Source: Ylistrum balloti (lineage: Eukaryota). From it: a stretch of 64,000 nucleotides of DNA. The DNA is taken from assembly GCF_031769215.1 (NCBI RefSeq), contig NW_026781981.1, forward strand, positions 806,001-870,000, read 5' to 3'. Positions within the stretch are counted from its first letter, which is position 1. Each line of letters begins with the position of its first letter. Below, one piece after another: positions 1 through 64,000 of the stretch. The notes beneath the pieces are model-generated. The model was not told where the DNA came from. It saw only the letters and a program-made list of their open reading frames with translations, and made no database searches. Position numbers and translations under genes: made by a program.

Positions 1-609
1 AATATGTCCATGCAGATTCTTCAGAAGAGTGCAATAAACATAATTCCGTACACGACGTTTTGATGCATATTGTTTGTTGAATATTTACTTTATATTTGGA
101 AATAAAAACAAATTAAAATGCAAGTTTCATGATGTTGAACTTATCCATGGATATAAATATATGATATAAAGTCCTTTTCGTGGTATACTAAACATTGCAC
201 TTAACACAGTGGGGAACTCTCAAATATGCTGTTACTTATAATATATATACAATGTGCTTTAAATTTTACGTAAGTTATATTTGTTGATATTTATTGGTAG
301 CAATTAAACTTTGACATTGCACAAAAAATCAATCCATTCCGATATGTTTGACAAAACTGATATGTGGTTTTCAAAATACAATTATAGTTCATAATTTTGA
401 AATAACATTATTAGATCAACGTTTTTTTTGTACGTACATATTTTCTAACATGTTATTTCTTTCCACAAAATCGATCTTGTACGAACATAAATATATATAC
501 ATGATTTATACATTAGTTTCTGTAATATTCAAATTTTAAAACAGACGGTAAATTAACTATATATGTTAACGTAAAACAACATATTGCTTGACTTCTTTCA
601 GCCTGTGGG

Positions 610-814
610 ATGAATCGCAGTAAGACAATATGGTGCGTGCTCACCAGTATTGTGTTAATCCTTTCTCATCGCACTAACGGTCAACTGACAGGCGACTTTG
701 CTACTTTTCCGGGTACAGGCAATACTGTCCTCACCACGAATGAGCAGGGGGTTCAAGAACTAGTCAGATACACGCCCTACTTTGTCGAGGATGAGAGCAC
801 GGTTGGTTACACAG
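610..814 (+). CDS. Gene A, coding exon 1 (signal peptide + acidic/Thr-rich segment) of a predicted 149-aa secreted or membrane protein
   Basis: Acceptor ttctttcag ends at 601 and ATG is at 610. The sequence MNRSKTIWCVLTSIVLILSHRTNG resembles a signal peptide. Phase-1 donor ACAG|gtattg at 814/815 joins in frame to 2238. Confidence 0.7.
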
Positions 815-1028
815 GTATTGAAATGGGATGTTGTTTACAAAATACATTAACGTAATGGCACTTTAACAATACAATGCTATGAATAAACGGCTTGTAAACA
901 CCATGGTATGTCTTAAAGGCTCACAAAGAACTGAATACTATAGCGTTAAGACTTACGTTAACTGTTCAATACAACAATTTAAGGACGCTGTTTACACTCT
1001 TTGGGGCAAGATGCATATAACTTACTAG

Positions 1029-1192
1029 ACTAATGTAACATTTATATCACCAATAGTTATCTATTTATTCAATAAGGTATAAAGAAAACCGATGATGCGT
1101 TTTCTTAACAAGATCAAGAAGTAGATGGAAACCTGATGTGAAAAAGGAACTAATGTAACATTTATATCACCAATAGTTATCTACTTATTCAA
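1029..1192. repeat. Two 44-bp direct repeats 120 bp apart (actaatgtaacatttatatcaccaatagttatcta(t/c)ttattcaa)
   Basis: Near-identical copies at 1029-1072 and 1149-1192, inside gene A intron. Confidence 0.85.
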
Positions 1193-1924
1193 ATCCCAGT
1201 ATCACGATTTGTATGATGGTATATTGAATGCTGATGGAAATCTTGCCCTGCAGATTTTTTTGAAAGACGCAGGTTAAAGGAGATTTTATCTTCCCAGGAA
1301 TGAGACCAGATCTCCTCAGTTGCAGTTGTCACCATACCAAACAAATAATAAATAAAATAGATAAATACATGTAATATCAATCTAATACCTTCACGTTTGG
1401 AATTAACTGTAAACGTTCTATTTATAGAAATGATGACATAGTTTATGATTAAGACTCCGTCAGATCTCCGTGAACAGACAATGAAGTGAAATATGAATTT
1501 GTGTTAGATCTGGAGTATCACAATCATTAGGTAGAGCTATGCTGAGTTAAATAAAGTCATAATGTGATAACATCAATGAACCTATACACGTTTCATACAG
1601 ATTGTCTGCATATCTGGAAAACATTTGTCTGTAATCGACATCTATCACGGAAATCATTGACATTATCTAATTAATTGAAATCAAATTTTCCTCTCAAAAC
1701 TGATGTTTCTGATTGATTCCATTAGCTTGTTATGTTTTAACCAAATTCTATTCTATGATTTATTTTTCTGGCTTTTTTTTTTTTTTTTTACAAATTATGA
1801 TAGTTTGCATTTGTCAATTTTTGACACTACAATGCCAATTTTGGTATCACGATTTGTAATTTTTATTGATATTGTCCTATTTCAAATTACGAGAAGTATA
1901 TTTAATACCGTTCCATTTCACAGT

Positions 1925-2200
1925 TCTACTAGTGTTTTACATTATTCTATCTTTACATTGTTCTATTTTACATTATTCTATTTTTACATTGTTTTATTTT
2001 ACATTGTTCTATTTTAAATTGTTCTATTTTTACATTGTTTTATTTTACATTGTTCTATTTTAAAGTGTTCTATTGTTCTATTTTACATTGTTCAATTTTG
2101 AGGTGTTGTATTTTACATTGTTTTGTTCTATTCTACATTGTTCAACATTGTCCTATTTTGTAGTGTTCCATTTAACACTGTTCTTCATGTATTTTTACTT
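1925..2200. repeat. Degenerate ~15-bp minisatellite (ttttacattgttcta-like), intronic
   Basis: Repeated ttttacattgttct/tta units are directly visible. Confidence 0.85.
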
Positions 2201-2237
2201 TGTTGTTAACATGTTTTAAACTGTCCTTTTGCTACAG

Positions 2238-2355
2238 TAACTACACTGTTGCTACTTGGTGTATTGGTCACTGTAATTAACCTGACGTCAGCAAATCAAT
2301 CTGATATGACGGTTGCCATGCTCAGTGCTGGAATGGGCAGCTATCTCGGATATGG
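2238..2355 (+). CDS. Gene A, coding exon 2 (hydrophobic segment VTTLLLLGVLVTVI, then NLTSANQS and MTVAMLSAGMGSYLGY)
   Basis: Acceptor ctgtccttttgctacag|TA at 2237/2238 is in phase with the upstream exon. Donor TATGG|gtacgt at 2355/2356 is phase 2. Confidence 0.65.
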
Positions 2356-2871
2356 GTACGTATCATCGATCCTTTTCCTTTCTTCTCTTATTTTGATTTT
2401 TAACATCCTCGATACAACCAGTGTAGCATAAGTGCGGTTGTGAAGAGGGATGATAAAAGTGGAAAATATAGCAGTGATTGAAAGAGCAGCAGAAAGTCAA
2501 AGAAGGAAGAGATCAAAGTTCAATGTGTTGCTATTGGAAATAGGATATTTGACCAATTCACAGTCCCCTTAGTAGAAACATGAAAGAAAACTAATTTTGC
2601 AGGAGCCCAATTTTTATCTCCTTTGCTGTCACCCAAGTCCAGCACTAGGACTTTGGTGTGCGCAGTGTGTGTTCCAATTACACGAAGTTTGTGTATGTTT
2701 TTTTTTTTTTTTTTTTGAGGGGGGAGGGGCACAAATGTCCACTTCTTGCGAGATAAAACATCGTCATTTAATGTTATATAGAGGTATCTACGGTAACGGT
2801 AAGTGTAGTGATATCCTTCTGTGACCCTTTTCCCGACTATCTGTAATAATGCCATCGATATGTCGTTTTCA

Positions 2872-3100
2872 CGGGAAAGGCTTCTACATTCATCCAAACA
2901 TTTCAGAAATAGGTTTCCGCTTGTTGAAGTCACTGGGAAGGCTTCTTCATTCATCCTAACATTTCATGTATACGTTTCCTATTGTTGGAGTCACTGGGAA
3001 GGCTTCTACATTCATCCAAACATTTCAGGAATAAGTTTTCCGCTTGTTGAAGTCACTAGGAAGGCTTCTACTTTCATCCAAACATTTCAGGATTAAGTTT
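2872..3100. repeat. ~61-bp tandem repeat, about 4 copies (gggaaggcttctacattcatccaaacatttcag...gttgaagtcact)
   Basis: The gcttct anchor recurs at 2880, 2941, 3002 and 3064. Confidence 0.85.
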
Positions 3101-3913
3101 ACTTTTGCTGGAATCAATTGACTGCCAATAGTTGTGTCGAAGCATTTGTTGGTGATATATGCTATCTCAGAAAGTGCATTATGTTGTTGTTGGAACAACA
3201 TCATGGAAAGATATCGGGTCCTGGATCTGGAGATTTACATTCCTTCATCAGGATCTATCCAGACCTTCGCCGGCTACCAATAACTCCGAATATGGTACAT
3301 AGAGCGTGTTGGAGTTGAAAGAGAAACCTCGTCATATGAGAGTTTGAATCAGAACTGTCGATATTCTTAATGCCAGATCTTCAAAGTGTTTGACTTGAAC
3401 TGGTGCCATCAAGGATCCTAGACATTTTTTTCTACAGACCTCTACACAGGTTTCTTTTTCAGTAGTCCGCATTGTGTTTCTCTGATTGTGAATCTCAGGA
3501 CCGTAGTGCATCCTAAGGGTGTTGATCTGTCTCGACACAGTAAAGTGTTTTCATATGCACATTCGGAGTCTACAACAAAATCGATGGTATACTTCGAACC
3601 CTGAACTAGTAGTCATGTATGATCAGACTAAAAAGGGTATAGTCGAATCGATGGTCATGGCTCAATAAGTAAAATCTTACCACCTATCCACTTGCACATA
3701 GGAATTTAATATTATGCCATCTGTATAAATATATGTACCGCGCATTCACGCTTGAAAGGTTATTTGCTCATTGTAGGCTACAGCATCTAGTCATCGAATC
3801 GTATGCACAAATTATCAAACTGTTTACGACATATAAATTTCTATTCAATCTACAGTAAGAAGCTTGCAAAATAAACTTTGACCATACCTGTTATTACATT
3901 TATTATTCAATAG

Positions 3914-4040
3914 TTTTGGAAGGGGAAGAAGGCGAAGAAGAAGGCGAGGAAGAAATAGACCAGGAAGACCAGGTAGACCAGGAAGACCAGGGGCGCCGGG
4001 AGGTCCACAACGCCCCGCCGGTCCCTTCGGCCCGAATTAA
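3914..4040 (+). CDS. Gene A, last coding exon: [15 protein letters not shown](RPG)4[15 protein letters not shown]
   Basis: Acceptor tattattcaatag|T at 3913/3914 matches the phase-2 donor at 2355. It is a GC-rich island in AT-rich DNA, open to TAA at 4038-4040. The three exons sum to 450 nt (149 aa + stop). Confidence 0.65.
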
Positions 4041-5312
4041 ACCCTGGGAAATTAATTCGATTATTCCATCACATTGTTACACCATGAAAACAAATATCGC
4101 TCTGATTAAATCCTTCATCAAATGAAATAGATTGTTACCTTGATGTTTATATATTTCTGAAACAAAAGTTAATTATATACATACTGCAAAAACCTATTGT
4201 ACGATGAAATGTCTGGGTTATGATTAATCTGGTTCAGAAAAGTCAAATGTGTATTATGTTGAGATGAAAAGTAACGAAATGTTCGTATCATGAATTAGAT
4301 GTATTTAAATGTGATTATTTATAATGTACTTGATATTTCTACCGAAAATATTGCCTGTTGTAACAGATTTCTTGAACGATGTTAACTTTGTTGATCACTG
4401 ACTCGTATTTTAAAGCTATGATGAATCGGCATAGCGATAATAAATAGTTTGATATTGTAACGTTTTTCCAGTTTTCCTTTCCGTATTGCATATTCGAATT
4501 ATTATGCTAGTAATTTCAACAAGATACACTGTAAAAAACGTCTCATGGTCAGACCAAATGTGTTATTCTTCGTAACGTAAGGGCTGCAAAGTCTAATGTC
4601 ATTGTTTGATGTCCAATACTTTATACAATATCTCGCTAGGATGATCGAAGCACGTGATGTCGATGCATTGAATGGAATTCTATATAAAGCAGGTCGTTGT
4701 TGTAAGCTTTTGGATATAACATATATGTTTTGCTATCAAACGAGTCAGACATGTTTTTTATTCAGTGATACAAAGTGAAATTGAAATTCATGAAGTGAAT
4801 GATATTTCTTAAATCGTTGGAATCTAATAATTTAGTAACATACATCTAAAATTACAACCAAAATAGATTTTAATGTTTAGTGTTGACGAATTTCTTCATA
4901 AAAAATCTTATAAGGGAAATATTTCTAATTAATATGTAACCCCTTGATTAGTCTCGCTCCTAGTTATGACTCTTAATCACGAACTGCTGAATGACCTACC
5001 CTGGTAATAATACTTGACAGACAACTCCCAGTATTTACTCTACCTTTATCAAACATCTTCGTTTCCTCCTGTTGATCACACCAACAAGACAACTCCCAGT
5101 AAATGCTCTACCTCTATCAAACATTCTATTCTCCGCCTTATGGCAATACTGAAAAGACAATCTACATATTTCCGGTTTATATATTTTTAGAAGACATCAA
5201 CGAATTATTACTTGAGACTTCTACTCTCTTTAGTTTGGTGAGCATAGTAAAGAGACTTTTCCTGATACTTACAGGTACTTTACATTTGTAGATATTTCCG
5301 AGTTACAACACT

Positions 5313-6082
5313 TAGCTGACAACTTTTAAACTCCCTGTTATTCAAAGTCTCTAGCCGTCCTACTGTTTGAATTTTTCACTCAAAAAATCACCTCGGGCAT
5401 TTATGTTATGATATAACCTTTCTAGAGACGCTCAACAATCTAAATCTAAATCACACGACTGTGAATCTCAACTGACCTACATTGATTCAATACATCTTTT
5501 AATCTCCATGTAATCACTTAAAAATCTCTATCATATACAAATTCGCATAACCAACATCATTTTGAAAAAAAGACTATCTGTTCATATATGAATATAACGC
5601 TTTTTCACACTTACAGTCTTTCAGTCAAGAAATAACTGACCTTTTACGGAATCTTTCAGATGTTAAATTTAATTTAGTTTATTTAGTTGATATCTGACCC
5701 CTTAAGGAGTCAGTAAGAAGTTTATTTAGCTGACAACTTTTAAACTCCCTGTAATTCAAAGTCTCTTGCCGTCCTACTGTCTTGAATTTTTCACTCAAAA
5801 AATCACCTCGGGCATTTATGTTATGATATAAACTTTCTACAATCTAAATCTAAATCACACGAAGTTAATTTAATATCTGACCCCTACATTGATTCAATAC
5901 AAGTTTATTTTGAATCTCCATGTAAACACAGTAAGAAGTTTAAATCTCTATCATATAGTTAAATTCGCATAACCAACATCATTTTGAAAAAAGAAAAAGA
6001 AGACTATCTGTTCACATATAAATATAACGCTATTTAACACTGATAGACAGTCTTTCAGTCAAGAAATAACTGACCTTTTATG
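5313..6082. repeat. Imperfect tandem duplication of a ~340-bp block (period ~415 bp) with a recurring gtcagtaagaagttt motif
   Basis: The block tagctgacaacttttaaactccctg...aaataactgacctttta occurs at ~5313-5650 and again at ~5727-6082 with small indels. Confidence 0.8.
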
Positions 6083-6679
6083 GAGTCAGTAAGAAGTTTA
6101 TTTAGTTGATGTTTGACCCTATACAGAGTCAGTAAGATGCTAAATTGGTTGATATCTGGTTCTTTATTTAGCCGTTTAGATGTTACTTTAGGAGATATTA
6201 TGGATTTGTTAAGATGTTTAGTTAGTTGATATTTCTGAATTTTTGTTTAACTGTAGTTTTGAGGATATTGAATTCATGAATGTATATGTTTAGTTTGATT
6301 GACCAACTTACAATATGATGAGAAAACAATACAGAAATGTATATATTACAAACTTTGCTTTGTTATCAAACTTCATGGTATGGAATTGTAAATGCAGATA
6401 AGAATGCTTATGTCAGAGACAGTAAAATCACAGTGAATTCAGTAAATGGCGTGCTCTTTATTTTCCCTTTTTAATGAAATGATTTTCTTGTTTCGTTACC
6501 TGCCGCATCTTGATATGCCCACGTAACAAATTAATTGATAATTATTGGTTCAGTCGGCAAAAATCTTAATTGTTTTTGAATTATAAAAAACCAAAACGGT
6601 CTTATAACAGCAAGGTTTTACCATCAGTTTGATGGGACATAGGTGTTACATCACACAATGAAGACTGGCTGATGAAGAT

Positions 6680-6762
6680 CTGCTTTATTGATAAGATATA
6701 TACAAAGAGAACACCAGGGGTCTTTGGTAACAGCCAGAATATCTCGCGCACAGAGTTAGTAT
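6680..6762 (-). other. GY1 non-coding terminal (3'UTR) exon with conserved motif and AATAAA
   Basis: On the minus strand: acceptor ttttctcctattccag|ATAC at 6763/6762, then TGTGCGCGAG...TGGCTGTTACCAAAGACCCCTG (6752-6715), then AATAAA at 6689-6684. It matches the terminal exons of GY2-4. Confidence 0.75.
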
Positions 6763-7514
6763 CTGGAATAGGAGAAAACATACAACGTATTTTAGTTTTT
6801 TGATGTAGACAAAATTTACAATTGTAATTTGATAAATAAAATCTGATTATTTTACAAATAAAATTAATGATTATTGTCCTATTTACTCAGGTAAGATAAA
6901 TAACATATTAAAAGAATAAACGAGAAAAAGTTGATCCAACAGGTTTGATTTAATGTCCGCTGCATATGGCTTAACATTTTCCGAGAAATTGTCACACTCA
7001 TCAACTTCATTAATGCACATGTCTAATAAATTTCATCACATAATCGTTATCTAGTGAGTTGGTTCATGTCATAATTTTGTATTAAATATGACACTAGTGT
7101 GATATACCCTTGGGCGCCTTTTAGTGTCTGGACCAGCGAGAAATCGATTGTGATGTCAAATATGGCAATGACATTAATTCAGTTTTCGTCTATTGAAAAC
7201 TGTACAACAAAATGGCTGCCTTACGTTAGATTTTGCCCTCCAAATATTAACTTCAAATAAGCAAAACTGTTATGTGATAAGATTTATTGTCAGTTTTATG
7301 ACCCGTCTCGAAGTTTATTTCCATTCAAGCTTTTGTTATCAATTTATCAAAATTAATCCATTTTCATGAAACTCAAAATGTATCGAAGTTAAGGTGAGAT
7401 GGCCAACCATCAGGCATTCAAAATAAATCTTACAATAACGATTAAAATGTAAAAAAAATAATATATGACCGTTGATAACTCACTTTAGAATTCATCTTGA
7501 TCCGATGTCAATAT

Positions 7515-7561
7515 TTAACCAGTGTTGTTGACCAGCAAGGGAAGAAGCACCAGTGCTGCCA
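7515..7561 (-). CDS. GY1 coding exon 3: (L)AALVLLPLLVNNTG*
   Basis: Acceptor tatatttcag|TG at 7562/7561 is phase-compatible with the exon-2 donor. TAA at 7517-7515. A 3'UTR donor AAA|gtgagt follows 31 nt after the stop (7484/7483). Confidence 0.8.
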
Positions 7562-8214
7562 CTGAAATATACGTCTCAGATGCATTAAGTCTCAAACACG
7601 AGATAATGAACAGTTCGTAGTTAGATTATACAGCAATACTTGGGCAGGTGACAGGTACGGAAAATGCTAGGAACAAGTAGGTTGTTATAAAATAGGTATT
7701 GATAGATAGTACAAGATATTTAGAAAGGTAATTAAAGACATTATTACGGAGATTAAGTAGTACTTTGATGAGCGCCTGTCAATACAAATTTAGAATTATT
7801 CATAAGTGAAACAGAAATCAACTCTTTCGTATAGATGGCGCTACAGTAGCCAATGTGTTATAACCTTTGGCCTACGTAACCTTAGGCGATGACCCGAAAT
7901 GTATGGTTCGACGCTCCCTACGCTGTTTTTGTCTATCAGAATGATGGGCAACGGACCTGTCTGTGCTGACATGATTGTATTATTTGTGCACGATTCTTGC
8001 CCTTATCGCTAAGGACAGCATGCGTTCAGTGAGGTAGCCACCAATTACTACAATAAGACCCTGGCTGTTCATTTGGCGATAAATACAGCAAAGAAATAAA
8101 CACACATCAAACTGTTTGATGTCTAGGGACTTGTCACACAGCCTAAGAGTCTAAACTGTTGAAACCTAAAAGGTAACTGATCACATTTTTGTTAATACTT
8201 TTTGCAATACTTAC

Positions 8215-8584
8215 ATAGAAGGTACAGATAGTCATCATTTCCAGCATCAGCAGCCGCAGCAATAGCAGCACCAGGGGGTATTCTAGGTACTGGATAGGGT
8301 AAATACACTACCCTGTTTGGTATACCATGTCCTTTTCCTCCGTAACCCTTTCCATATCCATGACCATATCCTCCGTATCCTTTTCCATATCCGCCATATC
8401 CTCCATATCCGCCTTGTCCTCCATATCCACCGAATCCGCCATAACCATACATGTCATATCCTCCTCCATTTCCCCCTATAATGAAGCCATCGTGACCATA
8501 TCCGCCCCCATACTCGCCACCAAGACAGCAACCCACAGATATGAGAATTGTCAGGATCAGCAGAGCTAGGGTGGCAAATTTCAT
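8215..8584 (-). CDS. GY1 main coding exon: secreted Gly/Tyr-rich protein (138 aa spliced), shell-matrix-like composition
   Basis: MKFATLALLILTILISVGCCLG signal peptide, then GGYGGYG/GKGYG repeats, YLPYPVP and AAAA-DAGNDD. Acceptor gtcaacag|AG at 8592/8591; phase-1 donor CTAT|gtaagt at 8215/8214. Confidence 0.9.
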
Positions 8585-8812
8585 GATTCCTCTGTTGACA
8601 AATTAAAAGAACAAAAGAAAGTTTACATGATATAAAACCAATATAATTGCCTACAAGTAAAATATAATGACGAACATATTTACAATATTGAATTATTTAC
8701 ATTACATTCATTTAGAAAAGAAACCAATTCTAACAAATTATATAGTATAGCATCGTCTTTCATATTAAAGTGTATTAAGAAATGGAAATTCTGTATACTT
8801 ATTTTCACTTAC

Positions 8813-8867
8813 CTCTTTACACCGAAGGGTCCTGAATGTGGGGTATAGATGGTGGTGAGTATATATA
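8813..8867 (-). promoter_or_regulatory. GY1 TATA box and short non-coding exon 1
   Basis: TATATATA at 8867-8860 (minus strand) and donor AAAGAG|gtaagt at 8813/8812, the same layout as GY2-4. Confidence 0.65.
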
Positions 8868-10744
8868 CTACAAGAAATCAAGTGAACTCAAGTTGTCCTT
8901 CCCAAGTTTCCTCGATTAGAAAAAATTATGTAACCTGGTTGGTCAGTGAGTGTTTGTTTACCAGAAATACTCCCGTCTGAACTTTTAGCCTATGTGTTGA
9001 CGCAGACTTTATTTTAATACAATTGTGAGTCGTTAAAGCATAGAAATACGTATTCTGATTATAATATAGATATAATTTAGTATTGCAATTTAAGAAATTG
9101 ATTGAATTATGAAGTTATTGTTTCCCATCTGTGAGATTGATTCCAACCAATTTTGATTTTCCTCATGGATCCTCCAAGTTTCAACAACTGAGTCCCTCAG
9201 TATCATGGTCGAAATTATAATTTCCTGTCTTTATGTGAATTTTAAAAATGTCATTTATAATACCTGCGGAATTTAATGTTCAAAATGTTTCCGTGTGGAT
9301 GACCCGACACTCTACTACGTTAAAACGAAATAAGAACTAGAAGGAATACGTTTTGTTTATATCGTTTTGATAACTTACGGTATTTTTCGTTTGGATACTT
9401 ATTATTTAACTATCGTACTACCGAATTTTACAAAGTTTTAGAAAGTTGTATATTAAGAAAGAATCTCTATTTATGGCAAAATTGGTACACATCTACTGAT
9501 GCTTTAAAAATATGCTGAATGCTGGTACAGTATTGTTGGTATAAAACACATGCATTTGCACTCTTAAGCTTATAGAATAATAATCAATTGAAATATTTGT
9601 CGTAACAATAATTTGAATACAAGAGTCACGTCCATTGAAAATGAAATGAAAGTCAAACTGAACTATGCCCGTGTCCATGTATATAAAGAAAACAAACATA
9701 AAAATTGAGCGTTCTTTTCCTGCTTTTCCATGGGAAAAAAATGACGATGCTTAATTCTTAAAATTTAATTTATTGTTCAAGTTTAAATGCGTTGATACAT
9801 AATTCCTATTTTAAATATATAAATACAGCTATGAACTATCAATGTTTTTCTTTTAAGAGTACACATTGTGAAACATGTTTCAGTTAAACATGACGATAAC
9901 GATACGTACTATTAGCATAGTAATGTATACATGATATCATCTATTGTTGGCAGAGCATTTACACATCATTACTACACCATTACAAACACATTTTGACCGT
10001 TATTGAAGTACAAGTATGATGGATACATAAAGTAATTACCGACAATGATTTATCAAATATTATGATTTAACTAATAGATTCATCGGTATCATATCTTATA
10101 ATTTCCTATTACTAGCGCACTATTTACAACCTGTTTAGTACACGGTAGTGTGAACAACTGTATGTCATTAAATCTAGTGAAAAAGGGCAGAATACGGTGA
10201 ATGTACTAACAGCGCATAAGGAATGATATGTTACCATCACTGATAATTTCCACATTAACAGGAAAAGACACACAACTGAATATAACATTTTAATGCTAGT
10301 TTATAATTATATATAATAGAGTCAAACAATTAATTAAACCGAAATAAGTGACCAATAATGACATCAAAATGTTTATTCATGTTTTTAAGGTTTAGGTTTG
10401 TGCAGAACATATAACTGATATCGGCTAACCAATCTGAATGCGACATTATGATAAATGTCCAAAATATATCCTCCAGTTAACGAAATATACATGCATGATT
10501 TTCAGTCGATATGTACCGAGAGAGGTTTCCACCTCCAGGGAATGTCAATAACTAGTAGTCATGGCTGTCAATCATATCCTGTATGGGGAGATGATGTAAG
10601 ATAGTCTGTTAACGCGCAGTGTTTTACAATATCTGAATGCATGCACTGCACCAAAAATAAACATTATACTTAAGTAATTATTTTATGTAGTCGCAACTAA
10701 AGTTATAATATATAAAAAAAATGCTTCCAATTTTTTTCATGATG

Positions 10745-13700
10745 ATTCTGATGACGTTTTAGGGAAACCAGATAACAGACGCAGAAAACAACTAATTATT
10801 ATGATGACGTTTTCTTGGAGACCAGATAACAGACCCAGAAAACAACTAATTATTATGTTGACATTTCTTGGAGACCAGATAACAGACGCAGAAAACAACT
10901 AATTATTATGATAACGTTTTCTTGGAGACCAGATAACAGACCCAGAAAACAACTAATTATTATGTTGACATTTCTTGGAGACCAGATAACAGACAAAAAC
11001 AACTAATTATTATGTTGACATTTTTTGGAGACCAGATAACAGACAAAAACAACTAATTATTATGTTGACGTTTTTTGGAGACCAGATAACAGACAAAAAC
11101 AACTAATTATTATGATGACGTTTTCTTGGAGACCAGATAACAGACAAAAACAACTAATTATTATGATGACGTTTTCTTGGAGACCAGATAACAGACAAAA
11201 ACAACTAATTATTATGTTGACATTTTTTGGAGACCAGATAACAGACCCAGAAAACAACTAATTATTATGTTGACATTTCTTGGAGACCAGATAACAGACA
11301 AAAACAACTAATTATTATGATAACGTTTTCTTGGAGACCAGATAACAGACCCAGAAAACAACTAATTATTATGTTGACATTTTTTGGAGACCAGATAACA
11401 GACAAAAACAACTAATTATTATGTTGACATTTTTTGGAGACCAGATAACAGACAAAAACAACTAATTATTATGTTGACATTTTTTGGAGACCAGATAACA
11501 GACAAAAACAACTAATTATTATGTTGACAGACAGATAACAGACAAAAACAACTAATTATTATGTTGACATTTTCTTGGAGACCAGATAACAGACAAAAAC
11601 AACTAATTATTATGTTGACATTTTCTTGGAGACCAGATAACAGACAAAAAACAACTAATTATTATGTTGACACAGATAACAGACAAAAACAACTAATTAT
11701 TATGATGACATTTTTTGGAGACGAGATAACAGACAAAAACAACTAATTATTATGTTGACATTTTTTGGAGACCAGATAACAGACAAAAACAACTAATTAT
11801 TATGATGACGTTTTCTTGGAGACAGATAACAGACAAAAACAACAGACAAAAACAACTAATTATTATGTTGACATTTTTTGGAGACCAGATAACAGACAAA
11901 AACAACTAATTATTATGTTGACGTTTTCTTGGAGACCAGATAACAGACAAAAACAACTAATTATTATGATGACATTTTTTGGAGACCAGATAACAGACAA
12001 AAACAACTAATTATTATGTTGACATTTTTTGGAGACCAGATAACAGACAAAAAACAACTAATTATTATGTTGACATTTTTTGGAGACCAGATAACAGACA
12101 AAAACAACTAATTATTATGTTGACATTTTTTGGAGACCAGATAACAGACAAAAACAACTAATTATTATGTTGACATTTTTTGGAGACCAGATAACAGACA
12201 AAAACAACTAATTATTATGTTGAGATAACAGACAAAAACAACTAATTATTATGTTGACATTTTTTGGAGACCAGATAACAGACCCAGAAAACAACTAATT
12301 ATTATGTTGACATTTTTTGGAGACCAGATAACAGACAAAAAACAACTAATTATTATGTTGACATTTTTTGGAGACCAGACAACAGACAAAAACAACTAAT
12401 TATTATGATGACGTTTTCTTGGAGACCAGATAACAGACAAAAACAACTAATTATTATGTTGACATTTTCTTGGAGACCAGATAACAGACAAAAACAACTA
12501 ATTATTATGTTGACATTTTTTGGAGACCAGATAACAGACAAAAACAACTAATTATTATGTTGACGTTTTTTGGAGACCAGATAACAGACAAAAACAACTA
12601 ATTATTATGATGACGTTTTCTTGGAGACCAGATAACAGACAAAAACAACTAATTATTATGTTGACATTTTTTGGAGACCAGATAACAGACAAAAACAACT
12701 AATTATTATGATGACGTTTTCTTGGAGACCAGATAACAGACAAAAACAACTAATTATTATGTTGACATTTTTTGGAGACCAGATAACAGACAAAAACAAC
12801 TAATTATTATGATGTCGTTTTCTTGGAGACCAGATAACAGACAAAAACAACAAAAACAACTAATTATTATAACAGATAACAGACAAAAACAACTAATTAT
12901 TATGTTGACATTTTTTGATAACAGACAAAAACAACTAATTATTATGTTGACATTTTTTGGAGACCAGATAACAGACAAAAACAACTAATTATTATGATGA
13001 CGACAAAAACAACTAATTATTTTTTTGGAGACCAGATAACAGACAAAAACAACTAATTATTATGATGACATTTTTTAGATAACAGACAAAAACAACTAAT
13101 TATTATGATGACATTTTCTTGGAGACCAGATAACAGACAAAAAACAACTAATTATTATGTTGACGTTTTTTGGAGACCAGATAACAGACAAAAACAACTA
13201 ATTATTATGATGACATTTTTTCAGATAACAGACAAAAACAACTTATTATTGGAGACCAGATAACAGACAAAAACAACTAATTATTATGTTGACATTTTTT
13301 GGAGACCAGATAACAGACGCAGAAAACAACTAATTATTATGATGACGTTTTCTTGGAGACCAGATAACAGACAAAAACCAGATAACAGACAAAAACAACT
13401 AATTATTATGTTGACGTTTTATTGGAGACCAGATAACAGACAAAAACAACTAATTATTATGTTGACGTTTTCTTGGAGACCAGATAACAGACAAAAACAA
13501 CTAATTATTATGACAACTAATTATTATGTTGACGTTTTCAGACCAGATAAAGACAAAAACAACTAATTATTATGATGACATTTCTTGGAGACCAGATAAC
13601 AGACAAAAAACAACTAATTATTATGATGACGTTTTCTTGGAGACCAGATAACAGACAAAAACAACTAATTATTATGATGACGTTTTTTGGAGACCAGATA

Positions 13701-15365
13701 ACAGACAAAAACAACTAATTATTATGATGACGTTTTCTTGGAGACCAGATAACAGACAAAAACAACTAATTATTATGATGACGTTTTCTTGGAGACCAGA
13801 TAACAGACAAAAACAACTAATTATTATGATGACGTTTTCTTGGAGACCAGATAACAGACAAAAACAACTAATTATTATGATGACGTTTTCTTGGAGACCA
13901 GATAACAGACAAAAACAACTAATTATTATGATGACGTTTTCTTGGAGACCAGATAACAGACAAAAACAACTAATTATTATGATGACGTTTTCTTGGAGAC
14001 CAGACAACAGACAAAAACAACTAATTGTTATGTTGACATTTTCTTGGAGACCAGATAACAGACAAAAACAACTAATTATTATGATGACGTTTTCTTGGAG
14101 ACCAGATAACAGACAAAAACAACTAATTATTATGTTGACATTTTTTGGAGACCAGATAACAGACAAAAACAACTAATTATTATGTTGACATTTTTTGGAG
14201 ACCAGATAACAGACGCAGAAAACAACTAATTATTATGTTGACATTTTTTGGAGACCAGATAACAGACAAAAACAACTAATTATTATGATGACGTTTTCTT
14301 GGAGACCAGATAACAGACAAAAACAACTAATTGTTATGTTGACATTTTCTTGGAGACCAGATAACAGACAAAAACAACTAATTATTATGATGACATTTTT
14401 GGAGACCAGATAACAGACAAAAACAACTAATTATTATGTTGACATTTTTTGGAGACCAGATAACAGACAAAAAACAACTAATTATTATGTTGACATTTTT
14501 TGGAGACCAGATAACAGACAAAAACAACTAATTATTATGTTGACATTTTTTGGAGACCAGATAACAGACAAAAACAACTAATTATTATGTTGACATTTTT
14601 TGGAGACCAGATAACAGACAAAAACAACTAATTATTATGTTGACATTTTTTGGAGACCAGATAACAGACAAAAACAACTAATTATTATGATGACGTTTTC
14701 TTGGAGACCAGATAACAGACAAAAAACAACTAATTATTATGTTGACATTTTTTGGAGACCAGATAACAGACAAAAACAACTAATTATTATGTTGACATTT
14801 TTTGGAGACCAGATAACAGACAAAAACAACTAATTATTATGTTGACATTTTCTTGGAGACCAGATAACAGACAAAAACAACTAATTATTATGATGACGTT
14901 TTCTTGGAGACCAGATAACAGACAAAAAACAACTAATTATTATGTTGACATTTTTTGGAGACCAGATAACAGACAAAAACAACTAATTATTATGATGACG
15001 TTTTCTTGGAGACCAGATAACAGACAAAAACAACTAATTATTATGATGACGTTTTCTTGGATAACAGACAAAAACAACTAATTATTATGATGACGTTTTT
15101 TGGAGACCAGATAACAGACAAAAACAACTAATTATTATGATGACGTTTTCTTGGAGACCAGATAACAGACAAAAACAACTAATTATTATGTTGACGTTTT
15201 TTGGAGACCAGATAACAGACAAAAACAACTAATTATTATGATGACATTTCTTGGAGACCAGATAACAGACAAAAAACAACTAATTATTATGATGACGTTT
15301 TTTGGAGACCAGATAACAGACAAAAACAACTAATTATTATGTTGACGTTTTTTGGAGACCAGATA
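10745..15365. repeat. 51-bp satellite array, ~4.6 kb (ggagaccagataacagacaaaaacaactaattattatg(a/t)tgac(g/a)tttt(c/t)tt)
   Basis: Continuous tandem units. The 17-aa periodicity of the shadow ORFs (MMTFSWRPDNRQKQLII) confirms a 51-bp unit. Many units have small indels. Confidence 0.95.
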
Positions 15366-15822
15366 ACAGACCCAGAAAACAAATGATTATTATGATGACG
15401 TTTAAAGGAGACCGGATGACAGAAAACAAGTGATCATTATGATGACGTTTAAAGGAGACCGGATAACAGATAGAAAACAAATGATTATTATGATGACGTT
15501 TAAAGGAGACCGGATGACAGATAGAAAACAAATGATTATTATGATGACGTTTAAAGGAGACCGGATAACAGATAGAAAACAAGTGATCATTATGATGACG
15601 TTTAAAGGAGACCGGATGACAGATAGAAAACAAATGATTATTATGATGACGTTTAAAGGAGACCGGATAACAGATAGAAAACAAGTGATCATTATGATGA
15701 CGTTTAAAGGAGACCGGATAACAGATAGAAAACAAGTGATCATTATGATGACGTTTAAAGGAGACCGGATAACAGATAGAAAACAAGTGATCATTATAAT
15801 GACATGTTTTAATAGACCAGAT
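15366..15822. repeat. Variant 51-bp satellite subfamily, about 9 units (atgatgacgtttaaaggagaccggat(a/g)acagatagaaaacaa(a/g)tgat(t/c)att)
   Basis: Units are homologous to the main array but carry fixed differences (tttaaagg, ccgg, gataga). The switch at ~15366 is abrupt. Confidence 0.9.
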
Positions 15823-16644
15823 GTATGGAAATCAAAGCAATAAGAAGCACATCTCAAATTACATAATCAAATAACAATTTATCAAAAATATATTGAAAAT
15901 ATACACAAACAGATGATTTAAGTATTGAAATTAATAATTCTTTACGGACGTACCCCAAATGACATTCAATGTCTAATTTGGAGCATAGTTTCATTTTTAC
16001 AACACAAGTGTAATACTATGATAATTTCTCACATGCCACTGAGCAACTGTAAAGTAACAACGATAAATGAAACGTAAATCTCAATTTGAAATTTACTTTA
16101 CTCTCTTTAACATTTCCCAATCACAGCAGTCTTAATAAAGGCCAAAACACTACCTATATGTAGAATTTGTTGTAGAAACTTATCACGGCACATTTATGTT
16201 TTTCCATTTTATATATATTAATACAAAATCATTATTTAACAGTCAAAGTGTTCAAATCAGGAAAATGTCAACAAACATCACAAAAGTTGAAAAAAAAAAT
16301 GTAGATTTGTAAGATAATATAATTTTTTAAAATCTTTTTGTGAAGCAGCATAACATTTTCCATCATTATAGTAACTTATTAAAATTGGACAGAACAGTTG
16401 CAGAATGAAATGTCGTAAAATGCCTTTTTGGTATACTATTAGATAACGGTTCCTTCGAGCCAAAGTGAAAATTTTCTCTGAGATACAAGGTGACATTTGT
16501 GTATATACACCACTGTCCGTTCTGTTATACTATCAGTTATACAGTGCTGCTTACTTTGATCGATGGACCATTACTGGTTGTAATACCATGTTGCAATTAC
16601 AAACATAGGTTTCCGGGTACATTCATAACTCATCGTAGATCAGG

Positions 16645-16705
16645 TATATAAATACGAGCTTTACTTTCGTCAAATCATCCTCACTTCACCGGCTCATCAG
16701 AACAG
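16645..16705 (+). promoter_or_regulatory. GY2 TATA box and non-coding exon 1
   Basis: TATATAAATA at 16645-16654 and donor AACAG|gtaagt at 16705/16706. The same layout occurs at 21122 and 25703. Confidence 0.75.
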
Positions 16706-17128
16706 GTAAGTTGGATTGGAGATCGAAGATACAAGCATTAATCTAGTAATTTGATCATGCTATAAAATGTATGATTTTCTAAAAAAAAAAAGAAATGAAA
16801 TCCTTATGTATGTCTGGTGACTTATATTTATCGATATTGCAAACATTTCATTGAGTAAATGGTTAATTTTCAATCTTAACCGCAAGGACAATTTTTTCCT
16901 TACTTGATGTTATGTATATCATTAATGAAACTCGAAAGATCCACAAATGTTTCGTTATGTTTTCCCTTCTTTTTTGCTAAATTTTCCTTTAAACACCGAA
17001 TTTCTGACTGCGACTGTTATCCTCGATTTGAATTTTTTTTTCTAGTTTCCTTCTTTCAACATTGGACTTTTTCTAGAATCTGAATGTGTATTCTGAAACA
17101 TGCTATAACTTCATACCTTAGGATCAAC

Positions 17129-17453
17129 ATGATGCATCTTAAGTTTGCCCTTTCAACCATAACTCTTGCCCTTGTCCTTGGCTGTTGTCTCGGAGATGGC
17201 TATGGCAGCTATGGAGGGGGATATGACACGTACGGCGGAGCGATGTACGGAGGATATGGTGGTTACGGAAAAGGTTATGGAGGGGGATATAGCGGATATG
17301 GCGGATATGGCAAAGGATACGGAGGGAAAGGATACGGCCATCAAGAAAGGGCTGTGTATATTCCTTACCCTGTACCCGCTGGACCTGCACCAGGATTTGT
17401 AGCAGGAGCCGCCGCAGCAGAGTACAACGACGATAACAGTAATATACTGTTGT
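17129..17453 (+). CDS. GY2 main coding exon: secreted Gly/Tyr-rich protein (126 aa spliced)
   Basis: Acceptor ccttag|GATCAAC then ATG at 17129. Encodes MMHLKFALSTITLALVLGCCLG + GY repeats + YIPYPVPAGPAP + AGAAAAEYNDD. Phase-1 donor TTGT|gtgagt at 17453/17454. Confidence 0.9.
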
Positions 17454-17668
17454 GTGAGTACAAAACTGACATGTTTAAGATATAACAATTTAGCAAAACG
17501 TATTTCCTACATTGATTCAATGTTTACATAATTATTGCAGATAAGTGTGCTTTCATCATATCATATTGAATTGCTCTTAAAACTACAATGGAACAAGGTT
17601 ATAGTGATCTTTGTCAAGCACGCCTGTTCTTTCAATTGACATAGTTGAACAAATTTTGTTATTTTCAG

Positions 17669-17724
17669 TCGGAGGTGCCCTCTTGCTGCTGCTGCTGATC
17701 AATAATAACAACAACAGTGGATAG
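17669..17724 (+). CDS. GY2 coding exon 3: (F)GGALLLLLLINNNNNSG*
   Basis: Acceptor tttgttattttcag|TC, in frame, TAG at 17722-17724. 3'UTR donor GGAAG|gtagga at 17756/17757. Confidence 0.85.
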
Positions 17725-17870
17725 ACCATTTACCATGTAACGGACTATAACGGAAGGTAGGATGTTAAACTTATCATTTAAATCGAGGGTTTAAGTAAGC
17801 CTATTACCATTAGCGTCTATTTTATGTCATTACATGAACAAGCAACAATAAATTTAATTTTCTGTTTCAG

Positions 17871-17964
17871 ATTGACTTTCTTTGTGCGCGAGTCTCCTTG
17901 GCTGTTACCAAAGACCCCTGTGTGTTTGCGGTCATCATTTTACTTGTTAACATTCCTCAATAAA
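17871..17964 (+). other. GY2 non-coding terminal exon
   Basis: Acceptor ttttctgtttcag|ATTG, conserved motif at 17883-17920, AATAAA at 17959-17964. Confidence 0.75.
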
Positions 17965-20063
17965 GCATGTCATTCCAAACTCTGTAGTTTGTCGGTTTAT
18001 ACAATATTGTTCAAGGTATGATAAGTGGATATGATAATTGTTTTTAAGTATCTTCTGGAGATCGGTGACGAATTTAGTTACAGCTTAAGACAAAATTGAA
18101 TGTTAAAACGACACAAACTAATACTGTCCGTACTCAAAAGTGTCTTCAAAGTGACGTAAATATCACAATATCACACGATTCACAACAAAACCAAACATGT
18201 GAATCTGCTCGTCGTTGGAAACGCAGAAATTTCCACCCACCTGCTGGTGATTTAGAATGTTAAGTTGACTATGACATCAGGTATGGATGAAGGCATACAA
18301 AAAGACTGAAAAGTGTCATCGGTCGAAAAATAACAAAGGATAAACTTTCATGTCAACAGATTTTACTCTAAAACTAAAGTTCGATGAAACTAAGGCAAAA
18401 ACATGAAAGAAAACACTGACATTTTAACGAAATCCAAATTCAAACATAATTATGAAAGTAGGACAAAATCTGAACAAAAAACATTTACATTGAGACCAGA
18501 AAACTATAAAGAAGACCATGCATTCCAGCGGGTTCCCGTCTTCTGCTTCACCAATGACACCTGCAAAATGAACATTTTGGTCGTTCCATGAAGGCAAACT
18601 CAAGTTCCCTAGTGAGATCAAGTTAGATAACAAATGTAACATACAACCTATACTAACTTACATGTCTAACTTCATATCGTGTTAGGAAATAAAATAAGAC
18701 TGAATGAGATAATCACATCAACTAAATCGTGTAAACACCAGAAAATGCTGGATCAATGTTTATACGGATTCCTTGGAAAGGTAACAGAAATACTCGCGTC
18801 TTTTCTATCAGTTCTCTAACGTAGATCGATAAAGCATTATGCACATGTTTCAATATGTTTATAGGATAAATTTATCATTCTTTAAAAAAAAATGCAGTAA
18901 AGGTAGAAAACAATTTCAGCATCAAAGACATAAATTATCCATGCAATTTTAGACAATTTGCAACATAGTATAAATTTCTTTTGATAAATATTTCATAAAA
19001 CATAAAAAAAAATATTTCGCATGAAAATGCACTTGCAAGACACAATTATAAAGAAAAATGCCATAAATTTGCAATTTTCTCCCGTTATATATTTGCAAAT
19101 TTCCCAGAAAAATTGTACCAAAAATCAACTAATTCCATGTGGTGGAACGTTCTCATATCGCCGCCTGAATATATGAGTAACAACCTTGTCTGAAACCCTA
19201 TTATATGCTTTTTATATACAAACTTTTATATTGAATATCAGTGAAATGAGAAAACGATAGAAGACATAAATTTGATCCATGTCAAGATTAATTATTTACC
19301 AATTATATATCTTGACATTCTGACGTCATCGACAAAATAATTAGATTGAAATCATCGCTCCCAAGTAGTTCTATGCAACATTTGACCTGTCGTTATCATT
19401 AACGCTCTTTGTACATTCCAGGACTCCATGTGTACATGTTCTCTTCGTTTATATTTGAGTTTGGATTGTGATTGTTGATGACATGTTGATGTTAAGTAAA
19501 TTCTATCGACAAACAAATATACAGGCAGTTTTGTTTAAATAAATACAATGTTTATTCCATATGATAACTTTCTGTATGATATATTCTGAATGTAAAATTT
19601 TTCATTCTATATTTCTGCGATCAAAACGTATTCGTTTTCTTATTTTGCTTGAAAAGTCTTCAATCTCGACAATGTAATCAATCTTTGTTCCTTTTGGTGT
19701 GGTAAAGGCTCGTTTGAAACAACCTTCAGCAAACGGAGTATGATGTTTTTATTATTCATTAATATTTATTAGGCTGATCAGCTAAGTATAATTAGAATAT
19801 CGAGAGCACGAAGTTTATGTTGTGTATAAAATACATCTTTATATTTCATCAAACACTTTCAATTTAGAAAGAGTTTTATTTGTTGTGCATACAAAACAAT
19901 ATTTCCGTTGAATATTCCTCCTTGCGATAATAACTGCCAACTTCTGATGCAGTTTAGCTCTTGAATGATGATATTGACTATTGTGACAGAAGGAGGTAGA
20001 CCAAGCTTTGACGACCGGCAATCTAAAGTCTCATCAAGTTCCAGTGACTGTAATTTTGATATA

Positions 20064-20934
20064 CAGTGGATGTTCTCCAAACCGGCCATGCATGGAACAT
20101 AAATATTTGACCTATTTAGAGAGAGTTTGGTTTGTAGAAGTGAAGCAAGTTGTCGGTCCGGACTCAGGCAAAATTGAACTGAAGCCATTCTGTAATTACA
20201 TTACAAATTCCGTTCGCTTTAAGGTTATTTCCACTATACAAGTCCAAATGAATACAGAAAAAAATTTGAGATGTAAAATTATCTTGGTAAATTGTAAAAA
20301 TAACGGTACTTATATACTATCCGCGGCTTTAGTCGGACCTATAAATCTGAGCATCGCCTGGCGATCTCGGAAGTACATACAGCCCCACCTATGGTCTGCT
20401 TTTCCGAAACTGTTACCAACCAATATATTTGAAGAATGTGTGTTTTTTGTTGATCAATATAAAAATATCATCTAAAACAACGCTCGATTAATGTTTCCAT
20501 TCTGTAAAAAAAGTATCATTATTCAATTATCCACGATTTAGATGCGGAATGGCGTCTTTCTAACTCTAACTTATGCTCACCTTCTCGTTTCTGTGGAACG
20601 ATGGACTCGTTAGATATGGTTTCAATTTGTCATTGCCGATAAATTCACATTATGTTTATCTTAAGCATCCTGTCAGTGTAGGTACTGTGTACAAAGCCTA
20701 CTCATGACAGGCGTACGCGCCAGGGGCAAAGCTTACAATTATCACCCACGGTGCTGATTTCACGGACCGCTGGTCGGGACTTGTGTTCTAATCGTTCAGG
20801 GAAATCCGGTTTTCAGAAGGAATTTTCGGTGTCTTTACGTTACATAAAATCGGGAGATTAAGAGCCATGGGTATTAGGAAGGTTTTCCTTACTATAACTA
20901 AGTGGACGTCATTCCGGTTTGGGAAGTTGCACTG
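20064..20934. mobile_element. Non-autonomous Tc1/mariner-pogo-like TIR element (~870 bp) with TA target-site duplication
   Basis: Left end TA|CAGTGGATGTTCTCCAAACCGG; reverse complement of right end CAGTGCAACTTCCCAAACCGG, followed by TA at 20935-20936. The homologous position in the next triplication unit is empty (ttaataTActtgataaag, ~25511-25526). Confidence 0.75.
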
Positions 20935-21121
20935 TATTTGATAAAGTGAATTTATTTGAAAATGAAATGCAAGATTGATTTTTTATGCTCTGACCTATCT
21001 GTTACACTATCAGTTACACAATGCTGCTTACTTTGACCGATGCACCATTACTTGTTGTAATATCATGATATAATTACAAACGTAGGTTTCCGGGTGCATT
21101 CATAATTCAGCTTGGATTAGG

Positions 21122-21182
21122 TATATAAATACGAGCTCTACTTTCGTCAAATCATCCTCACTTCATCGTCTCATCTGATCAG
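21122..21182 (+). promoter_or_regulatory. GY3 TATA box and non-coding exon 1
   Basis: TATATAAATA at 21122-21131; donor ATCAG|gtaagt at 21182/21183. Confidence 0.75.
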
Positions 21183-21546
21183 GTAAGTTGGATTGGAGAT
21201 GGAAGATCCAATCATTAGTCAAGTAATGTGATCGTGGTATGAAAATATATCATTTTCTAAAATAGGAATGTGTTGCAAAAAATTAAAAAGTGATCCTAAA
21301 GTATATATTTTGTAACGAACATTAATCGATATTGCAAACTCTTCTTTGTATAAATTGTTAATTTTCTTCTATTAACCTCCAGGGGTAACCTTTACCTTTT
21401 CTAACTTGATGCTATATATATCCTTGATGACAGTGACTGTAACCCTAGATAAAAAAAATGTCTGGTTTCTTCCTGTAAACGTTGAATTTCTTCTAGAATC
21501 TCTGTGTATTCTGAAACAAGCTATAACTTCATACTTCAGGATCAAC

Positions 21547-21871
21547 ATGAATTATCTTAAGTTTGCCCTTTCGACCATAACTCTTGCCCTTGTCCTTGGC
21601 TGTTGTCTTGGAAATGGCTATGGTGGCTATGGAGGAGGATATGACATGTACGGCGGAGCGATGTATGGAGGATATGGTGGTTACGGAAAAGGCTATGGAG
21701 GGGGATATAGCGGATATGGCGGACATGGCAAAGGATACGGAGGGAAAGGATACGGCCATCAAGAAAGGGCTCTGTATATTCCTTACCCTGTACCCGCTGG
21801 ACCTGCACCAGGATTTGTAGCAGGAGCCGCCGCAGCAGAGTACAACGACGACAACAGTTATCTTTTGTTGT
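21547..21871 (+). CDS. GY3 main coding exon: secreted Gly/Tyr-rich protein (126 aa spliced)
   Basis: Acceptor cttcag|G at 21539/21540 and ATG at 21547 (MNYLKFALSTITLALVLGCCLG). Phase-1 donor at 21871/21872. Close paralog of GY2. Confidence 0.9.
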
Positions 21872-22120
21872 GTGAGTACTAATACAGCATAACATGTCTT
21901 AGATATAATGTTTCAGGGGAACGGATTTCCTCCATTGAATCAATGTTTACATAATCACTACAACAAAGTGTGCTTCCATCATGTTCTTGAATATAACACA
22001 CATATACATATCACATTGTATTGCCCTCGAAACAACAACAAAAGAAAACGTCATAGTGATCTATGTCAACCACGCCTGTTCTTCAATTGACATAGTTGCG
22101 ACATATTTTGTTATTTTCAG

Positions 22121-22176
22121 TCGGAGGTGCCCTCTTGTTGTTGCTGCTGATCAATAATAACAACAACAGTGGATAG
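22121..22176 (+). CDS. GY3 coding exon 3: (F)GGALLLLLLINNNNNSG*
   Basis: Acceptor ttattttcag|TC at 22120/22121; TAG at 22174-22176; 3'UTR donor at 22208/22209. Confidence 0.85.
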
Positions 22177-22322
22177 ACCATTTACCATGTAACGGACTAC
22201 AACGGAAGGTAGGATGTTAAACTTATCATTTAAATCGAGGGTTAAAATAAACCCATTGTCATTTTAGTCTATTTTATGTCATTTCATGAACTAACAACAA
22301 TATTTTTAATTTTCTGTTTCAG

Positions 22323-22417
22323 ATTGATTTTCTTTGTGCGCGAGACTACTTGGCTGTTACCAAAGACCCCTGTGTGTTTGCGGTCATCATTTTACTTATA
22401 TATCATTCCTGAATAAA
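22323..22417 (+). other. GY3 non-coding terminal exon
   Basis: Acceptor tttctgtttcag|ATTG, motif at 22335-22372, AATAAA at 22412-22417. Confidence 0.75.
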
Positions 22418-24299
22418 GCATATCATTCCAAACTCTATAGTTTGTCTGTTTATACAATATTGTTCAAGGTATAAAAAGTAAATATAATTTCTTTGCTTTA
22501 TGTATCTTCTGGAGATCGGTCACAAATTAAGTTAAAATGTAAGACAAAGTCGAGTGTTAAAACGACACAAATTCATGAGCAAATTTCCTTCATACATTAA
22601 CGAATACTTTTCGTACTCAAAAGTGTCTTCAAAGTGACGTAAATATCACATCAGAGGATACATAACAAAACCTAACATGTGAATCTGCTCGTCGTTGGAA
22701 ACACAGAAGTTCGACTCACCTGCTAGTGCTTAAGAGTGTAAAGTTGACTATGAAATCAGGTTTGAACGCGGGCATATGAAAAGTCTGAGAAGTGTTTCTT
22801 CATGTGGATCATCTGTCGAAAACAACAAAGGATATACTTACATATCAACAGATTAAAACCAAAACTGAAATTTGATGAAACTAGAGGCAAAGACAAAAAA
22901 GAAAAAAACGACAAGTTAACGAAATCCTAATTCAAACATAACTATGAAAGCAGGATAAAATCTGAGACTAGAGAAAAATAAAGAAGAATAAGACCAGACC
23001 AGGCACTCCAGAAGGATTCCCATTTTCCGCTTTATCAATTACACCTGAAACGTAAATTTTGGTCGTTTCAAGAAGATAAACTCAGATTCCCTTGTGAGAT
23101 CAAGTTAAATAACAAATGTAACAAAACATCCATTCTAACAAAAGGAATCTAAGTTCGTATCGCATAAGGAACTAAAATGATTCTGAATAAGGCGATTATG
23201 ATTAACAATAAACTTCGCCATAATCTTCATCAATCTTTCAAAACTCTTGAAAGTAAGCCAGTAAGTATATGTGCTGTCCACATATTTTAAGCAAATCGAG
23301 ATAATTGATTAAGCCCTTGAAAATCACATTGACTACAACTAGTAAACACCAGAGAATGCTGAATCTATGTTTATACGAATTCCTTGGAAATGTAACGGAA
23401 ATTCCTCACGTCTTTATCTCTAACGTAGATCAATAAAGCATCGGACATTATGGACATGTTTCACTATGTTTATTCATCATTCTTTATTTTAAAAAATGCA
23501 GTAAAGGTAGAAAACGACAGAAGACATGAATGTGATCCATGTCCAGATTAAGCATTTGACCAATTAAATATCTTGACAATCTGAAATTATCGACAAAGTA
23601 ATTAAATTGAATTGTCGTTCGTTCCCAAGTAATTCTTTGTAACATTTGACTTGTCTTTGTCATAAACAAGCCTGTCTCCTATTCATTCTTTGTAAATAAA
23701 TAGGGTATGTACTGCTTTAAAATCGTTTCATCTCATCAAATAATACTCATACATTGGTTTCAAGTTGTACAAAGAAAGTTTTCATGAGTACTGCTATCTT
23801 ACCTTTACGGTATCAAGGTAAGAAAATGCAATATTTTAACAATAAACAGAAGAATTTATAATACTTTCATCGTATTCCTAAGTTTTTTAAGACTTGCTTA
23901 TCAAGTCGGTTTTGACAAATTTGATTGTCAGGAACAGATTGACCAGTTTCATATTTTATAACTTGACTCCATGATGACTGTAAAGTGAAATAAATAATTT
24001 TTTCTATTTCACATCTGTATTTATATAGAGTCTGTTCACTTGAAATATCATAATTTTCATTCTTATGAGCTGATTTTTAAATCAATTTTGAGATCGCTCA
24101 ATCGAAGTAAATAAAGAAATTAAACAAAAATATTTAGAATTGAGACATTTTCTGAGGGCAAATTTTCGAAAAGTACATATATCTATACAAGAAAAAAAAT
24201 CAAAATGAAATAAATTTTGCTAATAGTCATATTTACAAGAAATCTAATGACCATATCAATCGTTATATACCCACAAGAACTGAAAATAAAAAACGCAAC

Positions 24300-24600
24300 A
24301 GACCCTCCTACATCGGTCGCTCGTCTCGGTCATTTTCTACAAAGAAACCAACATGGATAACTATCCACCCAGCTGTATGATAAGCGTGGTGATTTCATTT
24401 TTCATATCGTGAGTTTTCCATTTATTGATAGCAAATTACCTACATTCCCAACCTATGGTGCTTATATGTAGCAGTTGATTCGGTAGTAAGTGACCTGTTC
24501 CCATTATCACGTTTAACGTGCATTACATCGTCAACTGACGGATAACTTCGTAACAAAGGGTTTCGAAAGAAGCAGGTTAATGAAAATTATGAGATATGTT
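24300..24600 (+). mobile_element. Degenerate Penelope-like retroelement RT C-terminal remnant
   Basis: Translates LYDKRGDFIFHIVSFPFIDSKLPTFPTYGAYM*QLIR**VTCS, resembling the LYDKRDDFNF..NFPFL..NIP..PAYGVY..QLIRY motif of these elements. It lies within a ~1.1-kb block (~23670-24785) absent from the first triplication unit. Family assignment is from memory, not a search. Confidence 0.65.
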
Positions 24601-25702
24601 ACGTTTGTCATTGTGATTTCATAGGGAAATGTTATTTTTTCTTTGTAAGATATCAAGTTTCACGTCTTTGATGCTCGTAATTTTGCCTGTTGGTTCCATT
24701 GTTGCATATCTTGCACTCATTGGAGAACGTGAAATTACTTACCTTGATAGACACTTACCCTCGCGGAACACCTGGACTTATTCTCCTTGTACTTTTCCAG
24801 GACTCCATTTGCACATTTTCCCTTTGTTTACATTTGAGTTTGGATTATGATTGTTGATGACTTGTTGGTGATTTGCTATTTACAGATATAGTTTTTTTTA
24901 AGTAAATACACTGTTTATTCCATATGATAACTTTCTGTAATATTTATTCTGACTGCGAAATTGTTCATGCTATATTTCTGCAATCGAAACATATTCGTTT
25001 TATTTTACTGGAAAAGTCTTTAATCTCGACACGATTTAAATGTGATTCGTCTTTGTTCCTTTTGTGTGGTAAAGAATCATTTCAGACAACCTTCGGCAAA
25101 CGCATTATGATGTTCATTTTGTTTTCGGATAACTTGTTGTAGGGCAATTTTTTCAAGAGTATCTATAAGGCTGAAAAGCTTTGAATATTTACAATATCGA
25201 GAGCACGAAGGTTATGTTGTGTATAAACTATACTTTTATATTTCAACAAACACTTTCAGTTTAGAAAGAGTTTGCGAACGACCCCGACACAAAACATGAA
25301 AATTTAATGCAGTTGAATTTTATTTATTTTCCATAAAATACAATACAATACCTCCGTTGACTATTCCTCCTTACGATAATACCTGCCTATGTCTGCTGAA
25401 GTTTAGCTCTGGAATTGACAGATAATATCGACAATTATAATAGAAGGTATACCAAGTTTTGACCATCGTCAATCTTAAGTCTAAGATGTCGTATCAACTG
25501 CCCGACACTTTAATATACTTGATAAAGTACTGTATTTGAAAATAAAAAATGCGAGATTGATTTGTATGCTCTGTCCTATCTGTTACACTATCAGTTACAC
25601 AATGCTGCTTACTTTGACCGATACACCATTACTGGTTGTAATATCATGATATAATTTCAAACGTAGGTTTCCGGGTGCATTCATAATTCAGCGTGGATTA
25701 GG

Positions 25703-25763
25703 TATATAAATACGAGCTCTACTTTCGTCAAATCATCCTCACTTCATCGTCTCATCTGATCAG
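25703..25763 (+). promoter_or_regulatory. GY4 TATA box and non-coding exon 1
   Basis: TATATAAATA at 25703-25712; donor ATCAG|gtaagt at 25763/25764. Confidence 0.75.
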
Positions 25764-26128
25764 GTAAGTTGGATCGGAGATCGAAGATACAAGCATTAAT
25801 CTAGTAATGTGATCGTGGTATGAAAATAATTCATTTTCTAAAATAGAAATGTGTTGCAAAAATTAAAAAGTGATCCTAAAGTATATATTTTGTAACGAAC
25901 ATTAATCGATATTGCAAACTCTTCTTTGTGTAAATTGTTAATTTTCTTTTATTAACCTTCAGGGGTAACCTTTACCTTTTCTAACTTGATGTTATGTATT
26001 TTCTTGATGACAGGGACTGTTACCCTCGATATAAAAAAAAAATGTCTGGTTTCTTCCTGTAAACATTGAATTTCTTTTAGAATCTGTGTATTCTGAAACA
26101 AGGTATAACTTCATACTTCAGGATCAGC

Positions 26129-26462
26129 ATGTATTATCTTAAGTTTGCCCTTTCGACCATAACTCTTGCCCTTGTCCTTGGCTGTTGTCTTGGAAATGGC
26201 TATGGTGGCTATGGAGGCTATGGAGGAGGATATGACATGTACGGCGGAGCGATGTACGGAGGATATGGTGGTTACGGAAAAGGCTATGGAGGAGGATATG
26301 GCGGATATGGCGGACATGGCAAAGGATACGGAGGGAAAGGACACGGTCATCAAGAAAGAGCTCTGTATATTCCTTACCCTGTACCCGCTGGACCTGCACC
26401 AGGATTTGTAGCAGGAGCCGCCGCAGCAGAGTACAACGACGATAACAGTTATCTTTTGTTGT
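26129..26462 (+). CDS. GY4 main coding exon: secreted Gly/Tyr-rich protein (128 aa spliced)
   Basis: ATG at 26129 (MYYLKFALSTITLALVLGCCLG), with one extra YGG unit relative to GY3. Phase-1 donor TTGT|gtgagt at 26462/26463. Confidence 0.9.
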
Positions 26463-26468
26463 GTGAGT

Positions 26469-26471
<3 letters not shown>

Positions 26472-26556
<85 letters not shown>
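26472..26556. repeat. (CT)n microsatellite, ~42 units, in GY4 intron 2
   Basis: Pure CT run, absent from the homologous introns of GY2 and GY3. Confidence 0.97.
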
Positions 26557-26558
<2 letters not shown>

Positions 26559-26666
26559 ATATTGTGTTGCTCTCAAAGCAACAATTAAACAAGCTTGTAT
26601 TGCGATCTATGTCAACCACGGCTATTCTTACAATTAACAAAGTTGTACATCTTTTGTTATTTTCAG

Positions 26667-26719
26667 TCGGAGGTGCCCTCTTGTTACTGCTGCTGTTGAG
26701 TAATAACAACATTGGATAG
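26667..26719 (+). CDS. GY4 coding exon 3: (F)GGALLLLLLLSNNNIG*
   Basis: Acceptor ttgttattttcag|TC at 26666/26667; TAG at 26717-26719. Confidence 0.85.
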
Positions 26720-26865
26720 ACCATTTACCATGCAACGGACTACAACGGAAGTTAGGATGTTAAAGTTGTCATTTAAATCGAGGTTTAAAATAATCCCATT
26801 ACCATCGGCGTCTATTTTATGTCATTTCATGAACAAACAACAATATTTTATATTCTCTGTTACAG

Positions 26866-26959
26866 ATTTATTTTCTTTGTGCGCGAGACTCCTTGGCTGT
26901 TACCAAAAACCCCTGTTTGTTTGCTGTCAGCATTTTACTTGTTAACATTCCTAAATAAA
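26866..26959 (+). other. GY4 non-coding terminal exon
   Basis: Acceptor ttctctgttacag|ATTT, motif TGTGCGCGAG..TGGCTGTTACCAAAAACCCCTG at 26878-26915, AATAAA at 26954-26959. Confidence 0.7.
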
Positions 26960-29584
26960 GCATGTCATTCCAAACTTTATAGTTTGTCTTTTTATACAAT
27001 ACTGTCCAAAGTATAATAAGTGGATAAGATAATTTTTTTAGTATCATCTTGAGTTCGGTCACGAATACTCTTCAAGGTGTATGAAGTGGATTGTATCCCT
27101 GTTTTATACATTGCCTGAAGATTGTGCACTAATTTGGTATTAACATATGAAAAAGTCGAGTGTAAAAACGACACAAATTCTTCATAGTGTCGTTAACAAT
27201 ACGATATCAAGAATTGACGCTGTATCACCATATTCAAGTTACTGTGGTTTTGATAAAGTGACTTCATGTGAAAAAAATGTATTCATTTTATTTTCGTTCA
27301 ACTGGAAAGTTCCTAAATACATCAATATAAAACCGAGTCAGCCTGCTCAGTGGAACCTGTTATAAAACAAATGTTACTCTATACAACCATAAAATCTAAA
27401 AATCACAAACACTGCTGTTCGATATTATAACAACGTCTTCGTTCATTATACCTGTGATTTTGTGAATAACAAATGTGAGAAAATGGATAACACGTTTATT
27501 CTTTCGTTGTTAATATTAGCCTTTTGATTTATCTCTAATATCCCTGTCAGCTTGAATTTTAATGCAAATACTTGTAAGTTGTTACTATCAACCTGTACAC
27601 ATCATGACATAACAATCATAACTAACTGTGTTCCGCATGCTATGGAGTTTATGCCTGTGACGTCTTTGACACTGCCACAGACAGCATTTTGAGGAGATGA
27701 AATTAATTTCTAAATTTTGATCAGTACCAGAGTATAGTTTATTGGATTTTGTTTCGTTGATATATAAGGCGATCATTCCAATTTGTTTTGTTGGCTTTAA
27801 ATTGGAAATAACATAGTTGAAACTAGATCGACGCAAAGATCAAGTAGATATTGAAAATTTGAAATTGAACAGTAAATCTTTTGTGCTTCTTCACTTCTAC
27901 AAAATGAATAAAAATTACCATAATGAATGAAAAATGGCCACGCAAGGGGTGACATTTGCATTTATATGTTACAACAAGATCTACAAATCATGCAACAAAG
28001 CCATAACTTTCTACCTCCGAGATGTACATTGAAGATATAACGACTACCAATCTAACGGTTATATGAGAATTTTCAATGTTAATTATTTCAAACATTTGAA
28101 GACAATTACAAATCGCCTCCCTTTGCATAAACGGCAATGTTATATGTTAGGTTTGAAACATTGGACGTCTTTTTGACTACATGATAAATATTCGTATCAT
28201 ATATAATGTGATTGACAGTTTCTACCCCAATATTCACTAAGAGAAAGATATACCTGGCGGATATCATTAATGAATCAGAAGGGTATTACGTCATGCAGGA
28301 AAACATTTTCGTCTCCTTATAGTCTTATATATTTCATATAGAATAAAGTTCGAACATCGACTATCCCGTTTATTTTAAATGTCGCTAAAAAAGTAAACCG
28401 TTGCTTTTGCAAATTTGCAAATACAAGCCGAAATTCAAAAGTGTAAAAATCTGCACCTGTTATAGCAGGAATCACACATAAAAATGTATACACACTAATT
28501 AACTTGCAAAATGTGAGGAACGACCTACTGACAGCTTGTATTATGTTTCCTTCCGGTTACCAGCTTGGAACTGCTACTACCTTGCTGATAGATCAACCAA
28601 GTAGCATTGAGAAATTATGAATTCTGTATCAATTCAGAAATATAATAGCTCTGTTCCTTTATGTATTAATGATAATATTTACATACAAAATATGCTGAAG
28701 CAACTTTCCATTATAACGACATTGCCGAAGAAGCAAAGTTCATGTGATTGCCTGTTTAAATTCCCAGCTGTGGTTTTAACCGCTCTGTGCTCGCGGTTAT
28801 TGACATCTTGTGGGTTAGATAATATTAAATAAATCATACGTATGTCCGGATCTACAGGCACCGATGTACGGTTTAGTGGTTTAGTAACGACGGCTTGAGG
28901 TTTACATTAAATCAGAATATGTCAACGTTGCGGCAAGACTAGCAATATATGTTTACCTATAATTGCACCGCAGGGTACATGTATATTTTCGTAAACTTAT
29001 TCATTATCTAGATAACACCATAAATCGCTATATATAAATACAGATCATACGTCCAAGGACTGCCATCTAGGTTTTATTTACATCTATGTTACTTAATGAA
29101 AATTCAAAAGATCTGTTTTCATAATGACTGTAATGAAACTTACCGAACATTCTTAAGCAAATCTAGAAATTTTGAACATTTTAGAAAAGAATTTATATAA
29201 ATATTTTAAATGCCTGTACAATCTATATTTAAAATGTTTTTATCATTGCAATAAAACATTAAATTTATTATTAATGGAACAGGTTAATAATTTTATTTCG
29301 GACTATGAGTCTGAATGTTTATATAATCTCGCTCATCTACATAACATTGCAATCAGCAAAAGTACACAGTTAAGAAAACGTAAAAGTTTGGAAATAAGTA
29401 CCTTATCTCTTAATCATTTATAGACCGATATATATATACTATTAACACATGTTATTATTCTCAGTATTATTTATGTATTAACATATCTTTGGTAACATGA
29501 ATTCATAGTCATGAAGTCATCATAGATTTTAATAATGTGCGTAGTAGTTGATTCATGCCAATACTAAAATTAATTGGCATATTA

Positions 29585-30000
29585 ATTCATTCGTGTTCTG
29601 TATTTGTAATTGTCATGATAAAAAATCATTCGTGTTCGGTATTTGTAATTGTCATGATAAAAAATCATTCGTGTTCGGTATTTGTTATTATTATAGTTAT
29701 ATAAAACTTGTTCTGTATTTGTTATTATTATAGTTATATAAAATCACGTGTTCTGTATTTGTTATTATTATAGTTATATAAAACTACACGTGTTCTGTAT
29801 TTGTTATTATTATAGTTATATAAAACTACACGTGTTCTGTATTTGTTATTATTATAGTTATATAAAACAACACGTGTTCTATAAATGCTACTGTTATAAT
29901 CATATGAATCATTTGTGTTCTGTATCTGTTACTGTAATAATCATATAAAAGCATTTGGTACTGTTATTGTATATAACATGATTCGTGTTCTGTATTTGTA
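29585..30000. repeat. Compound 39/42-bp minisatellite (gtgttctgtatttgttattattatagttatataaaactacac)
   Basis: Tandem units are visible, and the shadow ORFs show 13- and 14-aa periodicity. Confidence 0.9.
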
Positions 30001-30150
30001 ATTGTTGTTGGTAAATGAAGGCATTCATGGTTTGTATTTGTTACAAGTAAAGGTATATTGATTTATATATGGTACCTGTAATATGTTTATATCTAAATAT
30101 TCTTTACAGACAATTATTAATCATTTATACATATTCAAGTTTTTAATAGG

Positions 30151-30279
30151 ATGGACATTAAAATTGCAACCATAGCTCTCCCGTCCTTGATCCTTCCCGT
30201 AATTTTCGGATCCTGTCTGGGAGATGGTGTCTATGGCTTCTACAGTTGCTTAGGGTATGGGGGATACAGTTTTGATTAA
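30151..30279 (+). pseudogene. GY5, truncated Gly/Tyr-rich paralog (42 codons + stop)
   Basis: Acceptor ttttaatag|G immediately before ATG at 30151. Encodes MDIKIATIALPSLILPVIFGSCLGDGVYGFYSCLGYGGYSFD*, where GSCLGDG matches GCCLGDG of GY2. No Pro-rich linker or exon 3 was found downstream. Confidence 0.65.
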
Positions 30280-31040
30280 AAATGTAAATAAAAAAAATAA
30301 TAATGATAAATTGTGTATGTATAAATTAAGGTGATATAGTATTCTTACTGATACTGACATGCTTCGCACTTTGAAATTGTATTTGTTTTTAAATGTTTGC
30401 TGTCTACACCTGACATTTGTTGGTATATCCATCTGTATGGACATGCATATGTCGTTAACCCCCCCCAAAATAAACTCATTCGTTATTACTTGAATGCTGT
30501 CATCGCAGAAGGTCAGAGAAACCGTAGGAAAATATGGACAAAATAAAAGCCTATGAAAAATACAAGGAGAATAAAAACCAAAGGTATACGGCTTTTACAT
30601 CATTGCTGACAATTTCATATAAATACTGGTCCATTCCAGTCATTTATATCACGTTCCCAAAAGAAAACAATGCTTACAGGCGAGCATCAAACACGTCCAA
30701 ATTATATTGCAAATGAAATGTAATATTTTGCAATGAGGTCACTATGACGACCTTAAACTCCCACAATAAACCCTGTTTTATGGAAATGAATAAACTGACC
30801 AATATCTCTTTAACCTGTAATTTTAAATAGGTCATTCCAAACGTTGATATGTGTACTGTGGATTTCGGCTTTGAGTTGATATTCACACCTATCCATATCA
30901 AAATCTGTCATATAAAAAAACACGTCTGCCATTATTTCAGTCCTCTCGCAGCCCTGTTGGAGGTCGAGTTCAACATAATTAAGCTATTACTTGGACAAGT
31001 ATTTAGAAATAAAAATACGGATTTCCTTAGCATCTAAGTT

Positions 31041-31115
31041 TTTATTTACAAGAACACATAAATAGAAATGACAACACAGTTTTGAGGAAGTCGAGTTCTT
31101 GAAAACAGGTACATG
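31041..31115 (-). other. GY6 probable non-coding terminal exon
   Basis: Minus-strand acceptor ttttatttttattttcag|CATG at 31116/31115, a degenerate CTCAAAACTGTGT motif, and AATAAA at 31046-31041. Confidence 0.55.
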
Positions 31116-31349
31116 CTGAAAATAAAAATAAAATAGTAATCAGAAAACAATAGAGTGAATCCGTATATATACTGCTTGTATTATTTAATCTTAAATTAAA
31201 CTTCTTACAACATACATTCTCAAGCAATGCATAAATCGTTTGATGTCAATACTTCATTATTTGTAATAATCGTTGTTGTAACTAGGAAAATCATGACACA
31301 CTTACAAATCCAGTGTGGTGCCAGTTATTTACTTGTCGGTATCCATGTT

Positions 31350-31399
31350 CTATCCAAAAGCATTAGTCGCCAGCAAGGGGAGGAAAAATAGGGCTATAA
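31350..31399 (-). CDS. GY6 coding exon 3: (L)IALFFLPLLATNAFG*
   Basis: Acceptor gtttttcctttcag|TT at 31400/31399; TAG at 31352-31350. Clear homology to GY1 exon 3 (LPLL). In frame only if the exon-2 frameshift is corrected. Confidence 0.7.
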
Positions 31400-31579
31400 C
31401 TGAAAGGAAAAACAACTCTTACTTATTCGATATATCTTCATGTAAAAAACTCCCTGCCATTTTTAAATCGTCGCATTAAATATTTGCAAGGTTTACTGTT
31501 GGAAATATCAAGGAAAATTGTTATGCGTGAAATAGGGATATCAACCTATGTTTGACTGCTGATATCGCAAATATCACAA

Positions 31580-31960
31580 CCATATTTAAGTAATGTATGA
31601 CTTCTAACACCGTAAGCAAGGCATGTTTGAATACTGTCACCGTATGCAGGCCATACATGATTTTTGACATCATAAGTAGGTCACATATTGATCGTGAGTA
31701 GGTCATGTAGAATCACCAACTCCAAATGTAATTATTCTGACCTCTAACACAGTATATAGGTCATTTATGACTACTGATGTCATAGTCACGTGGTATATAA
31801 CTGCTGGTATCATACATGTAAGTAGGTCATCTATTGACACAGTGAGTAGGTCATGTATGACTACTGATGCCATAAGTACGCTTTATATGATTTCTGTTAT
31901 CATAAGTAGGCCATGCATGACTTTCGAAACCATGATGAGGTTATGTAGGACCATTGTCAT
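31580..31960. repeat. Degenerate tandem repeat (cataagtaggtcatgtatgact-like) in GY6 intron 2
   Basis: Recurring agtaggtcat/ccat and gtatgact motifs. Confidence 0.6.
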
Positions 31961-31970
31961 GTGTACTCAC

Positions 31971-32204
31971 GGACGATCGCACGGTCCCTGTAGGTCGTAG
32001 ATGGCGGTGGTACCGGAGGCATATTGATATACTGGTAGTCGTAGTTCTGTCCATATCCGCGCTGTAGGCACTGCCGCCATTATAGCCTTTGTTATACATA
32101 TTGTTTCCATATCCACTATATTGGTTAGTATACCCATCGCAATATCCAGTCGCAATACAAAACACCAGAACCAAAAACAGGACTATGACAGTGGCAAACC
32201 TCAT
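31971..32204 (-). pseudogene. GY6 main exon, Gly/Tyr-rich paralog with a 1-nt frameshift at ~32059-32060 (pseudogene or sequence error)
   Basis: Reads MRFATVIVLFLVLVFCIATGYCDGYTNQYSGYGNNMYNKGYNGGSAYS, then AGC-GC-GGA. Restoring one base gives GGYGQNYDYQYINMPPVPPPSTTYRDRAIV and a phase-1 donor C|gtgagt at 31971/31970. Confidence 0.75.
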
Positions 32205-33376
32205 TTTAAGCCTCAAAAAATAAATAAATAAATAAATAAATAAAATGAATTGACAAATATGAAAAGTTACTTCATCCAGTCATTCACATCGAAATCGGAT
32301 CGTGCATTAATGTACTTAATTAAGATCTTCTATTAGTTATGTTATATATAGAATTAAATTGAGGTTAAATTAAAATGCTGAACAAGTATTGATAAGTATG
32401 CGTCAAATCCAATCATCAAAGTTATATAATCGACCATGTTATCTTCCACATCATCCAAGGATATAGACGAATATGCAGTCTGTTGTAAACATTACCAACG
32501 AGAGTCGTTGTGGAAGCCATTCACAGATAAACCCAGACAGCAATATTGGCTAGTTTTATCGTATTGATTAAAGTAATAAATGATATAAAATATCGATTAC
32601 GAAAAATCATTACCATACGTCCCTTTCATATTTATCATATTTCATATTATTTTGATTTTCAAAATTGAAAAATAGAACTTCTTCTATGGTAGAAAACTAT
32701 TTCACTCATTAAACCAATGTGTTACCAAATGATGTTGTAAGGCACAATAATGAAATAATTTTGAAGGAATACACTTTATAAAGACTACGACTTTAGCAGT
32801 CACTGTTGCTGTGTTTAATGTCCAGTATCGAGGTGATTGAAACGAAAGTTAAAGAAATTAAAGAGTTTAGATTATATGTTTTTGTATTCACGAATTCTTC
32901 ATAAAATAGAAATATAACAGGAAACAAATACATATTCGCGGTGAGCATAAGAAAGTTATTATCTTGCTTGATCACCTGTGAATCATACAAATCCATAATA
33001 AATTACCTATTCATACTTAGAATATCATTAGCATATGTAATTGATGAGTTTGAGCCATACCTTCCAAACTGGATGCTTCTGAAAGCTGCGGCCAATAAGT
33101 CCAACCAGTTTACAGCCTGTAGTGGTGTATTATCAGCATTCCACCAAGCTATGAGGAAATCCAGTGAGTATTACAAACAACGCGGACGTCGGAAGTTAGA
33201 GGTCAGAGAATGGTCAGTGTTAGGTACGTGGCATAAAGCTTTTCGCATCACTACAGTTTTCGCAAGATGCTACTTAGACGTATGAATAGAGAGTAATAAT
33301 TAAAATTAAAAAAGTAAAATTTTCAAACATAGTTTTAGCTGCAAAGATTTAAAGATAAATACAACACGCGATGACA

Positions 33377-33443
33377 CATTTGATAAACATTGGATGGTAG
33401 GATTGCACTCACCTTCACCTATACGTCCGGGATTCGATTCTCT
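33377..33443 (+). mobile_element. Possible tRNA-derived SINE head remnant
   Basis: ttggatggtaggattgcactcaccttcacc...ccgggattcgattctc resembles tRNA-Gly-like A/B-box heads, but is heavily degenerate. Confidence 0.3.
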
Positions 33444-33718
33444 GTTTTATCCCCAATATTTTCACGACACAAAAATGTTCTGTCATTGGATAGAGAATGG
33501 ACCTATAAAAGAAACCCATGATGATGTACAATACCATTCCATTTGACTATAAAAATATTAAAATGATGCCCACAGAAAGATCTTTGATACAATATAACTG
33601 CAGCACATATGCTAACCTGAAAACACATTTCACTGTGATACTTGTATCATTAATCAGATTTAGCACAGGGAAAGGCACTCGGTTATCATGTATACAATCA
33701 ATATTAACACTACAGGTA

Positions 33719-33755
<37 letters not shown>

Positions 33756-33757
33756 GA
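33719..33757. repeat. (AT)n microsatellite
   Basis: Directly visible interrupted AT run. Confidence 0.9.
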
Positions 33758-35189
33758 TATCCAAATAATTTTGTGGAGTCCTGGAAAGTTCCTTGTTACT
33801 ATGATTGTAAATACAACTCGAAGCGCTGATTTAAGTACTTGTTATAAAACTATCTTCTCTGTTGTTACTATCACAAAGGTAACAGACAGGTTTGTCCCCA
33901 AAAGTGATTGCTAAGTGTATCTGTAATATCACAAAATAAATAATCAAAAGAGTGTACATCTTGTGTGGTCAAACCGTACAATTAAACAAGAGAACATATA
34001 TTGTATGAAATTTATTTATTGCATTATTGTAGATCTGGACCAATGATTAAAAGTGTTGTTTTTCAGTGATTTCATTTTCTCAGATCAACAACCATCGGAC
34101 AATCATCGGACAGAAATAAATAGCATCGACCAGTTAGATAAACATAGACTATCTCGTTATAACATTCGACAGCTCCGTGTTTCTTATGTAGATTTTTCTC
34201 CAATGACAGCTAAAGTTTAAATTAAAAGTTGTATGGTAGACTGTAGAATATGCTAGACAGCAATACAAATAACGTAGTAGGTTGTCAGGATATGCCTTCC
34301 TAAAGGAAAACACGTGATGCCTAATCTTTAACCATTGCTGTCGTATAAAAGATGATATTTAAATGCATTTTGTTTAATTGTCATTATTGACTGAGCTATG
34401 ACAAAAATAAAGCTCAATTATAATCAATTCCTATGATTGTTGATTTTGCTGGTAAAATTTATTATTACGTATTATAAACGTGCGAAAGGTACAAAATTGT
34501 GAGATTTGTCCTAGCTGAATCAATGCATTTGTTATAGGAACTGTTTTTGCTATACCTTAACAGAAAAAAATTATAATGTTATAACAAAAATATTTCATTC
34601 GAAATCTTTTCTTTATCTTACGGTACACAGTAGCGGGATGTGAAACATTCCAAAACTAGTACCTACAAATATTCTTAGTTATTAGTAAACGAACGTATAT
34701 TGATATGATACGGTTACTTATCGTGTAGGTTGTGGCTTTTAGTCGTGTGGTATACATCTACATTATATAAAACACATCAAATATGATGCATTAACTATAA
34801 TTTTAATTACTTCATAATACACACACGTACCATGATGAATTTTAATGTCTCGGCATCATTCATGCACATTATTTGTCTCGGTATTTGCTTAATATATATG
34901 TTAAATCAATAAATCGATAAAAAATATAAGAAATATAGATAACGACATTACGCTAACTGTGAGATGAATGCCGGGTATATACCGATAGGTTTTCATTAGT
35001 GGATCTGATGATTGATAACCTGGGTAATGGTTTCGGGGATATCCTTATTCTAAATAAGTCAACCTCAAAGTATCCCTCTGGAAAATAATAATGCAGTGCA
35101 TACAGTTGATGGCCTAATAGTATAAATTTCTCGTGTAATACTTGATGTTAAATACATACATGTAGGAAGTAGTGAGTGGTTTTGGTTTA

Positions 35190-35258
35190 TGATTTTATTG
35201 TATTATTTGTAACAGCCTTTCTGTTCGCTTAATTCAAAGTCGCAAATACAAACCAGTC
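35190..35258 (-). other. GY7 probable non-coding terminal exon
   Basis: Minus-strand acceptor tttacattaaaacag|GACT at 35259/35258, GGCTGTTACAAA at 35217-35206 (the same GGCTGTTAC core as GY1-4), and AATAAA at 35199-35194. Confidence 0.55.
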
Positions 35259-35344
35259 CTGTTTTAATGTAAATATATAACAGAATTCAGGCTGATGGTA
35301 AAACTATGGAACTATGTGTGACGTTCACTGATAGATTGAGTTAT

Positions 35345-35860
35345 TTGCTTCATTTACACGACAACCTCTTCTACATCCGCCAATTATCTCGATCATTTCC
35401 TACAACGCAACCATCAAGGACATCTTTTCACCAGGCTGTATGATAAACGTGATGATTTAAATACATCTGATATGAATTTTCCATTTCTGGATAGCAACAT
35501 CCTGCATCCCAACCCTGTGTGTCCTGGTAGATTCTATGTTCAAAGGCCTGTTCCCAATATCACGATTTTAATACAAGAAGTGGAAACACTCTAAATACAC
35601 GCTTTTGAAAGATGCAGGTTGATACAAATTATGCGAAGTTTTATGGTCGCCATAGTGATCTCATTGTAAAATGTTCTTTTCCTTTATGCGATATGAAGTC
35701 GTGCATGTTTGATACTCGTTAGCTTGCTTGTTGGTTCCGTTCTGGTATACATGTACCTTGCTCTCATTTGACATTACTTACTTGGACTCACCAAGGTTTA
35801 CATGGCGGGTGTCGTCGATGAAGCAGAAGACTGTTATTCTTATTCTCCGGGTACTTTTTC
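35345..35860 (+). mobile_element. Degenerate Penelope-like retroelement 3' part (RT thumb + terminal motif), inside the GY7 3'UTR intron
   Basis: Translates TTSSTSANYLDHFLQRNHQGHLFTRLYDKRDDLNTSDMNFPFLDSNI...ACSQYHDF...KFYGRHSDLI, with frameshifts and stops. The terminal motif catggcgggtgtcgtcgatgaagcagaagac at 35801-35831 recurs elsewhere in the window. Confidence 0.7.
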
Positions 35861-36089
35861 AGAAGTCTCCTTTTAAATCTTTCTTTTGATCATATTTCCC
35901 CCTAATTTTATCAAATTTGAATTTATATTATTATGTTGACATGTTGGTATTTTCTTGCTGTATATGAATAACGAAAAACTCGTTTGATTTGAACTCATTT
36001 TTTAACCTTTATTCTTGATAACGTACAAGGAAAATCGGTAGAACAAGCATATCGTCACGTAAAAATATTCATTGTCACTGTAAATCTGA

Positions 36090-36530
36090 AATAGATAAGT
36101 AGATAAATACATGAATAAATAGATAACAAGTAAATTATATAGATAATAAAAAATGATAGGATAAAGAGATAGATGATGAATAAATAGAAAATAAATAAAC
36201 TGGTTGACATTAAATAGATAGAAAATAAATGATTAGATAGATAATAAATAAATACATAGATATTAAATAAATAATGAATAGATAAATAATAAATGAATAA
36301 TAAATAAATTGATATATAATAGATAAACAGAAAGATAACAAATTAACATATAATATATATATTGATAAATGATAAATAAATAGATAGATATTAAAAGAAT
36401 AGATAATGAATCAATAGATATATAATAAATAAATTGATAAATTGATAAATATTAAATAAATAGACAATAAACAATTAGAATGATAATAAATAAATAGATA
36501 GATAATAAATAGATAAAAAATAGAAGCATA
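36090..36530. repeat. A/T low-complexity (aaatagataa-like) tract
   Basis: Directly visible ataaatagat-type degenerate repeats. Confidence 0.85.
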
Positions 36531-36778
36531 ATTTGAATTGCGTATGATTTCTTTTATGACTTAATACCAGCAATTGTTTTCAAATAAGTATTATAAAAAG
36601 TGAGATACATGTTTAACTACAATAACAGATTTTGTGATAAATCTTAAAAATGAATTGTGCTTATCAAGTTATCCTTATATCATGACCACAGACGATTGAA
36701 AAGGAAATGAATGTTACATGTTCCATGCGTGTTAGATGTTACGATACCTTTGATAACACCAGTCGTTCAGCTTTGACT

Positions 36779-36840
36779 TTAATTCCTCGTTAAAGCAAAG
36801 AGAAATGCGAACGCTGAAATCAATGAAAACTGTTTAATAA
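36779..36840 (-). CDS. GY7 coding exon 3: (A)FAFLFALTRN* from acceptor 36813, or (V)IKQFSLISAFAFLFALTRN* from acceptor 36840
   Basis: Two in-frame cag acceptors 27 nt apart; TAA at 36781-36779; candidate 3'UTR donor AAAG|gtatcg 31 nt after the stop (36748/36747). Confidence 0.6.
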
Positions 36841-37110
36841 CTGAAGCAACAAGAAGAGAAGTCACAAGGATTTTCGACAGTATATTTAATTATTCAAATG
36901 TTTCTCTTTTTTCTTTATCACCGTAGGTCACACTTTTACACAAGTAGCAAAATGACTCCAAATATTATCATTAACAGGGACGAGAAGTTCCGAGACCAAC
37001 CTAACATTGATGTTCAGCCAGTATTCTAAAATAATTATCAGATATTGAAACCTAAAGCTAGCTTTCAGTTAATGATATTTAAAGGCAATTCGTATTATTT
37101 TCATTCTTAC

Positions 37111-37436
37111 CTCCTATAGCTGCAAGAAGCCCTATTCCGGAGCCATAAGGGGAGTCCGTATCCCGTCCCTGAAGTGTGAAGTCAGGAAGAGAAGCACCAG
37201 ACGATGGTAATATTGTCTGTGAATTGTAAGTGATCTGAGTACCTTTTCCGTTGCCACCTTTACCGCCGTATCCCTTGTAGCCAACATTACCACCATATCC
37301 GCTGTAGCTGCCCTTGCCACCGTATCCACTGTAGTAACCGCCTTTGCCACTGTTGCCACCGTAGCCACTGCTACCACCGTATCCAAAGGAGCCACAAACC
37401 ACAACCAGGATGCTGGATAAAATTACTATCCTAAAC
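37111..37436 (-). CDS. GY7 main coding exon: secreted Gly/Tyr/Lys-rich protein (120-129 aa spliced)
   Basis: Acceptor ctcatgtcttag|G at 37437/37436. Encodes (M)FRIVILSSILVVVCGSFG signal peptide + YGG/GGKG repeats. Phase-1 donor GGAG|gtaaga at 37111/37110. Confidence 0.8.
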
Positions 37437-37967
37437 CTAAGACATGAGAGAAAGTTGAATGTAACAGAAACACTTTATCCTACCTGTATTGTTACAAAAT
37501 GTTGTACATATTTCAATCACCATATAGCACAATTATCTAAACTAAAAAGACAATTCCTGTCACGAATTCACTAAAACACCAGAACAAAACCTATATTCTA
37601 CACTTTTAACTTTAAACGTATTTTGAAATGTCTATAATATCTCTGCATCCTTACTGAAATATAGATATAATTTTCGAACATTTGGGTATAATAATTGCAC
37701 TATAGTATGATAGACCATCACCATGATAAACATATGTAGCGTTTTGAATTTATCTTGTAAAAAACCATGCTTACTTAACTGTTAACAAGTTATTGATAGT
37801 TATTCGAATAGAAAAAGCGGCAATGTAGTTGATGAATACAAAATGTTAACTGTAAAATATCAAGACCTGTTGTGAACAAATATTTGTATTTCCCATATAC
37901 TCCATAACATTGGTACATTGTGCTATTGAAGACCTACTGCATTACCAAACAATACTTGTATACTTAC

Positions 37968-37969
37968 AT
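37968..37969 (-). CDS. GY7 first two bases (AT) of an intron-split start codon
   Basis: ccaggcaaaAT|gtaagt at 37969-37968 joins the G at 37436 to form ATG in frame with the signal peptide. No other in-frame ATG precedes the signal. Confidence 0.55.
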
Positions 37970-39224
37970 TTTGCCTGGTAGGTGTTGGCACGCCTCACGC
38001 TCAGCAGATTTTGTGATTTTGCATCTATTAACACTTCATGATTTTGATCCGAGTAAGGTGAATGGGCACTTTGATTCGCTATTGATTGACAGCCATCTCC
38101 TCGGGGTACTGATGCTTATTACAGCTGGTTAGAATCTCCTTGAATACCTCTAAGGGAATCACTTTTCACTTCCTAAGTCAACGTTCTGATTAATAAGTCT
38201 GCAAGTTAATATTGAAAATCAAAGTACTATCAGACAAGGCCTTATGCTGAATTAACCGTATGTCATTTTCCTGAATGTTAGTCGAATGTTAGTTAAATGT
38301 GATCAGTTATCACACACATGTTTCTTTCAATAGGGAATGTTTGATTCTTCGTATCATAACGATGTCAGTATATTCACAATTATTTGTTTTCACGTTTTTA
38401 CACGCTGTATATTGGTTACTATTTCATTTTTTCTTATCAAGTCCAATCATTTATTTGTGGGTTCACTTTAAATAAAGTTAATGGTCATGAAAACTTTGTA
38501 CCTTGATCCAAAATAGACTGATGACCACTCCCGGGGGCAATCGTACCTACAAGTATGTTCATGACATGGTATAGACAAGTTTGGTATTACCGTCTAAGCG
38601 CCATATTAATCGACACAGTATCATTCTTCATCGGCTGAATGAAATGTTGCCTTGTGGCCGCATAGTTCATGCTTGATATACTTGTATCTCGTGTTCAGTT
38701 TTGATTAAGTGTGCTTATCGTATAAGCGGCGTTTTTTTTCAAATTCTTTTAAGATTTCAGTCTACATGTATGTCATGTTTCAAATTCATATAAATAGTGT
38801 CAAGTTTAAGAGTACACTAACGTCATTTTGACGTAGCATTTAGGTCCCTAGCATCAATAGTTAAATGGAACGACTTAATGAGCTATCAGACATATGTTAT
38901 AGCACATACTTAATTTGTAGCTTTGATATGATATTTTAACAAAGATCAAGTAATTGACCGAGTTGTAACATTGTCTTTCAATTTGGTGAAAGGTTTACCT
39001 ACGCATCAAATTGTTTTGAACAAATTATTCCAACGCGTAAATGGCGATGACGACAAATCCTAATATGCGAAAAACGCTACAGCAAAATACACCAAAGTGT
39101 CACAAAACAGCAGAGAAAATACCAACTTGTCACCAGAAGCATAATCCAAACTCAAATTGGGTAAAACAAGGATGAATAACCAACAAAAATAAATATTTAC
39201 ACGGACACTCTTGAAAAATATAAG

Positions 39225-39282
39225 GTATTCCAAAAGAGCAAGCGTCTTCTGCTTCATCGACGACATCCTCTATGTTAGTCAA
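39225..39282 (-). repeat. Isolated copy of the retroelement terminal motif (atgtcgtcgatgaagcagaagacgc)
   Basis: Matches 35801-35831. Further diverged copies occur at ~18520-18570 and ~41898-41940 on the minus strand. Confidence 0.6.
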
Positions 39283-42200
39283 GATTATTTCTAGTAAGTA
39301 ATATCACATTTTCAAATGAAAATACGATAAACAACAACGGAACAAACAGGTGTACTAACTAACATCAAACACAAACAACTTCACATTGCATAAAAAAAAT
39401 CCAAAAGAGATCATTAGGAAGATGATCCCCCATCATTTTCAATATCTCGCATCACCCGAAAAAACTTGTTGCGCGTTTATCTACCAGTTTCCCACAAGAA
39501 CAAGTCTGGTCAACGAATCAACTGCGACATGTAAACACCATGGGTGGTAAAACCCTTGTAAAATATACCAGTTCCAATATTTGTTATATTGCGATGATGG
39601 AATAGAATTGAGAAAATGGTACCTGGGAAAAACAAATAAAAAAGATAAATCCTTGTGTTGTGAATTATTCTCTACACTTTGATCGAATATGTGTGATCTG
39701 TGTGTGTGTGGTTAACTATTGTTTTGCATATGTTAAATATAAATATATACACTGCATTGATAAACCGTAACGTTAAGGGTAAAAATTGATTAATTGCATT
39801 GTATCGTTACGAAAATCAAAGCAGATATTCAGTTGGCCCTGACAAGGGCTAGGTGACATATAAGCTCGGAGTATAGTGAACACCTTCGCGCTGACCTTGT
39901 TTCTGTCAGGTCAGGCCAACAGGAAGTAACACCTGTGCTGATTAATGGGAATCTTACACGACGTAGAAGTGTCCGATGATTGATTGCAGAGACACCTGCC
40001 TTAAGTTCAAGTTTAAATTCATTTGTCACGTGAAAAAAAGATATCTTAAGTCAGTAAAAAAAAAAAATACCTAAAATCGGTTTAGATAAATAACTTGATA
40101 TGAATGTGTCAATTTAAAAAAAGTTAATAGAATTGACGTTTCTTTAAAATTACAAGTAGAAATATTCAAATAATCAATATTTAGCTAGTATTTTGTTATA
40201 GATATCAACAATTATTCGTGTTCCGATCAGAACTAGATATATTACCATATCAACATATCAATGTTACCAGCGAAATAAGACGCGCGGCTAGTGATCGATG
40301 TCATGGTTGTGCCGAAGTTGGTTTTAATATAAGCTGCATTCACGTAACACGGTTGAAACGGTTCAGGTGGTTTGGAATTATTCCACTATGCATAAACGTA
40401 GTTGTACCGGATGTTGGACCTGATATATGTAAAGCTGAAAATGCACAGTTTCGTAATTTCCTGTCAAGCGAAAAACATTTAACTAGCGTCAAGACAATAT
40501 CCATTTCATTTATGCTTTGTAACACAATGGTCCCGGAAATATGTGAGCGCACCGACCGTACTGTTTATGTTGAAATTCTTAGAAAAACTATCTTTGCTTC
40601 GGACAGGTACGGCTGGACTCCTCAAACTACTCGTGCCGAATATTTCGCAGTCCAGACTCGGTCCAGAATTGTACCTGGCGGTTTTTCTTAAGGGTTCAAC
40701 CGGTCCAACCGTAGCAATTGCTTACGCGAAATCGCCAAGAGTATTGGTTAAAGGGAAACAACTCTATAAAATGTAGGTTTTATAACTTATGTAAAACCGT
40801 CTAGAATATCCTAACATCATTTTTAATATGATACATAATGAACGCAGGCATTAAGCCTCTATGTTCATATCAATGAATAACATAATATGTCCTATCAATG
40901 CTGTTTCTATATTTATTGATGTTAACTACAGGTCCCCGAACAGCATGTCACCTGGGCAAATACATTGAATAACTGAAACAAAGTTGAAGGCTAGTTTTAT
41001 AAGTGTTTGTCTGAATGTTGATAAGTATCGCAATATTAGTTATATCATATTGTTATTTTCATGGATATTTCATGGAAGTTCCTAAATGTATTATTGGAGT
41101 AGTTGAAGTAAAAAAGACAGTTAATTAGAAATAAGGATAGCTGGACATGTTATTGTATTTAACTTATCTGAGTAGGCGAAGTAAAACAAAGACAGTTTAC
41201 TACAAATAAGGATAGCTGAATCTATTATATTATTTAACTTGTTTGAGCTTGAGGATTTAAGCAAAGGCGGGTCTCTACAAATTCCTATGCTGTTGAAGAA
41301 AAGACGAAAGATAACTAGAATTTAAGTGAAAAACAAGGTACCTTTTCGTAACATTATTCTCAATCATGGACATAGTTACAATTGACAACTATTCTATCGA
41401 GAACCAATTCCATTGACTCACGAGTTACCTCCCTTCGATCGATAAACTCTTTACGATTTATAAATATCGGCCTATACTAGGTGCAATACTATTATAATTT
41501 GTCGTTTGTTCGTCTCTTTACTGTAGTAAATAAATAGGTCCTGGACATTTATCCTTATAAATCTGATATCAAAACTCATTAAAGGCAGTCCTTTAGTTCC
41601 ATAGTGTTGTATCAGGATATTATGAATTGTGAAGGTTCGTTTTACTTTTAAATATTGCAAAATGGCATCGTAAAACATGGATACATTCTAATGATATGAA
41701 AGCAATGGAGAGAAAGGATTGTCATGTTACATCTGAAGTTCTTTTTGTTTTTAAGAGATTCGGTATTATCCATAACCGATTTAAAAAGGCATATTAACAT
41801 AATCTTAATTTGAACTAAAAATCAATGAAGCGTGAAGAAACATGACCATAAGAACGATTAACATGGACACCCTTGCAAGAGTTTAACGACAATGAGTTTC
41901 GGAAGGGTTAGTGTCTTCCGTATCATCGACGACACTGGCCATAAACGTCACAAATAAGTTAATTACATCAGCATTCAAAGAACATATGATAATCCATTCA
42001 TGTCCTATTCAATGCAGCAGAATATTTGTTTGACATCTATACTTCCATATAATCATATTGGTTTTAATTAGAGAAAAGTTAAAAAAAACTACAGTATATT
42101 GTACATTCTTCGTGAAATAGTTGAGGATGTAGGATACTACAACTATTTTCCTACAACAGACATTTTCATTTCTCAAGTCAGTCTAGTATTTCCTGTATGT

Positions 42201-42666
42201 ACCTGTCATTTGGTGAACAAGGAAATATCTTCTGGTTATAATTGGCAATGTTCTTTCTCAGAGAAAAAGGATAAGTATGTTTTACTTTCTGTGACAAGAA
42301 AATTTCAAAATTAAGCAGCCAACTGTGTGAAATACATGTATGTGAACATCAATAAAGTATGATGACATTGATGTTAATGCACGTGTTCGTGTATGTACAA
42401 GGAAAACTAAAATTTATGATTTTATTTGTATTATTGATTTGACTTAATGATTATCTCCCCTTTTCTTTCAGGTTTGTAACAGTCCACTTCCATGACCATG
42501 CAATCATGATTACCCATGAAAATAGATTAGGTGTGTTGTGGACTGTGGTAGAGAGTGATTAATGACTGACGCTTTTCCATTATGAGAGGTGTGTATGCAG
42601 TGAGTTAACTATCTTAAGTTAGGAGGTCGTTGATCTCGTTGATTTCGTGGAGATTCTTTATTCGTG

Positions 42667-42668
<2 letters not shown>

Positions 42669-42726
<58 letters not shown>
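42669..42726. repeat. (TC)n microsatellite
   Basis: Pure TC run. Confidence 0.97.
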
Positions 42727-42729
<3 letters not shown>

Positions 42730-43139
42730 GGAGATATAATATATCTATTCCACAAAATCAAATAAACAAACAACAAATTCAGAAAATATAGACTATATCT
42801 TGACTGAATTATTAATAGGTTATTGCGACAGTGGTGTTACCTTTACCATTGATCACCACAACACTATAGGTAAACATACACTGTACATAATGTTTTGATA
42901 CTAAGGTGTAATCAAAGTACTGAAAGTACTGAAAGGCTAAACGTATTGAAAAATGTTCACAAATAACCGCAAAGCTATATTACTTTCCCCATACTCCTAC
43001 ACTTTGGAATGCAAAAATTACTAAAATAAGAGAACCAGAAACTATTTTTCTTAACTTTAAGCGATTTTATATCTTCTTTAATTCTTATTTCAAATTTGAC
43101 GACAATAATGTGAATAAATCAAAATAGGAAAAAAAACAT

Positions 43140-43439
43140 AATAATAACAAAATACACACAACCATATATTTATCGCCAACAAGCCAAATGATAAATAGCT
43201 CTAGGATGAATTTGACTAAATGAAACCTTTGAAATACCCAATAATAATAACAAAATACACACAACCATATATTTATCGCCAACAAGCCAAATGATAAATA
43301 ACTCTAGGATGAATTTGACTAAATGAAACCTTTGAAATACCCAATAATAATAACAAAATACACACAACCATATATTTATCGCCAACAAGCCAAATGATAA
43401 ATAGCTCTAGGATGAATTTGACTAAATGAAACCTTTGAA
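43140..43439. repeat. 103-bp tandem repeat, about 3 copies
   Basis: aataataacaaaatacacacaaccatatatttatcgccaacaagcc...aaacctttgaa repeats with period 103; the shadow ORFs are offset by 103. Confidence 0.95.
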
Positions 43440-46400
43440 TTTGCAATTACTATCCTATCAATATGAGGATTTAGACAAATCGAAAGGACTTTATACCTAC
43501 TTCTTTATTTTGAATGTGTTGCAAAGTAATAGTCCTTACTTATTATAATTATATTTGTAGTTGAGGAAAGTAGATAAGGTGTACACAGCATTTCAGATAG
43601 ATTAAAGTGTAAGTAATTACATTAAATGTATTTACATGCCTATCTTCCTTGGTGTGTCATGGTTAGACTTTTCATAAAGTAATTATGTCTATAAAGACAT
43701 AGTTCTTTGAGATTAAATCAGTTTTCCAAATATATAAAAAATATTTTCACTATAGCTACTACTATTTCTGATCTCCAATGCATTAGATAATGTCACCATG
43801 ACACGCTAAATGAATAAATATCTTATGGAAATAGCTCGTTCTAGTTAATTGATAATTATAAACATGAATATTTTGGGCTTTTTTTATGCGCGTTTAGTTT
43901 AAAGGAATATTTTCTTTTCAAGGAACTTTGATACACATTAACAAACCTTGAGAAATCAGCACAATCAACCTTCATCAAATAAAACTAAAAGACAAAAAAT
44001 ATAAGTTATAACAAAGTCAACATCATGATCAGTACAGTATTAAAAATATATTATTCATAAATCATGAGCACCAAATGCACCTTGCCTACGAAGCGCAAAC
44101 TTTTTATCTTCAATAACTTGAAAAAGCGTCATGGCGGTGGTTGTGAAAAACCTGAAAAAAGTGTCATATCGGCAGGTGTGCTCGTGGGACGAACAGTCCA
44201 ATTCGGTGACGTCTAATGAGGTAAAGTGATGTTATATATTAAGACGATCTTGCCACAACGACAAGGATTAAAACAAAATTGATGTTCTGTTTGTAAGTTT
44301 TGTTTGTTTATAAGTGCTGTTAGTTGATATTTCAAACCAAGCCCCATGACTAGCTTCTTATCAACTCGCACGTACAGTGTTCTGTACGCTTACGTCATGT
44401 CGAGAATTCCGTAAAATATATTGTTCAAAATTAATCAATAGTTCAACCACACTGTGCTTCTTTTTTGAAATATATAGTAATCGTATTGTTATTAAAAAAT
44501 AAACTAAATTTGGATGCTTTTAAAATAGCGATTTGAAAGATCGCGGCATTATTTACGCAGAAAATTGCCGCTAGAGGGCTCTTTTCGATATTTCAGCCAA
44601 TGAGAAGGCCAGGATCGGTAAATTTTGTCTGAAAGGCCGTCGCAATAGGCTATTGGTACTGAGTGCGTTTAGCCTAAAAACGACCTGAATATGTTTATTA
44701 TGGTATACAAACTCTTTTTTTCACCTCCCCCTCTGGTTTTTGACATTTGTTTCGACCAATGTGGATTTCTCTCATCCTAAGTTCCAACATTATAAGTCCT
44801 ACTTTGGTCCTTAGCATCACTTACGATAGAATTGAATAAACGTACAAATGTAAGTTTATATACATCCCAAGTTGACTACTTTATTTCGGTGAGTTCCGAA
44901 AAAATTAGACAGCTATTTTTAGTCGTCGTATCTCAAAGTATCGCTTTTTTTTTGTTTGTTTTGTTGTGCTTTTTGTACATGTAGCCTGGTTTTTGATATA
45001 CATTGTCACTATTCTAAATGAAGTTCGGGATTGCACTATTTTTCGGAAAGAATTTTTCTGATCATGCTGGACCCTCGTTTGCCTAATACGGTCAAGGTAA
45101 CACAAAGAAACATCTGATGAAAATGCCCATTTATGTGAAGAGGTTAAAAATTTGCCTTTATTCTATTAGGTGAACGGTGATCGCCTCTAATTAATTATTT
45201 CCGTCTACTGCGAAAAAATTATTTTGAGTAGTTCTTTGTAGATTTGTTTACAGCGGTCAAGAGTAACCTTTGACATTTTACTCTTGCGCGATGACAATCA
45301 ACAACACTACTATGCCATGGATTTGATGGAGTTAGTTTATGGAATAAATCTGTTGGGAGACTCATGATATAATGTATACACAAAGTTTTTATTTAAAAAA
45401 ATGATCAAGACCGAACCCTTTCCTAAAATAGGTAATCTCAAGGCAATCAAATAACAGGAATTTGTATTTTCTCAATACAGCATATCAACATTACGTAAAG
45501 TGCTTGGATGTTTGATGGACTTAATAAAACACATTTGATGCCGTTGGTAGGAACTAAATGTTTTACAAATCCAGTTAGATAACCAACCACGGCAGAATTT
45601 ACGATATCAGCCATACAAACATTTGTCGGTCCTTGCAAATACAAAGTATACCTCTGAGAGATCACGAAGGCGATCATAAACTTTCCATTATCTTCTAAAA
45701 CCTTCATCTTTCGGAATCCTGAGTGAGTTTATGTATCAGTTGTGTGCATCCTTAACGGACATCAATATATTGGGCACAAGCCCTTGATGACTTGATATTT
45801 TCTAGGTATCTAGAAAAGAAAAATATTGATAAGAAAATCGAAATCATGACGGTTGGAGCCTAGTTGGAAGTTGTCCATGTTGATTATAGGGTTAGGGTAA
45901 GGGGCTGACGTACAAAAGTCAGACGTGTCTTTAATTTTCCAAAAATTGTTTCTCTAAATATCAACAGTCGGTTATCCTTATCTATCAATACCCACATTCC
46001 ACAATCAACGAACACCTTTATCCTCGGTTGTAAATGATGAGTGATTTTTGGTATAGATATATGGGTGTGAATTACATTAGAACGTACATGTGTGTTCCGT
46101 GTACATTTAAAGCCATCATGAAGTATACTGAGGATGGAAACATATGAATACTCCAAGTGTTAGTTGACAATTATTAAAGTTTGGAGGTAAGATCATCCAA
46201 CAGTCCATTAGCATATCAATGGGAAGTATACCCCTCTTTTGGCTGACCTTTCTTTCCATACCAGGCTGAAATGATCAAAGAACATAACAAAACAGCTTGA
46301 AAAGACCTTGCTAATCCTTTATTATGGCTTGATATTGTTAATAAGTGTAGTTTGGAATAGTAAACTTCGTCTTTATTTTCCTTTTTTGATATTCGGCTGA

Positions 46401-47519
46401 TAGAAAAAAAGTCCAAATATTGACAAACAGTATTTTTGCAATACCACACCTTAAAAGTATAAGTTATAAATATAGATTAAATCTTTTTTTGTGAAATGCA
46501 ATACTCACAGTTTTATTTTGCTAATTCTAAACCGTTTTCTTGATAAATGCAGACAATTTTTCCTCTTTTTTATTTTTGAAACTTTTGAAACAATATAAAA
46601 TCACATTTTTAATATTCTATTCTTAAATATATGAGAAATCATATCTCTTAGCATATATACATACTTTTATACATGTTACTACAGCAAGGCAGATTCATGA
46701 TTTCAAGAGTTGAAAAACATAGTGCTTTGTTCTGCTTTAGATAGAGAAAGAAAAAGACAGAAGTAAGAAAAGACAGAGAAAGGACAGAAAAAGAAGGTGC
46801 ATAAAGAAAAATGAAGATTCCTTTTTCATATCATATTATTATTAATAAATTTGATAAAAATATTTCATATATACATTAAATACGAAAAAAATGAAATTTA
46901 ATATATCATGTCAACAGGAATGTAAACATCAGGGTCTAGGCAAGGCTAGCTATACAACTTTTGTGTTTTAAGTATGTGGTTTTGATGTGCTCGTTAGCTT
47001 TATTCTATGCAAAGCGGTTTCATGGTTTTTAATACTGATCCCCGTGGGAGGACGTGATTTTGATGTTTCGTTCGAACCTTCTGGAATTTACTCAGTCGCC
47101 TCCTAGGTTTCAACATTTAGGCCTTTAGGACAACTGATGAATCCTTAAAGGTCAAACCTTCTGTATGATGCAGTTTACTTCATTGTTTGGCTCTGTTGTC
47201 TACTGTATCCTATTTGTATCCTGTATGTTTTTTGTACAATCTTAATTGATCAATGATACCCTGACGGAATATATGTAGTAGGATATCTTTGTCCTACTGA
47301 ATCACGCATTGTTCTTCATTTGCTTGTTCGCATGGTAAATTTAAGTATCGTTCTTTCATTTTGTGCATATTTGTCAACGCGTTTTTTTTTTAAGAATATT
47401 GATTTTGATAACACAACCGTATTATCTTGATTCATTTATGCCTTATGTTGAAATATCTGTGCATATACTTACATACAGCGATGAGAACAAAAGACTAAAT
47501 ATCAACATTTCAACGAAGA

Positions 47520-47595
47520 ATTATTTAATGACAAAAATACACAGGGGTTTTTGGTATTAACTGTAAGTGACGTTGTTGACCTCTTGCGCGAAAAC
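47520..47595 (-). other. GY8 non-coding terminal exon
   Basis: Acceptor tttttattcatttgtag|GTTT at 47596/47595, then GCGCAAGAGG and TACCAAAAACCCCTGTGT (47556-47539), then ATTAAA at 47529-47524. Confidence 0.7.
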
Positions 47596-47868
47596 CTACA
47601 AATGAATAAAAAAAATCATTTTAAACAAGGAGAGACTTTTTTGTATGGTTCATAATTACTGTAACCACTATTATGATAACTATACACGAAGTTAATCACG
47701 GAGTCAACGTTATGGATCTTCTGAAAATATCATAAGCATATTCAGTCATAAAGATCGGGTTCTGAATATCTTTAGAATACATTCATAGTAATTCAACAGT
47801 TAACAAAAGCATTTGACGTAATAAGACATAAATAACTTACCTATATACAAATCTGTTTGTTGTTTTAT

Positions 47869-47918
47869 CTAACCAGTGTTATTGTTGTTGGATAAGAGAG
47901 CCAGTAACAACACGGCTC
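47869..47918 (-). CDS. GY8 coding exon 3: (G)AVLLLALLSNNNNTG*
   Basis: Acceptor aatgtttcag|GA at 47919/47918; TAG at 47871-47869; 3'UTR donor ATAG|gtaagt 28 nt after the stop (47841/47840). Confidence 0.8.
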
Positions 47919-48208
47919 CTGAAACATTGATATCATCAAATATTATAGTACAAACGGAGAATAGAAAAAAAATATGTGAAAACGTAATGATCATATTATC
48001 TACACAGGCGTATAGGTCAGCGGACAGGCGTATAGGTCAGCTGACAGGCGAGGTCAAGGAAAAGCTAGTCTTGTAATATATCACAGTCTTAGCCAGGTTT
48101 GTAACATTTGTTTTAATGATTAGAAATTAAGAGCGACTCGTTCGACTTAAGAGAGGGAAATCATAAGTATATGTGTGTGATTGATACGGGATTGGAAGTA
48201 GTGCCTAC

Positions 48209-48537
48209 CTGCCAAAAGGAAAAAAATGTTGTTGTCGTTGCCGCCGAATGCTCCGCCTCCTCCATACAGTCCTCCGAGTGCTGCCAAAGGAAGATCTCCT
48301 GGTTCTGGGGATGCAACAGGATACAGTATGGTTGGAAAACCATATCCTCCTTGTCCTTGTCCATATCCGCTATATCCGCCATACCCCCCTCCTTTTCCGT
48401 ATCCTCCGTATCCACCATAGTAAGGTGCTACCATACCTCCTTTTCCGTAACCGCTGTACCTACTCATACAATAATGTCGGTGATCAAGAGTATTCGTACA
48501 TACTTTTGTCTAACAATATTAAACCAGTTGTTATGAC
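48209..48537 (-). pseudogene. GY8 main exon: Gly/Tyr-rich body intact, signal-peptide region decayed (pseudogene or leaderless variant starting at ATG 48467)
   Basis: Acceptor ccctatgtcag|GTCA at 48538/48537 is homologous to GY9 cag|GTCA. The first ~70 nt have stops in all frames. The frame is open from 48467 (MSRYSGYGKGG...GNDNNIFFLLA) to the phase-1 donor GCAG|gtaggc at 48209/48208. Confidence 0.7.
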
Positions 48538-50213
48538 CTGACATAGGGAATGGACGATAGTATATTATACTGCGCTGCAATGAACCGGGTTCAAAGGAAA
48601 ATGATATATTTAAAACATACTGCTACTGATGTATAATCAGACCGTTGTACTTTTGCAAAACAGCACCAGATACAGCACTTATATATAAAGTGCATCCTCG
48701 ATACTCCAGGGGTTACAATTATTTTCGCGCTCTGCACACCTGGAAAATGTCATGGCAAAATTGAAGGCACAAGCAAAGTTATTTAATTGGTTTCAGTAGC
48801 AAAATAGTGGTCAAACATAGGCTAATACGTTTCTTTTGAAGATTACAATGGCGCGACATCCAACTTCAAAGCTATTACAATATACTGTTATGCGACCTCG
48901 AGTTTCCTTTGATGTACATCAAAGGACAAAACTAATTTTTTCGTCTTGTCAACAAGGTGTCACACACGGATCCTTCAACTTTGCCAGGACAATATTCCAG
49001 CGGTAGAAAGAGCGAAAATGACCACTGTAACCCCTGTAGTAGCAAGGATACATAAAATGATATACTTATCAATACTAATTTCAGGGGGCATATTAGTTTT
49101 ATCGAAGTTGAATTTGAATTCAAAATCTGTCCATGTTTTCTTTGCTGATTTTGAAAAAAGAAAACAAAACACGAGATAAAGTTAAAGACGTTTCCAATCG
49201 TCGGCGATGTACTAATGCAACTGTGTCAGTACATAATTTGAAAATTGATTAATTAGAGGGTCAGGTTATGAATTTAATCTAAGCTAAAGACTAGAAGACA
49301 TGCTGGTTTGACACCTAGTATGTTTTGAATAATGATATTGCTACACCCGTCGACCTTAACAGTATTTAATTAGCGTATACCTAACAGGCTTTGGACTCGG
49401 AAGACGGTCATCATTGAAACGGTCAGATATGTAAGTTGAGAAGATGACAAGAAAAAGACATTTAAAGACAAAAAATATATTAACAATATTTTTTTGTTTG
49501 CAAGATGTTCTTAAAGATCAATTTACGTACATATTCTGGACGGGGTAGTATGACCCTCCGTATCCGTTACCCATCACCGCCACGGAGAGGCAAGCCAGCG
49601 AGGCAAGCACCGCACAAGCGAACCTCATTTTGAAAACTGCAATTAAAACAAACAAAATACTATTTGTCATAGTGATTAGTATTTTGCCGCCGATGAGTGA
49701 ATTTACACCAGTATAACATTATAAAGTTTATGTCATTTTTCTATTCTTTAATTTCAATGATTATCATAAAACATTTATGTTAACATTTATATCATAACTT
49801 TTTAAATATCCCGCGGTATAAAAAAAAAAAATAAAAAGGAAGTGAACACAATCAACTGTATCCCTTATTCTAGGAAACAAACATATATGAAAATTAAATT
49901 GATATATCGATGTAAAAAATGTTTTTATAGTTATTATGAAAGCAGCAAATTATAGCAAATTAAAACCATTTCCTTTTGCCTCTAAATACATTTTGCAGAT
50001 TTTTCTGGACTTATTTAAGACTTAAAACCTGGTTATAATATTTAATATGACTGAAATAAAACACTTTTGTAATAACTTTCATTCACATGCTATAAACAAA
50101 GAGGTGAAACATTAATATATATCAATAACCAGTAAGTTTTGATATCTAGACTACTTCGATACACAGATAATGTGAACGAAAAATAATTCAATGGTTGGTT
50201 AAAAGAACTGTAC

Positions 50214-50375
50214 CTGTGATCCTTTGGTGGAAGCGGGTCTGTAAAGGATGCTCTACTCCAAGTCAGAACCGCGGTTTTATATGCCTGGCCCCGAGGATGA
50301 GAAAATGTAGGTCGACCAGTTTCCTGTTATTTCCATATGGACTGATTCCGGCCTCCCTTAATCCATCATCTTTCT
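50214..50375 (-). promoter_or_regulatory. GY8 probable promoter and non-coding exon 1
   Basis: On the minus strand: ATTGG/CCAAT just upstream, AGAAAGATGAT at 50375-50365, TATAAAA at 50281-50275, and donor CACAG|gtacag at 50214/50213. Confidence 0.55.
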
Positions 50376-50724
50376 GACCAATCATTCCAACATGACAAGA
50401 TCGTTTATCGCATCGTGAGTGCGAATGCCAAAAATAAAGTTAAATATTATCATAGGTACTATCACAATTAACACAACACAGTTATAACCAGTTACAACAA
50501 ATCTTTATCATGTAGAACAGTATTCAATGTTATAATCATGTTAACCGTTACTGTATTAAAAAATTCGAACATGTTAACATAATCATAATCCAAATCCAAA
50601 ACAAAAGAAAAAAAATATATGGGGCATTATGGGAAAAAAAAGCAAGGATAATATCAGGTGTTAACATCAAATAATGAGATGGTAATAAGAGTATACGTTC
50701 GGTACCTTATAATGACAAAGCACG

Positions 50725-51110
50725 ACATTTAATATGTTTTGTTGATATTAACAGAACACATGATAATTGACAAAGTAACTGATATCAAATATGTTTTGAC
50801 GTAATAATTTAATATGTTTTGTTGATATTAACAGAACACATGATAATTGACATTAAATATGTTGTTGATATTAACAGAACACGTGGTAACTGATATCAAA
50901 TATGTTTTGTAACAGAACACGTAATAATTGACATGGATATGTTTTGTTGATATTAACAGAGCACATGATAATTGACATTAGATATGTTGATGATATTAAC
51001 AGAACACGTGGTAACTGATATCAAATATGTTTTGTAACAGAACACGTAATAATTGACATGAATATGTTTTGTTGATATTAACAGAACACGTGAAAATTGA
51101 TATTTAAGAA
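50725..51110. repeat. ~44-bp degenerate minisatellite (aatatgttttgttgatattaacagaacacatgataattgacatt)
   Basis: Tandem units are directly visible. Confidence 0.9.
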
Positions 51111-52696
51111 GTTGTGTTGACATTGAGAAATCTTGTGTGTAATGACATTAAATTCATTTTGCTGATCATAAGAGTACAAAACGTGCTCAATGGCATAAAA
51201 TGTAGTGTTGATAATTATTGTTCAGTAATTATTACAATAAACATTTACTATTATTTTGCTAATGAAAATCAATGTGATAATTGGCATTAGATATGTTCTT
51301 TTTATAATGACAGCGTGATAAATGTCATTGTTCTGATAATAATGATAATTTACATGGTAGTTGATTGTTATCAGTCGATTGATACGATAAATTCAAAACG
51401 CATCTTTCTGTCTTGTAGCGTTGATTGTAAAATGTTTTCAGTTCGATTTAAAAGTTTTGTGTTGTATTCCTGAGCGTTTGTTTTACCGTTACAATAATCA
51501 GATATGCAATATCGTATGTGGTGACAATAACAGTTTGAACATTGAAAAAAATAGACGAAAATGAGGAAATATCCTAATAAACTAATGGAGACGGACTTAA
51601 TGAAATAGATTATACAAAATTTATACTTTGATTATGTTTTATTTCCCTGTTGTATTTACTGACTGCTTTATCTGTACATGTATCTTTTTACATGATCGTA
51701 TTAACATGGTGATTTCAGAGGACCATTATTAACAAAGTGAATAGATAACAACACTACATTAAAACGGTATTGGGATTGTACAAAAGATACACAAGTGAAT
51801 AGCACATTTTTATATTTTAGAGTGAGATACAGTAGAGCCAAACAATGAATTAAACAGCATCATACAGTTGTTTCGTTCTTCTAGGACTCGTCAGTGATGA
51901 TAAGGGCATAAATTGTAAAGTCTAGGAGGCGACTAAGGAAAATCCAAAGTGATCAAAAGAAAAGTCAAAATCTCGACAGAGATGTGCATTAGCCCGATAA
52001 TTAAATAAATTTTGTACTTTTCATTCAGATATTCAGATATCAGATAATTTTAGAAAAATTGTCAAGTACGTGTGTATTTTCTGAACCGTGCTACTTTAGG
52101 ATAAACACGAAAACACAGTAAACATATATCTTTTAACATATGTATGTGTGACTGACATGCACCATGATGCGATTCGTGACCGCTTATTTTGCCTTTAGCA
52201 CCATTCCTTATGGCTGAAGATGATAAGCAAAACACATTTTTTTTTTCGTTTCATTATTAAATGACGTATTGCATTAAAGTGTGTGTTCCTGAAGCAACGA
52301 ATCATTTTTTTTAATAAAGACATCCCAGATCTTGGAGTTCTAAACATGAAGATACACAGGAGTTTTCATCATTTAGAAAGTTTAAAGTACTTAGTGTAAG
52401 AGAGAAGACCGTCTCTTTCATTTGATTAAGAAAATATAAATTTTAATAAATATGAAAAAAAAAAATTAAAATAATGAATCTTCAAACAGTACGATATTTG
52501 GATACGATAGAATACATTTTTTCCGTGGATGTTAAACGCTAAATAATTAAATATCAAATCTAAATCATGTAGTCGTAACCATGTCAAGACCACATACTCT
52601 GTCTTCCAGTCTGTCACGTAGCGTGTCCTATAGTATCTCACGTAGGTCAATAGTTTAAGTAACTGAGAGGTCGAATGATCGCGAAGATGACGGATG

Positions 52697-52871
52697 AGAA
52701 AGATGATTTCCTCAGGGGGGATGATGAACCATGAGGAAGTTGATTGAATTTTATCCTGCCATGATTGGTTTAAGGTCAGGGTATAAAAAGTACGACCTCC
52801 ACATCTAGTAAACCAGAATCCCTGAACAGGACGGGATCCTCATCTACATCACAGGGTCCTGTATCATAGGG
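52697..52871 (+). promoter_or_regulatory. GY9 promoter and non-coding exon 1
   Basis: AGAAAGATGAT at 52697-52707, ATTGG at 52764-52768, TATAAAA at 52782-52788, first donor AGGG|gtaagt at 52871/52872. Confidence 0.7.
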
Positions 52872-53542
52872 GTAAGTAAAACTCATCAATATCTCATGGT
52901 TCTGTAGCATAGGGGTAAGTAAGCGGTTAGGTTAAATCTATAACTTATAATCCTGTAGGGTAGGGGTAAGTAAAACTTATTTACATCTCAGGGTCCTGTG
53001 GCGTACGGTTAGGTTAAATCTGTAACTTATAGTCCTGTAGCTTAGGGATAAGTAATATTTATCTACGCCCTAGGTCCGTGTAGACAATTTTGATAAAATT
53101 ATAAAGTATGTTCCTACCCAGTACAGAATTAATGATATGTAGATATAAATAAAATGTCAATTTCTTTTAACGTTTTTTGCAGCAACGTAAGTTCCATGTG
53201 TAACCTTCGGTGTTGGGTTATACAGCGGGTGTTCTGTAAAATCTTGGTTTTATCATTGATGGAAACATGTTAATAATGTATCATTAGGTGGGGTTAGTAA
53301 TATATAACAATCATGATATCCGTTTATGCTTTTGAAAATATGTATAGTGGGAAGTTTCAGAATAATGTAACATCGAATCATGGTCATGATGTAGGGAAGG
53401 CGATACATGGTGATGTTAATAATTACTATAGTATATGTAAAACTTTTACGACGTATGTAAAATGGTGACTATCCTTATTATGATTTTATCGTCTGAATTG
53501 ATAAATTCTTTATTAACAAACCTTATAATGGCAGGTCACGAG

Positions 53543-53921
53543 ATGCGTTTGCTACTCATAGCAATCGCCTCCGGGGCGATCCTCATGGGATTGTTCACGG
53601 CGGTCAATTGTGATGGTGGGTACAGCGGGTACGGGTACGGCGGGTACAATGATTATGACATGTATAGTGGACAAGGGTACGGAGGATATATGTATCCAGG
53701 ATACGGTGGGCAAGGATACGGATATGGTGGAAAAGGATATATAGGATACTCGGGACAGGGATACAGCGGTTACGAAGGAAAGGGAGGAAAAGGTGGTGGC
53801 TATTTTGGCGGTAATGCATTGAGTGTACCTTATGGTCTACGTGTTCCGCCAATCGCCCCACCGCTCGGCTTAGACCAAAGTGGACTCTATGGTGCTAACG
53901 ACTCCTCGCTCTTTACTGTCA
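53543..53921 (+). CDS. GY9 main coding exon: secreted Gly/Tyr-rich protein (145 aa spliced)
   Basis: Acceptor atggcag|GTCACGAG then ATG at 53543. Encodes MRLLLIAIASGAILMGLFTAVNC signal + GYG/GQGY/GGKG repeats + VPPIAPP. Phase-1 donor GTCA|gtaagt at 53921/53922. Confidence 0.9.
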
Positions 53922-54174
53922 GTAAGTATTTGTATCAAAACTAAGGCACGTTATAGGTTAGATGGTTTCAATTAATCTGTATTTATCCAAATGTTTAATT
54001 GTTAGCAAGAGTATGTTAGAAATAATTGAAAGTAACACCGCGCCTGATAATGAAAACCGCATATCAAATAAATAAGCGTTGCTTTTAACTGATGAAGCAC
54101 AAGACCAAATAAACTTGAAATGTAAAATTTCATTGGATTCTGTTACTTATATAACATGTCGTTTCTTCTTGCAG

Positions 54175-54233
54175 TTGCTATCGGATTCCTGTTCTGGTTG
54201 ATTGCTAGTGGTGCCAGGAACAGGACTGGTTAG
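54175..54233 (+). CDS. GY9 coding exon 3: (I)AIGFLFWLIASGARNRTG*
   Basis: Acceptor tttcttcttgcag|TT at 54174/54175; TAG at 54231-54233; 3'UTR donor ATAT|gtaagt 34 nt after the stop (54267/54268). Confidence 0.85.
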
Positions 54234-54858
54234 ATACGGATAACAGCTACAATACCTTTGTATATATGTAAGTATGATCGTTCACAACCAAATATAATTC
54301 AAAATAGCATGCACACAGCATATACATTTTTTTTTTACATAAATATGTGAAGTGGAAACGCAGATAGAACGTCCATTCACTGCCTCTTCCCACCGTGTAT
54401 TAGATGTTGATTGTGTTTCGCTAGGTTTTGTTGATCCGAAAATTTGCCAAAAATTGAAGTAGTTAGATAATAATAAATACATTAATTGTAAAAAAATTCA
54501 AATAAGTTTCCATGCTATATTACCTCTTTATAAAAACCATCAACCAAAAGTAACTATCCGACAATATTCACAGATACAATTTATACATTTCGTCACATTT
54601 TCATCTCCGTAGTGTGCCAATCGTAAATTGTCGATATTTTTTGATGCGTGTTTCTTAGTTTATATTCCAAGTCAATTTAGAAAAGAATGAAACATGAACA
54701 TGCAACATCCAATTATGATAAATTTATCATGATGTAAAAACTTGGTTATGGATTTTATTAGCCGTTACCATTTGAATAAGAGCCACTTTATAAATATAAA
54801 GTCTATTCGATATACGTAAATGAATACAAGCTGTGTAAATGTATTTTTGCTTTTTCAG

Positions 54859-54946
54859 CTTTAAGCGCAAGAGGACCAAGCCGTCATACACGTCACCAAA
54901 ATGCCCCGTTATATATTATTATGATGTTATGTATTTTTGAAATAAA
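54859..54946 (+). other. GY9 non-coding terminal exon
   Basis: Acceptor ttttgctttttcag|CTTT, GCGCAAGAGG at 54865-54874, CACCAAAATGCCCC at 54894-54907, AATAAA at 54941-54946. Confidence 0.7.
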
Positions 54947-57900
54947 CTATTTTAATTATTACATATATTTTGCGTTATTTGTCTTTTATACACGTATACG
55001 ATGTGTTGTCTTGTTTGTTTTCCTGATCTCGAAGTTATAAGTCACATCATATACCAAACAACCATCGGCGCGGGAGGCATGAAAGATATTTTTAGTATAG
55101 AGTTAACTATAATTAATTTCGTATGCAAAATGTCATCAAAACCATCGAATCATTTATAAAATTTGTCAATAAAATACTAATTCGTTATTCTATATGGAAT
55201 TTGATCGAAAAGTAAACTTTGTTATATGAAAATTATATGGAAATTTTTTGTTCATTATGCTCTTTATACACTTAATCTGAAATAAATCAAACTTTATGTG
55301 AAATGTTTCGGATATAGAATGATTATTAAAATGATGTCGTTTAGTTATGATAATCAATTATCTATTAATAAATATGTCAGTTAAGATGATGTTTAGCAAT
55401 TTTTCGCAAGTGCACGAGTGAAAATGATGAACAATATTCAGCCCATGATTGAAATTTAAACGTAATTATTCAGGACAATGGTATTCCATTTTTTAATAAT
55501 AAAGAGCTTTAATGGTTTAAATAAAAATCTTTTTCCTGTGACTGTACAGTTAACTTCGGTTTCTGTGTAAACACAAATATTCAATCGATAAAAATAATAA
55601 TTGCTTTAATAGTGTTTTATTTTTCAGATATATATATATATATATATAACATGAAAAAATACCCACTGTAATATGTTAATTACAAAATATTTGTCAACGA
55701 TTTCATGGTAACAAACACAAATCAAGTATTGATCTAATGGTATCACTTATTACCTACAGTTTAAGGTAAAACATTTGTATATGAATAGGCTGTGTATTAT
55801 CATAACAATGATATGGAATACAAGTGGACCATAACACAACCAAGACAATGATTATGGACATCCATTGACATGAAAAAGTCATGTGGAACCAGAAACAAAT
55901 ACTGGAATCAACATGACATCACAGCAAATTAGTCCTGTACTCTAGGAAAACATTGGGTAAAACGAAAGCAAGAATTAGTAACAACGTTGGCACAAAAGAC
56001 ACGGGAGTCACAGAAACCTCAAAATATAAAGATGAAACCAAATAAAAAAAGGCGGAACTTCGGTAGAGAACGAAAACCTGCAGTTGACAACAAAATATCG
56101 ACAAATAAGACTCTTAATGGTGTATTTCCTACAGCACTTGTAAATTAGGAAAGTGTCCCTTGGTATTCAGGAAAGTTAAACATAGTATTCTGCCCTTGAA
56201 ATAATTTTTATCGCTTTGTATATAATATCGTAAGGATATAAACATATCTCTGTCAAATAGAAATGGATTTCAAAGTGTTAATTTCCTAGTATCACAAGCG
56301 TCTCAGTCTTTAAATAACGATCATTGTTGTATAATAAATCTGACATATTAGTGAAGGCGAAGGTTTTTAAAACTTTGTCGATCCACTGGGCGAAACTGTT
56401 GTTGATTGATATCAAGCATGCATTATTCTTTGTTTTGAGACAATATATTTGATTGAGTCTCCTATCTTACATATGACATTAAAATATATCGATGGATTCT
56501 ACAAAAACAAGCTAGGGAACAACACCTTTAATATAAGTTTAGTATTAGATAAAGAAGAATCTTGATATACTTTACGAAAAAAAGAAAAAAAAAAATCATT
56601 ACCAAACATATATTGTATGTAAAATTAATTCTTTTTACAAGAAATTTTCATAACTGCGAAATTACGGTATTTTGTCCTGTTAAATATTAAGAAGTACACT
56701 ATTTTCACTTTGCACTTAGTTACGTTAAATGTTGTAATAAAACAAAGTAAAGGACATTATGCCAACAGTAACAGTTATACAACGGTCAATATAAGCTATC
56801 ATAGTATCAAACTATTGTCGGACACATGTTTTCGATGTGGTACATTTTGCTTAAGATCACAGTTTCAGTATCTTTTCATCATGGGATGGTGACAATGAAA
56901 TTTTCTAGCTAGTTTTTTATATCAATATTTGATAAAGAACATATTTCTAAGATGCATCAACCAGGACGAAGATGAGTTGAACAAAGTTAGTACTAAAGTA
57001 CAACCGTAGCTCCATTTAGGATAACCACTGCACACTCGGCGCATACATGATTTTATTCAAAGGGATCCAATAAATCGACAAAAGGAAAAAAAAACACGTA
57101 AGTTCAGTTATGGTCAATGTTAACTCTTATTCAGTATATAATATTTTGAAGATCTGTGTCTATGCATATTGGACAGGGTACGTAACTGTATGTTGTGAGA
57201 TTTTATAACATAGACATATATTAGTAAAGGTGTGTAAACAATAACAGCGTAATCAAGGTAAATATGTCTGGTTAATTGAAGAATTAAGTACAATATAATT
57301 TAGAATATAAGGGAAAATGTTATGTTACGTTTGAAATAATATCATGATAATAAAGTGTTAATCTAAACAGTACACAGGGATCCCAGTTAGCTGCTGACCA
57401 TTGAAGAGTGAGTTCATGTAGTTCACAGACGGCCTACATGTCAGAATCGTGATCGCCAGTGGGAAAAACAATTTCCTGGTACAAATGATGAAAGTAGTCC
57501 TTGCCTTTGGGTGGATCTCACATAAAAACTCCTATACAAATTGAATACGGTTAATCCCTTCAGGAATATGCTTTGCATTTTAATATGTGTACACATAATG
57601 ATATCAAAAGTGCAATTATGATAAAAATAATATATATTTATATATATATAGCATATAGCAATACTACTTAACATTCATTAATCAACAGAACATTATCAAC
57701 TTGTTTACGTGACTCAGAGAAAATACTGTGATATTCCAAGTAATGTACTCGATAAAATCTTGTTTGTTTTGGTGTTGTGGATTTTCAGCATTGTCGCTTT
57801 TTTGTTTTGTGCTTTTTGTTTTGTTTTAGTTTGTTTGTTTGTTGTCGTTGTTGTTGGTTTATATATATATATATGATTAATAAAAGTTAAGTAGTATTGC

Positions 57901-60619
57901 TATATGCTATTGGCCTTAAAGTGTTAAAAGAAAGGGGAGAACGAACATAAAAGCTAATGTAAACTTGTGTCACACTATATAAGATTTGGTTAATTTTGGA
58001 TATAGGATGTTTTCGACAAAGTCAAGAACGTGGTTTGTTTTGAACTGGTGCCACTATTCATGAAAAAATAAATTTATTAGTAACTTAGTAACAACAAAAG
58101 ATATTTATTGTAAAAAGTAGGTGAATAAAAACGAGTTCATCAAAATGACGTGCTCAAGCCTTTTGAAATAAACAAGTGATTTCGCACACAAGCAAAAAGA
58201 AAATTGAGGGAAAAAAGAAAGAAATCAAAAACCTCATCCACTCCCCCCCTCCCCACCCCTTAAAAATAAATTTTAATCTCATAAACTTTCTTAGCGGTTC
58301 TCACATTTCATCTAACAATAAATTAGAGTAAAAAATAACAAAAAGTTGATGTCAACTATATTTAATTCCAGATCTACAGTGAAAGTAAAGGAAAACTAGT
58401 GCGCGAAGTGTAGGAAACGTAAATATATTTTATAACTTAATCACGTTTATCGATTTTTTTATATTACAATAATATAACGGCCCGTAGCAACGACTATATT
58501 TTTCACATTTGGTTTTATGGAAAACTGTCAAGCGGCCTGCATTAACGACTCAACATTCTACAACTGGGCATGCTCCTGGCAACTACCTCGTTAACAGTTT
58601 GAAATCCGTCATTTATTTGCCACAATCGATGCACCTATGATAACAATTACTCTTGTTTTCCTTTTATTGAAAGTATTTATGAAATTTAATTATGATAATT
58701 ATCTTACTCCAACTTGTTCATTTTATCCTTGTTAGAATAAGTCTATCGAGGAATGAACAGAGTGAAAAAGTTAATTTTCTTTTGAATTAGTAGAGTCTTT
58801 TAAAGAAACAATAACAGTAGCATATATTAAGGATTTACAGATGTACCAAGCAATGTTACGGAAAATAAACTTATAGAACAACCGAACTTGTACAGTGTAG
58901 CATTCAGACCAGTATCAGTCACGTTTATATTGTGTTAAGAGAGCTATCTTAAACAAAACATGGAACCAGATCCGAATTCCGTTGAAGAAAAACGTATATG
59001 TTAAAAAAAATCGACTAGTCCAGTGCGCATTAGCTTACTTTGATTCGGGACAGGAATCGAACCCACAGCCTTTATCACAGAAATTAAGACTGTCTTATAC
59101 GGAACTTGCATTCAAACTCATTTTGGTATTAGGAACTGGGAATCAACTTGGAACAATTTAATTTCTGTGCCGTACATACCTACATTTGTTACATATGGAG
59201 GCCATCATTCTTACCCACTCATAGCATAATCTTGTACAATTAGGTAAAGCTTCTGGCCATACTGGTCATTCTTGATTTTATGTGTTATTATCGTGATCAG
59301 GATTGAAAAATGTGAATTTTGTGACATTTCTATCATTAATAAACAAGTAATGAGTCATCATCTTTATATCCTTATATTTGTTCTAAACATCTGTACGTTA
59401 AACAACGAATTTTACTGAATAATGGGACAGGTGCACTTCTCTCTTAAGATACCTAAATGTCCTTCCATCAATTTTGGTCTCCCTCTCTTGCCTGCTTGCT
59501 GAGAAGGGAAGTAACTCTTACTGCGAATATAACGTTTAAAATAAGTGAAAAATTGTATTGCTCATCTTGTCAGATAAAAGTGAAATGAAATTAAATGTTT
59601 TTCACATTTGATAACTGCGATATACCTAGATGTTACACTTAACTCACCTGATACAACGTTATATAGCTTTATGTCATTCCCTACCTTCCTGATTTACAGG
59701 TCCTCAGTCTACAACTCATAGATGTTTTCCTTTGATGGACAGGTTTTAGCATTCAACATCACTATTCCTTATTCTCATAAAAACTTGACAGTAAATTTTT
59801 CACCTGTGTGTCTTTTTCAGTACAATTTTCTAACATGGTTTAATTTCTAAACAACTTTGGTCAAACGTTTTAATCTGAGGTTTTTTGTTAGTGTAGAACA
59901 ATAACATTGCCGCTTAAATGTAATTATAATATGACAAAAACATCAACGTATACAAACCGAGCCACAATTTAAATGAGCTAAAACTCGGTATGCAGGTTAC
60001 ATAAAATCTGAGGGACTGAAGGTCTACCAGCAGTGTCTACAGCACGTATTCCCTGAAATAGTACAAAAATCACCAATGTAAATAGAATCTGTAAATAGAA
60101 AATGTAAAAACTTCGACAGCAATATACTCTCAACGTAGCTTATTTTATATATGTTTTGGTTTACAGTCATTCAAAACAAATATAGAATATTCAGTAATTC
60201 ATTAAAAACCCTAAGCCAGCAGCTGTATGTGTTATTCTCTGTAGATTGATCTAATACTGCCTGCCACGTGTGTGTATCATTACTACGACCGACAACAAAC
60301 GCTCACCAAACCACTGGTAACGAAAACAAACCAGTCTTCGACAGAAGTCTCTCTCTTAATACATTGAAGTGATCTATTTTCTGTGTTCGGAGGATGCTGC
60401 TTTCATTCCTTGTCAACAGTGATTTTTAGGATTTGTTATTTACGTTACTACATCATCCTAACATCTCAAACACAGAGATCAGCTTCAGCGTACGGACAGT
60501 GAGTAGTGTGTTACCGTTGGTAATCATTTAATATCAACTCAGAAGAAAAACTTCGAAGATTGGAAACTCCATATCTTTTTAAAAAAAGTAAACTACTGGA
60601 AAGTAAAAGATTATAAACC

Positions 60620-61831
60620 ATGAACTCCATTACCTTGGTTATATGGATGTGTGTTTGTTTATCTCAAGGTCGACTTTCGAAGACAAAACTTCCAGAAGCT
60701 CGACTACATGATGATATACTCGGTATCAACAAGTACGTTCGACCCGTTTCCGATATCACAAAGCCAGTTAACGTACGTCTGCGACTATTTCTCCTTTCAA
60801 TCATTGAACTAAATGAACGAAAGGGTACCATGTCATCCTCAATATGGTTGGATCTCCGCTGGTTTGATGAACAATTAGCGTGGAACACTAGTAAATACAG
60901 CGGTTTAGAAACCAGTCGTGTACCCTTTACAAGTATATGGACCCCAGATATACTACTTCGCAATGAGATTGGGAACAAAAAGGGAATGAAACATACCAAT
61001 TTTGTAGATCCAACAGTGCGTTATACGGGCGAGGTAATTTGGTGGCCTGGCAAAGAGATAAACACAAAGTGTAAAATTGATACCACTAAATATCCATTTG
61101 ATGAACAAGTGTGTACCCTCTGCGTAGGCAAATGGTATTCAGATGATTCAAAAGTCAACATCACTACGACATCTTCAAAAATTAACATCATGTACTATGA
61201 GGAAAGCGAAGAATGGGAGCTTTTAGATACTTCTGTTGAGCTTGACACACGCCTCGAGGCGCTTTTGGAATTCAGCATTAACTTGTTCAGGGTTAAAATT
61301 AAACGCAGATCAGCATTTTTTATGATGAATATTGTTCTCCCGGTACTGTTAATGTCGTTTTTGAACCAATTGTGTTTTGTTTTGCCTCTAGAAAGTGGAG
61401 AAAAGATCGGTATGTGTATGGCTATCTTCCTGACATTTGCTGTTTTTCTATCGTTAGTAGGCAACTCACTTCCACAGTCTTCGGTCCACATGCCTGCCTA
61501 TTGTGTTTACTTGGTGTTTCAGACAATACTGGGAATCTTGACAATCTCGTCCGAGGTTTTTATATTAAGAGTATATAACAACTCTTGCTGGGATGATTCG
61601 ACATTAAGGAGATTTGCTTTCACTGTCGCCCCATGTCTTGGAATTCCATTAGCTAACAACATTAAAAGTACAGAGGAAGACAATGTTGATTTACCTACAT
61701 GTAAGTCGAAAGGGTATGGTGAGGAAATTTGCCGCAAAGTCGCAATAAAGCTAGACATTGTTTGTGGCTGGGTAATGCTTGCTTGTAACTTGGCGTTTAC
61801 AACTGGGTTTTTCTTCTTCGTGAATACATAA
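60620..61831 (+). CDS. Intronless Cys-loop ligand-gated ion channel subunit, nicotinic acetylcholine receptor-like, non-alpha type (403 aa)
   Basis: Signal peptide, WTPDI loop A, Cys-loop CKIDTTKYPFDEQVC, pre-M1 RR, M1-M2 linker ESGEK, M2 with Leu at 9', four hydrophobic TM segments. No vicinal Cys-Cys in loop C. One uninterrupted ORF with a real ATG. Confidence 0.93.
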   Translation: MNSITLVIWMCVCLSQGRLSKTKLPEARLHDDILGINKYVRPVSDITKPVNVRLRLFLLSIIELNERKGTMSSSIWLDLRWFDEQLAWNTSKYSGLETSRVPFTSIWTPDILLRNEIGNKKGMKHTNFVDPTVRYTGEVIWWPGKEINTKCKIDTTKYPFDEQVCTLCVGKWYSDDSKVNITTTSSKINIMYYEESEEWELLDTSVELDTRLEALLEFSINLFRVKIKRRSAFFMMNIVLPVLLMSFLNQLCFVLPLESGEKIGMCMAIFLTFAVFLSLVGNSLPQSSVHMPAYCVYLVFQTILGILTISSEVFILRVYNNSCWDDSTLRRFAFTVAPCLGIPLANNIKSTEEDNVDLPTCKSKGYGEEICRKVAIKLDIVCGWVMLACNLAFTTGFFFFVNT

Positions 61832-63769
61832 TTTGAAATCACCAAGACATTGCAAATTATATTTTCCTATAAAGAAGTAGTAAAGAACAGAATAATAACA
61901 GTATGACATGACACTGGCAACGAGTCTGTGTCATGTCGGTCATGTTGTGTAGATTTACTTTGGACTGGATCTGGCCTTTAAGCCTATGAGCTATATGGTA
62001 GCAGTGTTAACTCCATATAATACAAGAATATTTATGTGCTATACCTACTTGTTTTTCGTCGATTGTATTTTACAATATATATAAATGATGCATTTAAGAT
62101 TATACTGCCTCTTATTATGTATGGACCATGTTCATCAGGTTGATTATGTCAATAGAATAAAAGTTCATAACACAGCACGACACAACCAGTAGATCATTTG
62201 ACTGGGGAAATTCCAAACTACCATACAAGCGGCTGGTAAAGGTCGTGATCTAGATACACAGCAGCGGACCAGAACAGGAGCAGGCCACAGACTCCAAGCA
62301 CATCTATGACCAAGTGTTAAACAGAGCGTAGCGCCGAATCGACTATAGTTTATTGTACCATCTTGTAAATTTTTCTATTTTACCATTTCGTCACAATATT
62401 TTCGACCTTAGTGTATGTAGAATAATAGCACAGCCGAAAAAGTTGGTCGATTCCTTACAATGCCGTATACTATGTACATTGACGTCAGAGCCAGTAACTT
62501 CACATTTGTCATTGGTCTGAAGAAAGTGAACGTGCTGTCATCGAAATGTCAAACTCAAATCTTCTACAAGTTGTGTTATAAGATTTTTTATTCTATTTCC
62601 GCTTAAATCGTATTACAATCACAGACTATATCGATTTTACTTTTTATTGTCAATCTAATCCGTCAATTTCACCTTCTGTAAGTGACAGGGCATCGCAATA
62701 TTTTACCGTCTATACAATTCTTGGTGAAATACCTGGGCAGAATTTTATTGTGCTTTTATTATGAATGCAAATATTGAACGAGATCAATCAAGGACCAAGT
62801 TATAATGCAGTTCCTAATTAATCTTCAAGTTCAACATACAATGCATTATATACATACACTACAGGTAGGATTTTTGATCATCTTAAATCATAAAAGATCG
62901 TAAAAGATGTAAATTGATTTAATATAAATTTCATTGCATAACTAAAATAAAAAGATATTTTGATGGGATTAAAAGTCAAAATGTGGAGGAAAAAAATCAA
63001 ACGGAAACAGCTATTTTATAACCCTATTTCCATTCTGGATATAATGTTTCTGAATGGCATAGTCATTGAAAAAAAACACCAAGTAATTACACCAGCAACA
63101 TATGCAAACATATTGCACGGGCGAATAAACTAGATAACTGGCAGATTAGGTGATAAAATACTTGATATTTCTGACTCGTAATGTCTATTTCTCATAAGAC
63201 TAATTATCTGAATTCCTAAATATTTTATCATTAAGTTATCGTAGTTAATCAGTTTCATATGCTTGGTCTCCCCTATTAATTTGCAGTATTTGTTTATGTT
63301 ATCTTTTAATAATAGAATTGACGCTATAACAAAGATAAGCTGCATGATTGCGTAATGTTATTTCGATCACTTTGGATATTCCTCAGCTGTATGATGCTGT
63401 TTAATTCATTTATGTCTTTATTCTATCTAACTATAAATAATTAATTGAAAGGTTCTATTGACTTGTGTCGATACTGTAGAGGAGCGGAGTGACAATGCAA
63501 TACTTACATTCTAGTGCATTGTACATATTTGCAAATACAATTCTAATTTGTAACATACTTGTGTTACAGATTATCTTAGGGAAGTGGAAAAACATATCGA
63601 ATATTAATTAGATTGCATGATTGCAATAATTCTGCTTTACATATTAGTCCAACACGACTCAATCTTCAATTTTGAGCGCTCGTCCATCGTAATCTTGTCA
63701 TGTTGAACTGTTAAAGATTTAACCAGAACCAGCAACGCAAGAAAAATATGTAAAAGAAAACGGTTGAAT

Positions 63770-64000
63770 CTAGAGTAAAATACAGTAGAACCTAGAGTAA
63801 TATACAGTAGAGACAAGAGTTACAGCAGAGCCTGAAGTTAGATACAGTAGGGACTAAAGTTACAGCAGAATCTGGAGTTAGATACAGTAGTAATTAGAGA
63901 TACAGTAGAGACTCTAGTTAGATACAGCAGAGCCTAGAGTTGGATACAGTTAAGTCCAGATTTAGACACAGTAGAGTTTAGAACTAGATACAGCGGAACC
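63770..64000. repeat. Degenerate ~20-22-bp minisatellite (tagagttagatacagtagag-like), running off the window end
   Basis: Recurring gatacag(t/c)ag and agagtt motifs. Confidence 0.8.

What the first reader, a model, noticed from the sequence alone, without database searches (positions are those of the whole stretch)
602..4040. Cryptic three-exon gene encoding a signal-peptide / hydrophobic / poly-Arg-RPG protein
Joining 610-814, 2238-2355 and 3914-4040 keeps the frame through phase-1 and phase-2 introns. It gives 149 aa: MNRSKTIWCVLTSIVLILSHRTNG-QLTGDFATFPGTG...[64 protein letters not shown](RPG)4[15 protein letters not shown]. The ORF track reads the last exon in the wrong frame (EGEEGEEE). 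Like the GY genes, it has an acidic stretch, then a phase-1 intron, then a hydrophobic segment followed by sequons (NLT, NQS). It may be a distant family member that lacks the GY domain and gained a strongly cationic tail, which could serve in polyanion binding, furin-type release of a cationic peptide or antimicrobial activity (inference).
Basis: partly seen in the sequence, partly recalled or inferred. Interest (0 to 1): 0.7.

Follow-up and report, generated by a model that had tools for sequence, protein, structure and literature searches.

The report
Small scallop membrane protein gene, three exons
The proposed three-exon gene is real: the Yesso scallop has a matching predicted protein with the same parts in the same order, and it most likely encodes a small membrane-anchored protein of unknown role with an arginine-rich tail inside the cell.

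Summary
Observation confirmed. Exons 610-814, 2238-2355 and 3914-4040 have canonical GT/AG borders and keep one frame through a phase-1 and a phase-2 intron. They encode 149 aa: signal peptide, short outer segment, hydrophobic helix, then a tail with 14 Arg in 41 aa.

The decisive evidence is one relative found in 1.84 billion representative proteins: XP_021351289.1, "uncharacterized protein LOC110449041" of Mizuhopecten yessoensis. It aligns to all three exons in order. Exactly one residue is left over at each junction, matching each split codon. Reading through the second donor gives sequence with no counterpart there.

The locus is single copy in this scallop genome and is the best match of the Yesso protein, so it is probably the orthologue.

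Conservation is uneven:
- Exon 2 (helix plus the segment after it): 74% identity.
- Exon 1: 38-46% identity.
- Tail: only the Gly/Arg-rich make-up is kept. The RPG repeats are a species-specific 9-bp tandem repeat.

Kinship with the neighbouring Gly/Tyr-rich genes is not supported by sequence (hhalign P 0.068). The shared layout is common among bivalve secreted-peptide genes.

The most likely topology puts the tail in the cytosol, which argues against furin release or an antimicrobial role.

This is an ordinary, lineage-restricted gene of unknown function.

The parts
592..601 (+). Acceptor-like pyrimidine run ending in AG, 8 nt before the ATG. It may be the end of a 5'UTR intron. Alternatively, a TATATAT at 558 may serve as a promoter element.
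   Evidence: Read directly from the sequence. Inferred only. The Yesso model has 38 extra N-terminal residues that have no counterpart in 15.7 kb upstream here.
610..814 (+). Coding exon 1: start codon, signal peptide and short outer segment with conserved motifs (F-x-T-F-P-G-T; Q-E-L-V-[RK]-Y-T-P-Y). It ends in an acidic stretch and the first residues of the membrane helix.
   Evidence: Translation. 38% identity to P0003 residues 39-126, E 1e-14. 31 invariant columns. Single copy in the genome.
610..681 (+). Predicted signal peptide, residues 1-24: basic n-region, 13-residue hydrophobic core, and Thr at -3 and Gly at -1 before a conserved Gln.
   Evidence: Rule-based reading. M1, R3, K5, T6, W8 and the G-Q at the predicted cut are conserved in P0003. 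AF2 places a helix at 4-18 of the Yesso homologue, at low confidence.
815..2237 (+). Intron 1, phase 1, 1423 nt, GT..AG. It contains a 15-nt minisatellite at 1935-2122.
2238..2355 (+). Coding exon 2: a Leu-rich membrane helix, then the best-conserved segment of the protein (T-S-A-N-Q-S-D-M-T-V-x-M-L-S-x-G-M-G-x-Y-L-G-Y).
   Evidence: Translation. 74% identity over all 38 residues and 78% over the last 27 to P0003 130-167. Hydrophobicity. Single copy.
2356..3913 (+). Intron 2, phase 2, 1558 nt, GT..AG. It contains a 61-nt tandem repeat at 2869-3100.
3914..4040 (+). Coding exon 3: F-G, then a Gly/Arg-rich tail (14 Arg in 41 aa, no acidic residue), four R-P-G repeats, a Pro/Gly-rich end, and stop TAA at 4038-4040.
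   Evidence: Translation. The start aligns to P0003 169-191. Single copy as DNA.
3925..3991 (+). Two short tandem DNA repeats inside exon 3 (12 bp x 2.5 and 9 bp x 3.9) that encode the poly-Arg and RPG runs.
   Evidence: Slippage in such repeats would explain why tail length and repeats differ from the Yesso protein while the composition is kept (inference).
4105..4110 (+). ATTAAA, a candidate polyadenylation signal 65 nt after the stop.
   Evidence: Not proven to be used.
4439..4444 (+). AATAAA, a second candidate polyadenylation signal about 400 nt after the stop.
   Evidence: Not proven to be used.

Best explanation
This is a real, single-copy, three-coding-exon gene. It is the probable orthologue of Mizuhopecten yessoensis LOC110449041.

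It encodes a 149-aa single-pass type I membrane protein with these parts, in order:
- A cleaved signal peptide (1-24).
- A 45-residue outer segment.
- One Leu-rich membrane helix that spans the exon 1/2 junction.
- A strongly conserved Gly-rich segment just after the membrane.
- A Gly/Arg-rich polybasic tail on the cytosolic side.

Shown: the exons, the junctions, the conservation pattern and the single-copy status.

Inferred: the topology. Also inferred is that the conserved helix-plus-juxtamembrane module is the functional core, perhaps through helix packing by its G-x-x-x-G / G-x-G-x-G pattern. In this reading the tail acts as a positive-inside anchor that could bind acidic lipids or RNA. 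The tail drifts in length by repeat slippage while staying Gly/Arg-rich.
For: - The big HMMER search with exon 1 found one true relative, P0003, identified as XP_021351289.1.
- Exon 1 aligns to residues 39-126, exon 2 to 131-167, and exon 3 to 169-191. One residue is left at each junction for each split codon (I129 opposite Val, G168 opposite Gly).
- Read-through after 2355 has no counterpart at that position.
- Searching P0003 back against this genome hits only these exons. Profile searches find no paralogue.
- The exons are GC-rich islands.
- Polyadenylation signals follow exon 3.
- The Hessa-scale sum of the Yesso helix is -0.76 over 19 residues. By a hand sum on the same scale, not a tool result, the second hydrophobic segment is about +5.5, too polar to insert on its own.
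- The tail carries 14 Arg and no acidic residue.
Against: - There is no transcript evidence for this species. No protein containing exon 1 exists in the 15-billion-protein collection apart from the Yesso model.
- The Yesso protein is itself a computed RefSeq model.
- In this species the helix is marginal. My hand sum on the Hessa scale for the 19 residues across the junction is about +0.9.
- The AF2 model is of low confidence (pLDDT 51). It shows a second helix at 115-131 that could form a hairpin and place the tail outside.
- Function is unknown: no Pfam, PDB or Atlas lead.
Confidence: 0.72

Rival explanations
1. Two-exon gene. Exon 2 is not spliced at 2355 but reads on to the TAA at 2429-2431. 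This gives a second hydrophobic C-terminal stretch, like the terminal hydrophobic exon of the neighbouring GY genes. Exon 3 would then not be part of this gene, or only of a minor isoform.
For: All seven GY neighbours examined end in the exon after their phase-1 intron. The read-through frame stays open for 25 more codons and is hydrophobic.
Against: The Yesso protein continues after G-Y-G with F-G and a Gly/Arg run. That matches exon 3, not the read-through. The donor GTACGT is good. No AATAAA or ATTAAA lies within 1.4 kb after 2431.
Confidence: 0.08
2. Secreted or surface precursor of a cationic peptide. The tail is lumenal or extracellular (hairpin of two helices, or shedding) and is cut at the Arg run to release an Arg/Pro-rich antimicrobial or polyanion-binding peptide.
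For: A signal peptide is present. The tail has 14 Arg with R-P-G repeats. Arg/Pro-rich linear antimicrobial peptides exist in bivalves (PMC5577615). AF2 draws a second helix after the first (low confidence).
Against: The precursor layout is the reverse of myticalins, which run signal peptide, cationic peptide, Lys-Arg site, anionic extension, with no membrane helix. The second segment is too polar to span the membrane alone. A +14 tail is strongly disfavoured for translocation. The RPG repeats are absent from the Yesso protein, which has poly-Gly there. The conserved part is the membrane module, not the tail.
Confidence: 0.1
3. Divergent member of the neighbouring Gly/Tyr-rich gene family that lost the GY repeats and gained a tail.
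For: It lies 4 kb from the first of eight GY genes. It shares a phase-1 intron just before the hydrophobic exon. It shares a Y-x-P-Y-x-V motif followed by an acidic stretch. The Yesso protein has a short Gly-rich run after its signal peptide.
Against: hhalign gives P 0.068 and probability 0.8% over 12 columns. tblastn of the exons against the window gives only chance-level hits to the GY genes. The same gene layout occurs in unrelated bivalve peptide genes. This rival concerns origin, not function, and is compatible with the best explanation.
Confidence: 0.25
4. Exon 3 is really a collagen-like exon of a gene on the minus strand, whose frame reads eight Gly-X-Y triplets.
For: One minus-strand frame over 3962-4033 reads perfect G-X-Y triplets. 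The weak hits of exon 3 elsewhere in the genome cover only its Pro/Gly-rich part at about 50% identity. I take them to be collagen-like, but did not inspect those loci.
Against: Codon pairs CCN-GGN read Pro-Gly on both strands, so this is expected from symmetry. No neighbouring Gly-X-Y exons were seen in the ORF list. The plus-strand phase and the F-G plus Arg-run start match the Yesso protein exactly.
Confidence: 0.02

Closest known systems
XP_021351289.1, uncharacterized protein LOC110449041, Mizuhopecten yessoensis (RefSeq model, 230 aa)
   Same: Same order of parts: signal peptide, outer motifs, Leu-rich helix, the T-S-A-N-Q-S-D-M-T-V...Y-L-G-Y-G-F-G segment, then a Gly/Arg-rich tail. It is colinear across both exon junctions.
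   Different: The Yesso model has 38 extra N-terminal residues, probably an upstream in-frame exon or UTR. It has 22 more residues in the outer segment. It has poly-Gly instead of RPG repeats, and an unrelated 40-residue C-terminal end. Overall identity is modest outside exon 2.
Neighbouring Gly/Tyr-rich (GY) secreted protein genes of this window
   Same: Signal peptide. A Y-x-P-Y-x-V motif followed by an acidic stretch. A phase-1 intron immediately before a Leu-rich hydrophobic exon that is followed by Asn-rich residues. Same chromosomal neighbourhood.
   Different: No GY repeat domain. No significant sequence similarity. The GY proteins stop a few residues after the hydrophobic run, whereas this protein continues with a conserved segment and a polybasic tail from a third exon.
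Myticalins, linear cationic Pro/Arg-rich antimicrobial peptides of mussels (PMC5577615)
   Same: Small bivalve gene with a signal peptide, a phase-1 intron and possibly a 5'UTR intron just before the ATG. An Arg/Pro-rich cationic stretch. A hypervariable cationic part beside better-conserved parts.
   Different: In myticalins the cationic peptide follows the signal peptide directly. It ends at a Lys-Arg site followed by an anionic extension, and there is no membrane helix. Here the cationic part is C-terminal, behind a membrane helix. No sequence similarity was sought or found.
RGG / glycine-arginine-rich (GAR) low-complexity regions, from general knowledge
   Same: The Yesso tail (G-R-G-R-R-R-G-R-G-G-G-R-G-G...) and the start of this tail have the composition of such regions.
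   Different: Those regions are known from soluble nuclear RNA-binding proteins, not from tails of signal-peptide-bearing membrane proteins.

Membership tests
LOC110449041-like proteins (unnamed, so far two scallop species) | Significant sequence similarity over the N-terminal exon | tested here: met
   E 1.3e-4 against 1.84 billion proteins. Pairwise E 1e-14, 38% identity. 31 invariant columns.
LOC110449041-like proteins (unnamed, so far two scallop species) | Conserved helix plus juxtamembrane segment | tested here: met
   74% identity over 38 residues, 28 invariant columns.
LOC110449041-like proteins (unnamed, so far two scallop species) | F-G followed by a Gly/Arg-rich tail directly after G-Y-G, colinear across the splice junction | tested here: met
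   Exon 3 residues 1-23 align to P0003 169-191, with one residue left for the split codon.
LOC110449041-like proteins (unnamed, so far two scallop species) | Reciprocal best match and single copy (orthology) | tested here: met
   P0003 hits only these exons in this genome. Profiles find no paralogue. Synteny in the Yesso genome could not be checked.
GY (Gly/Tyr-rich) gene cluster of this window | Gly/Tyr repeat domain after the signal peptide | tested here: not met
   Exon 1 has no GY repeats. Compare the GY genes.
GY (Gly/Tyr-rich) gene cluster of this window | Significant profile similarity of the segment before the intron | tested here: not met
   hhalign P 0.068, probability 0.8%, 12 columns.
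GY (Gly/Tyr-rich) gene cluster of this window | Phase-1 intron between an acidic stretch and a Leu-rich hydrophobic exon | tested here: met
   Seven of seven GY genes examined and the candidate have it. The feature is not specific to this family.
GY (Gly/Tyr-rich) gene cluster of this window | Protein ends a few Asn-rich residues after the hydrophobic run | tested here: not met
   The candidate continues for about 60 more residues and uses a third exon.
Myticalin-type linear cationic antimicrobial peptide precursors | Cationic mature peptide directly after the signal peptide, then a Lys-Arg site and an anionic C-terminal extension | tested here: not met
   The order here is signal peptide, weakly acidic segment, membrane helix, cationic tail. 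The family definition is from PMC5577615.
FXYD ion-transport regulators (Pfam PF02038), considered because of a P-Y-F-V-E-D motif before the helix and a basic run after it | Match to the Pfam model | tested here: not met
   No Pfam family at E up to 10 for the full-length Yesso homologue, nor for the exons at E up to 1.
Collagen-like (minus strand of exon 3) | Long Gly-X-Y run carried by several exons | tested here: not met
   Only eight triplets, explained by codon symmetry. No neighbouring Gly-X-Y exons.

The most novel reading that the evidence does not exclude
This is a scallop-restricted orphan membrane protein whose polyarginine / Gly-Arg tail is encoded by unstable short tandem repeats. 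The tail is exposed outside the cell, through a two-helix hairpin or after cleavage. There it would act as a membrane-tethered or released polycation, for example binding polyanions of shell or mucus matrix made by the neighbouring GY genes, or killing microbes.
Probability: 0.08. Interest if true: 0.55.

Novelty: new member of a known kind. Interest (0 to 1): 0.27.

Why it matters
The result shows that a reader working from raw sequence alone recovered a correct three-exon model of a small gene. Protein collections hold this gene for only one other species, and only as "uncharacterized".

For scallop genomics it adds a second member to an unnamed orphan family. It also defines what is conserved: the membrane helix and the Gly-rich segment after it, not the striking Arg/RPG tail. 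That tells an experimenter where to look for function.

It does not touch a long-standing open question. There is no evidence of an unusual mechanism.

Tried and rejected
- **Word search.** Exon 1 was searched inside its 87-codon open frame so that proteins up to 152 aa were eligible. Nothing was found.
- **Word searches with the Yesso protein.** The whole conserved part and the core alone found only the protein itself. Poly-Gly words saturated the first of these.
- **Other hits of the big search.** P0001 is a 2619-aa repetitive protein whose repeat unit matches across the signal-peptide core. P0002 is a 1194-aa Cys-rich repeat protein. I judged both spurious.
- **Family, structure and literature libraries.** Pfam on the exons, the GY genes and the Yesso protein gave nothing. 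The PDB sequence search gave nothing meaningful. ESM Atlas features scored 0.81 or below, which is chance level. Searches of papers for LOC110449041 and XP_021351289 gave no paper. Two searches on scallop Gly/Tyr-rich proteins gave nothing specific.
- **Yesso genomic locus.** The look-up of encoding contigs for P0003 had no record, so the Yesso gene structure, synteny and dN/dS could not be examined.
- **Upstream and tail of the Yesso model.** tblastn of its extra N-terminal 38 residues and its C-terminal 40 residues, against 15.7 kb upstream and against the window, gave only chance hits.
- **Structure.** Single-sequence AF2 of P0003:39-200 had pLDDT 51. It was used only as a weak indication of helices.
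- **Left out as instructed.** The joined 149-aa spliced model was not searched, folded or aligned. All work was exon by exon, by reference. GY proteins were also not joined across their introns.
- **Complex prediction.** None was run, because no binding claim is made.
Full report
**What is in the sequence**

The window is AT-rich animal DNA. Earlier notes of this scan call the genome a scallop, and the only relative found is from a scallop.

The three proposed exons are there as described:
- Exon 1, 610-814, ends ACAG|GTATTG.
- Exon 2, 2238-2355, follows a pyrimidine-rich tract and ctacAG, and ends ATGG|GTACGT.
- Exon 3, 3914-4040, follows ttattcaatAG and stops at TAA 4038-4040.

The introns are phase 1 and phase 2. 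The split codons are G|TA (Val) and GG|T (Gly), and the product is 68+1+38+1+41 = 149 residues.

The exons stand out in base composition: GC 0.48, 0.45 and 0.59, against 0.29 and 0.38 in the introns and 0.27 and 0.31 in the flanks.

**Is it more than chance?**

An open frame of 87 codons alone is not remarkable in 64 kb of such DNA. Homology settles the question.

Family scans and the word search left the protein open, so I ran the exhaustive HMMER search with exon 1. It found three proteins at E up to 0.001. Two are long repeat proteins that match through the signal-peptide core or a short low-complexity stretch, and I reject them.

The third, P0003, is XP_021351289.1, "uncharacterized protein LOC110449041" of Mizuhopecten yessoensis, 230 aa. 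It aligns to all three exons in order:
- Residues 39-126 align to exon 1: 38% identity with two gaps, pairwise E 1e-14.
- Residues 131-167 align to exon 2. Identity is 74% over the 38-residue alignment of residues 130-167 and 78% over the last 27.
- Residues 169-191 align to the first 23 residues of exon 3.

The coordinates leave exactly one Yesso residue for each split codon. I129 lies opposite the Val codon and G168 opposite the Gly codon. Both junctions are therefore confirmed to the residue, without my joining the exons.

Reading through the second donor gives a hydrophobic stretch that has no counterpart after G-Y-G in the Yesso protein. Across the whole window, only 5 of about 6150 AG sites open a stop-free phase-2 frame with at least 8 Arg in 15 residues. 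The match of phase, F-G start and Arg run is therefore not accidental.

**Copy number and orthology**

No exon has a paralogue in the 648-Mb assembly, whether searched as protein, as a two-species profile, or (for exon 3) as DNA. The Yesso protein searched back against this genome hits exons 2 and 1 of this locus and then only chance-level matches. The two genes are probably orthologues.

Two further word searches seeded from the conserved core found no other member among proteins of 127-402 aa. In the collections reachable here the family has one annotated member, and no product of this locus is on record.

**Anatomy of the protein**

- **Signal peptide, residues 1-24.** It has a basic start, a 13-residue hydrophobic core, and Thr at -3 and Gly at -1 before a Gln. 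The Met, Arg3, Lys5, Thr6, Trp8 and the Gly-Gln at the cut are conserved. This also argues that this Met is the true start and that the 38 extra residues of the Yesso model are an upstream in-frame artefact. Those residues have no counterpart in 15.7 kb upstream here.
- **Outer segment.** It keeps two motifs, F-x-T-F-P-G-T and Q-E-L-V-[RK]-Y-T-P-Y-[FY]-V, followed by acidic residues.
- **Membrane helix.** A Leu-rich helix follows. In the Yesso protein its 19-residue Hessa-scale sum is -0.76. In this species my hand sum across the junction is about +0.9, which is marginal.
- **Conserved segment.** The best-conserved stretch comes next: T-S-A-N-Q-S-D-M-T-V-x-M-L-S-x-G-M-G-x-Y-L-G-Y-G-F-G. It has G-x-x-x-G and G-x-G-x-G spacing. 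By my hand sum it is too polar (about +5.5) to span a membrane alone.
- **Tail.** It has 14 Arg and no acidic residue in 41 positions.

**Topology and the tail**

A cleaved signal peptide, one helix and a +14 tail give a type I topology with the tail in the cytosol, by the positive-inside rule (established knowledge; inferred here). On that reading the NLT and NQS sequons lie on the cytosolic side and would not be glycosylated. NLT is also not conserved.

The AF2 model of the Yesso protein is of low confidence (pLDDT 51). It shows helices at the signal peptide, before the membrane, at the membrane helix and at the conserved segment. It cannot decide between one helix and a hairpin.

The tail is encoded by a 12-bp repeat (2.5 copies) and a 9-bp repeat (3.9 copies). 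The Yesso tail has the same F-G start and a Gly/Arg make-up, but runs into poly-Gly and has no RPG units. What is kept is composition and frame, not sequence. This is what repeat slippage under a loose constraint would give (inference).

The reverse strand of the RPG region reads as Gly-X-Y triplets. That follows from the symmetry of CCN-GGN codon pairs, and I reject a collagen exon.

**Relation to the GY genes**

The window holds eight genes for Gly/Tyr-rich secreted proteins. I traced seven of them, and they share these features:
- An AG-ending pyrimidine tract a few bases before the ATG in several of them.
- One large exon that ends in an Asn/Asp-rich stretch.
- A phase-1 GTGAGT or GTAAGT donor.
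- A last exon that encodes a Leu-rich run and a few Asn-rich residues before the stop.

The candidate shares the phase-1 intron position, the acceptor-like site before the ATG, and a Y-x-P-Y-x-V motif. But profile-profile comparison aligns only 12 columns with P 0.068, and tblastn gives chance-level scores.

The same layout is published for mussel myticalin genes: a 5'UTR intron right before the ATG, a phase-1 intron, and a last exon (PMC5577615). Layout is therefore weak evidence. I rate common origin at about one in four. It is not established.

**Function**

No library gives a lead and no paper names the Yesso gene.

I commit to a small type I membrane protein whose conserved helix-plus-juxtamembrane module is the working part and whose polybasic tail sits on the cytosolic face.

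The precursor order is also the reverse of the known bivalve Arg/Pro-rich peptides.

**Ends of the gene**

ATTAAA at 4105 and AATAAA at 4439 follow the stop. No such signal lies within 1.4 kb after the read-through stop.

The 5' end is open. Either there is a short UTR from a TATATAT at 558, or an upstream non-coding exon is spliced to the AG at 600-601.

**Verdict**

GY kinship and the proposed activities are not supported.

It is a new member of an uncharacterized, apparently scallop-restricted family. It is ordinary in kind, and of modest interest.

Noticed in passing
window 8192-8584(-), 17129-17452(+), 21547-21870(+), 26129-26461(+), 31971-32204(-), 37109-37402(-), 48210-48467(-), 53543-53920(+): A cluster of eight genes for Gly/Tyr-rich secreted proteins. 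In the seven traced, a phase-1 intron separates an Asn/Asp-rich end from a last exon (seen for five) that encodes a Leu-rich run plus a few Asn-rich residues and a stop, for example 26667-26719. Small residues, then a polar spacer, then a terminal hydrophobic run: this looks like a GPI-anchor signal or a membrane anchor with almost no tail. No Pfam match.
   Followed up: partly
window 60620-61831 (+): An intronless 403-aa open frame with neurotransmitter-gated ion-channel ligand-binding and membrane domains (Pfam PF02931 E 1e-41, PF02932 E 3e-13). This is a Cys-loop receptor gene without introns in its coding part.
   Followed up: partly
window 13672-14176 and 15337-15857: Two long tandem arrays whose repeat unit keeps frames open on both strands for 137-166 codons. 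This looks like satellite DNA rather than genes.
   Followed up: no
window 26470-26555: A long (CT)n microsatellite fills the start of the intron of the GY gene at 26129. It lets the mechanical ORF run on through the intron into the last exon.
   Followed up: no
window 1935-2122 and 2869-3100: The introns of the gene hold a 15-nt minisatellite (12.8 copies) and a 61-nt tandem repeat (3.8 copies). There is also a duplicated stretch of about 45 nt at 1029-1072 and 1151-1192 (read).
   Followed up: no
L010 1947-2165 (+), i.e. about 3.4 kb upstream of the window start: A 72-aa open frame with a hydrophobic start and seven Cys, possibly an exon of a small Cys-rich secreted protein.
   Followed up: no

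What the first reader, a model, noticed from the sequence alone, without database searches (positions are those of the whole stretch)
6680..54946. Cluster of nine Gly/Tyr-rich secretory-protein paralogs with one hidden four-exon blueprint
The ORF track shows only scattered GY-rich ORFs, each running into an intron. Manual splicing recovers a shared plan in eight loci: signal peptide + GY/GKG repeats + Pro-rich then acidic linker, an invariant phase-1 intron, a tiny hydrophobic C-terminal exon, and an intron just after the stop. Orientation runs -,+,+,+,+,-,-,-,+. The cluster holds recent near-identical copies (GY2-4), old divergent copies (GY1, 6, 7, 8, 9) and decaying copies (GY5, 6, 8), which is birth-and-death evolution seen in one window. 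GY-rich shell-matrix proteins are established in bivalves (shematrins, KRMPs, prisilkin-39, prismalin-14). Shematrins end in basic RKKKY/RRKKY-type tails, which these spliced products lack. The family may therefore be distinct, for example periostracum, shell organic matrix or byssal/egg-coat components (inference).
Basis: partly seen in the sequence, partly recalled or inferred. Interest (0 to 1): 0.85.

Follow-up and report, generated by a model that had tools for sequence, protein, structure and literature searches.

The report
Scallop Gly/Tyr-rich tail-anchored protein cluster
A 48-kb stretch of the saucer scallop genome holds nine tandem copies (five intact, four decayed) of a small glycine/tyrosine-rich secreted-protein gene with a fixed four-exon plan and a greasy, probably membrane-anchoring tail; oysters and clams have the same family, which nobody has characterised and whose function is still only inferred.

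Summary
The window is Ylistrum balloti JAUZWB010000149.1:806001-870000. It carries nine Gly/Tyr-rich loci in the stated orientation (-,+,+,+,+,-,-,-,+).

Eight loci share one plan:
- a TATA box and a short non-coding exon 1;
- exon 2, starting 7-8 nt before the ATG, encoding a signal peptide, GY/KGYG repeats, a YxPYPVP/Pro-Ala linker and an acidic NDD motif;
- a phase-1 GT donor;
- a micro-exon encoding 12-18 hydrophobic residues followed by an Asn-rich end, usually closing in Gly;
- a second donor 17-34 nt after the stop;
- a roughly 100-nt 3'UTR exon with AATAAA.

No RNA data could be obtained, because the only run found was DNA. Three other lines support the plan. All four blocks are conserved with the syntenic Pecten maximus ortholog. 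Public gene calls for GY2, GY3, GY4 and GY9 use the same exon 2/3 junctions. The same phase-1 intron and tail exon occur in a second scallop cluster, an oyster and a clam.

GY1, 2, 3, 4 and 9 look intact (dN/dS 0.2-0.4). GY5, 6, 7 and 8 are decayed.

The proteins lack the basic shematrin/KRMP tail, and a profile search recovered no Pinctada shematrin. The tail looks most like a GPI-attachment signal. Function (a tyrosine cross-linkable surface or matrix protein, probably mantle) is inference. The scan has also noted another GY cluster elsewhere in this genome.

The parts
8813..8867 (-). GY1 TATA box (8867) and short non-coding exon 1, with donor GAG|GTAAGT after 8813
   Evidence: This block is 75% conserved with Pecten maximus L001 9483-9612, including the TATATATA box and the donor.
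8215..8591 (-). GY1 exon 2. The ATG is at 8584. It encodes the signal peptide, GY repeats, the YLPYPVP linker and NDD, and ends in the phase-1 donor T|GTAAGT.
   Evidence: Conserved with the Pecten ortholog.
7484..7561 (-). GY1 exon 3: tail (L)AALVLLPLLVNNTG, stop, 31 nt of UTR, then donor GTGAGT
6665..6762 (-). GY1 exon 4 (3'UTR): conserved core GGCTGTTACCAAAGACCCCTG at 6715-6735 and AATAAA at 6684-6689
   Evidence: 81% identical to Pecten L001 11543-11640, with acceptor and poly(A) signal conserved.
16645..17985 (+). GY2 whole gene: TATA 16645; exon 1 ends 16705; exon 2 17122-17453 (ATG 17129); exon 3 17669-17756 (stop ends 17724); exon 4 from 17871 (AATAAA 17959)
   Evidence: The public gene call of 126 aa uses the same junction.
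21122..22437 (+). GY3 whole gene: TATA 21122; exon 1 ends 21182; exon 2 21540-21871 (ATG 21547); exon 3 22121-22208 (stop ends 22176); exon 4 from 22323 (AATAAA 22412)
   Evidence: Same calls as GY2. This is XP_060064266.1 'pupal cuticle protein 36-like', whose public start at 21427 lies inside intron 1.
25703..26980 (+). GY4 whole gene: TATA 25703; exon 1 ends 25763; exon 2 26122-26462 (ATG 26129); exon 3 26667-26750 (stop ends 26719; the post-stop donor is weakened to GTTAGG); exon 4 from 26866 (AATAAA 26954). Intron 2 holds a (CT)n run.
   Evidence: Public gene call of 128 aa.
30150..30279 (+). GY5 remnant: acceptor, ATG at 30151, signal peptide and about 19 GY-like residues, then a stop. 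No tail exon was found.
   Evidence: Not called in the public annotation.
31333..32204 (-). GY6. Exon 2 is 32204-31971 and carries a frameshift after ...GYNGGSAYS. The ancestral frame keeps YINMPPVPPP and a phase-1 donor C|GTGAGT. Exon 3 is 31399-31333 (tail IALFFLPLLATNAFG, stop 31350-31352).
   Evidence: Not called in the public annotation.
36745..37436 (-). GY7. Exon 2 is 37436-37111, with AGG where the paralogs have ATG and a phase-1 donor G|GTAAGA. Exon 3 starts at 36840, and its divergent tail ends ...FAFLFALTRN.
   Evidence: No TATA/exon 1 was found.
47544..48467 (-). GY8. Exon 2 remnant 48467-48209 has no signal peptide and no 5' acceptor. It keeps the phase-1 donor G|GTAGGC, exon 3 at 47918-47841 (tail GAVLLLALLSNNNNTG) and a degraded exon-4 core at 47544-47558.
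52782..54966 (+). GY9: candidate TATA 52782 with exon 1 ending 52871 (tentative); exon 2 53535-53921 (ATG 53543); exon 3 54175-54267 (stop ends 54233; tail IAIGFLFWLIASGARNRTG); exon 4 from 54859 (AATAAA 54941)
   Evidence: The public gene call of 145 aa at 53543-54233 is identical to this model.

Best explanation
The region is a tandem birth-and-death cluster of a gene family that is old and widespread in bivalves. The family encodes small (about 100-145 aa) proteins of the secretory pathway.

Each intact gene (GY1, 2, 3, 4, 9) has a TATA promoter and four exons. The product has:
- a cleavable signal peptide;
- a disordered region of about 70 residues with roughly 27-30% Gly and 12-14% Tyr, carrying KGYG repeats;
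- a conserved (V/L)Y(I/L)PYPVP and Pro/Ala linker;
- a stretch of small and acidic residues (AAAA..NDD);
- a C-terminal tail of 12-18 hydrophobic residues, often with an internal Pro, followed by 4-8 Asn-rich residues ending in Gly, usually without Lys or Arg.

The tail is split by an invariant phase-1 intron and finished by a micro-exon.

The most likely mechanism is as follows, and it is inferred. The tail acts as a GPI-attachment signal, or less probably as a weak membrane anchor. The mature GY-rich polypeptide is then displayed on the apical surface of a secretory epithelium. There its Tyr and Lys residues allow self-association and oxidative (tyrosinase or peroxidase) cross-linking into an insoluble extracellular layer, most plausibly in mantle-made shell or periostracum matrix.

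Shown here: the gene structure, its conservation, purifying selection, the decay of four copies, and the sequence features of the tail. Inferred: GPI attachment, cross-linking, and the tissue.
For: Loci and plan.

Gene models:
- Four conserved blocks (TATA + exon 1, exon 2, exon 3, exon 4 + poly(A) signal) align with the Pecten maximus ortholog. That ortholog is syntenic through the neighbouring gene.
- Public gene calls use the same exon 2/3 junctions for GY2, GY3, GY4 and GY9.
- An independent DNA run covers 21149-26900 evenly at about 11x with about 1% SNPs, so the tandem copies are not an assembly artefact.

Selection and history:
- dN/dS is 0.24-0.40 among GY2-4 and 0.20 for GY1 versus Pecten. 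CDS identity exceeds intron identity.
- The tree groups GY1 with Pecten, so the GY1 versus GY2-4 split predates those genera.

Family breadth:
- The profile search finds only five proteins, four from scallops and one of unknown source, all with the same layout.
- A wider word-based profile search adds Argopecten, Crassostrea virginica (tail ...ALLLGLLALTPILLNNNNSG), Saccostrea and Mercenaria.
- The phase-1 intron and tail exon are present in a second Ylistrum cluster, Mizuhopecten, Saccostrea and Mercenaria DNA.

Tail properties in 15 family members:
- the hydrophobic core is 12-15 residues in 13 members (18 in GY9, 10 in the decayed GY7);
- mean Kyte-Doolittle hydrophobicity is 2.2-3.3;
- 12 of 15 have no K or R after the core;
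- 14 of 15 end in Gly.
Small residues (for example A-A-A in GY1-4 and A-G-A in Pecten) lie about 10 residues upstream of the hydrophobic core, as in GPI omega sites (my own reading of the sequences).
Against: - There is no RNA evidence for any junction in this species; the only run found was DNA.
- No GPI predictor was available, so the omega site was assigned by eye and fits GY9 and some subfamily-2 members less well.
- A conserved polar Asn-rich...Gly end after the hydrophobic stretch is unusual for a GPI signal that is discarded. It hints at some other constraint.
- There are no expression, proteome or localisation data, so mantle or shell is a guess from composition and from analogy with other GY-rich bivalve proteins.
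- No paper mentions any of the accessions.
- GY-rich small secreted proteins are also immune effectors in other phyla.
Confidence: 0.5

Rival explanations
1. The proteins are type I single-pass membrane proteins. The hydrophobic tail is a permanent transmembrane anchor with a tiny Asn-rich cytoplasmic stub, and the GY-rich ectodomain stays on the cell as a surface coat or adhesion layer.
For: An N-terminal signal peptide plus a single C-terminal hydrophobic segment. GY9 has an 18-residue core followed by RNRTG. The polar end is conserved, which would make sense if it is retained in the mature protein.
Against: In 13 of 15 members the core is only 12-15 residues, usually with an internal Pro. 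That is short for a stable helix across the bilayer. Twelve of 15 have no Lys or Arg on the presumed cytoplasmic side.
Confidence: 0.2
2. They are inducible immune or antimicrobial Gly/Tyr-rich peptides, analogous to the nematode NLP/CNC peptides and arthropod glycine-rich AMPs. In this reading the rapid gene turnover in the cluster reflects host-pathogen pressure.
For: The proteins are small and secreted, carry GYGG(K)G repeats, have TATA promoters, and sit in a tandem cluster with birth and death of copies. The oyster relative was auto-named after C. elegans F12A10.7. That gene is mentioned in a paper on stress resistance and innate immunity in long-lived C. elegans mutants (I did not read the passage).
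Against: dN/dS of 0.2-0.4 shows purifying rather than diversifying selection. The non-repeat linker and the hydrophobic tail are conserved across bivalve orders, and known GY-rich AMPs have neither. There are no dibasic processing sites. The naming rests on composition only.
Confidence: 0.12
3. They are ordinary freely secreted shell-matrix proteins of the shematrin/KRMP kind. The tail exon would be a sorting or aggregation module, or would be removed, and would have no anchoring role.
For: The GY-rich composition and signal peptide resemble shematrins, KRMPs and prisilkin. The Saccostrea relative is labelled 'shematrin-like protein 2'. Knock-down of a Chlamys farreri 'Shematrin' disturbs foliated shell, as cited in PMC8194122.
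Against: The defining basic C-terminal signature (RKKKY and similar) is absent. No Pinctada shematrin is recovered by the profile search. The Saccostrea label sits on an intron read-through model. I could not read the Chlamys farreri sequence.
Confidence: 0.15

Closest known systems
Shematrins (Pinctada; Yano et al. 2006, as described in PMC3896809)
   Same: Signal peptide, Gly/Tyr-rich low-complexity repeats, multigene family with lineage-specific expansion, and bivalve-specific.
   Different: Shematrins end in RKKKY, RRKKY, RRRKY or similar. These proteins instead end in a hydrophobic stretch plus an Asn-rich...Gly tail encoded by its own exon. They are also smaller (100-145 aa). No Pinctada shematrin was recovered by HMM search.
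KRMPs (lysine-rich matrix proteins, Pinctada)
   Same: Small size (about 10 kDa) and a Gly/Tyr-rich domain thought to cross-link.
   Different: KRMPs have a Lys/Trp-rich basic domain directly after the signal peptide and an RKYKY/RPKKY/RRKY end (PMC3896809). Both are absent here.
GPI-anchored small low-complexity surface proteins (e.g. vertebrate Shadoo and the PrP N-terminal region; own knowledge)
   Same: A signal peptide, a Gly-rich disordered region, a stretch of small residues, a polar spacer and a short C-terminal hydrophobic signal, in a protein of about 130-150 aa.
   Different: There is no sequence relationship. GPI attachment is only inferred here. The Asn-rich...Gly end after the hydrophobic stretch is atypical.
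Nematode NLP/CNC and arthropod glycine-rich antimicrobial peptides (own knowledge)
   Same: Clustered genes encoding small secreted peptides with GYGG-type repeats.
   Different: Those lack the YxPYPVP linker and the hydrophobic tail. The family here is under purifying selection and is conserved across bivalve orders.
Periostracin, the Gly/Tyr/DOPA-rich periostracum precursor of Mytilus (Waite et al. 1979; own knowledge)
   Same: The amino-acid composition suggests a tyrosine or DOPA cross-linked structural role in a mantle secretion.
   Different: Periostracin is known by composition only, so no sequence comparison is possible and no link has been tested.

Membership tests
Shematrin family | N-terminal signal peptide | tested here: met
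   A hydrophobic leader ending ...CCLG| is present in GY1-4 and a similar one in GY9. This was read by eye; no SignalP run was possible.
Shematrin family | Gly/Tyr-rich GnY-type repeat domain | tested here: met
   26-30% Gly and 9-14% Tyr over whole pre-proteins (12-14% Tyr in the intact copies), with KGYGG repeats.
Shematrin family | C-terminal basic signature RKKKY/RRKKY/RRRKY/IRRKK/PRKKY (PMC3896809) | tested here: not met
   Every spliced product ends in a hydrophobic stretch plus an Asn-rich...Gly end. A ...CKYCKKY end appears only if the GY1 intron is read through.
Shematrin family | Detectable sequence homology to Pinctada shematrins | tested here: not met
   The profile hmmsearch of 1.84 billion representatives gave 5 hits: four from scallops and one (P0005) of unknown ENA source. 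None is a named Pinctada shematrin. The word-based profile search listed none at E<=1 within its length limits.
Shematrin family | Mantle-edge expression and presence in shell matrix | not testable with these tools
   The only sequencing run offered was DNA. No proteome was searchable.
KRMP family | Lys/Trp-rich basic domain after the signal peptide, and an RKYKY/RPKKY/RRKY end | tested here: not met
   The mature N-terminus begins directly with GYGG repeats, and the tail is hydrophobic.
GPI-anchored proteins | N-terminal signal peptide plus a C-terminal hydrophobic segment too short for a stable transmembrane helix, without a basic cytoplasmic flank | tested here: met
   The core is 12-15 residues in 13 of 15 family members, and 12 of 15 have no K or R after it.
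GPI-anchored proteins | Omega site of small residues (omega, omega+2) followed by a polar spacer of about 5-10 residues | tested here: inconclusive
   A-A-A / A-G-A lies about 10 residues before the core, with spacer EYNDDNS or DAGNDD, in GY1-4 and Pecten. The fit is less clear in GY9 and in oyster. This was assigned by eye, since no predictor was available.
GPI-anchored proteins | Biochemical release by PI-PLC, or a glycolipid-modified C-terminus | not testable with these tools
   This needs an experiment.
Bivalve 'GY-rich, tail-exon' family (defined here: Pecten XP_033732283.1, Mizuhopecten XP_021362355.1, Ylistrum XP_060069708.1, C. virginica F12A10.7-like, Mercenaria CV1-like) | Signal peptide, GY repeats, (V/L)Y.P.PVP linker, small/acidic stretch, hydrophobic core and Asn-rich...Gly end, with a phase-1 intron at the start of the hydrophobic core | tested here: met
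   Met by GY1, 2, 3, 4 and 9, and in decayed form by GY6, GY7 and GY8. The same intron phase is present in L001, L003, L004, L009 and L010.

The most novel reading that the evidence does not exclude
These genes represent an ancient, uncharacterised family shared by the scallop, oyster and venerid-clam lineages. In this reading the products are GPI-tethered, tyrosine-rich proteins that form a membrane-bound template on which mantle cells assemble periostracum or shell matrix. The invariant phase-1 intron before the tail exon would serve as a switch: splicing gives the anchored form, and intron retention gives a soluble tail-less form that stops a few codons later. The family could also be the stock from which tail-less GY-rich matrix proteins such as shematrins and KRMPs arose.
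Probability: 0.2. Interest if true: 0.65.

Novelty: new variant of a known kind. Interest (0 to 1): 0.42.

Why it matters
GY-rich low-complexity proteins are among the most highly expressed and least understood products of the bivalve mantle. They are usually treated as fast-evolving, lineage-specific and impossible to align. This family differs in three ways:
- it has a non-repetitive signature, the YxPYPVP linker plus the tail exon;
- its intron-exon plan is conserved between scallops, oysters and a venerid clam, so orthology can be traced;
- its tail predicts membrane tethering, which would be a new idea for how such proteins are laid down.

There are also practical points. Public names ('pupal cuticle protein 36-like', 'keratin-associated protein 21-1-like', 'sulfur globule protein CV1-like', 'shematrin-like protein 2') are artefacts of composition. 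At least two public models are wrong: the GY3 start, and the Saccostrea intron read-through. The cluster is also a clean small example of birth-and-death evolution, with five live and four dead copies in 48 kb.

Tried and rejected
- **RNA support.** The look-up of sequencing runs offered one run. Laid on 20950-26900, it showed flat ~11x depth over introns and exons and no splice joints, so it is genomic DNA from another individual. Junction usage remains untested.
- **Pfam.** No family matched any GY product.
- **Homolog search limited to the C-terminal 55 residues of the Pecten protein.** It found only the query itself.
- **Protein atlas.** It gave only composition-driven look-alikes (arthropod cuticle or chorion proteins, nematode peptides) and a low-confidence, disordered model.
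- **Hairpin in the conserved 3'UTR core.** The predicted structure is weak (-5 kcal/mol) with no compensatory changes, so I rejected a structured element.
- **Logan and ENA relatives (P0005, P0013, P0020).** They are unspliced genomic or metagenome contigs and give no transcript evidence.
- **Literature.** No paper cites the accessions. F12A10.7 hits concern C. elegans only. PfY2 is unrelated. Lin et al. 2014 (Chlamys farreri Shematrin) and McDougall et al. 2013 are not held, so I could not compare their sequences or gene structures.
- **Early stops after the exon-2 donor as evidence for a designed soluble isoform.** I rejected this. Stops 2-20 codons into a 33% GC intron are what chance gives, about 1 per 13 codons by my own estimate from base composition.
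- **Chance or artefact.** Rejected on the shuffles, the independent DNA run, dN/dS and cross-species conservation.

Full report
**Identity of the window.** A search with the GY3 exon-2 peptide returned a 100% identical protein of Ylistrum balloti (saucer scallop), XP_060064266.1. Locus look-ups place the window at JAUZWB010000149.1:806001-870000 of assembly GCA_031769215.1.

**Checking the observation.** A six-frame scan for stop-free 30-residue windows with at least 9 Gly and at least 5 Tyr finds seven loci, and none in 20 shuffles. tblastn with the paralogs adds a short remnant at 30151-30279 (GY5) and a weaker copy at 31971-32204 (GY6).

In GY1, 2, 3, 4, 7, 8 and 9 the long ORF runs through a GT donor that splits a codon after its first base: T|GTAAGT, T|GTGAGT, G|GTAAGA, G|GTAGGC or A|GTAAGT. 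The donor always sits where the sequence turns hydrophobic after an N-D-(D/N/S) motif.

Downstream by 200-650 nt, behind a polypyrimidine tract and a CAG or TAG acceptor, each locus has a tiny exon. In phase 1 it encodes a Leu-rich stretch, an Asn-rich end and a stop:
- GY1: AALVLLPLLVNNTG
- GY2 and GY3: GGALLLLLLINNNNNSG
- GY4: GGALLLLLLLSNNNIG
- GY8: GAVLLLALLSNNNNTG
- GY9: IAIGFLFWLIASGARNRTG
- GY6: IALFFLPLLATNAFG
- GY7: a divergent tail ending TRN

A further GT donor follows the stop by 17-34 nt in all eight loci. An AG acceptor lies 7-8 nt before the ATG in the intact copies, and 1-4 nt before the start position in GY5 and GY7.

**The four-exon plan without RNA.** The only run offered was laid on 20950-26900 and turned out to be genomic DNA from another individual. 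It showed even ~11x depth over introns and exons, about 1% SNPs and no splice joints. It confirms that the tandem copies are real but says nothing about splicing. I therefore used comparative evidence.

The Pecten maximus relative XP_033732283.1 (P0002) was fetched with 10 kb of flank (L001). Sensitive blastn of the GY1 locus against it gives exactly four conserved blocks. On alignment they are:
- a TATATATA box, about 45 nt, then GAG|GTAAGT (exon 1);
- exon 2;
- exon 3;
- a block that opens with a CAG acceptor and ends in AATAAA or ATTAAA (exon 4).

The Pecten coding junction is also phase 1. The neighbouring gene at window 602-4040 is conserved next to the Pecten gene, so the two are positional orthologs.

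GY2-4 have their own TATATAAATA box, a short exon 1 and a CAG|GTAAGT donor. They also have an exon 4 with acceptor, conserved core and AATAAA.

Public gene calls on this contig already give GY2 (126 aa), GY3 (166 aa), GY4 (128 aa) and GY9 (145 aa, 53543-54233) with exactly my exon 2/3 junctions. The blueprint is therefore real but not hidden. The GY3 public model starts 120 nt too far upstream, at an ATG inside intron 1.

**State of the copies.** GY1, 2, 3, 4 and 9 are intact. The other four are not:
- GY5 stops after 42 codons and has no tail exon.
- GY6 has a frameshift in exon 2, although its ancestral frame still leads into a phase-1 donor and a tail exon.
- GY7 has AGG where the paralogs have ATG, no recognisable promoter or exon 1, and an odd tail.
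- GY8 has lost the signal peptide and its 5' end.

GY5 and GY6 are not called in the public annotation.

Nei-Gojobori estimates give dS 0.10-0.16 and dN/dS 0.24-0.40 among GY2-4. GY1 versus Pecten gives dN/dS 0.20, and GY1 or GY3 versus GY9 gives 0.33-0.41. Coding identity exceeds intron identity. In a maximum-likelihood tree GY2-4 form one clade (100/99) and GY1 pairs with the Pecten gene (80/83). The GY1 versus GY2-4 duplication is therefore older than the two genera.

**The wider family.** Pfam finds nothing. A profile of three members, run with HMMER over 1.84 billion representatives, found only five proteins:
- the Pecten protein;
- the Ylistrum query protein;
- a second Ylistrum protein, 'sulfur globule protein CV1-like';
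- a Mizuhopecten 'glycine-rich protein-like';
- an unnamed ENA protein.

A word-indexed profile search added Argopecten irradians, Mizuhopecten KP79_PYT04331, Saccostrea 'shematrin-like protein 2', Crassostrea virginica 'F12A10.7-like' and Mercenaria 'sulfur globule protein CV1-like'.

All share the same layout: signal peptide, GY/KGYG repeats, a (V/L)Y(I/V)P.PVP or RAPYAVP linker, a small and acidic stretch (NDD, GGDDGIFGGNG, GNEE), a hydrophobic core and an Asn-rich...Gly end. The C. virginica tail, for example, is ...GIFGGNGALLLGLLALTPILLNNNNSG.

The DNA shows the same phase-1 intron and a separate tail exon in:
- a second three-gene Ylistrum cluster (L003);
- Mizuhopecten (L004);
- Saccostrea (L009), where the public single-exon model is an intron read-through and the real tail exon lies about 170 nt downstream;
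- Mercenaria (L010).

The plan therefore predates the split between the scallop/oyster lineages and venerid clams. The public names are composition artefacts.

**Relation to shematrins and KRMPs.** The literature defines shematrins by GnY repeats plus a C-terminal RKKKY, RRKKY, RRRKY, IRRKK or PRKKY signature. It defines KRMPs by a Lys/Trp domain after the signal peptide plus an RKYKY-type end (PMC3896809). Neither end nor the KRMP basic domain is present here, and no Pinctada shematrin appears among the HMM hits.

A 'Shematrin' cloned from the scallop Chlamys farreri gives disordered foliated shell on knock-down (Lin et al. 2014, cited in PMC8194122). I could not obtain that paper or its sequence, so its relation to this family is open. 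Zebra mussel 'shematrin-like' GnY proteins are among the most mantle-specific transcripts, yet they cannot be aligned to Pinctada shematrins (PMC9210306). This shows how loosely the name is used.

**How it probably works.** The following are shown directly:
- a TATA-driven, compact gene;
- a product that enters the secretory pathway;
- a disordered Gly/Tyr/Lys-rich body (26-30% Gly and 9-14% Tyr over the pre-protein);
- a tail whose hydrophobic core is 12-15 residues in 13 of 15 family members, often with an internal Pro;
- no Lys or Arg after the core in 12 of 15 members, with 4-8 Asn-rich residues ending in Gly in 14 of 15.

That core is short for a membrane-spanning helix and lacks a positive cytoplasmic flank. 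About 10 residues upstream lie runs of small residues (A-A-A in GY1-4, A-G-A in Pecten), followed by a polar spacer (EYNDDNS, DAGNDD). Together with the Pro/Ala-rich flexible segment before them, this is the classical layout of a GPI-attachment signal. That comparison rests on established knowledge of such signals and was assigned by eye, because no predictor was available.

My best reading has these steps: the tail is exchanged for a GPI anchor; the mature GY-rich peptide of about 80-95 residues is displayed on an apical cell surface; and Tyr and Lys side chains allow self-association and oxidative cross-linking into an insoluble layer. The layer is most plausibly mantle-made shell or periostracum matrix. 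This is inference.

The rivals are a true type I membrane anchor, a freely secreted shematrin-like matrix protein, and an immune GY-rich peptide. Purifying selection, the conserved non-repeat modules and the absence of processing sites speak against the immune reading.

The conserved Asn-rich...Gly end is not explained by a discarded GPI signal. It remains an open point.

**Extra detail.** Exon 4 carries a 21-nt core, GGCTGTTACCAAAGACCCCTG. It is identical in GY1, GY2 and GY3, although synonymous sites between GY1 and GY3 are saturated. It has one mismatch in GY4 and in Pecten, and weaker versions in GY8 and GY9. RNAalifold gives no covariation for a hairpin. It looks like a sequence-specific 3'UTR element, such as a miRNA or RNA-binding-protein site.

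**Verdict.** Novelty is moderate. This is a new variant of the known class of bivalve GY-rich secretory proteins, distinguished by an anchor-like tail exon and a deeply conserved gene plan. The scan's notes list another GY-rich cluster elsewhere in this genome (s1-268571). I independently found a second cluster on contig JAUZWB010000164.1, which may be the same one.

Noticed in passing
window 6715-6735 (-), 17900-17920, 22352-22372, 26895-26915 (+); L001 11576-11596: A 21-nt core in the 3'UTR exon, GGCTGTTACCAAAGACCCCTG, is identical in GY1, GY2 and GY3, whose synonymous sites are saturated. It has one mismatch in GY4 and in Pecten maximus. Together with an upstream CTTTGTGCGCGAGA box, it looks like a conserved post-transcriptional control element. 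No hairpin covariation was found.
   Followed up: partly
window 21427-21546: The public protein XP_060064266.1 (166 aa) begins at an in-frame ATG 120 nt upstream of the signal-peptide Met. That ATG lies inside what the paralogs and Pecten show to be intron 1, so the first 40 residues are probably not real.
   Followed up: partly
L009 10001-10620 (Saccostrea cucullata JAVVLV010001169.1): The public 'shematrin-like protein 2' model is a single-exon read-through of the phase-1 intron. A proper tail exon encoding ...ALLFLIPLLFNNNNTTG lies about 170 nt downstream.
   Followed up: partly
L004 13775-13846, 16270-16341, 18845-18916 (Mizuhopecten yessoensis NEDP02004270.1): Three further copies of the tail exon (...FALFVLPLLLNGSTGHLG) sit in roughly 2.5-kb tandem units downstream of the XP_021362355.1 gene, and none has an exon 2. 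They may be relics of partial duplication or alternative terminal exons.
   Followed up: no
L003 4177-18862 (Ylistrum balloti JAUZWB010000164.1): A second tandem cluster holds three genes (131, 127 and 134 aa) of a sister subfamily, with an acidic DDFFDDD start, KGYG repeats and the tail LLFLLLLLPFLLNNNGGLLG. It has the same phase-1 intron.
   Followed up: partly
window 10745-15822: A 5-kb satellite of about 100 copies of a 51-bp unit (85% matches) lies between GY1 and GY2. It produces the long repetitive pseudo-ORFs in the ORF list.
   Followed up: partly
window 24731-24929: This short segment between GY3 and GY4 has a word depth of about 3667 in the DNA run, against about 11 elsewhere, with many loose ends. 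It is a very high-copy repeat or transposon fragment.
   Followed up: no
window 60620-61831 (+): An intronless 403-aa Cys-loop ligand-gated ion-channel subunit (Neur_chan_LBD 1e-41 plus Neur_chan_memb). It is already called in the public annotation.
   Followed up: partly
window 751-829 and 2274-2362; L001 16838-18054: The gene at 602-4040, flagged separately by the scan as s1-254262, has conserved exonic blocks at the equivalent position beside the Pecten maximus GY gene. It is therefore a real, syntenic neighbour.
   Followed up: partly
window 8192-8214 (-): Reading through the GY1 donor gives ...LLCKYCKKY*, a basic KKY end that superficially recalls the shematrin and KRMP RKKKY-type tails. 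This is probably coincidence arising from the T|GTAAGTAT donor consensus, and I did not test it.
   Followed up: no

Follow-up and report, generated by a model that had tools for sequence, protein, structure and literature searches.

A conserved non-coding terminal exon as a candidate post-transcriptional control region in a cluster of scallop Gly/Tyr-rich genes

Introduction

The Gly/Tyr-rich, shematrin-like proteins of molluscs are a textbook case of fast, repeat-driven sequence change, and to our knowledge work on their regulation has dealt almost entirely with transcription. The question raised by the cluster of such genes considered here, from the scallop Ylistrum balloti, is why members with diverged coding sequences share strings in the 3′ untranslated region (UTR). 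The initial annotation of the window (the whole stretch of 64,000 nts that was analysed) proposed that these strings are a cis-element co-regulating the cluster. Whether they are selected, inherited by recent exchange between neighbours or part of a repeat, and if selected at what level they act, is considered below.

Layout of the terminal exons

The family encodes small secreted proteins, and every gene has one common layout, with the stop codon approximately 28–45 nts 5′ of an intron in the 3′UTR and then a last exon of 65–115 nts. Seven genes with a motif-type terminal exon are identifiable in the window (GY1-4, GY7, GY8 and GY9), not the eight initially counted, nor nine. The terminal-exon models, their splicing and the tissue in which they would be expressed are predictions (Table 1), and the candidate GY7 is the weakest member of the motif set.

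Table 1. Coordinates of predicted terminal exons, motif blocks and associated features, in positions of the window
Feature	Position	Strand	Details
GY1 terminal non-coding exon, splice acceptor to AATAAA	6684-6762	-	AATAAA 6684-6689
GY1 block A, TGTGCGCGAG	6743-6752	-
GY1 block B (22-mer)	6715-6736	-	contains miR-9-5p 8-mer ACCAAAGA
GY1 UGUAUAUA	6697-6704	-
GY1 3′UTR intron, GT..AG	6763-7483	-	predicted from splice consensus
GY1 stop codon TAA	7515-7517	-	junction 31 nt further on
GY2 terminal exon	17871-17964	+	block A 17883-17892; block B 17899-17920; AATAAA 17959-17964
GY3 terminal exon	22323-22417	+	block A 22335-22344; block B 22351-22372
GY4 terminal exon	26866-26959	+	block A 26878-26887; block B 26894-26915, G>A giving ACCAAAAA
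GY7 candidate terminal exon	35194-35258	-	degenerate motif GCGAACAG ... GGCTGTTACAAA, the latter 35206-35217
GY8 exon 3	47841-47918	-	hydrophobic tail; stop TAG 47869-47871; 28 nt UTR
UGUAUAUA in GY8 exon 3	47842-47849	-	directly before the junction
GY8 terminal exon	47524-47595	-	GCGCAAGAGG 47580-47589; TACCAAAAACCCCTG 47542-47556; ATTAAA at end
GY9 exon 3	54175-54267	+	tail; stop TAG 54231-54233; 34 nt UTR; UGUAUAUA 54259-54266
GY9 terminal exon	54859-54947	+	GCGCAAGAGG 54865-54874; CACCAAAATGCCCC 54894-54907; AATAAA near 54942
GGACCAA in GY9 terminal exon	54873-54879	+	miR-133-type seed match, from seed scan

The strings reported initially are all present at the positions given for them, and the case is stronger than first described. 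GY1, GY2 and GY3 carry the 22-mer TGGCTGTTACCAAAGACCCCTG (block B) unchanged and GY4 carries it with a single mismatch, and none of 100 shuffled controls gave any match. This 22-mer is the longest exact word common to the GY1 and GY2 loci, the runner-up of 17 nts being in the repetitive Gly/Tyr coding part. Block A is found in the same four genes; GY8 and GY9 share GCGCAAGAGG, with TACCAAAAACCCCTG in the former and CACCAAAATGCCCC in the latter, and GY7 has GGCTGTTACAAA. The core that is family-wide consists of GCGCRA near the acceptor, YACCA(AA) and then a C-rich or CUGUG patch, and the exon also has subfamily-specific blocks and polyadenylation signals (UGUA, AAUAAA/AUUAAA). The same architecture is seen in two more clusters (contigs C259 and C627) and in Mizuhopecten copies, where the terminal exons start with A[TC]ATCGCGCAATAT and contain an invariant TCTGTGGAAATCC.

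Conservation between genera and between paralogues

Orthologues were compared in four genera (Ylistrum, Pecten, Mizuhopecten and Argopecten), the GY1 pair being Ylistrum versus Pecten maximus. Over this range the entire terminal exon has 82–91% identity and the coding exons 63–73%, and the introns are saturated. For GY1 the terminal exon is 82% identical (z 7.9) and exons 2 and 3 are each 69% identical; all three introns are at the level of shuffles (z <1), and the 3′UTR intron cannot be aligned either to Pecten or to the introns of GY2. The mean pairwise identity of the GY8 terminal exon in the four genera is 91%, with 85% of its columns invariant, and that of the GY8 coding exons is 63–65%. 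The corresponding values for GY9 are 89%, 81% and 65–73%, with 82% for the UTR part of exon 3 and 0.23–0.40 for the introns. In both GY8 and GY9 orthologues the alignable stretch begins at the acceptor AG and fades approximately 25 nts beyond the poly(A) signal. The terminal exon is under purifying selection, and this selection is confined to the exon; such boundaries suggest that the exon functions in the mature mRNA and not in DNA. The conserved unit is the whole terminal exon (in GY8 and GY9 together with the 28–35 nts of exon-3 UTR) rather than a 22-mer island.

GY2, GY3 and GY4 are tandem units of approximately 4.5 kb, mostly 84–99% alike where alignable (84–88% in intron 3), so that sharing of the motif among them is trivial, and only the comparison of GY1 with GY2-4, GY8 and GY9 is informative. 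Between GY1 and GY2 the terminal exon has 72% identity, which is z 8.1 relative to shuffles. For coding exon 2 the identity is 62% (z 5.2), coding exon 3 has a z-score of 0.7, and the promoter and exon 1 are weakly alike (z 2.7). All introns (z ≤1.5), the downstream flank (z 0.7) and the 300 nts upstream are at noise level, which bears out the initial remark that the introns of the two genes have no evident similarity.

Repeat, coding and structure tests

The possibility that the motif is a dispersed repeat unrelated to these genes, or a transposon fragment, can be rejected. Its 15-mer core has eight exact copies in the 648-Mb genome, five of which are in this cluster; of the others, which are at chance level or satellite, two belong to a satellite on C384 and the third is on C635 without an adjoining GY gene. 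With one mismatch allowed there are 99 matches genome-wide versus 82 for the reversed control. A coding exon, or an alternative C-terminus, is also rejected. The distance from the acceptor to block A is 11 nts in GY1 and 13 nts in GY2, which puts the blocks in different phases, and joining the GY2 terminal exon to exon 2 (phase 1) gives an immediate TGA. Every copy has its stop codon in exon 3, as do the NCBI models P0001 and P0002 (the latter, of Ylistrum balloti, is the GY3 protein). Comparison with Rfam gave no match for the window at gathering score and none for the exons at E values up to 5. There is no stable fold, the folding z-scores being −0.55 to +0.86, and no compensatory pair was found in three alignments. 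The terminal exon is non-coding and unstructured.

MicroRNA seed matches

A canonical miR-9-5p site in a 3′UTR is a contiguous Watson-Crick match (ACCAAAG) to microRNA positions 2–8, with an A after it in the ideal case. Within block B, ACCAAAGA is a perfect 8-mer site of this kind in GY1, GY2, GY3 and Pecten GY1, and only miR-9 among the 63 mollusc seeds that were scanned (taken from PMC7328434) matched the 22-mer. The same genome has a mir-9 gene (C315:67263-67340(-), 80.5 bits versus a 58.6-bit cut-off) whose 5p arm does not differ from canonical miR-9-5p. It also has a mir-133 gene, and miR-1986 is exact within a hairpin of −43 kcal/mol (z −6.1). GAAAUCC(A) of the C259-type paralogues fits miR-1986 and GGACCAA of GY9 fits miR-133; sites were found for miR-1986 in 7 of 7 C259-type exons, for miR-9 in 4 exons and of the miR-133 type in 4 of 4 GY9 orthologues. 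The excess over decoys is modest: the total is 19 sites versus 8.3 ± 4.6 for decoy seeds, in sequences that are not independent, and the maximum per seed is as high in 8.6% of decoy sets.

The miR-9-5p seed is absent from GY4 and GY7, and from GY8 and GY9 in all four genera. The sequence is ACCAAAAA in GY4, where the G>A change in block B abolishes the match, and in GY8 of all four genera, and it is ACCAAAAT, ACCAAAT or ACCAAAAG in GY9, so that pairing is broken at seed position 2. The homologous block of GY8 is invariant in ACCAAAAACC over four genera without the seed. The initially proposed scan against mollusc microRNA seeds yields the miR-9-5p 8-mer for GY1-3; GY4, GY8 and GY9 lack it.

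Likeness to known elements

The matches resemble conserved animal microRNA target sites (here for miR-9-5p, miR-133 and miR-1986) in being perfect over 7–8 nts, on the sense strand and in a short unstructured 3′UTR, with the microRNA genes in the same genome and the sites kept in orthologues of other genera. They are unlike such sites in that the sequences flanking the seed matches are conserved equally, so the usual signature of preferential seed conservation over neighbouring UTR is missing, that the block persists without the miR-9 seed and that the conserved unit is an entire exon of 65–115 nts. In pearl-oyster mantle, Pfm-miR-9b-5p represses the shell-matrix gene Pif97-like via its 3′UTR, at a site that was predicted with miRanda/RNAhybrid and tested by means of mimics (PMC6907788). 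That case likewise concerns a secreted matrix-type gene of a bivalve whose 3′UTR has a miR-9-family site, and the seed of the published mimic, CUUUGGU, is the same, but the protein is unrelated and the GY sites are predictions.

The RNA-binding protein ZBP1 recognises CGGAC and [CA]CA[CU] (KH34 studies), and reading blocks A and B of every copy by eye finds neither. The chicken beta-actin zipcode (a ZBP1/IMP1 site; sequence quoted in PMC10484666) does share with the GY exons the 10-mer CUGUUACCAA without a mismatch; in both, a C-rich run with CCCC at its end comes next, and the place in the 3′UTR is near the stop codon. However, the common 10-mer corresponds to the spacer of the zipcode, and the resemblance is probably a coincidence.

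A likeness to a Pumilio response element, or to the UGUA recognised by CFIm, is seen in UGUANAUA. In GY8 and GY9 this sequence closes the UTR part of exon 3 in all four genera, overlapping the splice-donor context, and its sole change is U>C at the free position (GY8). The terminal exon of GY1 has it as well, in both Ylistrum and Pecten. GY2-4 are without it, and it is outside the motif initially described.

Weighing the explanations

Gene conversion of recent date, without selection acting on the motif, would account for the identity of GY1 with GY2-4, which are young tandem copies, and for the three positions at which Ylistrum GY1 matches Ylistrum GY2 and not Pecten GY1. A conversion tract should, however, carry even similarity into its flanks. 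The surroundings of the blocks are at shuffle level in introns, upstream and downstream, so that the equal conservation of flanks or introns initially named as its mark is not what is seen. Also the 6-nt spacer separating block A from block B, which is diverged between GY1 and GY2, and the opening 11–13 nts of the exon follow orthology (GY1 resembling Pecten GY1) and not paralogy, so that a tract would need two separate patches of 10 and 22 nts. As the conservation between genera is also left unexplained, conversion is highly improbable. An element acting in DNA, such as a 3′ enhancer or factor-binding site that is in the last exon by coincidence, is only slightly less remote. The block of the C259 type is a near-palindrome, ATATCGCGCAATAT, and a CGTCA half-site is kept by GY8 and GY9 in all genera, but in every gene and genus examined conservation ends abruptly at the acceptor AG and just beyond the cleavage region, and the element always follows the strand of the gene.

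The two explanations that act in RNA deserve more weight, though each is unlikely. If the conserved sequence served processing, as strong exonic enhancers and upstream polyadenylation elements rather than in regulation, the shortness of the last exon would provide a reason, since only approximately 65–115 nts would have to ensure intron removal and correct cleavage. Conservation spans precisely the acceptor to the cleavage region, GCGCRA is always 5–16 nts past the acceptor in all subfamilies, UGUA motifs (CFIm sites) are directly upstream of the poly(A) signal, and the position of the intron, 28–45 nts past the stop, is itself conserved. Part of the 3′-end conservation is ordinary polyadenylation signal (UGUA, AAUAAA/AUUAAA and the cleavage region). 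However, enhancers are short and degenerate and normally would not freeze 80–85% of exon columns for so long; the blocks are specific to the family or subfamily, with the rest of the genome being without them, and block B is anywhere between 16 and 39 nts from the poly(A) signal. That block B of GY1-3 is instead a specific miR-9-5p target site, with the remaining similarity as inherited background, is similarly doubtful. The perfect 8-mer for a microRNA encoded in the same genome, its retention in the Pecten orthologue, its unstructured context, its standing as the sole match among the seeds scanned and the bivalve precedent (PMC6907788) favour it. Against it, the block is kept and the seed is not in GY4, all four GY8 orthologues and GY9, and the more distant C627 paralogues retain GTTACCA and not AAAG. 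The match was also found post hoc, with the chance of an 8-mer for one of approximately 60 families in a 22-mer being, by our own estimate, approximately 1–2%.

Since the exon is kept more faithfully than the coding parts in four genera, a role as an mRNA control region is very likely. The reading that we favour, with a probability of roughly 0.6, is that these genes end in a dedicated non-coding exon of which the motif is the best-kept part, and that this exon serves in the mature mRNA as an unstructured binding platform for trans-acting factors. The proposal of a cis-element co-regulating the cluster is retained in that a selected 3′UTR cis-element is present, kept in other genera and neither repeat nor conversion product; a single cluster-wide regulator is not retained, and its one concrete candidate, the miR-9-5p seed, fits GY1-3 only. 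Binding of the putative factors would most likely control mRNA stability or translation, perhaps localisation, and its effect would be to restrict or tune the output of paralogues with diverged promoters. Some blocks look like microRNA sites (for miR-9-5p in GY1-3, miR-133 in GY9 and miR-1986 in the C259 type), and the near-invariance of the whole exon is more than microRNA seeds can explain, so that at least one site for an RNA-binding protein is also to be expected.

Significance

A more speculative extension is that the intron-separated last exon is a modular 'address label', with the family core (GCGCRA ... YACCA ... C-rich/CUGUG) for one RNA-binding protein and with subfamily microRNA seeds (miR-9 for GY1-3, miR-133 for GY9 and miR-1986 for the C259 type). 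If so, it would be after transcription that paralogues with diverged promoters are assigned to different cells or times, and we know of no description of such a system for mollusc shell-matrix-like genes. The terminal exon offers short, defined sequences to use as baits or to mutate in pull-downs, reporters and microRNA assays, and the GY cluster provides a clean case where comparison of orthologues separates selection from gene conversion in tandem genes. That the strongest constraint is on a non-coding exon of approximately 65–115 nts points to post-transcriptional control as a conserved feature of this family.

Gene plan and the terminal exon

Seven Gly/Tyr-rich ('shematrin-like') secreted-protein genes of a common plan were placed in the window: GY1 (−), GY2, GY3 and GY4 (+), GY7 (−), GY8 (−) and GY9 (+). 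A TATA box precedes a short 5′ exon, the second exon encodes a signal peptide and GYGG-type repeats, and the small third exon encodes a hydrophobic tail with ...N(N)(T/S)G at its C terminus, followed by the stop codon and ~28-35 nt of UTR. Between this UTR and the last exon is a GT..AG intron; the last exon runs for 65-95 nt and finishes with AATAAA or ATTAAA. The exon 2/3 junction matches the NCBI protein models P0001 (GY1 of Pecten maximus), P0002 and P0009 (both Ylistrum balloti, matching GY3 and GY9 respectively, which assigns the window to this scallop or a very close relative), while the 3′UTR intron and last exon we infer from consensus splice and poly(A) sequences together with the pattern of conservation. 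In the DNA sequencing run X1 the contigs continue through the GY introns.

The hydrophobic C-terminal stretch is 12-18 residues long and, with its N(N)(T/S)G and stop codon, is present in every family member. Taken with the N-terminal signal peptide, the predicted tail looks like a signal for GPI attachment or membrane anchoring, a feature that would be unexpected in a presumed shell-matrix protein. No signal-peptide start codon was found in either the Gly/Tyr-repeat exon or the short post-TATA-box exon of Ylistrum GY8; the Pecten neighbour gene is called as a 140-residue product. The 5′ end of Ylistrum GY8 would reflect either a missed coding exon or a truncated copy. GY1 and GY2 are transcribed divergently, and the gap separating them is filled by a ~5 kb tandem satellite (unit ~50 nt, containing TTGGAGACCAGATAACAGAC); of two long (CT)n microsatellites one lies within GY4 intron 2, where it gives a spurious long open frame across the intron.

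Coordinates of features in and beyond the window
Feature	Location	Gene or context
Hydrophobic C-terminal tail	7515-7568(-), 17653-17724(+), 22105-22176(+), 47869-47925(-), 54156-54233(+)	
5′ region searched for a start codon	48463-48700(-)	GY8
Tandem satellite	10730-15900	GY1-GY2 gap
(CT)n microsatellite	26457-26560	GY4 intron 2
(CT)n microsatellite	42653-42727	
Promoter-proximal block	8860-8925(-)	Ylistrum GY1
Promoter-proximal block	L001 9488-9560	Pecten GY1 locus
X1 variants	6753, 6756	GY1 terminal exon
ACATTCC	17950-17956	GY2
ACATTCC	26945-26951	GY4
UGUAUAUA	47842-47849(-)	GY8, exon 3
UGUAUAUA	54259-54266(+)	GY9, exon 3
UGUAUAUA	6697-6704(-)	GY1, terminal exon
mir-9 locus	G000:C315:67263-67340 (L032 1501-1578)	other contig, same genome

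Comparison of paralogues and orthologues

The initial annotation had inferred from a motif in the terminal exons a conserved 3′UTR cis-element that would co-regulate the cluster, and all the strings that it quoted were found where it had placed them. Two blocks make up the motif in GY1-4, a GCGC-containing 10-mer (block A) and a 22-mer (block B, with one mismatch in GY4). Since GY2, GY3 and GY4 are ~4.5-kb tandem units alike throughout, introns and flanks included, their mutual identity is uninformative and the informative comparison is with GY1. Block B is the longest exact word common to the GY1 and GY2 loci. By segment, and measured against shuffles, the terminal exon is the best kept (72% identity, z 8.1) and coding exon 2 is second (62%, z 5.2); promoter and exon 1 have a weak likeness (z 2.7), and exon 3, all introns, 300 nt upstream and the downstream flank show no similarity above shuffle level. 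Introns and flanks are thus not conserved equally with the exon. Nor is the motif a dispersed repeat, a reading rejected on a genome-wide search: the 15-mer TACCAAARACCCCTG occurs only 8 times in 648 Mb, five of them in the GY cluster, two in a satellite and one without a GY gene nearby, and its one-mismatch matches are not commoner genome-wide than those of a reversed control.

Between genera the same exon stands out. In the Pecten maximus orthologue of GY1 (P0001) the last exon is 82% identical (z 7.9 against shuffles), the coding exons are 69% identical and all three introns are at the level of shuffled sequence. Orthologues of GY8 and GY9 form head-to-head pairs in Pecten maximus, Mizuhopecten yessoensis and Argopecten irradians, and in their alignments similarity starts at the acceptor AG and fades ~25 nt past the poly(A) signal. 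Because the terminal exon is kept between genera, gene conversion cannot be the cause, and the restriction of conservation to the exon suggests that the sequence acts in the mature transcript.

Mean pairwise identity of GY8 and GY9 segments over four genera (Ylistrum, Pecten, Mizuhopecten, Argopecten)
Segment	GY9	GY8
Terminal exon	0.89 (81% of columns invariant)	0.91 (85% invariant)
Exon 3, UTR part	0.82	0.76
Coding exons	0.65-0.73	0.63-0.65
Introns	0.23-0.40	0.33-0.44

Gene conversion between GY1 and GY2-4 is rejected on the segment comparisons as well as the orthologues, though within GY2-4 it is trivial. The spacer between blocks A and B, like the first 11-13 nt of the terminal exon, follows orthology, while the blocks themselves are common to paralogues, a pattern that fits selection and not conversion. 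Only two X1 variants fall within the terminal exon of GY1, each on the 5′ side of block A, and so few are uninformative.

Immediately 5′ of the TATA box, Ylistrum and Pecten GY1 have in common a block consisting of the 16-mer TTTTCTAATCGAGGAA and then GGACAACTT.AGTTCACTTGA, which GY2-4 are without; orthologues therefore keep the promoter, and paralogues keep the 3′ exon alone. Protein searches were done exon by exon. For GY1/GY2 orthologues, a word search yielded nothing beyond Pecten P0001 and the window's own P0002, and a search with the C-terminal region returned the query itself alone; a profile search added P0003 (of the type found on contig C259), P0004 from Mizuhopecten and P0006 from Mya arenaria.

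Candidate elements within the exon

A coding role is rejected: the GY1 and GY2 blocks lie in different phases, GY2 has an immediate stop, and a stop codon is already present upstream in exon 3. Also rejected is an RNA structure, there being neither stable fold nor covariation. Single-sequence folds of the terminal exons gave no advantage over shuffles (z −0.55 to +0.86), three alignments gave weak consensus folds with zero compensatory pairs, and no match to Rfam families was found. Block B has an exact 10-mer in common with the chicken beta-actin zipcode. However, the ZBP1-contacted elements are absent from it, and the likeness, though real, was set aside as a probable coincidence.

For microRNA sites, 63 seeds of a published snail microRNA table (PMC7328434) were used in a scan confined to 23 terminal exons. 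Candidate matches were found. Block B contains a perfect 8-mer match to miR-9-5p, ACCAAAGA, the exons hit being GY1, Pecten GY1, GY2 and GY3; GGACCAA, a miR-133-type match, is retained in GY9 of all four genera; and the miR-1986 site GAAAUCC(A) lies within the invariant block of all seven C259-type exons. The genome encodes canonical mir-9, mir-133 and, in a strong hairpin, the exact miR-1986. The excess over decoys is modest (19 sites against 8.3 ± 4.6), 8.6% of decoy seed sets equal the observed maximum per seed, and the scanned exons are interrelated, so that the matches amount to a lead, short of proof. The miR-1 seed has a 7-mer match, ACATTCC, immediately ahead of the poly(A) signal in GY2 and GY4; GY3 has lost it.

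That block B of GY1-3 serves specifically as a miR-9 site, an idea overlapping with a more general control region, is favoured by the perfect 8-mer there and in Pecten GY1 and by the canonical mir-9 gene, but we consider it doubtful, as GY4, GY8 and GY9 retain the block without the seed. At the miR-9 position GY4 and GY8 (four genera) have ACCAAAAA, and GY9 has ACCAAAAT, ACCAAAT or ACCAAAAG. The GY8 terminal exon, for all its invariance, has zero seed matches. The constraint on most of the exon must therefore come from something else than microRNA seeds. On either strand the single mir-9 locus passes the Rfam cut-off (80.5 and 61.6 bits), and its antisense arm, CCTTTGGTAACCTAGCTTTATGA, would form ten contiguous base pairs with GTTACCAAAG of block B. 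Purely as an idea, a shifted or antisense product of this locus whose seed is UUUGGUA would fit UACCAAA of GY1-4 and every GY8 copy, and would explain the A/G position; snail reads for such a product are negligible (8 and 16; PMC7328434), and in pearl oyster 'miR-9b' carries the usual seed (PMC6907788).

The main rival to a control region is a role in the splicing and 3′-end formation of a very short last exon, which we regard as clearly less probable. Part of the conservation at the 3′ end is of ordinary signals, namely UGUA elements and the poly(A) signal. The Pumilio consensus UGUANAUA, as UGUAUAUA, lies right at the 3′ edge of exon 3 of GY8 and GY9 in four genera, its sole change being U>C at the free position in Mizuhopecten and Argopecten GY8; it is also within the GY1 terminal exon of both Ylistrum and Pecten. 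A function at the DNA level is unlikely, as are the conversion, repeat and coding readings.

Depth in the family and likely function

The same gene architecture recurs in two further clusters of the genome, on contigs C259 (three genes) and C627 (two genes), whose last exons begin A[TC]ATCGCGCAATAT and carry an invariant TCTGTG(G/T)... block; GTTACCA is also retained in the C627 copies, and Mizuhopecten copies of the C259 type match at 84-93% over 42-56 nt. No terminal exon of this kind was found at the locus of the Mya arenaria relative, and a literature search found no published description of a conserved 3′UTR exon in shematrin-like genes. From the shared last-exon architecture in both clusters and in Mizuhopecten, the motif first seen in the window is the local form of an old family feature, the skeleton of which runs GCGCRA, YACCA and a C-rich or CUGUG patch, in that order. 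The initial reading as a conserved 3′UTR feature is thus upheld, and extends to other genera and clusters. Its best explanation, to which we give a probability of roughly 0.6 on the comparative sequence data, is a post-transcriptional control region carried on a dedicated 3′UTR exon, at which one or more sequence-specific RNA-binding proteins would be expected to act.

What the first reader, a model, noticed from the sequence alone, without database searches (positions are those of the whole stretch)
7483..54268. Conserved 3'UTR intron placed about 30 nt after the stop codon across the cluster
Donors occur 31 nt (GY1, 7483), 32 nt (GY2, 17757; GY3, 22209), 31 nt (GY7, 36747), 28 nt (GY8, 47840) and 34 nt (GY9, 54268) after the stop. 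GY6 has candidates at 17 or 44 nt. Each pairs with a downstream acceptor followed by AATAAA/ATTAAA 59-89 nt into the last exon. 3'UTR introns are uncommon. Junctions less than ~50-55 nt downstream of the stop are established to escape EJC-dependent NMD. Keeping this distance across divergent paralogs suggests selection, possibly for EJC-enhanced export, localisation or translation of highly expressed secretory mRNAs (inference).
Basis: partly seen in the sequence, partly recalled or inferred. Interest (0 to 1): 0.7.

Follow-up and report, generated by a model that had tools for sequence, protein, structure and literature searches.

The report
Conserved intron just after stop codon
A cluster of scallop genes for glycine/tyrosine-rich secreted proteins very probably has a short intron about 30 bases after the stop codon, followed by a small, highly conserved non-coding last exon. 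The same layout occurs in other scallops and in oysters, but no RNA data were available to show the splicing directly.

Summary
The window is Ylistrum balloti (saucer scallop). Strong GT donors lie 28-34 nt after the stop in GY1, GY2, GY3, GY7, GY8 and GY9. Most are followed by strong acceptors, and by AATAAA/ATTAAA 59-89 nt into the last exon.

This is far from chance. Between paralogues, and between Ylistrum and Pecten, only the coding exons and the predicted last exon stay alignable. The intron does not. Homologues in Pecten, Mizuhopecten, three oysters or oyster-like bivalves and a second Ylistrum locus show the same build, with the junction 29-55 nt after the stop.

Splicing itself is not shown. 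The only run served was genomic DNA, and no transcript contig was found.

Its donor has changed from GT to TT.

The conserved core of the last exon is unstructured. It contains a perfect miR-9 8-mer (ACCAAAGA) in GY1-3 and Pecten. The sister subfamily has a miR-1986 8-mer at the equivalent place.

Stop-proximal 3'UTR introns are a known class in vertebrates, so this is a new member of that class. Selection on the distance to avoid NMD fits the data but is unproven, and plain inheritance explains the roughly 30 nt equally well.

The parts
7515..7561 (-). GY1 last coding exon (hydrophobic tail ..AALVLLPLLVNNTG, stop TAA 7517-7515)
   Evidence: The Pecten orthologue protein P0002 ends the same way.
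7484..7514 (-). GY1 3'UTR part 1, 31 nt between stop and donor
   Evidence: The sequence is not conserved with Pecten (8 of 29 matches), but the length is 31 against 29.
6763..7483 (-). GY1 predicted 3'UTR intron, 721 nt, AAA|GTGAGT ... TTCCAG|
   Evidence: Not alignable to the Pecten intron.
6646..6762 (-). GY1 terminal non-coding exon. Contains the conserved core TGTGCGCGAG..GGCTGTTACCAAAGACCCCTG, the miR-9 8-mer at 6728-6721, UGUAUAUA at 6704-6697 and AATAAA at 6689-6684.
   Evidence: BLAST match to Pecten, window 6768-6646 against L001 11543-11662, 76%, E 5e-21.
17669..17724 (+). GY2 last coding exon (..GGALLLLLLINNNNNSG, stop TAG 17722-17724)
17757..17870 (+). GY2 predicted 3'UTR intron, 114 nt, 32 nt after the stop, AAG|GTAGGA ... 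GTTTCAG|
   Evidence: It shows no notable fold, so it is not a mirtron.
17871..17985 (+). GY2 terminal non-coding exon, with the miR-9 8-mer at 17907-17914 and AATAAA at 17959-17964, followed by a GU-rich stretch
22121..22176 (+). GY3 last coding exon. The exon1+exon2 product equals NCBI protein P0001 exactly.
22209..22322 (+). GY3 predicted 3'UTR intron, 114 nt, 32 nt after the stop
   Evidence: Identical in a second individual's DNA (record 7).
22323..22440 (+). GY3 terminal non-coding exon, with the miR-9 8-mer at 22359-22366 and AATAAA at 22412-22417
26752..26865 (+). GY4 homologue of the intron, with the donor GT changed to TT at 26752-26753. A weak GAA|GTTAGG lies 1 nt upstream. The acceptor is intact.
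26866..26980 (+). GY4 terminal exon homologue. The 8-mer has changed to ACCAAAAA (26902-26909). AATAAA lies at 26954-26959.
31116..31332 (-). GY6 candidate 3'UTR intron (donor at 31332, 17 nt after the stop, or at 31305, 44 nt after it). The gene may be decayed.
   Evidence: No BLAST similarity of its last exon to the others.
35259..36747 (-). GY7 predicted 3'UTR intron, 1489 nt, 31 nt after stop TAA 36781-36779. The acceptor is weak, with an alternative AG at 35293-35292.
35170..35258 (-). GY7 terminal exon. It keeps GGCTGTTAC of the conserved core. AATAAA lies at 35199-35194.
   Evidence: (read directly)
47596..47840 (-). GY8 predicted 3'UTR intron, 245 nt, 28 nt after stop TAG 47871-47869, TAG|GTAAGT ... 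TTTGTAG|
47500..47595 (-). GY8 terminal exon (CGCGCAAGAGG ... ACCAAAAACCCCTG, ATTAAA 47529-47524). It aligns to nearly the whole reverse complement of miR-9.
54268..54858 (+). GY9 predicted 3'UTR intron, 591 nt, 34 nt after stop TAG 54231-54233, TAT|GTAAGT ... TTTTCAG|
54859..54970 (+). GY9 terminal exon (AAGCGCAAGAGG ... TCATACACGTCACCAAAATGCCCCG, AATAAA 54941-54946)

Best explanation
Each gene of this Ylistrum balloti family is built from three parts. They are a signal peptide plus Gly/Tyr-rich exon, a short exon for a hydrophobic tail that ends in Gly-stop, and a terminal non-coding exon.

The stop codon is followed by about 30 nt. Next comes a true spliceosomal intron of 114-1489 nt, and then the terminal exon of about 90-120 nt. 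The intron was inherited from the family's ancestor, which lived before oysters and scallops split. All duplicates, in either orientation, carried it along.

Splicing removes a variable, unconstrained spacer. It joins the stop region to a small regulatory and 3'-end cassette: an unstructured conserved core, then AAUAAA and a GU-rich element. In the scallop cluster the core holds a miR-9 8-mer with extra 3' pairing. The mature 3'UTR is therefore only about 125 nt.

The exon junction lies 28-34 nt after the stop. An exon junction complex would be laid about 24 nt upstream of the junction. That puts it right behind the stop codon, where the terminating ribosome would remove it.

Shown here: the sequence anatomy, its non-random nature and its conservation. 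Inferred: that splicing happens, the miRNA function, and what the junction position means for NMD.
For: - Identity of the window and the coding splice: (P0001 equals GY3 exon1+exon2).
- Anatomy.
- Donors are rare-class sites placed within a 7-nt span in five divergent lineages. Acceptors are rare-class except in GY7.
- Only the exons and the predicted terminal exon give BLAST matches between paralogues and between Ylistrum and Pecten. That match starts 6 nt before the AG. The terminal exon is 82% identical, against 74% for coding exon 2, and the intron is at shuffle level.
- Same layout in other species, measured as stop-to-donor distance: Pecten maximus 29 nt. Mizuhopecten 55, 40 and 40 nt. 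A second Ylistrum locus 45 nt. Saccostrea cucullata 36 nt. S. echinata 42 nt. An oyster known from Logan DNA contigs 45 nt. An ENA bivalve 45 nt.
- The conserved block always follows the gene's own strand.
- The block has no consensus fold.
- miR-9 8-mer and extended complementarity. The miR-9 sequence string was checked in papers, and miR-9 is highly expressed in an oyster (PMC7488030).
Against: - No transcript evidence at all. The single run served is genomic DNA and runs unspliced through the introns, as DNA must.
- No spliced contig or transcript-derived protein turned up.
- GY4 lacks the GT, GY7 has a poor acceptor, and GY6 is ambiguous.
- AATAAA hexamers occur inside some introns, for example at 17846-17851 in GY2, so some transcripts could end early.
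- GY8, GY9 and GY4 have ACCAAAA, not the perfect miR-9 seed match. The oyster terminal exons lack it too.
Confidence: 0.8

Rival explanations
1. The junction is actively held within about 50-55 nt of the stop by selection, because a more distant junction would trigger EJC-dependent NMD, and the nearby EJC benefits export or translation.
For: All 16 measured homologues, in at least five species and two bivalve orders, have 28-55 nt (GY6 is ambiguous at 17 or 44). Over the same set, intron length varies 13-fold and the last exon about 3-fold. The sequence of the stretch is free to change while its length stays the same: 31 against 29 nt, with 8 of 29 matches. The 50-nt rule and conserved proximal 3'UTR introns are documented in vertebrates (PMC7310861).
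Against: The stretch does change by 9-15 nt between close relatives. A 30-nt target is rarely hit by indels or insertions, so no selection is needed to explain the pattern. EJC-dependent NMD is not established in molluscs, and in flies and nematodes NMD is largely EJC-independent (my own knowledge). Proximal introns are not always NMD-immune. No neutral expectation could be computed.
Confidence: 0.35
2. There is no splicing. The conserved block is the end of a long unspliced 3'UTR, or the mRNAs end earlier. On this view the GT, pyrimidine tract and AG are coincidences.
For: No RNA evidence is available. AATAAA hexamers occur inside some of the introns.
Against: Donor and acceptor motifs of rare strength sit at homologous places in lineages whose flanking sequence has diverged to noise. 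Conservation starts at the AG. The spacer varies from 114 to 1489 nt without conservation.
Confidence: 0.08
3. The conserved block is an independent element lying beside the genes, not an exon. It could be an enhancer, a repeat fragment or a separate small transcript.
For: It is more conserved than the coding exons.
Against: It always has the gene's orientation. It begins at a strong acceptor and ends in a poly(A) signal with a GU-rich downstream stretch. It occurs nowhere else in the window or in 90 kb of related loci. It has no Rfam match and no fold.
Confidence: 0.05
4. The last exon is an alternative coding exon, reached by skipping the hydrophobic exon or by stop-codon read-through, and gives a second C-terminus.
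For: One frame (VRE..WLLPKTP) is open in GY1 and GY2 (read).
Against: If exon 2 is skipped, GY2 and GY3 stop after one codon, while GY1 has no stop before the poly(A) signal. Read-through of GY1 meets a stop within the 31 nt. The frame of the conserved block relative to the acceptor differs between paralogues.
Confidence: 0.03

Closest known systems
[quoted passage not shown] 2020, PMC7310861)
   Same: A single intron lies wholly in the 3'UTR, less than 50 nt after the stop, and its position is conserved over hundreds of millions of years. In vertebrates the proximal class is larger than the distal one: 1239 against 489 human genes, with 167 conserved from zebrafish to human.
   Different: Here it sits in a lineage-specific, tandemly duplicated family of low-complexity secreted proteins of bivalves, not in RNA-binding or neural regulators. 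Splicing is not yet shown by RNA. NMD sensitivity is unknown.
The 50-55-nt rule of EJC-dependent nonsense-mediated decay
   Same: All junctions found lie 28-55 nt after the stop. This is the zone where the terminating ribosome is thought to clear the EJC.
   Different: The rule was established in mammals, and in plants with other distances. It has not been tested in molluscs, and one homologue sits exactly at 55 nt.
Shematrin / shematrin-like shell matrix proteins of pearl oysters
   Same: Signal peptide followed by Gly/Tyr-rich repeats. The Saccostrea homologue is named 'shematrin-like protein 2' by NCBI.
   Different: These proteins end in a hydrophobic stretch plus N-rich ..T/S-G. They do not end in the basic tail described for shematrins (my own knowledge). 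There is no Pfam family, and similarity outside the repeats is limited to the AxYIPYxVP and tail regions.
Canonical miRNA 8-mer sites with 3' supplementary pairing (miR-9; miR-1986 in the sister subfamily)
   Same: ACCAAAGA is the perfect miR-9 8-mer. It is conserved between Ylistrum GY1-3 and Pecten, with GGCUG pairing to miRNA positions 13-17. GAAATCCA in the sister genes matches miR-1986.
   Different: This was not tested functionally. The conserved block is longer than a miRNA site needs. GY8 and GY9 mismatch at seed position 2.

Membership tests
Stop-proximal 3'UTR intron (3'UI <50 nt from stop) | The intron lies entirely downstream of the annotated stop codon | tested here: met
   The stop of each model is fixed by the NCBI proteins P0001, P0002, P0005, P0007 and P0014 and by family alignment. 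The donors lie after it.
Stop-proximal 3'UTR intron (3'UI <50 nt from stop) | Distance from stop to intron under 50 nt | tested here: met
   28-34 nt in the window. 29-45 nt in most relatives. One Mizuhopecten copy has 55 nt.
Stop-proximal 3'UTR intron (3'UI <50 nt from stop) | The intron is actually removed from the mRNA | not testable with these tools
   Only one run was served, and it is genomic DNA. No transcript contigs were found.
Stop-proximal 3'UTR intron (3'UI <50 nt from stop) | Consensus splice signals at both ends | tested here: met
   Donor and acceptor strengths are given. Exceptions are GY4 (donor TT), GY7 (weak acceptor) and Mizuhopecten copy 3 (acceptor CG).
Stop-proximal 3'UTR intron (3'UI <50 nt from stop) | Position conserved between species | tested here: met
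   Found in Pecten, Mizuhopecten, two Saccostrea species, one further oyster and one unnamed bivalve assembly whose terminal exon resembles the oysters'.
NMD-immune junction (50-55-nt rule) | mRNA level independent of UPF1 and the EJC | not testable with these tools
   This needs knock-down or inhibitor experiments in bivalve tissue.
Shematrin family | Signal peptide plus Gly/Tyr-rich XGnX repeats | tested here: met
   Translations. The signal peptide was judged by eye only.
Shematrin family | Basic C-terminal tail (my own knowledge of the family description) | tested here: not met
   All members end in a hydrophobic stretch followed by N-rich ..T/S-G.
miR-9 target site | Perfect 7-8-nt seed match in the 3'UTR, conserved between species | tested here: met
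   ACCAAAGA is present in GY1, GY2, GY3 and the Pecten orthologue. It is absent from GY4, GY8, GY9 and the oysters.
miR-9 target site | Repression by the miRNA in cells where both are expressed | not testable with these tools
   Only the presence of miR-9 in an oyster comes from the literature.

The most novel reading that the evidence does not exclude
A 3'UTR intron has been kept for more than 400 million years (the oyster-scallop split, by my own knowledge). Its junction has never drifted beyond about 55 nt from the stop. This would mean that the EJC-based 50-55-nt NMD rule operates in lophotrochozoans.

The intron would also delimit an exchangeable terminal 'miRNA cassette' exon, carrying miR-9 sites in one subfamily and miR-1986 sites in the other. 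Copies that lose a splice site also lose the miRNA site (GY4, Mizuhopecten copy 3).
Probability: 0.25. Interest if true: 0.65.

Novelty: new member of a known kind. Interest (0 to 1): 0.45.

Why it matters
If RNA data confirm it, this is a clean invertebrate example of a deeply conserved stop-proximal 3'UTR intron, present in many tandem copies with introns of very different length.

That makes it a natural series for asking whether molluscs use the EJC-dependent distance rule for NMD. That question is essentially untested outside vertebrates, plants and a few model invertebrates.

It also matters for annotation. The true 3'UTRs of these genes, and their likely miRNA sites, lie in a separate exon up to 1.5 kb downstream. 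UTR-based target prediction that ignores the intron would miss them.

Tried and rejected
- RNA evidence. The one run search returned a single run, which proved to be genomic DNA of another individual. It has even depth over intergenic DNA, and its contigs pass unspliced through both introns.
- Transcript contigs through proteins. Three word searches and the full profile search gave only genome-derived models. The ten Logan contigs of an oyster homologue all keep both introns, so they are DNA. In one search a 16-nt junction string was looked for only inside those fetched contigs. No collection was searched with joined sequence.
- A scan of metagenome contigs for the conserved 21-mer gave one GC-rich bacterial chance match.
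- Rfam found no family in the window.
- RNA structure. There is no consensus structure in the last exon. Neither the 114-nt introns nor the last exons fold better than shuffles, so mirtron and structured-element ideas are rejected.
- Coding readings of the last exon were rejected because of inconsistent frames (see the rivals).
- Pfam gave no family for the proteins.
- The segment-wise global identity test has a noisy null, with z only 1.4-2.7. BLAST was used instead. The two oysters' last exons did not reach E 1e-3, although shared strings are visible by eye.
Full report
**Source and genes**

The window is from Ylistrum balloti, assembly GCA_031769215.1, scaffold JAUZWB010000149.1. The NCBI protein 'pupal cuticle protein 36-like' (P0001) is exactly exon 1 plus exon 2 of the gene at 21.4-22.2 kb.

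The window holds eight related genes, in both orientations:
- GY1, about 8584-6646, minus strand
- GY2, 17129-17985, plus strand
- GY3, about 21550-22440, plus strand
- GY4, 26129-26980, plus strand
- GY6, 32216-31020, minus strand
- GY7, 37402-35170, minus strand
- GY8, 48467-47500, minus strand
- GY9, 53462-54970, plus strand

Each encodes a signal peptide and Gly/Tyr-rich repeats in one exon. A short second exon encodes a hydrophobic stretch that ends in N-rich ..T/S-G and then the stop. Pfam has no family for them.

**The observation**

Every coordinate in the finding was reproduced. The stop-to-donor distance is 31 nt in GY1, 32 in GY2 and GY3, 31 in GY7, 28 in GY8 and 34 in GY9. GY6 has 17 or 44. 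The introns measure 721, 114, 114, 1489, 245 and 591 nt. AATAAA or ATTAAA lies 59-89 nt into the last exon.

It has the same 32-nt spacing and an intact acceptor, but its donor reads TT at 26752. A weak GT lies 1 nt upstream.

**Is it more than chance?**

A rough donor matrix was scored over both strands of the window. Sites as good as the claimed donors occur once per 250-4,600 nt. The chance of one falling inside the 7-nt span is therefore 0.002-0.028 for each of five divergent lineages. These donors score as well as the genes' own coding-intron donors.

Acceptors as pyrimidine-rich as those of GY1-4, 6, 8 and 9 occur once per 630-7,500 nt. GY7's acceptor is poor, and a better AG lies at 35293-35292.

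**Comparative evidence**

The strongest evidence comes from comparison. BLAST between divergent paralogues finds only the repeat exon and the region of the predicted last exon. The introns are not alignable, apart from some 50-90 nt before the acceptor between GY1 and GY2-4.

The Pecten maximus orthologue of GY1 (P0002, locus L001) has GTAAGT 29 nt after its stop and an intron of 656 nt. Its last exon matches window 6768-6646 at 76% over 123 nt (E 5e-21). The match starts 6 nt before the predicted AG and ends about 40 nt past the poly(A) signal.

Measured segment by segment, that exon is 82% identical. Coding exon 2 is 74% identical. The intron and the 31-nt stretch after the stop are at shuffle level.

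The conserved block always has the gene's orientation. It is followed by a poly(A) signal and a GU-rich stretch, and it occurs nowhere else in the window or in the related loci.

**The same build in other bivalves**

- Three tandem Mizuhopecten genes have 55, 40 and 40 nt.
- Their Ylistrum counterpart on another scaffold has 45 nt.
- Saccostrea cucullata has 36 nt. The annotated protein there wrongly reads into intron 1.
- S. echinata has 42 nt.
- An oyster known from Logan DNA contigs has 45 nt.
- An unnamed bivalve assembly in ENA, whose terminal exon resembles the oysters', has 45 nt.

The architecture therefore predates the oyster-scallop split. I take that split to be over 400 million years old, from my own knowledge.

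**What is missing**

There is no RNA evidence. Laid on 17000-22600, it behaves as genomic DNA of another individual. No transcript-derived protein or contig was found. Splicing is thus an inference, though a strong one. I put it at about 0.8 for the cluster as a whole. It is lower for GY6 and GY7, and open for GY4.

**What the last exon carries**

It has no Rfam match, no consensus structure and no unusual stability. It therefore looks like a linear binding platform.

Its invariant core in GY1-3 and Pecten is TGTRCGCGAG ... GGCTGYTACCAAAGACCCCTG. ACCAAAGA is the perfect 8-mer for miR-9. The miR-9 sequence string was confirmed in papers, and miR-9 is highly expressed in an oyster (PMC7488030). 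The neighbouring GGCUG can pair with miRNA positions 13-17.

GY8 and GY9 mismatch at seed position 2. Even so, they align to almost the entire reverse complement of miR-9 (P 0.004 and 0.015 against shuffled miRNA).

In the sister subfamily the conserved core of the last exon contains GAAATCCA. This is the 8-mer for miR-1986 (sequence from PMC7328434; loci).

Two copies that have lost a splice site have also lost the site. GY4 has a TT donor and ACCAAAAA. Mizuhopecten copy 3 has a CG acceptor and GGGAAAACCA. These are leads, not proofs. The miR-9 match was recognised from memory among a few dozen conserved seeds, so its chance level is about 2% before the extra pairing is counted.

**Mechanism and interpretation**

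The most economical reading is an inherited intron that separates the stop region from a small regulatory and polyadenylation exon. Its removal yields a mature 3'UTR of about 125 nt.

The junction at 28-34 nt would place an exon junction complex directly behind the stop codon, where the terminating ribosome should displace it. That fits the mammalian 50-55-nt rule.

The rule has not been shown in molluscs. The stretch does drift by 9-15 nt between close relatives, and a 30-nt target attracts few indels. Selection on the distance is therefore possible but not demonstrated.

Stop-proximal 3'UTR introns are a described and numerous class in vertebrates, and some of them remain NMD-sensitive (PMC7310861). 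This case is therefore a new member of a known kind, not a new kind.

That step is listed under referred steps.

Noticed in passing
window 26752-26753 and 26902-26909 (GY4); L003 about 16640-16680: Two family copies have lost a 3'UTR splice signal: GY4 has donor GT changed to TT, and Mizuhopecten copy 3 has acceptor AG changed to CG. Both have also lost the miRNA seed match in the last exon. This could be early decay of the copies, or a sign that the two features depend on each other.
   Followed up: partly
L005 6302-6400 and 334-440; L003 11668-11736 and 14146-14215: The sister subfamily ('sulfur globule protein CV1-like' or 'glycine-rich protein-like') has the same 3'UTR intron. Its conserved terminal exon has the core TCTGTGGAAATCCA, which contains the miR-1986 8-mer GAAATCCA.
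   Followed up: partly
window 6697-6704 (-), 47842-47849 (-), 54259-54266 (+), 31043-31050 (-): Pumilio-like UGUAHAUA motifs lie on the sense strand of GY 3'UTRs. In GY8 and GY9 they sit directly before the donor. There are 4 of the window's 41 matches within about 1 kb of mature UTR, where about 0.3 would be expected.
   Followed up: partly
window 7515-7561, 17669-17724, 47869-47918, 54175-54233: The proteins do not end like typical secreted matrix proteins. They have a hydrophobic stretch of 10-15 residues followed by N-rich ..T/S-G. The tail is conserved from scallops to oysters, and Gly is always the last residue. This may be a membrane anchor or a processing signal.
   Followed up: no
L004 6001-6420; L008 92-529; L017 4001-4420: The annotated or called oyster proteins (P0003, P0008, P0009) read through the first intron's donor and so have false C-termini (..GLLCKSI and similar). 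The real hydrophobic exon lies 150-260 nt downstream.
   Followed up: yes
window 60620-61831 (+): An intronless 403-aa ORF for a Cys-loop ligand-gated ion channel subunit (Pfam Neur_chan_LBD, E 1e-41, and Neur_chan_memb).
   Followed up: partly
window 12750-15860: Long minisatellite arrays give open frames on both strands, in units of about 33-45 nt. They lie between GY1 and GY2.
   Followed up: no
window 26472-26556: A perfect (CT)42 microsatellite fills much of GY4 intron 1. It lets the ORF finder read from exon 1 into exon 2.
   Followed up: no
window 32000-32100 (-): GY6 exon 1 seems to change frame within the Gly/Tyr-rich part. A more family-like reading continues in another frame. GY6 may be a decaying copy.
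   Followed up: no

What the first reader, a model, noticed from the sequence alone, without database searches (positions are those of the whole stretch)
7515..54233. Exon-encoded C-terminal module: hydrophobic segment + N-x-S/T-G-stop (possible amidation, anchoring or glycosylation signal)
The spliced C-termini are: GY1 YLYLLLAALVLLPLLVNNTG*, GY2/3 (NI/YL)LLFGGALLLLLLINNNNNSG*, GY4 ...LLLLLLLSNNNIG*, GY6 IVLIALFFLPLLATNAFG*, GY8 IFFLLAGAVLLLALLSNNNNTG*, GY9 LFTVIAIGFLFWLIASGARNRTG*. Seven of eight end in Gly, and five end in a sequon-Gly (NNTG, NNSG, NNSG, NNTG, NRTG), although the GY-rich bodies have diverged strongly. A C-terminal Gly is the established substrate for peptidylglycine alpha-amidating monooxygenase. 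A 14-18-aa hydrophobic stretch near the C-terminus could be a short TM anchor, a GPI-addition signal or a self-assembly block. Which applies is unknown (inference). Acidic NDD/NDN/DAGNDD residues directly precede it in GY1-4 and GY8, giving an amphiphile-like layout.
Basis: partly seen in the sequence, partly recalled or inferred. Interest (0 to 1): 0.75.

Follow-up and report, generated by a model that had tools for sequence, protein, structure and literature searches.

The report
Conserved hydrophobic, Gly-ended tail micro-exon
A tiny, ancient exon gives a family of scallop and oyster glycine/tyrosine-rich secreted proteins a greasy C-terminal helix that always ends in glycine; it is probably a membrane anchor, or possibly an amidated tail, while the glycosylation motif next to it is not conserved.

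Summary
The window (saucer scallop, Ylistrum balloti) carries eight or nine four-exon genes for Gly/Tyr-rich proteins with a signal peptide. In each gene, a phase-1 intron is followed by a coding micro-exon of 35-59 nt. With the last codons of exon 2, this exon forms a 14-21-residue hydrophobic helix plus a 3-8-residue polar tail.

Gene models in Pecten, Mizuhopecten and Argopecten include the same exon. An oyster gene has it too, although its RefSeq model misses it. All 16 members compared end in Gly, with synonymous codon changes. The last 28 codons are under purifying selection like the rest of the protein (pN/pS 0.2-0.5, pS about 0.55-0.6).

The N-x-S/T sequon is present in only 9 of 16, and in one of four GY9 orthologues, so glycosylation is not the conserved function.

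I could not settle the mechanism. My estimates are:
- retained type-I membrane anchor, about 0.4;
- secreted amphiphile with a PAM-amidated end, about 0.28;
- GPI signal, about 0.17.

No RNA data were reachable. The family has no Pfam match and lacks the basic C-terminal signature of shematrins. This scan also noted Gly/Tyr-rich arrays on other pieces of the same genome, which I did not test.

Side finds: the stop codon lies 28-55 nt before a 3'UTR intron, and the last exon carries a very conserved linear motif.

The parts
8215..8584 (-). GY1 exon 2 coding part (signal peptide, Gly/Tyr body, Pro hinge, first 5 hydrophobic residues); phase-1 donor T|GTAAGT
   Evidence: Pecten orthologue P0002
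7484..7561 (-). GY1 exon 3 micro-exon: 47 nt coding (7515-7561, tail N-N-T-G-stop) plus 31 nt of 3'UTR before the GTGAGT donor
6684..6762 (-). GY1 exon 4 (3'UTR) up to the AATAAA signal, with the CGCGAGA...ACCAAAGACCCC motif
17129..17453 (+). GY2 exon 2 coding part
17669..17756 (+). GY2 exon 3 (coding to 17724, tail N5-S-G-stop; 32 nt to the GTAGGA donor)
17871..17964 (+). GY2 exon 4 (3'UTR to AATAAA)
21547..21871 (+). GY3 exon 2 coding part. RefSeq XP_060064266.1 starts at an upstream in-frame ATG (21427), probably inside intron 1.
22121..22208 (+). GY3 exon 3 (coding to 22176)
22323..22417 (+). GY3 exon 4 (3'UTR)
26129..26462 (+). GY4 exon 2 coding part; intron 2 holds a (CT)n microsatellite
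26667..26719 (+). GY4 exon 3 coding part (tail N-N-N-I-G, no sequon); the downstream donor is mutated GT to TT
31941..32216 (-). GY6 exon 2; the window has a 1-nt frameshift near 32058 that contigs of three other runs lack
31350..31399 (-). GY6 exon 3 coding part (tail T-N-A-F-G-stop); donor 44 nt after the stop
37082..37474 (-). GY7 exon 2 (no Met in the ORF, so the start lies in an upstream exon); donor GGAG|GTAAGA
36748..36813 (-). GY7 candidate exon 3 (hydrophobic, ends T-R-N-stop, 31 nt to the GTATCG donor); the only member that does not end in Gly
49531..49628 (-). GY8 exon 1 coding part (signal peptide)
48209..48459 (-). GY8 exon 2
47841..47918 (-). GY8 exon 3 (coding 47869-47918, tail N4-T-G-stop; 28 nt of UTR holding TGTATATA; GTAAGT donor). 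The RefSeq model skips it, but it is conserved in three other genera.
47524..47595 (-). GY8 exon 4 (3'UTR), 84-95% identical across four genera
46216..46265 (-). Alternative terminal exon used by RefSeq XP_060064269.1; not conserved in Pecten, Mizuhopecten or Argopecten
53543..53921 (+). GY9 exon 2 coding part
54175..54267 (+). GY9 exon 3 (coding to 54233, tail R-N-R-T-G-stop; 34 nt of UTR with TGTATATA; GTAAGT donor)
54859..54946 (+). GY9 exon 4 (3'UTR), 84-89% identical across four genera

Best explanation
Exon 3 is a real, translated and ancient penultimate exon. With the last 4-6 codons of exon 2 it builds a 14-21-residue hydrophobic alpha-helix. The helix sits 3-8 residues from the C-terminus of an otherwise disordered Gly/Tyr-rich protein that has a signal peptide.

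The most likely reading is that the helix stays in the mature protein and acts as a stop-transfer membrane anchor (type I: body outside or in the lumen, short polar tail in the cytosol). This would tether the aggregation-prone Gly/Tyr chain to the secretory-pathway or apical membrane of the secreting cell, possibly until it is released by cleavage near the invariant Asn-Asp boundary.

Shown here: the exon and its splice sites, its conservation from oyster to scallops, purifying selection on it, and the helix prediction.

Inferred: membrane insertion, topology, tissue and role. Under this reading the invariant terminal Gly has no explanation.
For: Gene structure and splice phase.

The same micro-exon is present in annotated models of Pecten, Mizuhopecten and Argopecten, and in an unannotated oyster exon.

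Selection: pS is 0.54-0.61 in the last 28 codons, with pN/pS of 0.20-0.49, about the same as the rest of the protein.

AlphaFold2 predicts only two helices: the signal peptide (residues 3-23) and the C-terminal segment (133-151). The rest has pLDDT below 50.

The hydrophobic cores are 14-21 residues long. Their 15-residue windows sum to -1.4 to -4.4 kcal/mol on the Hessa 2005 scale (values from memory, a rough estimate).

Residue-specific conservation inside the helix argues that it is kept in the mature protein rather than discarded. L-P-L-L is shared by oyster, GY1, GY6 and the Mizuhopecten GY6-like gene, and G-F-L-x-W-L-L-A is shared by all four GY9 orthologues.

Charge layout: the GY9 and GY7 tails carry Arg after the helix, and acidic/Asn residues precede the helix. 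This matches the usual distribution around type-I membrane spans (established knowledge).
Against: Most tails have no Lys or Arg after the helix, so the positive-inside rule is met only in GY9 and GY7.

Several cores have only 14-16 residues and contain a Pro, which is short for a plasma-membrane span.

A cytosolic tail gives no reason for an invariant terminal Gly, nor for the Thr/Asn conserved through synonymous codon changes in the GY8 lineage.

No transmembrane or GPI predictor could be run, and there are no RNA, proteomic or localisation data.
Confidence: 0.4

Rival explanations
1. Secreted amphiphile with an amidated end. The C-terminal helix is fully translocated. Peptidylglycine alpha-amidating monooxygenase removes the terminal Gly and leaves an uncharged amide. 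The protein would then be a natural surfactant: a disordered Gly/Tyr head, an acidic collar, a greasy helix and a neutral Asn-rich cap. It would self-assemble or insert into membranes or a hydrophobic matrix after secretion.
For: Terminal Gly is present in 16 of 16 members across at least 7 paralogue lineages and an oyster. The third codon base varies (GGT/GGA/GGC), while the neighbouring positions vary in residue (T, S, I, F, V, L). This is the pattern expected for a PAM substrate: Gly is obligatory and the penultimate residue is tolerant (established knowledge). Of the readings considered here, only this one gives a specific reason for the invariant Gly. A segment this close to the C-terminus reaches the translocon only after termination, so integration is not guaranteed (inference).
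Against: A Leu-rich 15-20-residue segment following a lumenal domain would normally stop transfer, which would put the Gly in the cytosol, out of reach of PAM. No dibasic or other processing site is present. GY7 ends in Asn. No mass-spectrometry data are available. Gly makes up 35-40% of these proteins, so composition alone raises the prior for a terminal Gly.
Confidence: 0.28
2. GPI-attachment signal. A small-residue omega site in the Ala/Gly-rich stretch is followed by an Asn/Asp spacer and the hydrophobic tail. The tail is cleaved off in the ER and replaced by a glycolipid anchor.
For: The layout matches the classical GPI signal in GY1, GY2-4, GY8 and the oyster gene: an N-terminal signal peptide, A/G/N/D-rich candidate omega sites 6-10 residues before the hydrophobic core, a polar spacer, and a core of marginal length 14-18 with no basic stop-transfer flank (established knowledge of GPI signals).
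Against: The hydrophobic core is followed by a conserved polar tail of 3-8 residues, up to N5-S-G and S-G-A-S-S-R-T-G. Cleaved signals are not expected to conserve a Pro, a Trp or the last residue for hundreds of millions of years. The GY9 lineage offers no good omega/omega+2 pair at the right distance. No predictor was run.
Confidence: 0.17
3. The conserved function of the tail is N-glycosylation at the N-x-S/T sequon next to the C-terminus.
For: The sequon with Asn at position -4 is present in 9 of 16 members, including the oyster gene.
Against: The sequon is absent in Pecten, Mizuhopecten and Argopecten GY9, Mizuhopecten GY8 (S-N-T-G), GY4, GY6 and the Mizuhopecten GY6-like gene. In an Asn-rich tail with Ser/Thr a sequon arises easily by composition. 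If the helix spans the membrane, the sequon is cytosolic.
Confidence: 0.05
4. Exon 3 is an optional cassette. The main products skip it or retain intron 2 and are plain soluble proteins, so the tail matters only in a minor isoform. This does not exclude the other readings.
For: The RefSeq model of Y. balloti GY8 skips exon 3. The oyster model reads through the donor. Skipping in GY3 would end the protein one codon later. No RNA evidence was available to settle the point.
Against: Coding constraint on exon 3 equals that of the body. Its acceptor and both donors are conserved in four genera. The substitute exon used for GY8 is not conserved. The frame through exon 4 after skipping is interrupted in Argopecten. 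Ten of 11 models include exon 3.
Confidence: 0.1

Closest known systems
Shematrins and KRMPs (Gly/Tyr-rich shell-framework proteins of pearl oysters)
   Same: Signal peptide, GnY-type low-complexity body, bivalve origin. RefSeq names two window genes 'shematrin-like protein 1' and the oyster relative 'shematrin-like protein 2'.
   Different: Shematrins and KRMPs are recognised by a basic C-terminal signature (RKKKY, RRKKY, RRRKY and similar; PMC3896809). The proteins here end in a hydrophobic helix plus an Asn/Ser/Thr tail and Gly. They also share a Pro hinge (V/A-Y-I-P-Y-P-V-P type) that I could not compare with Pinctada sequences. No Pfam family covers either group.
GPI-attachment signals, e.g. 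classical plant arabinogalactan proteins (small low-complexity secreted proteins with a C-terminal GPI signal; from established knowledge)
   Same: N-terminal signal peptide, short disordered low-complexity body, small-residue region, polar spacer, hydrophobic stretch of about 15 residues near the C-terminus without a basic flank.
   Different: The hydrophobic stretch does not run to the end. A 3-8-residue polar tail with an invariant last Gly follows it, and specific residues inside the helix are conserved.
Zona-pellucida-domain matrix precursors, including molluscan EGF-ZP shell proteins (PMC9290575 appeared in the paper searches but was not read; mechanism from established knowledge)
   Same: Extracellular matrix proteins made as C-terminally membrane-anchored precursors. 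In ZP proteins the anchor prevents premature assembly and is removed by cleavage.
   Different: There is no ZP domain, no furin-type site and no sequence similarity. This is an analogy of mechanism only.
Gly-terminated precursors of amidated peptides (PAM substrates: melittin, cecropins, conotoxins; glycine-rich spider peptides such as ctenidins, from memory)
   Same: A stop codon directly after an obligatory Gly, a tolerant penultimate residue and a hydrophobic helical C-terminal part. RefSeq calls the Pecten GY8 orthologue 'ctenidin-1-like'.
   Different: That name rests on composition only. No propeptide cleavage site is present. The hydrophobic stretch is long enough to act as a membrane span, which would hide the Gly from PAM.

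Membership tests
Type-I single-pass membrane protein | Cleavable N-terminal signal peptide | tested here: inconclusive
   Hydrophobic N-terminus ending in small residues (C-C-L-G, V-N-C). AlphaFold2 predicts a helix at residues 3-23. SignalP was not available.
Type-I single-pass membrane protein | Hydrophobic helix long enough to span a bilayer (about 17-23 residues) | tested here: inconclusive
   Cores are 14-21 residues: GY9 lineage and oyster 20-21, GY1/GY2/GY6 14-16 with a Pro in GY1 and GY6. AlphaFold2 predicts a 19-residue helix.
Type-I single-pass membrane protein | Basic residues on the cytosolic flank (positive-inside) | tested here: not met
   Only the GY9 lineage and GY7 have Arg in the tail. 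11 of 16 tails have no Lys or Arg. This feature is frequent but not obligatory.
GPI-anchored protein (attachment signal) | Omega site with small residues at omega and omega+2, followed by a polar spacer of about 5-10 residues | tested here: inconclusive
   By-eye candidates exist in GY1, GY2-4, GY8 and the oyster gene. The fit is poor in the GY9 lineage. No predictor was run.
GPI-anchored protein (attachment signal) | Hydrophobic stretch that runs to, or almost to, the C-terminus | tested here: not met
   Every member has a 3-8-residue polar tail after the core, 7-8 residues in GY2/3, oyster, the Mizuhopecten GY6-like gene and the GY9 lineage if S-G-A is counted.
GPI-anchored protein (attachment signal) | Release by PI-PLC, or ethanolamine-phosphate on the new C-terminus | not testable with these tools
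   Needs a bench experiment.
PAM (amidation) substrate | Gly as the last residue of the precursor, or Gly followed by basic residues | tested here: met
   16 of 16 members end in Gly-stop, with codons GGT/GGA/GGC. The GY7 candidate is the exception.
PAM (amidation) substrate | C-terminus exposed in the lumen of the secretory pathway | not testable with these tools
   This depends on whether the helix integrates into the membrane. No topology data are available.
N-glycosylation site | N-x-S/T sequon conserved among orthologues | tested here: not met
   Present in 9 of 16; lost in three of four GY9 orthologues and in Mizuhopecten GY8.
Shematrin / KRMP family | Signal peptide plus a Gly/Tyr-rich repeat body | tested here: met
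   This is similarity of composition only.
Shematrin / KRMP family | Basic C-terminal signature (RKKKY, RRKKY, RRRKY, RKYKY and similar) | tested here: not met
   The signature is quoted from PMC3896809. The spliced proteins here end in a hydrophobic helix plus a polar tail and Gly.

The most novel reading that the evidence does not exclude
The tail is retained, lumenal and amidated. These shematrin-like proteins would then be natural protein surfactants: a disordered Gly/Tyr head, an acidic collar, a Pro-kinked greasy helix and an uncharged Asn-rich amide cap. They would organise at a membrane-matrix or organic-mineral interface. Alternatively, cleavage at the invariant Asn-Asp boundary could release a temporin-like amidated hydrophobic peptide. 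Either would be a C-terminal module not described for bivalve matrix or defence proteins, conserved since oysters and scallops split.
Probability: 0.22. Interest if true: 0.7.

Novelty: new variant of a known kind. Interest (0 to 1): 0.45.

Why it matters
Gly/Tyr-rich 'shematrin-like' proteins are usually treated as plain soluble building blocks of shell, periostracum or ligament. A hydrophobic C-terminal helix with an invariant Gly end, conserved between oysters and scallops and under selection, would mean these proteins are made either membrane-tethered or as amphiphiles. That would change how their secretion, assembly and extraction should be studied.

The work also shows that current gene models can miss or skip this micro-exon (Saccostrea XP_062616168.1, Y. 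balloti XP_060064269.1). Surveys of 'secreted, no transmembrane segment' mantle proteins may therefore misclassify the family.

The gene layout gives an entry point for post-transcriptional control of these genes. The stop codon lies 28-55 nt before the last intron, and the last exon carries a near-invariant 3'UTR motif.

Tried and rejected
- RNA evidence. Two run searches found only DNA-type assemblies. Laying their contigs gave no splice joints, only polymorphisms. Loci of other species cannot be given to the reads tools, so splicing rests on annotation and conservation.
- Exhaustive HMM search with a C-terminal profile (A2). It found only three window genes and one Pecten protein. The fifth hit (P0005) is an unrelated repeat protein.
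- Word search with the Pecten C-terminal region alone. It found only the query itself.
- Pfam, Rfam and the ESM Atlas gave nothing usable.
- Literature. No paper cites the accession numbers. No paper combined shematrin with a hydrophobic C-terminus or its exon structure. A wider search that included GPI and transmembrane terms, and the two papers I opened for it, gave nothing on this family.
- Exon 4 as coding sequence of an exon-3-skipped isoform. Rejected: the frame has a stop in Argopecten, and substitutions are not biased to third codon positions.
- A conserved RNA fold in exon 4. None was predicted.
- Terminal Gly as a nucleotide-level constraint. Rejected because the third codon base varies.
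- Sortase-like or legumain-like transpeptidation of an Asn-x-x-Gly tail. Considered and dropped because the GY9 lineage has no Asn there.

Full report
**What the window is.** It is AT-rich DNA (about 33% G+C) from the saucer scallop Ylistrum balloti. The window carries eight or nine genes for small Gly/Tyr-rich proteins: GY1 (-), GY2-4 (+, near-identical), a GY5 fragment (+), GY6 (-), GY7 (-), GY8 (-) and GY9 (+). A single-exon nicotinic-receptor-like ORF lies at 60617-61828.

**Checking the observation.** All the quoted C-termini are present where stated. In every gene the Gly/Tyr exon ends at a GT donor in phase 1.
- N-x-[ST]-G-stop occurs 7 times in six frames against 1.7 expected, and five of those sit in the right place.
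- A generic 'hydrophobic + G-stop' pattern is common by chance in this DNA. The evidence therefore lies in position, phase, splice sites and conservation.
- GY7 has a candidate micro-exon that ends T-R-N. That makes it the one non-Gly member.

**Gene architecture.** Aligning GY2, GY3 and GY4 shows four exons:
- a TATA box and a 5'UTR exon 1;
- exon 2, which holds almost all of the coding sequence;
- exon 3, with 53-56 coding nt plus about 32 nt of 3'UTR;
- an intron of about 110 nt, then exon 4, a 3'UTR exon with AATAAA.

GY8 differs in that its signal peptide lies on a separate exon 1. The 'C-terminal exon' is therefore the penultimate exon. In 15 of 16 genes examined across species, a consensus donor lies 28-55 nt after the stop codon. 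That is inside the distance at which a downstream exon junction is generally held not to trigger nonsense-mediated decay (established knowledge). The hydrophobic segment itself is split: its first 4-6 residues are the last codons of exon 2. Exon 3 is therefore not a self-contained module.

**Relatives.** A full-length profile search added six proteins:
- GY9 orthologues in Mizuhopecten, Argopecten and Pecten;
- GY8 orthologues in the same three genera;
- a GY6-like pair in Mizuhopecten;
- an oyster (Saccostrea) 'shematrin-like protein 2'.

The Mizuhopecten GY9 orthologue has the same sequence in the authors' own annotation (OWF52621.1) and in RefSeq.

I fetched the loci and mapped the proteins. 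Every scallop model has a coding micro-exon of 44-59 nt after a phase-1 intron. GY8 and GY9 lie head to head in all four genera. The oyster model reads through the donor. The true micro-exon lies 188 nt downstream and ends N-N-N-N-T-T-G-stop, followed by 36 nt and GTAAGT. The module therefore predates the split of oysters and scallops.

One model disagrees. Y. balloti GY8 (XP_060064269.1) skips exon 3 for an exon at 46216-46265. That exon has no counterpart in the other genera, whereas exon 3 and the real exon 4 (47524-47595) do.

**What is and is not conserved.** In the 16 spliced proteins:
- The last residue is Gly in all 16. Its codon is GGT, GGA or GGC; within the GY8 lineage alone all three occur. 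The constraint is therefore on the amino acid.
- In the GY8 lineage the preceding Thr and Asn are also kept through synonymous changes.
- The sequon is present in only 9 of 16. Among the four GY9 orthologues only Y. balloti has it; the others end S-S-R-T-G, S-T-R-V-G and S-S-R-I-G. Mizuhopecten GY8 ends S-N-T-G.
- An Asn-Asp pair just before the helix is invariant in the four-sequence alignment A3.
- Inside the helix, L-P-L-L is shared by oyster, GY1, GY6 and the Mizuhopecten GY6-like gene. G-F-L-x-W-L-L-A is shared by all GY9 orthologues.
- Between genera pS is about 0.55-0.6. pN/pS of the last 28 codons is 0.37 (GY9), 0.49 (GY8) and 0.20 (GY1), about the same as the whole protein (0.32-0.38).

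Exon 3 is therefore translated and constrained.

**Physical character.** AlphaFold2, run with the family alignment, predicts only two helices: the signal peptide (3-23) and the C-terminal segment (133-151, pLDDT 62-67). Everything else is disordered. Hydrophobic cores are 14-21 residues and tails are 3-8 residues. Summed Hessa-2005 values (from memory, without position weighting) are clearly negative for 15-residue windows and near zero or positive for 19-21-residue windows. The segment is strongly hydrophobic but short.

**Mechanism.** Three readings remain.

(a) Retained type-I anchor. This fits the helix, the acidic outside flank, the Arg in the GY9 and GY7 tails, and the residue-specific conservation. 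It leaves the invariant Gly unexplained, and most tails lack basic residues.

(b) Secreted, amidated amphiphile. Of the readings considered here, only this one gives a specific reason for the invariant Gly, because PAM requires Gly and tolerates the neighbouring residue. It needs a Leu-rich segment to escape membrane integration.

(c) GPI signal. The overall layout fits in several lineages. However, the polar tail after the core, the poor omega candidates in GY9, and the conservation of Pro, Trp and the last residue all argue against a discarded signal.

I give these 0.40, 0.28 and 0.17. Glycosylation as the conserved function gets 0.05. None of the three could be tested further, because no transmembrane, GPI or signal-peptide predictor and no RNA or proteomic data were available.

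**Comparison with known families.** RefSeq names such as shematrin-like, keratin-associated, pupal cuticle, ctenidin-like and sulfur globule protein reflect composition only. Shematrins and KRMPs are recognised by a basic R/K-rich-Tyr C-terminus (PMC3896809), which these proteins lack. There is no Pfam match.

An exhaustive search with the hinge-plus-tail profile found nothing beyond this family among 1.84 billion representatives. The profile was short, though, and it missed even the GY8 and GY9 orthologues of the other scallop genera. Absence elsewhere is therefore weak evidence.

**Side observations.**
- The first 50 nt of the last exon carry two near-invariant blocks, CGCRAGA and ACCAAANNCCCC, in all paralogue lineages and all four genera. 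Identity is 84-95% where neutral sites are about 45% diverged. No conserved fold was predicted.
- All eight GY8 and GY9 genes have UGUANAUA, the Pumilio-type consensus, directly before the exon-3 donor.
- The GY6 frameshift is absent from contigs of three other runs, which carry an extra G after 32058.
- GY4 has lost its exon-3 donor and its sequon.

**Verdict.** Anchoring and amidation both remain open. The family is already annotated but uncharacterised, and the tail module has not been described in the literature I could search.

Noticed in passing
window 6684-6762(-), 17871-17964(+), 22323-22417(+), 26869-26958(+), 47524-47595(-), 54859-54946(+); L001:11550-11639, L002:11628-11730 and 5608-5706, L003:12182-12284 and 5172-5270, L004:11935-12037 and 2435-2533: The last (3'UTR) exon of every family member starts with two near-invariant linear blocks, CGCRAGA and ACCAAANNCCCC. 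They are 84-95% identical between genera whose synonymous sites are about 55-60% different. RNAalifold predicts no conserved fold and there is no Rfam match. It is probably a binding site for a protein or small RNA.
   Followed up: partly
window 47842-47849(-), 54259-54266(+); same position in L002, L003, L004: UGUANAUA (Pumilio-type recognition consensus) lies at or within a few nt of the exon-3 donor in all eight GY8 and GY9 genes of four genera. The Pecten GY1 orthologue has one right after its stop codon.
   Followed up: partly
all family genes (window, L001-L006): The stop codon sits in the penultimate exon, 28-55 nt upstream of the last exon junction, in 15 of 16 genes. This is within the distance usually considered safe from nonsense-mediated decay.
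   Followed up: yes
window 32058 (GY6 exon 2, minus strand): Contigs of three other DNA runs from two studies carry one extra G here. That removes the frameshift seen in the window, so the GY6 break is an assembly error or a rare allele.
   Followed up: yes
window 26463-26666 and 26752-26753: In GY4, intron 2 holds a long (CT)n microsatellite, the donor after exon 3 is TT instead of GT, and the tail has lost its sequon (N-N-N-I-G). The copy may be decaying.
   Followed up: partly
window 46216-46265(-); L005:10001-10420: Two RefSeq models miss the micro-exon. Y. balloti XP_060064269.1 splices to a non-conserved exon. Saccostrea XP_062616168.1 reads through the donor into the intron.
   Followed up: yes
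window 8195-8214(-) and the equivalent intron starts in L001, L002, L004, L006: Reading through the phase-1 GTAAGTAT donor gives x-K-Y endings: C-K-Y-C-K-K-Y-stop in GY1, R-K-Y-S-stop in Pecten GY1, S-K-Y-stop and G-K-Y-stop in GY9 orthologues. These resemble the basic Tyr-ended signature of shematrins and KRMPs. This is probably a by-product of the donor consensus. It may still be worth testing whether basic-tailed shematrins arose by loss of this splice.
   Followed up: no
window 47841-54267; L002, L003, L004: GY8 and GY9 lie head to head in Ylistrum, Pecten, Mizuhopecten and Argopecten. Accession numbers suggest that the whole array is syntenic.
   Followed up: partly
window 21427-21546(+): RefSeq XP_060064266.1 (GY3) starts at an upstream in-frame ATG, inside what the paralogue alignment suggests is intron 1 and the 5'UTR. 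This adds 40 residues before the signal peptide. It suggests that the Y. balloti models were built without transcript support.
   Followed up: partly
window 13652-14173 and 15340-15866: Two tandem-repeat blocks with a period of about 42-45 nt, open in several frames, lie between GY1 and GY2.
   Followed up: no
window 30537-30930: Contig depth here is about ten times that of the surroundings in four DNA runs, which indicates a dispersed repeat next to the GY5 fragment (30151-30279).
   Followed up: no
window 60617-61828(+): An intron-less ORF of 404 codons has neurotransmitter-gated ion-channel ligand-binding and membrane domains (Pfam E = 1e-41 and 3e-13).
   Followed up: no
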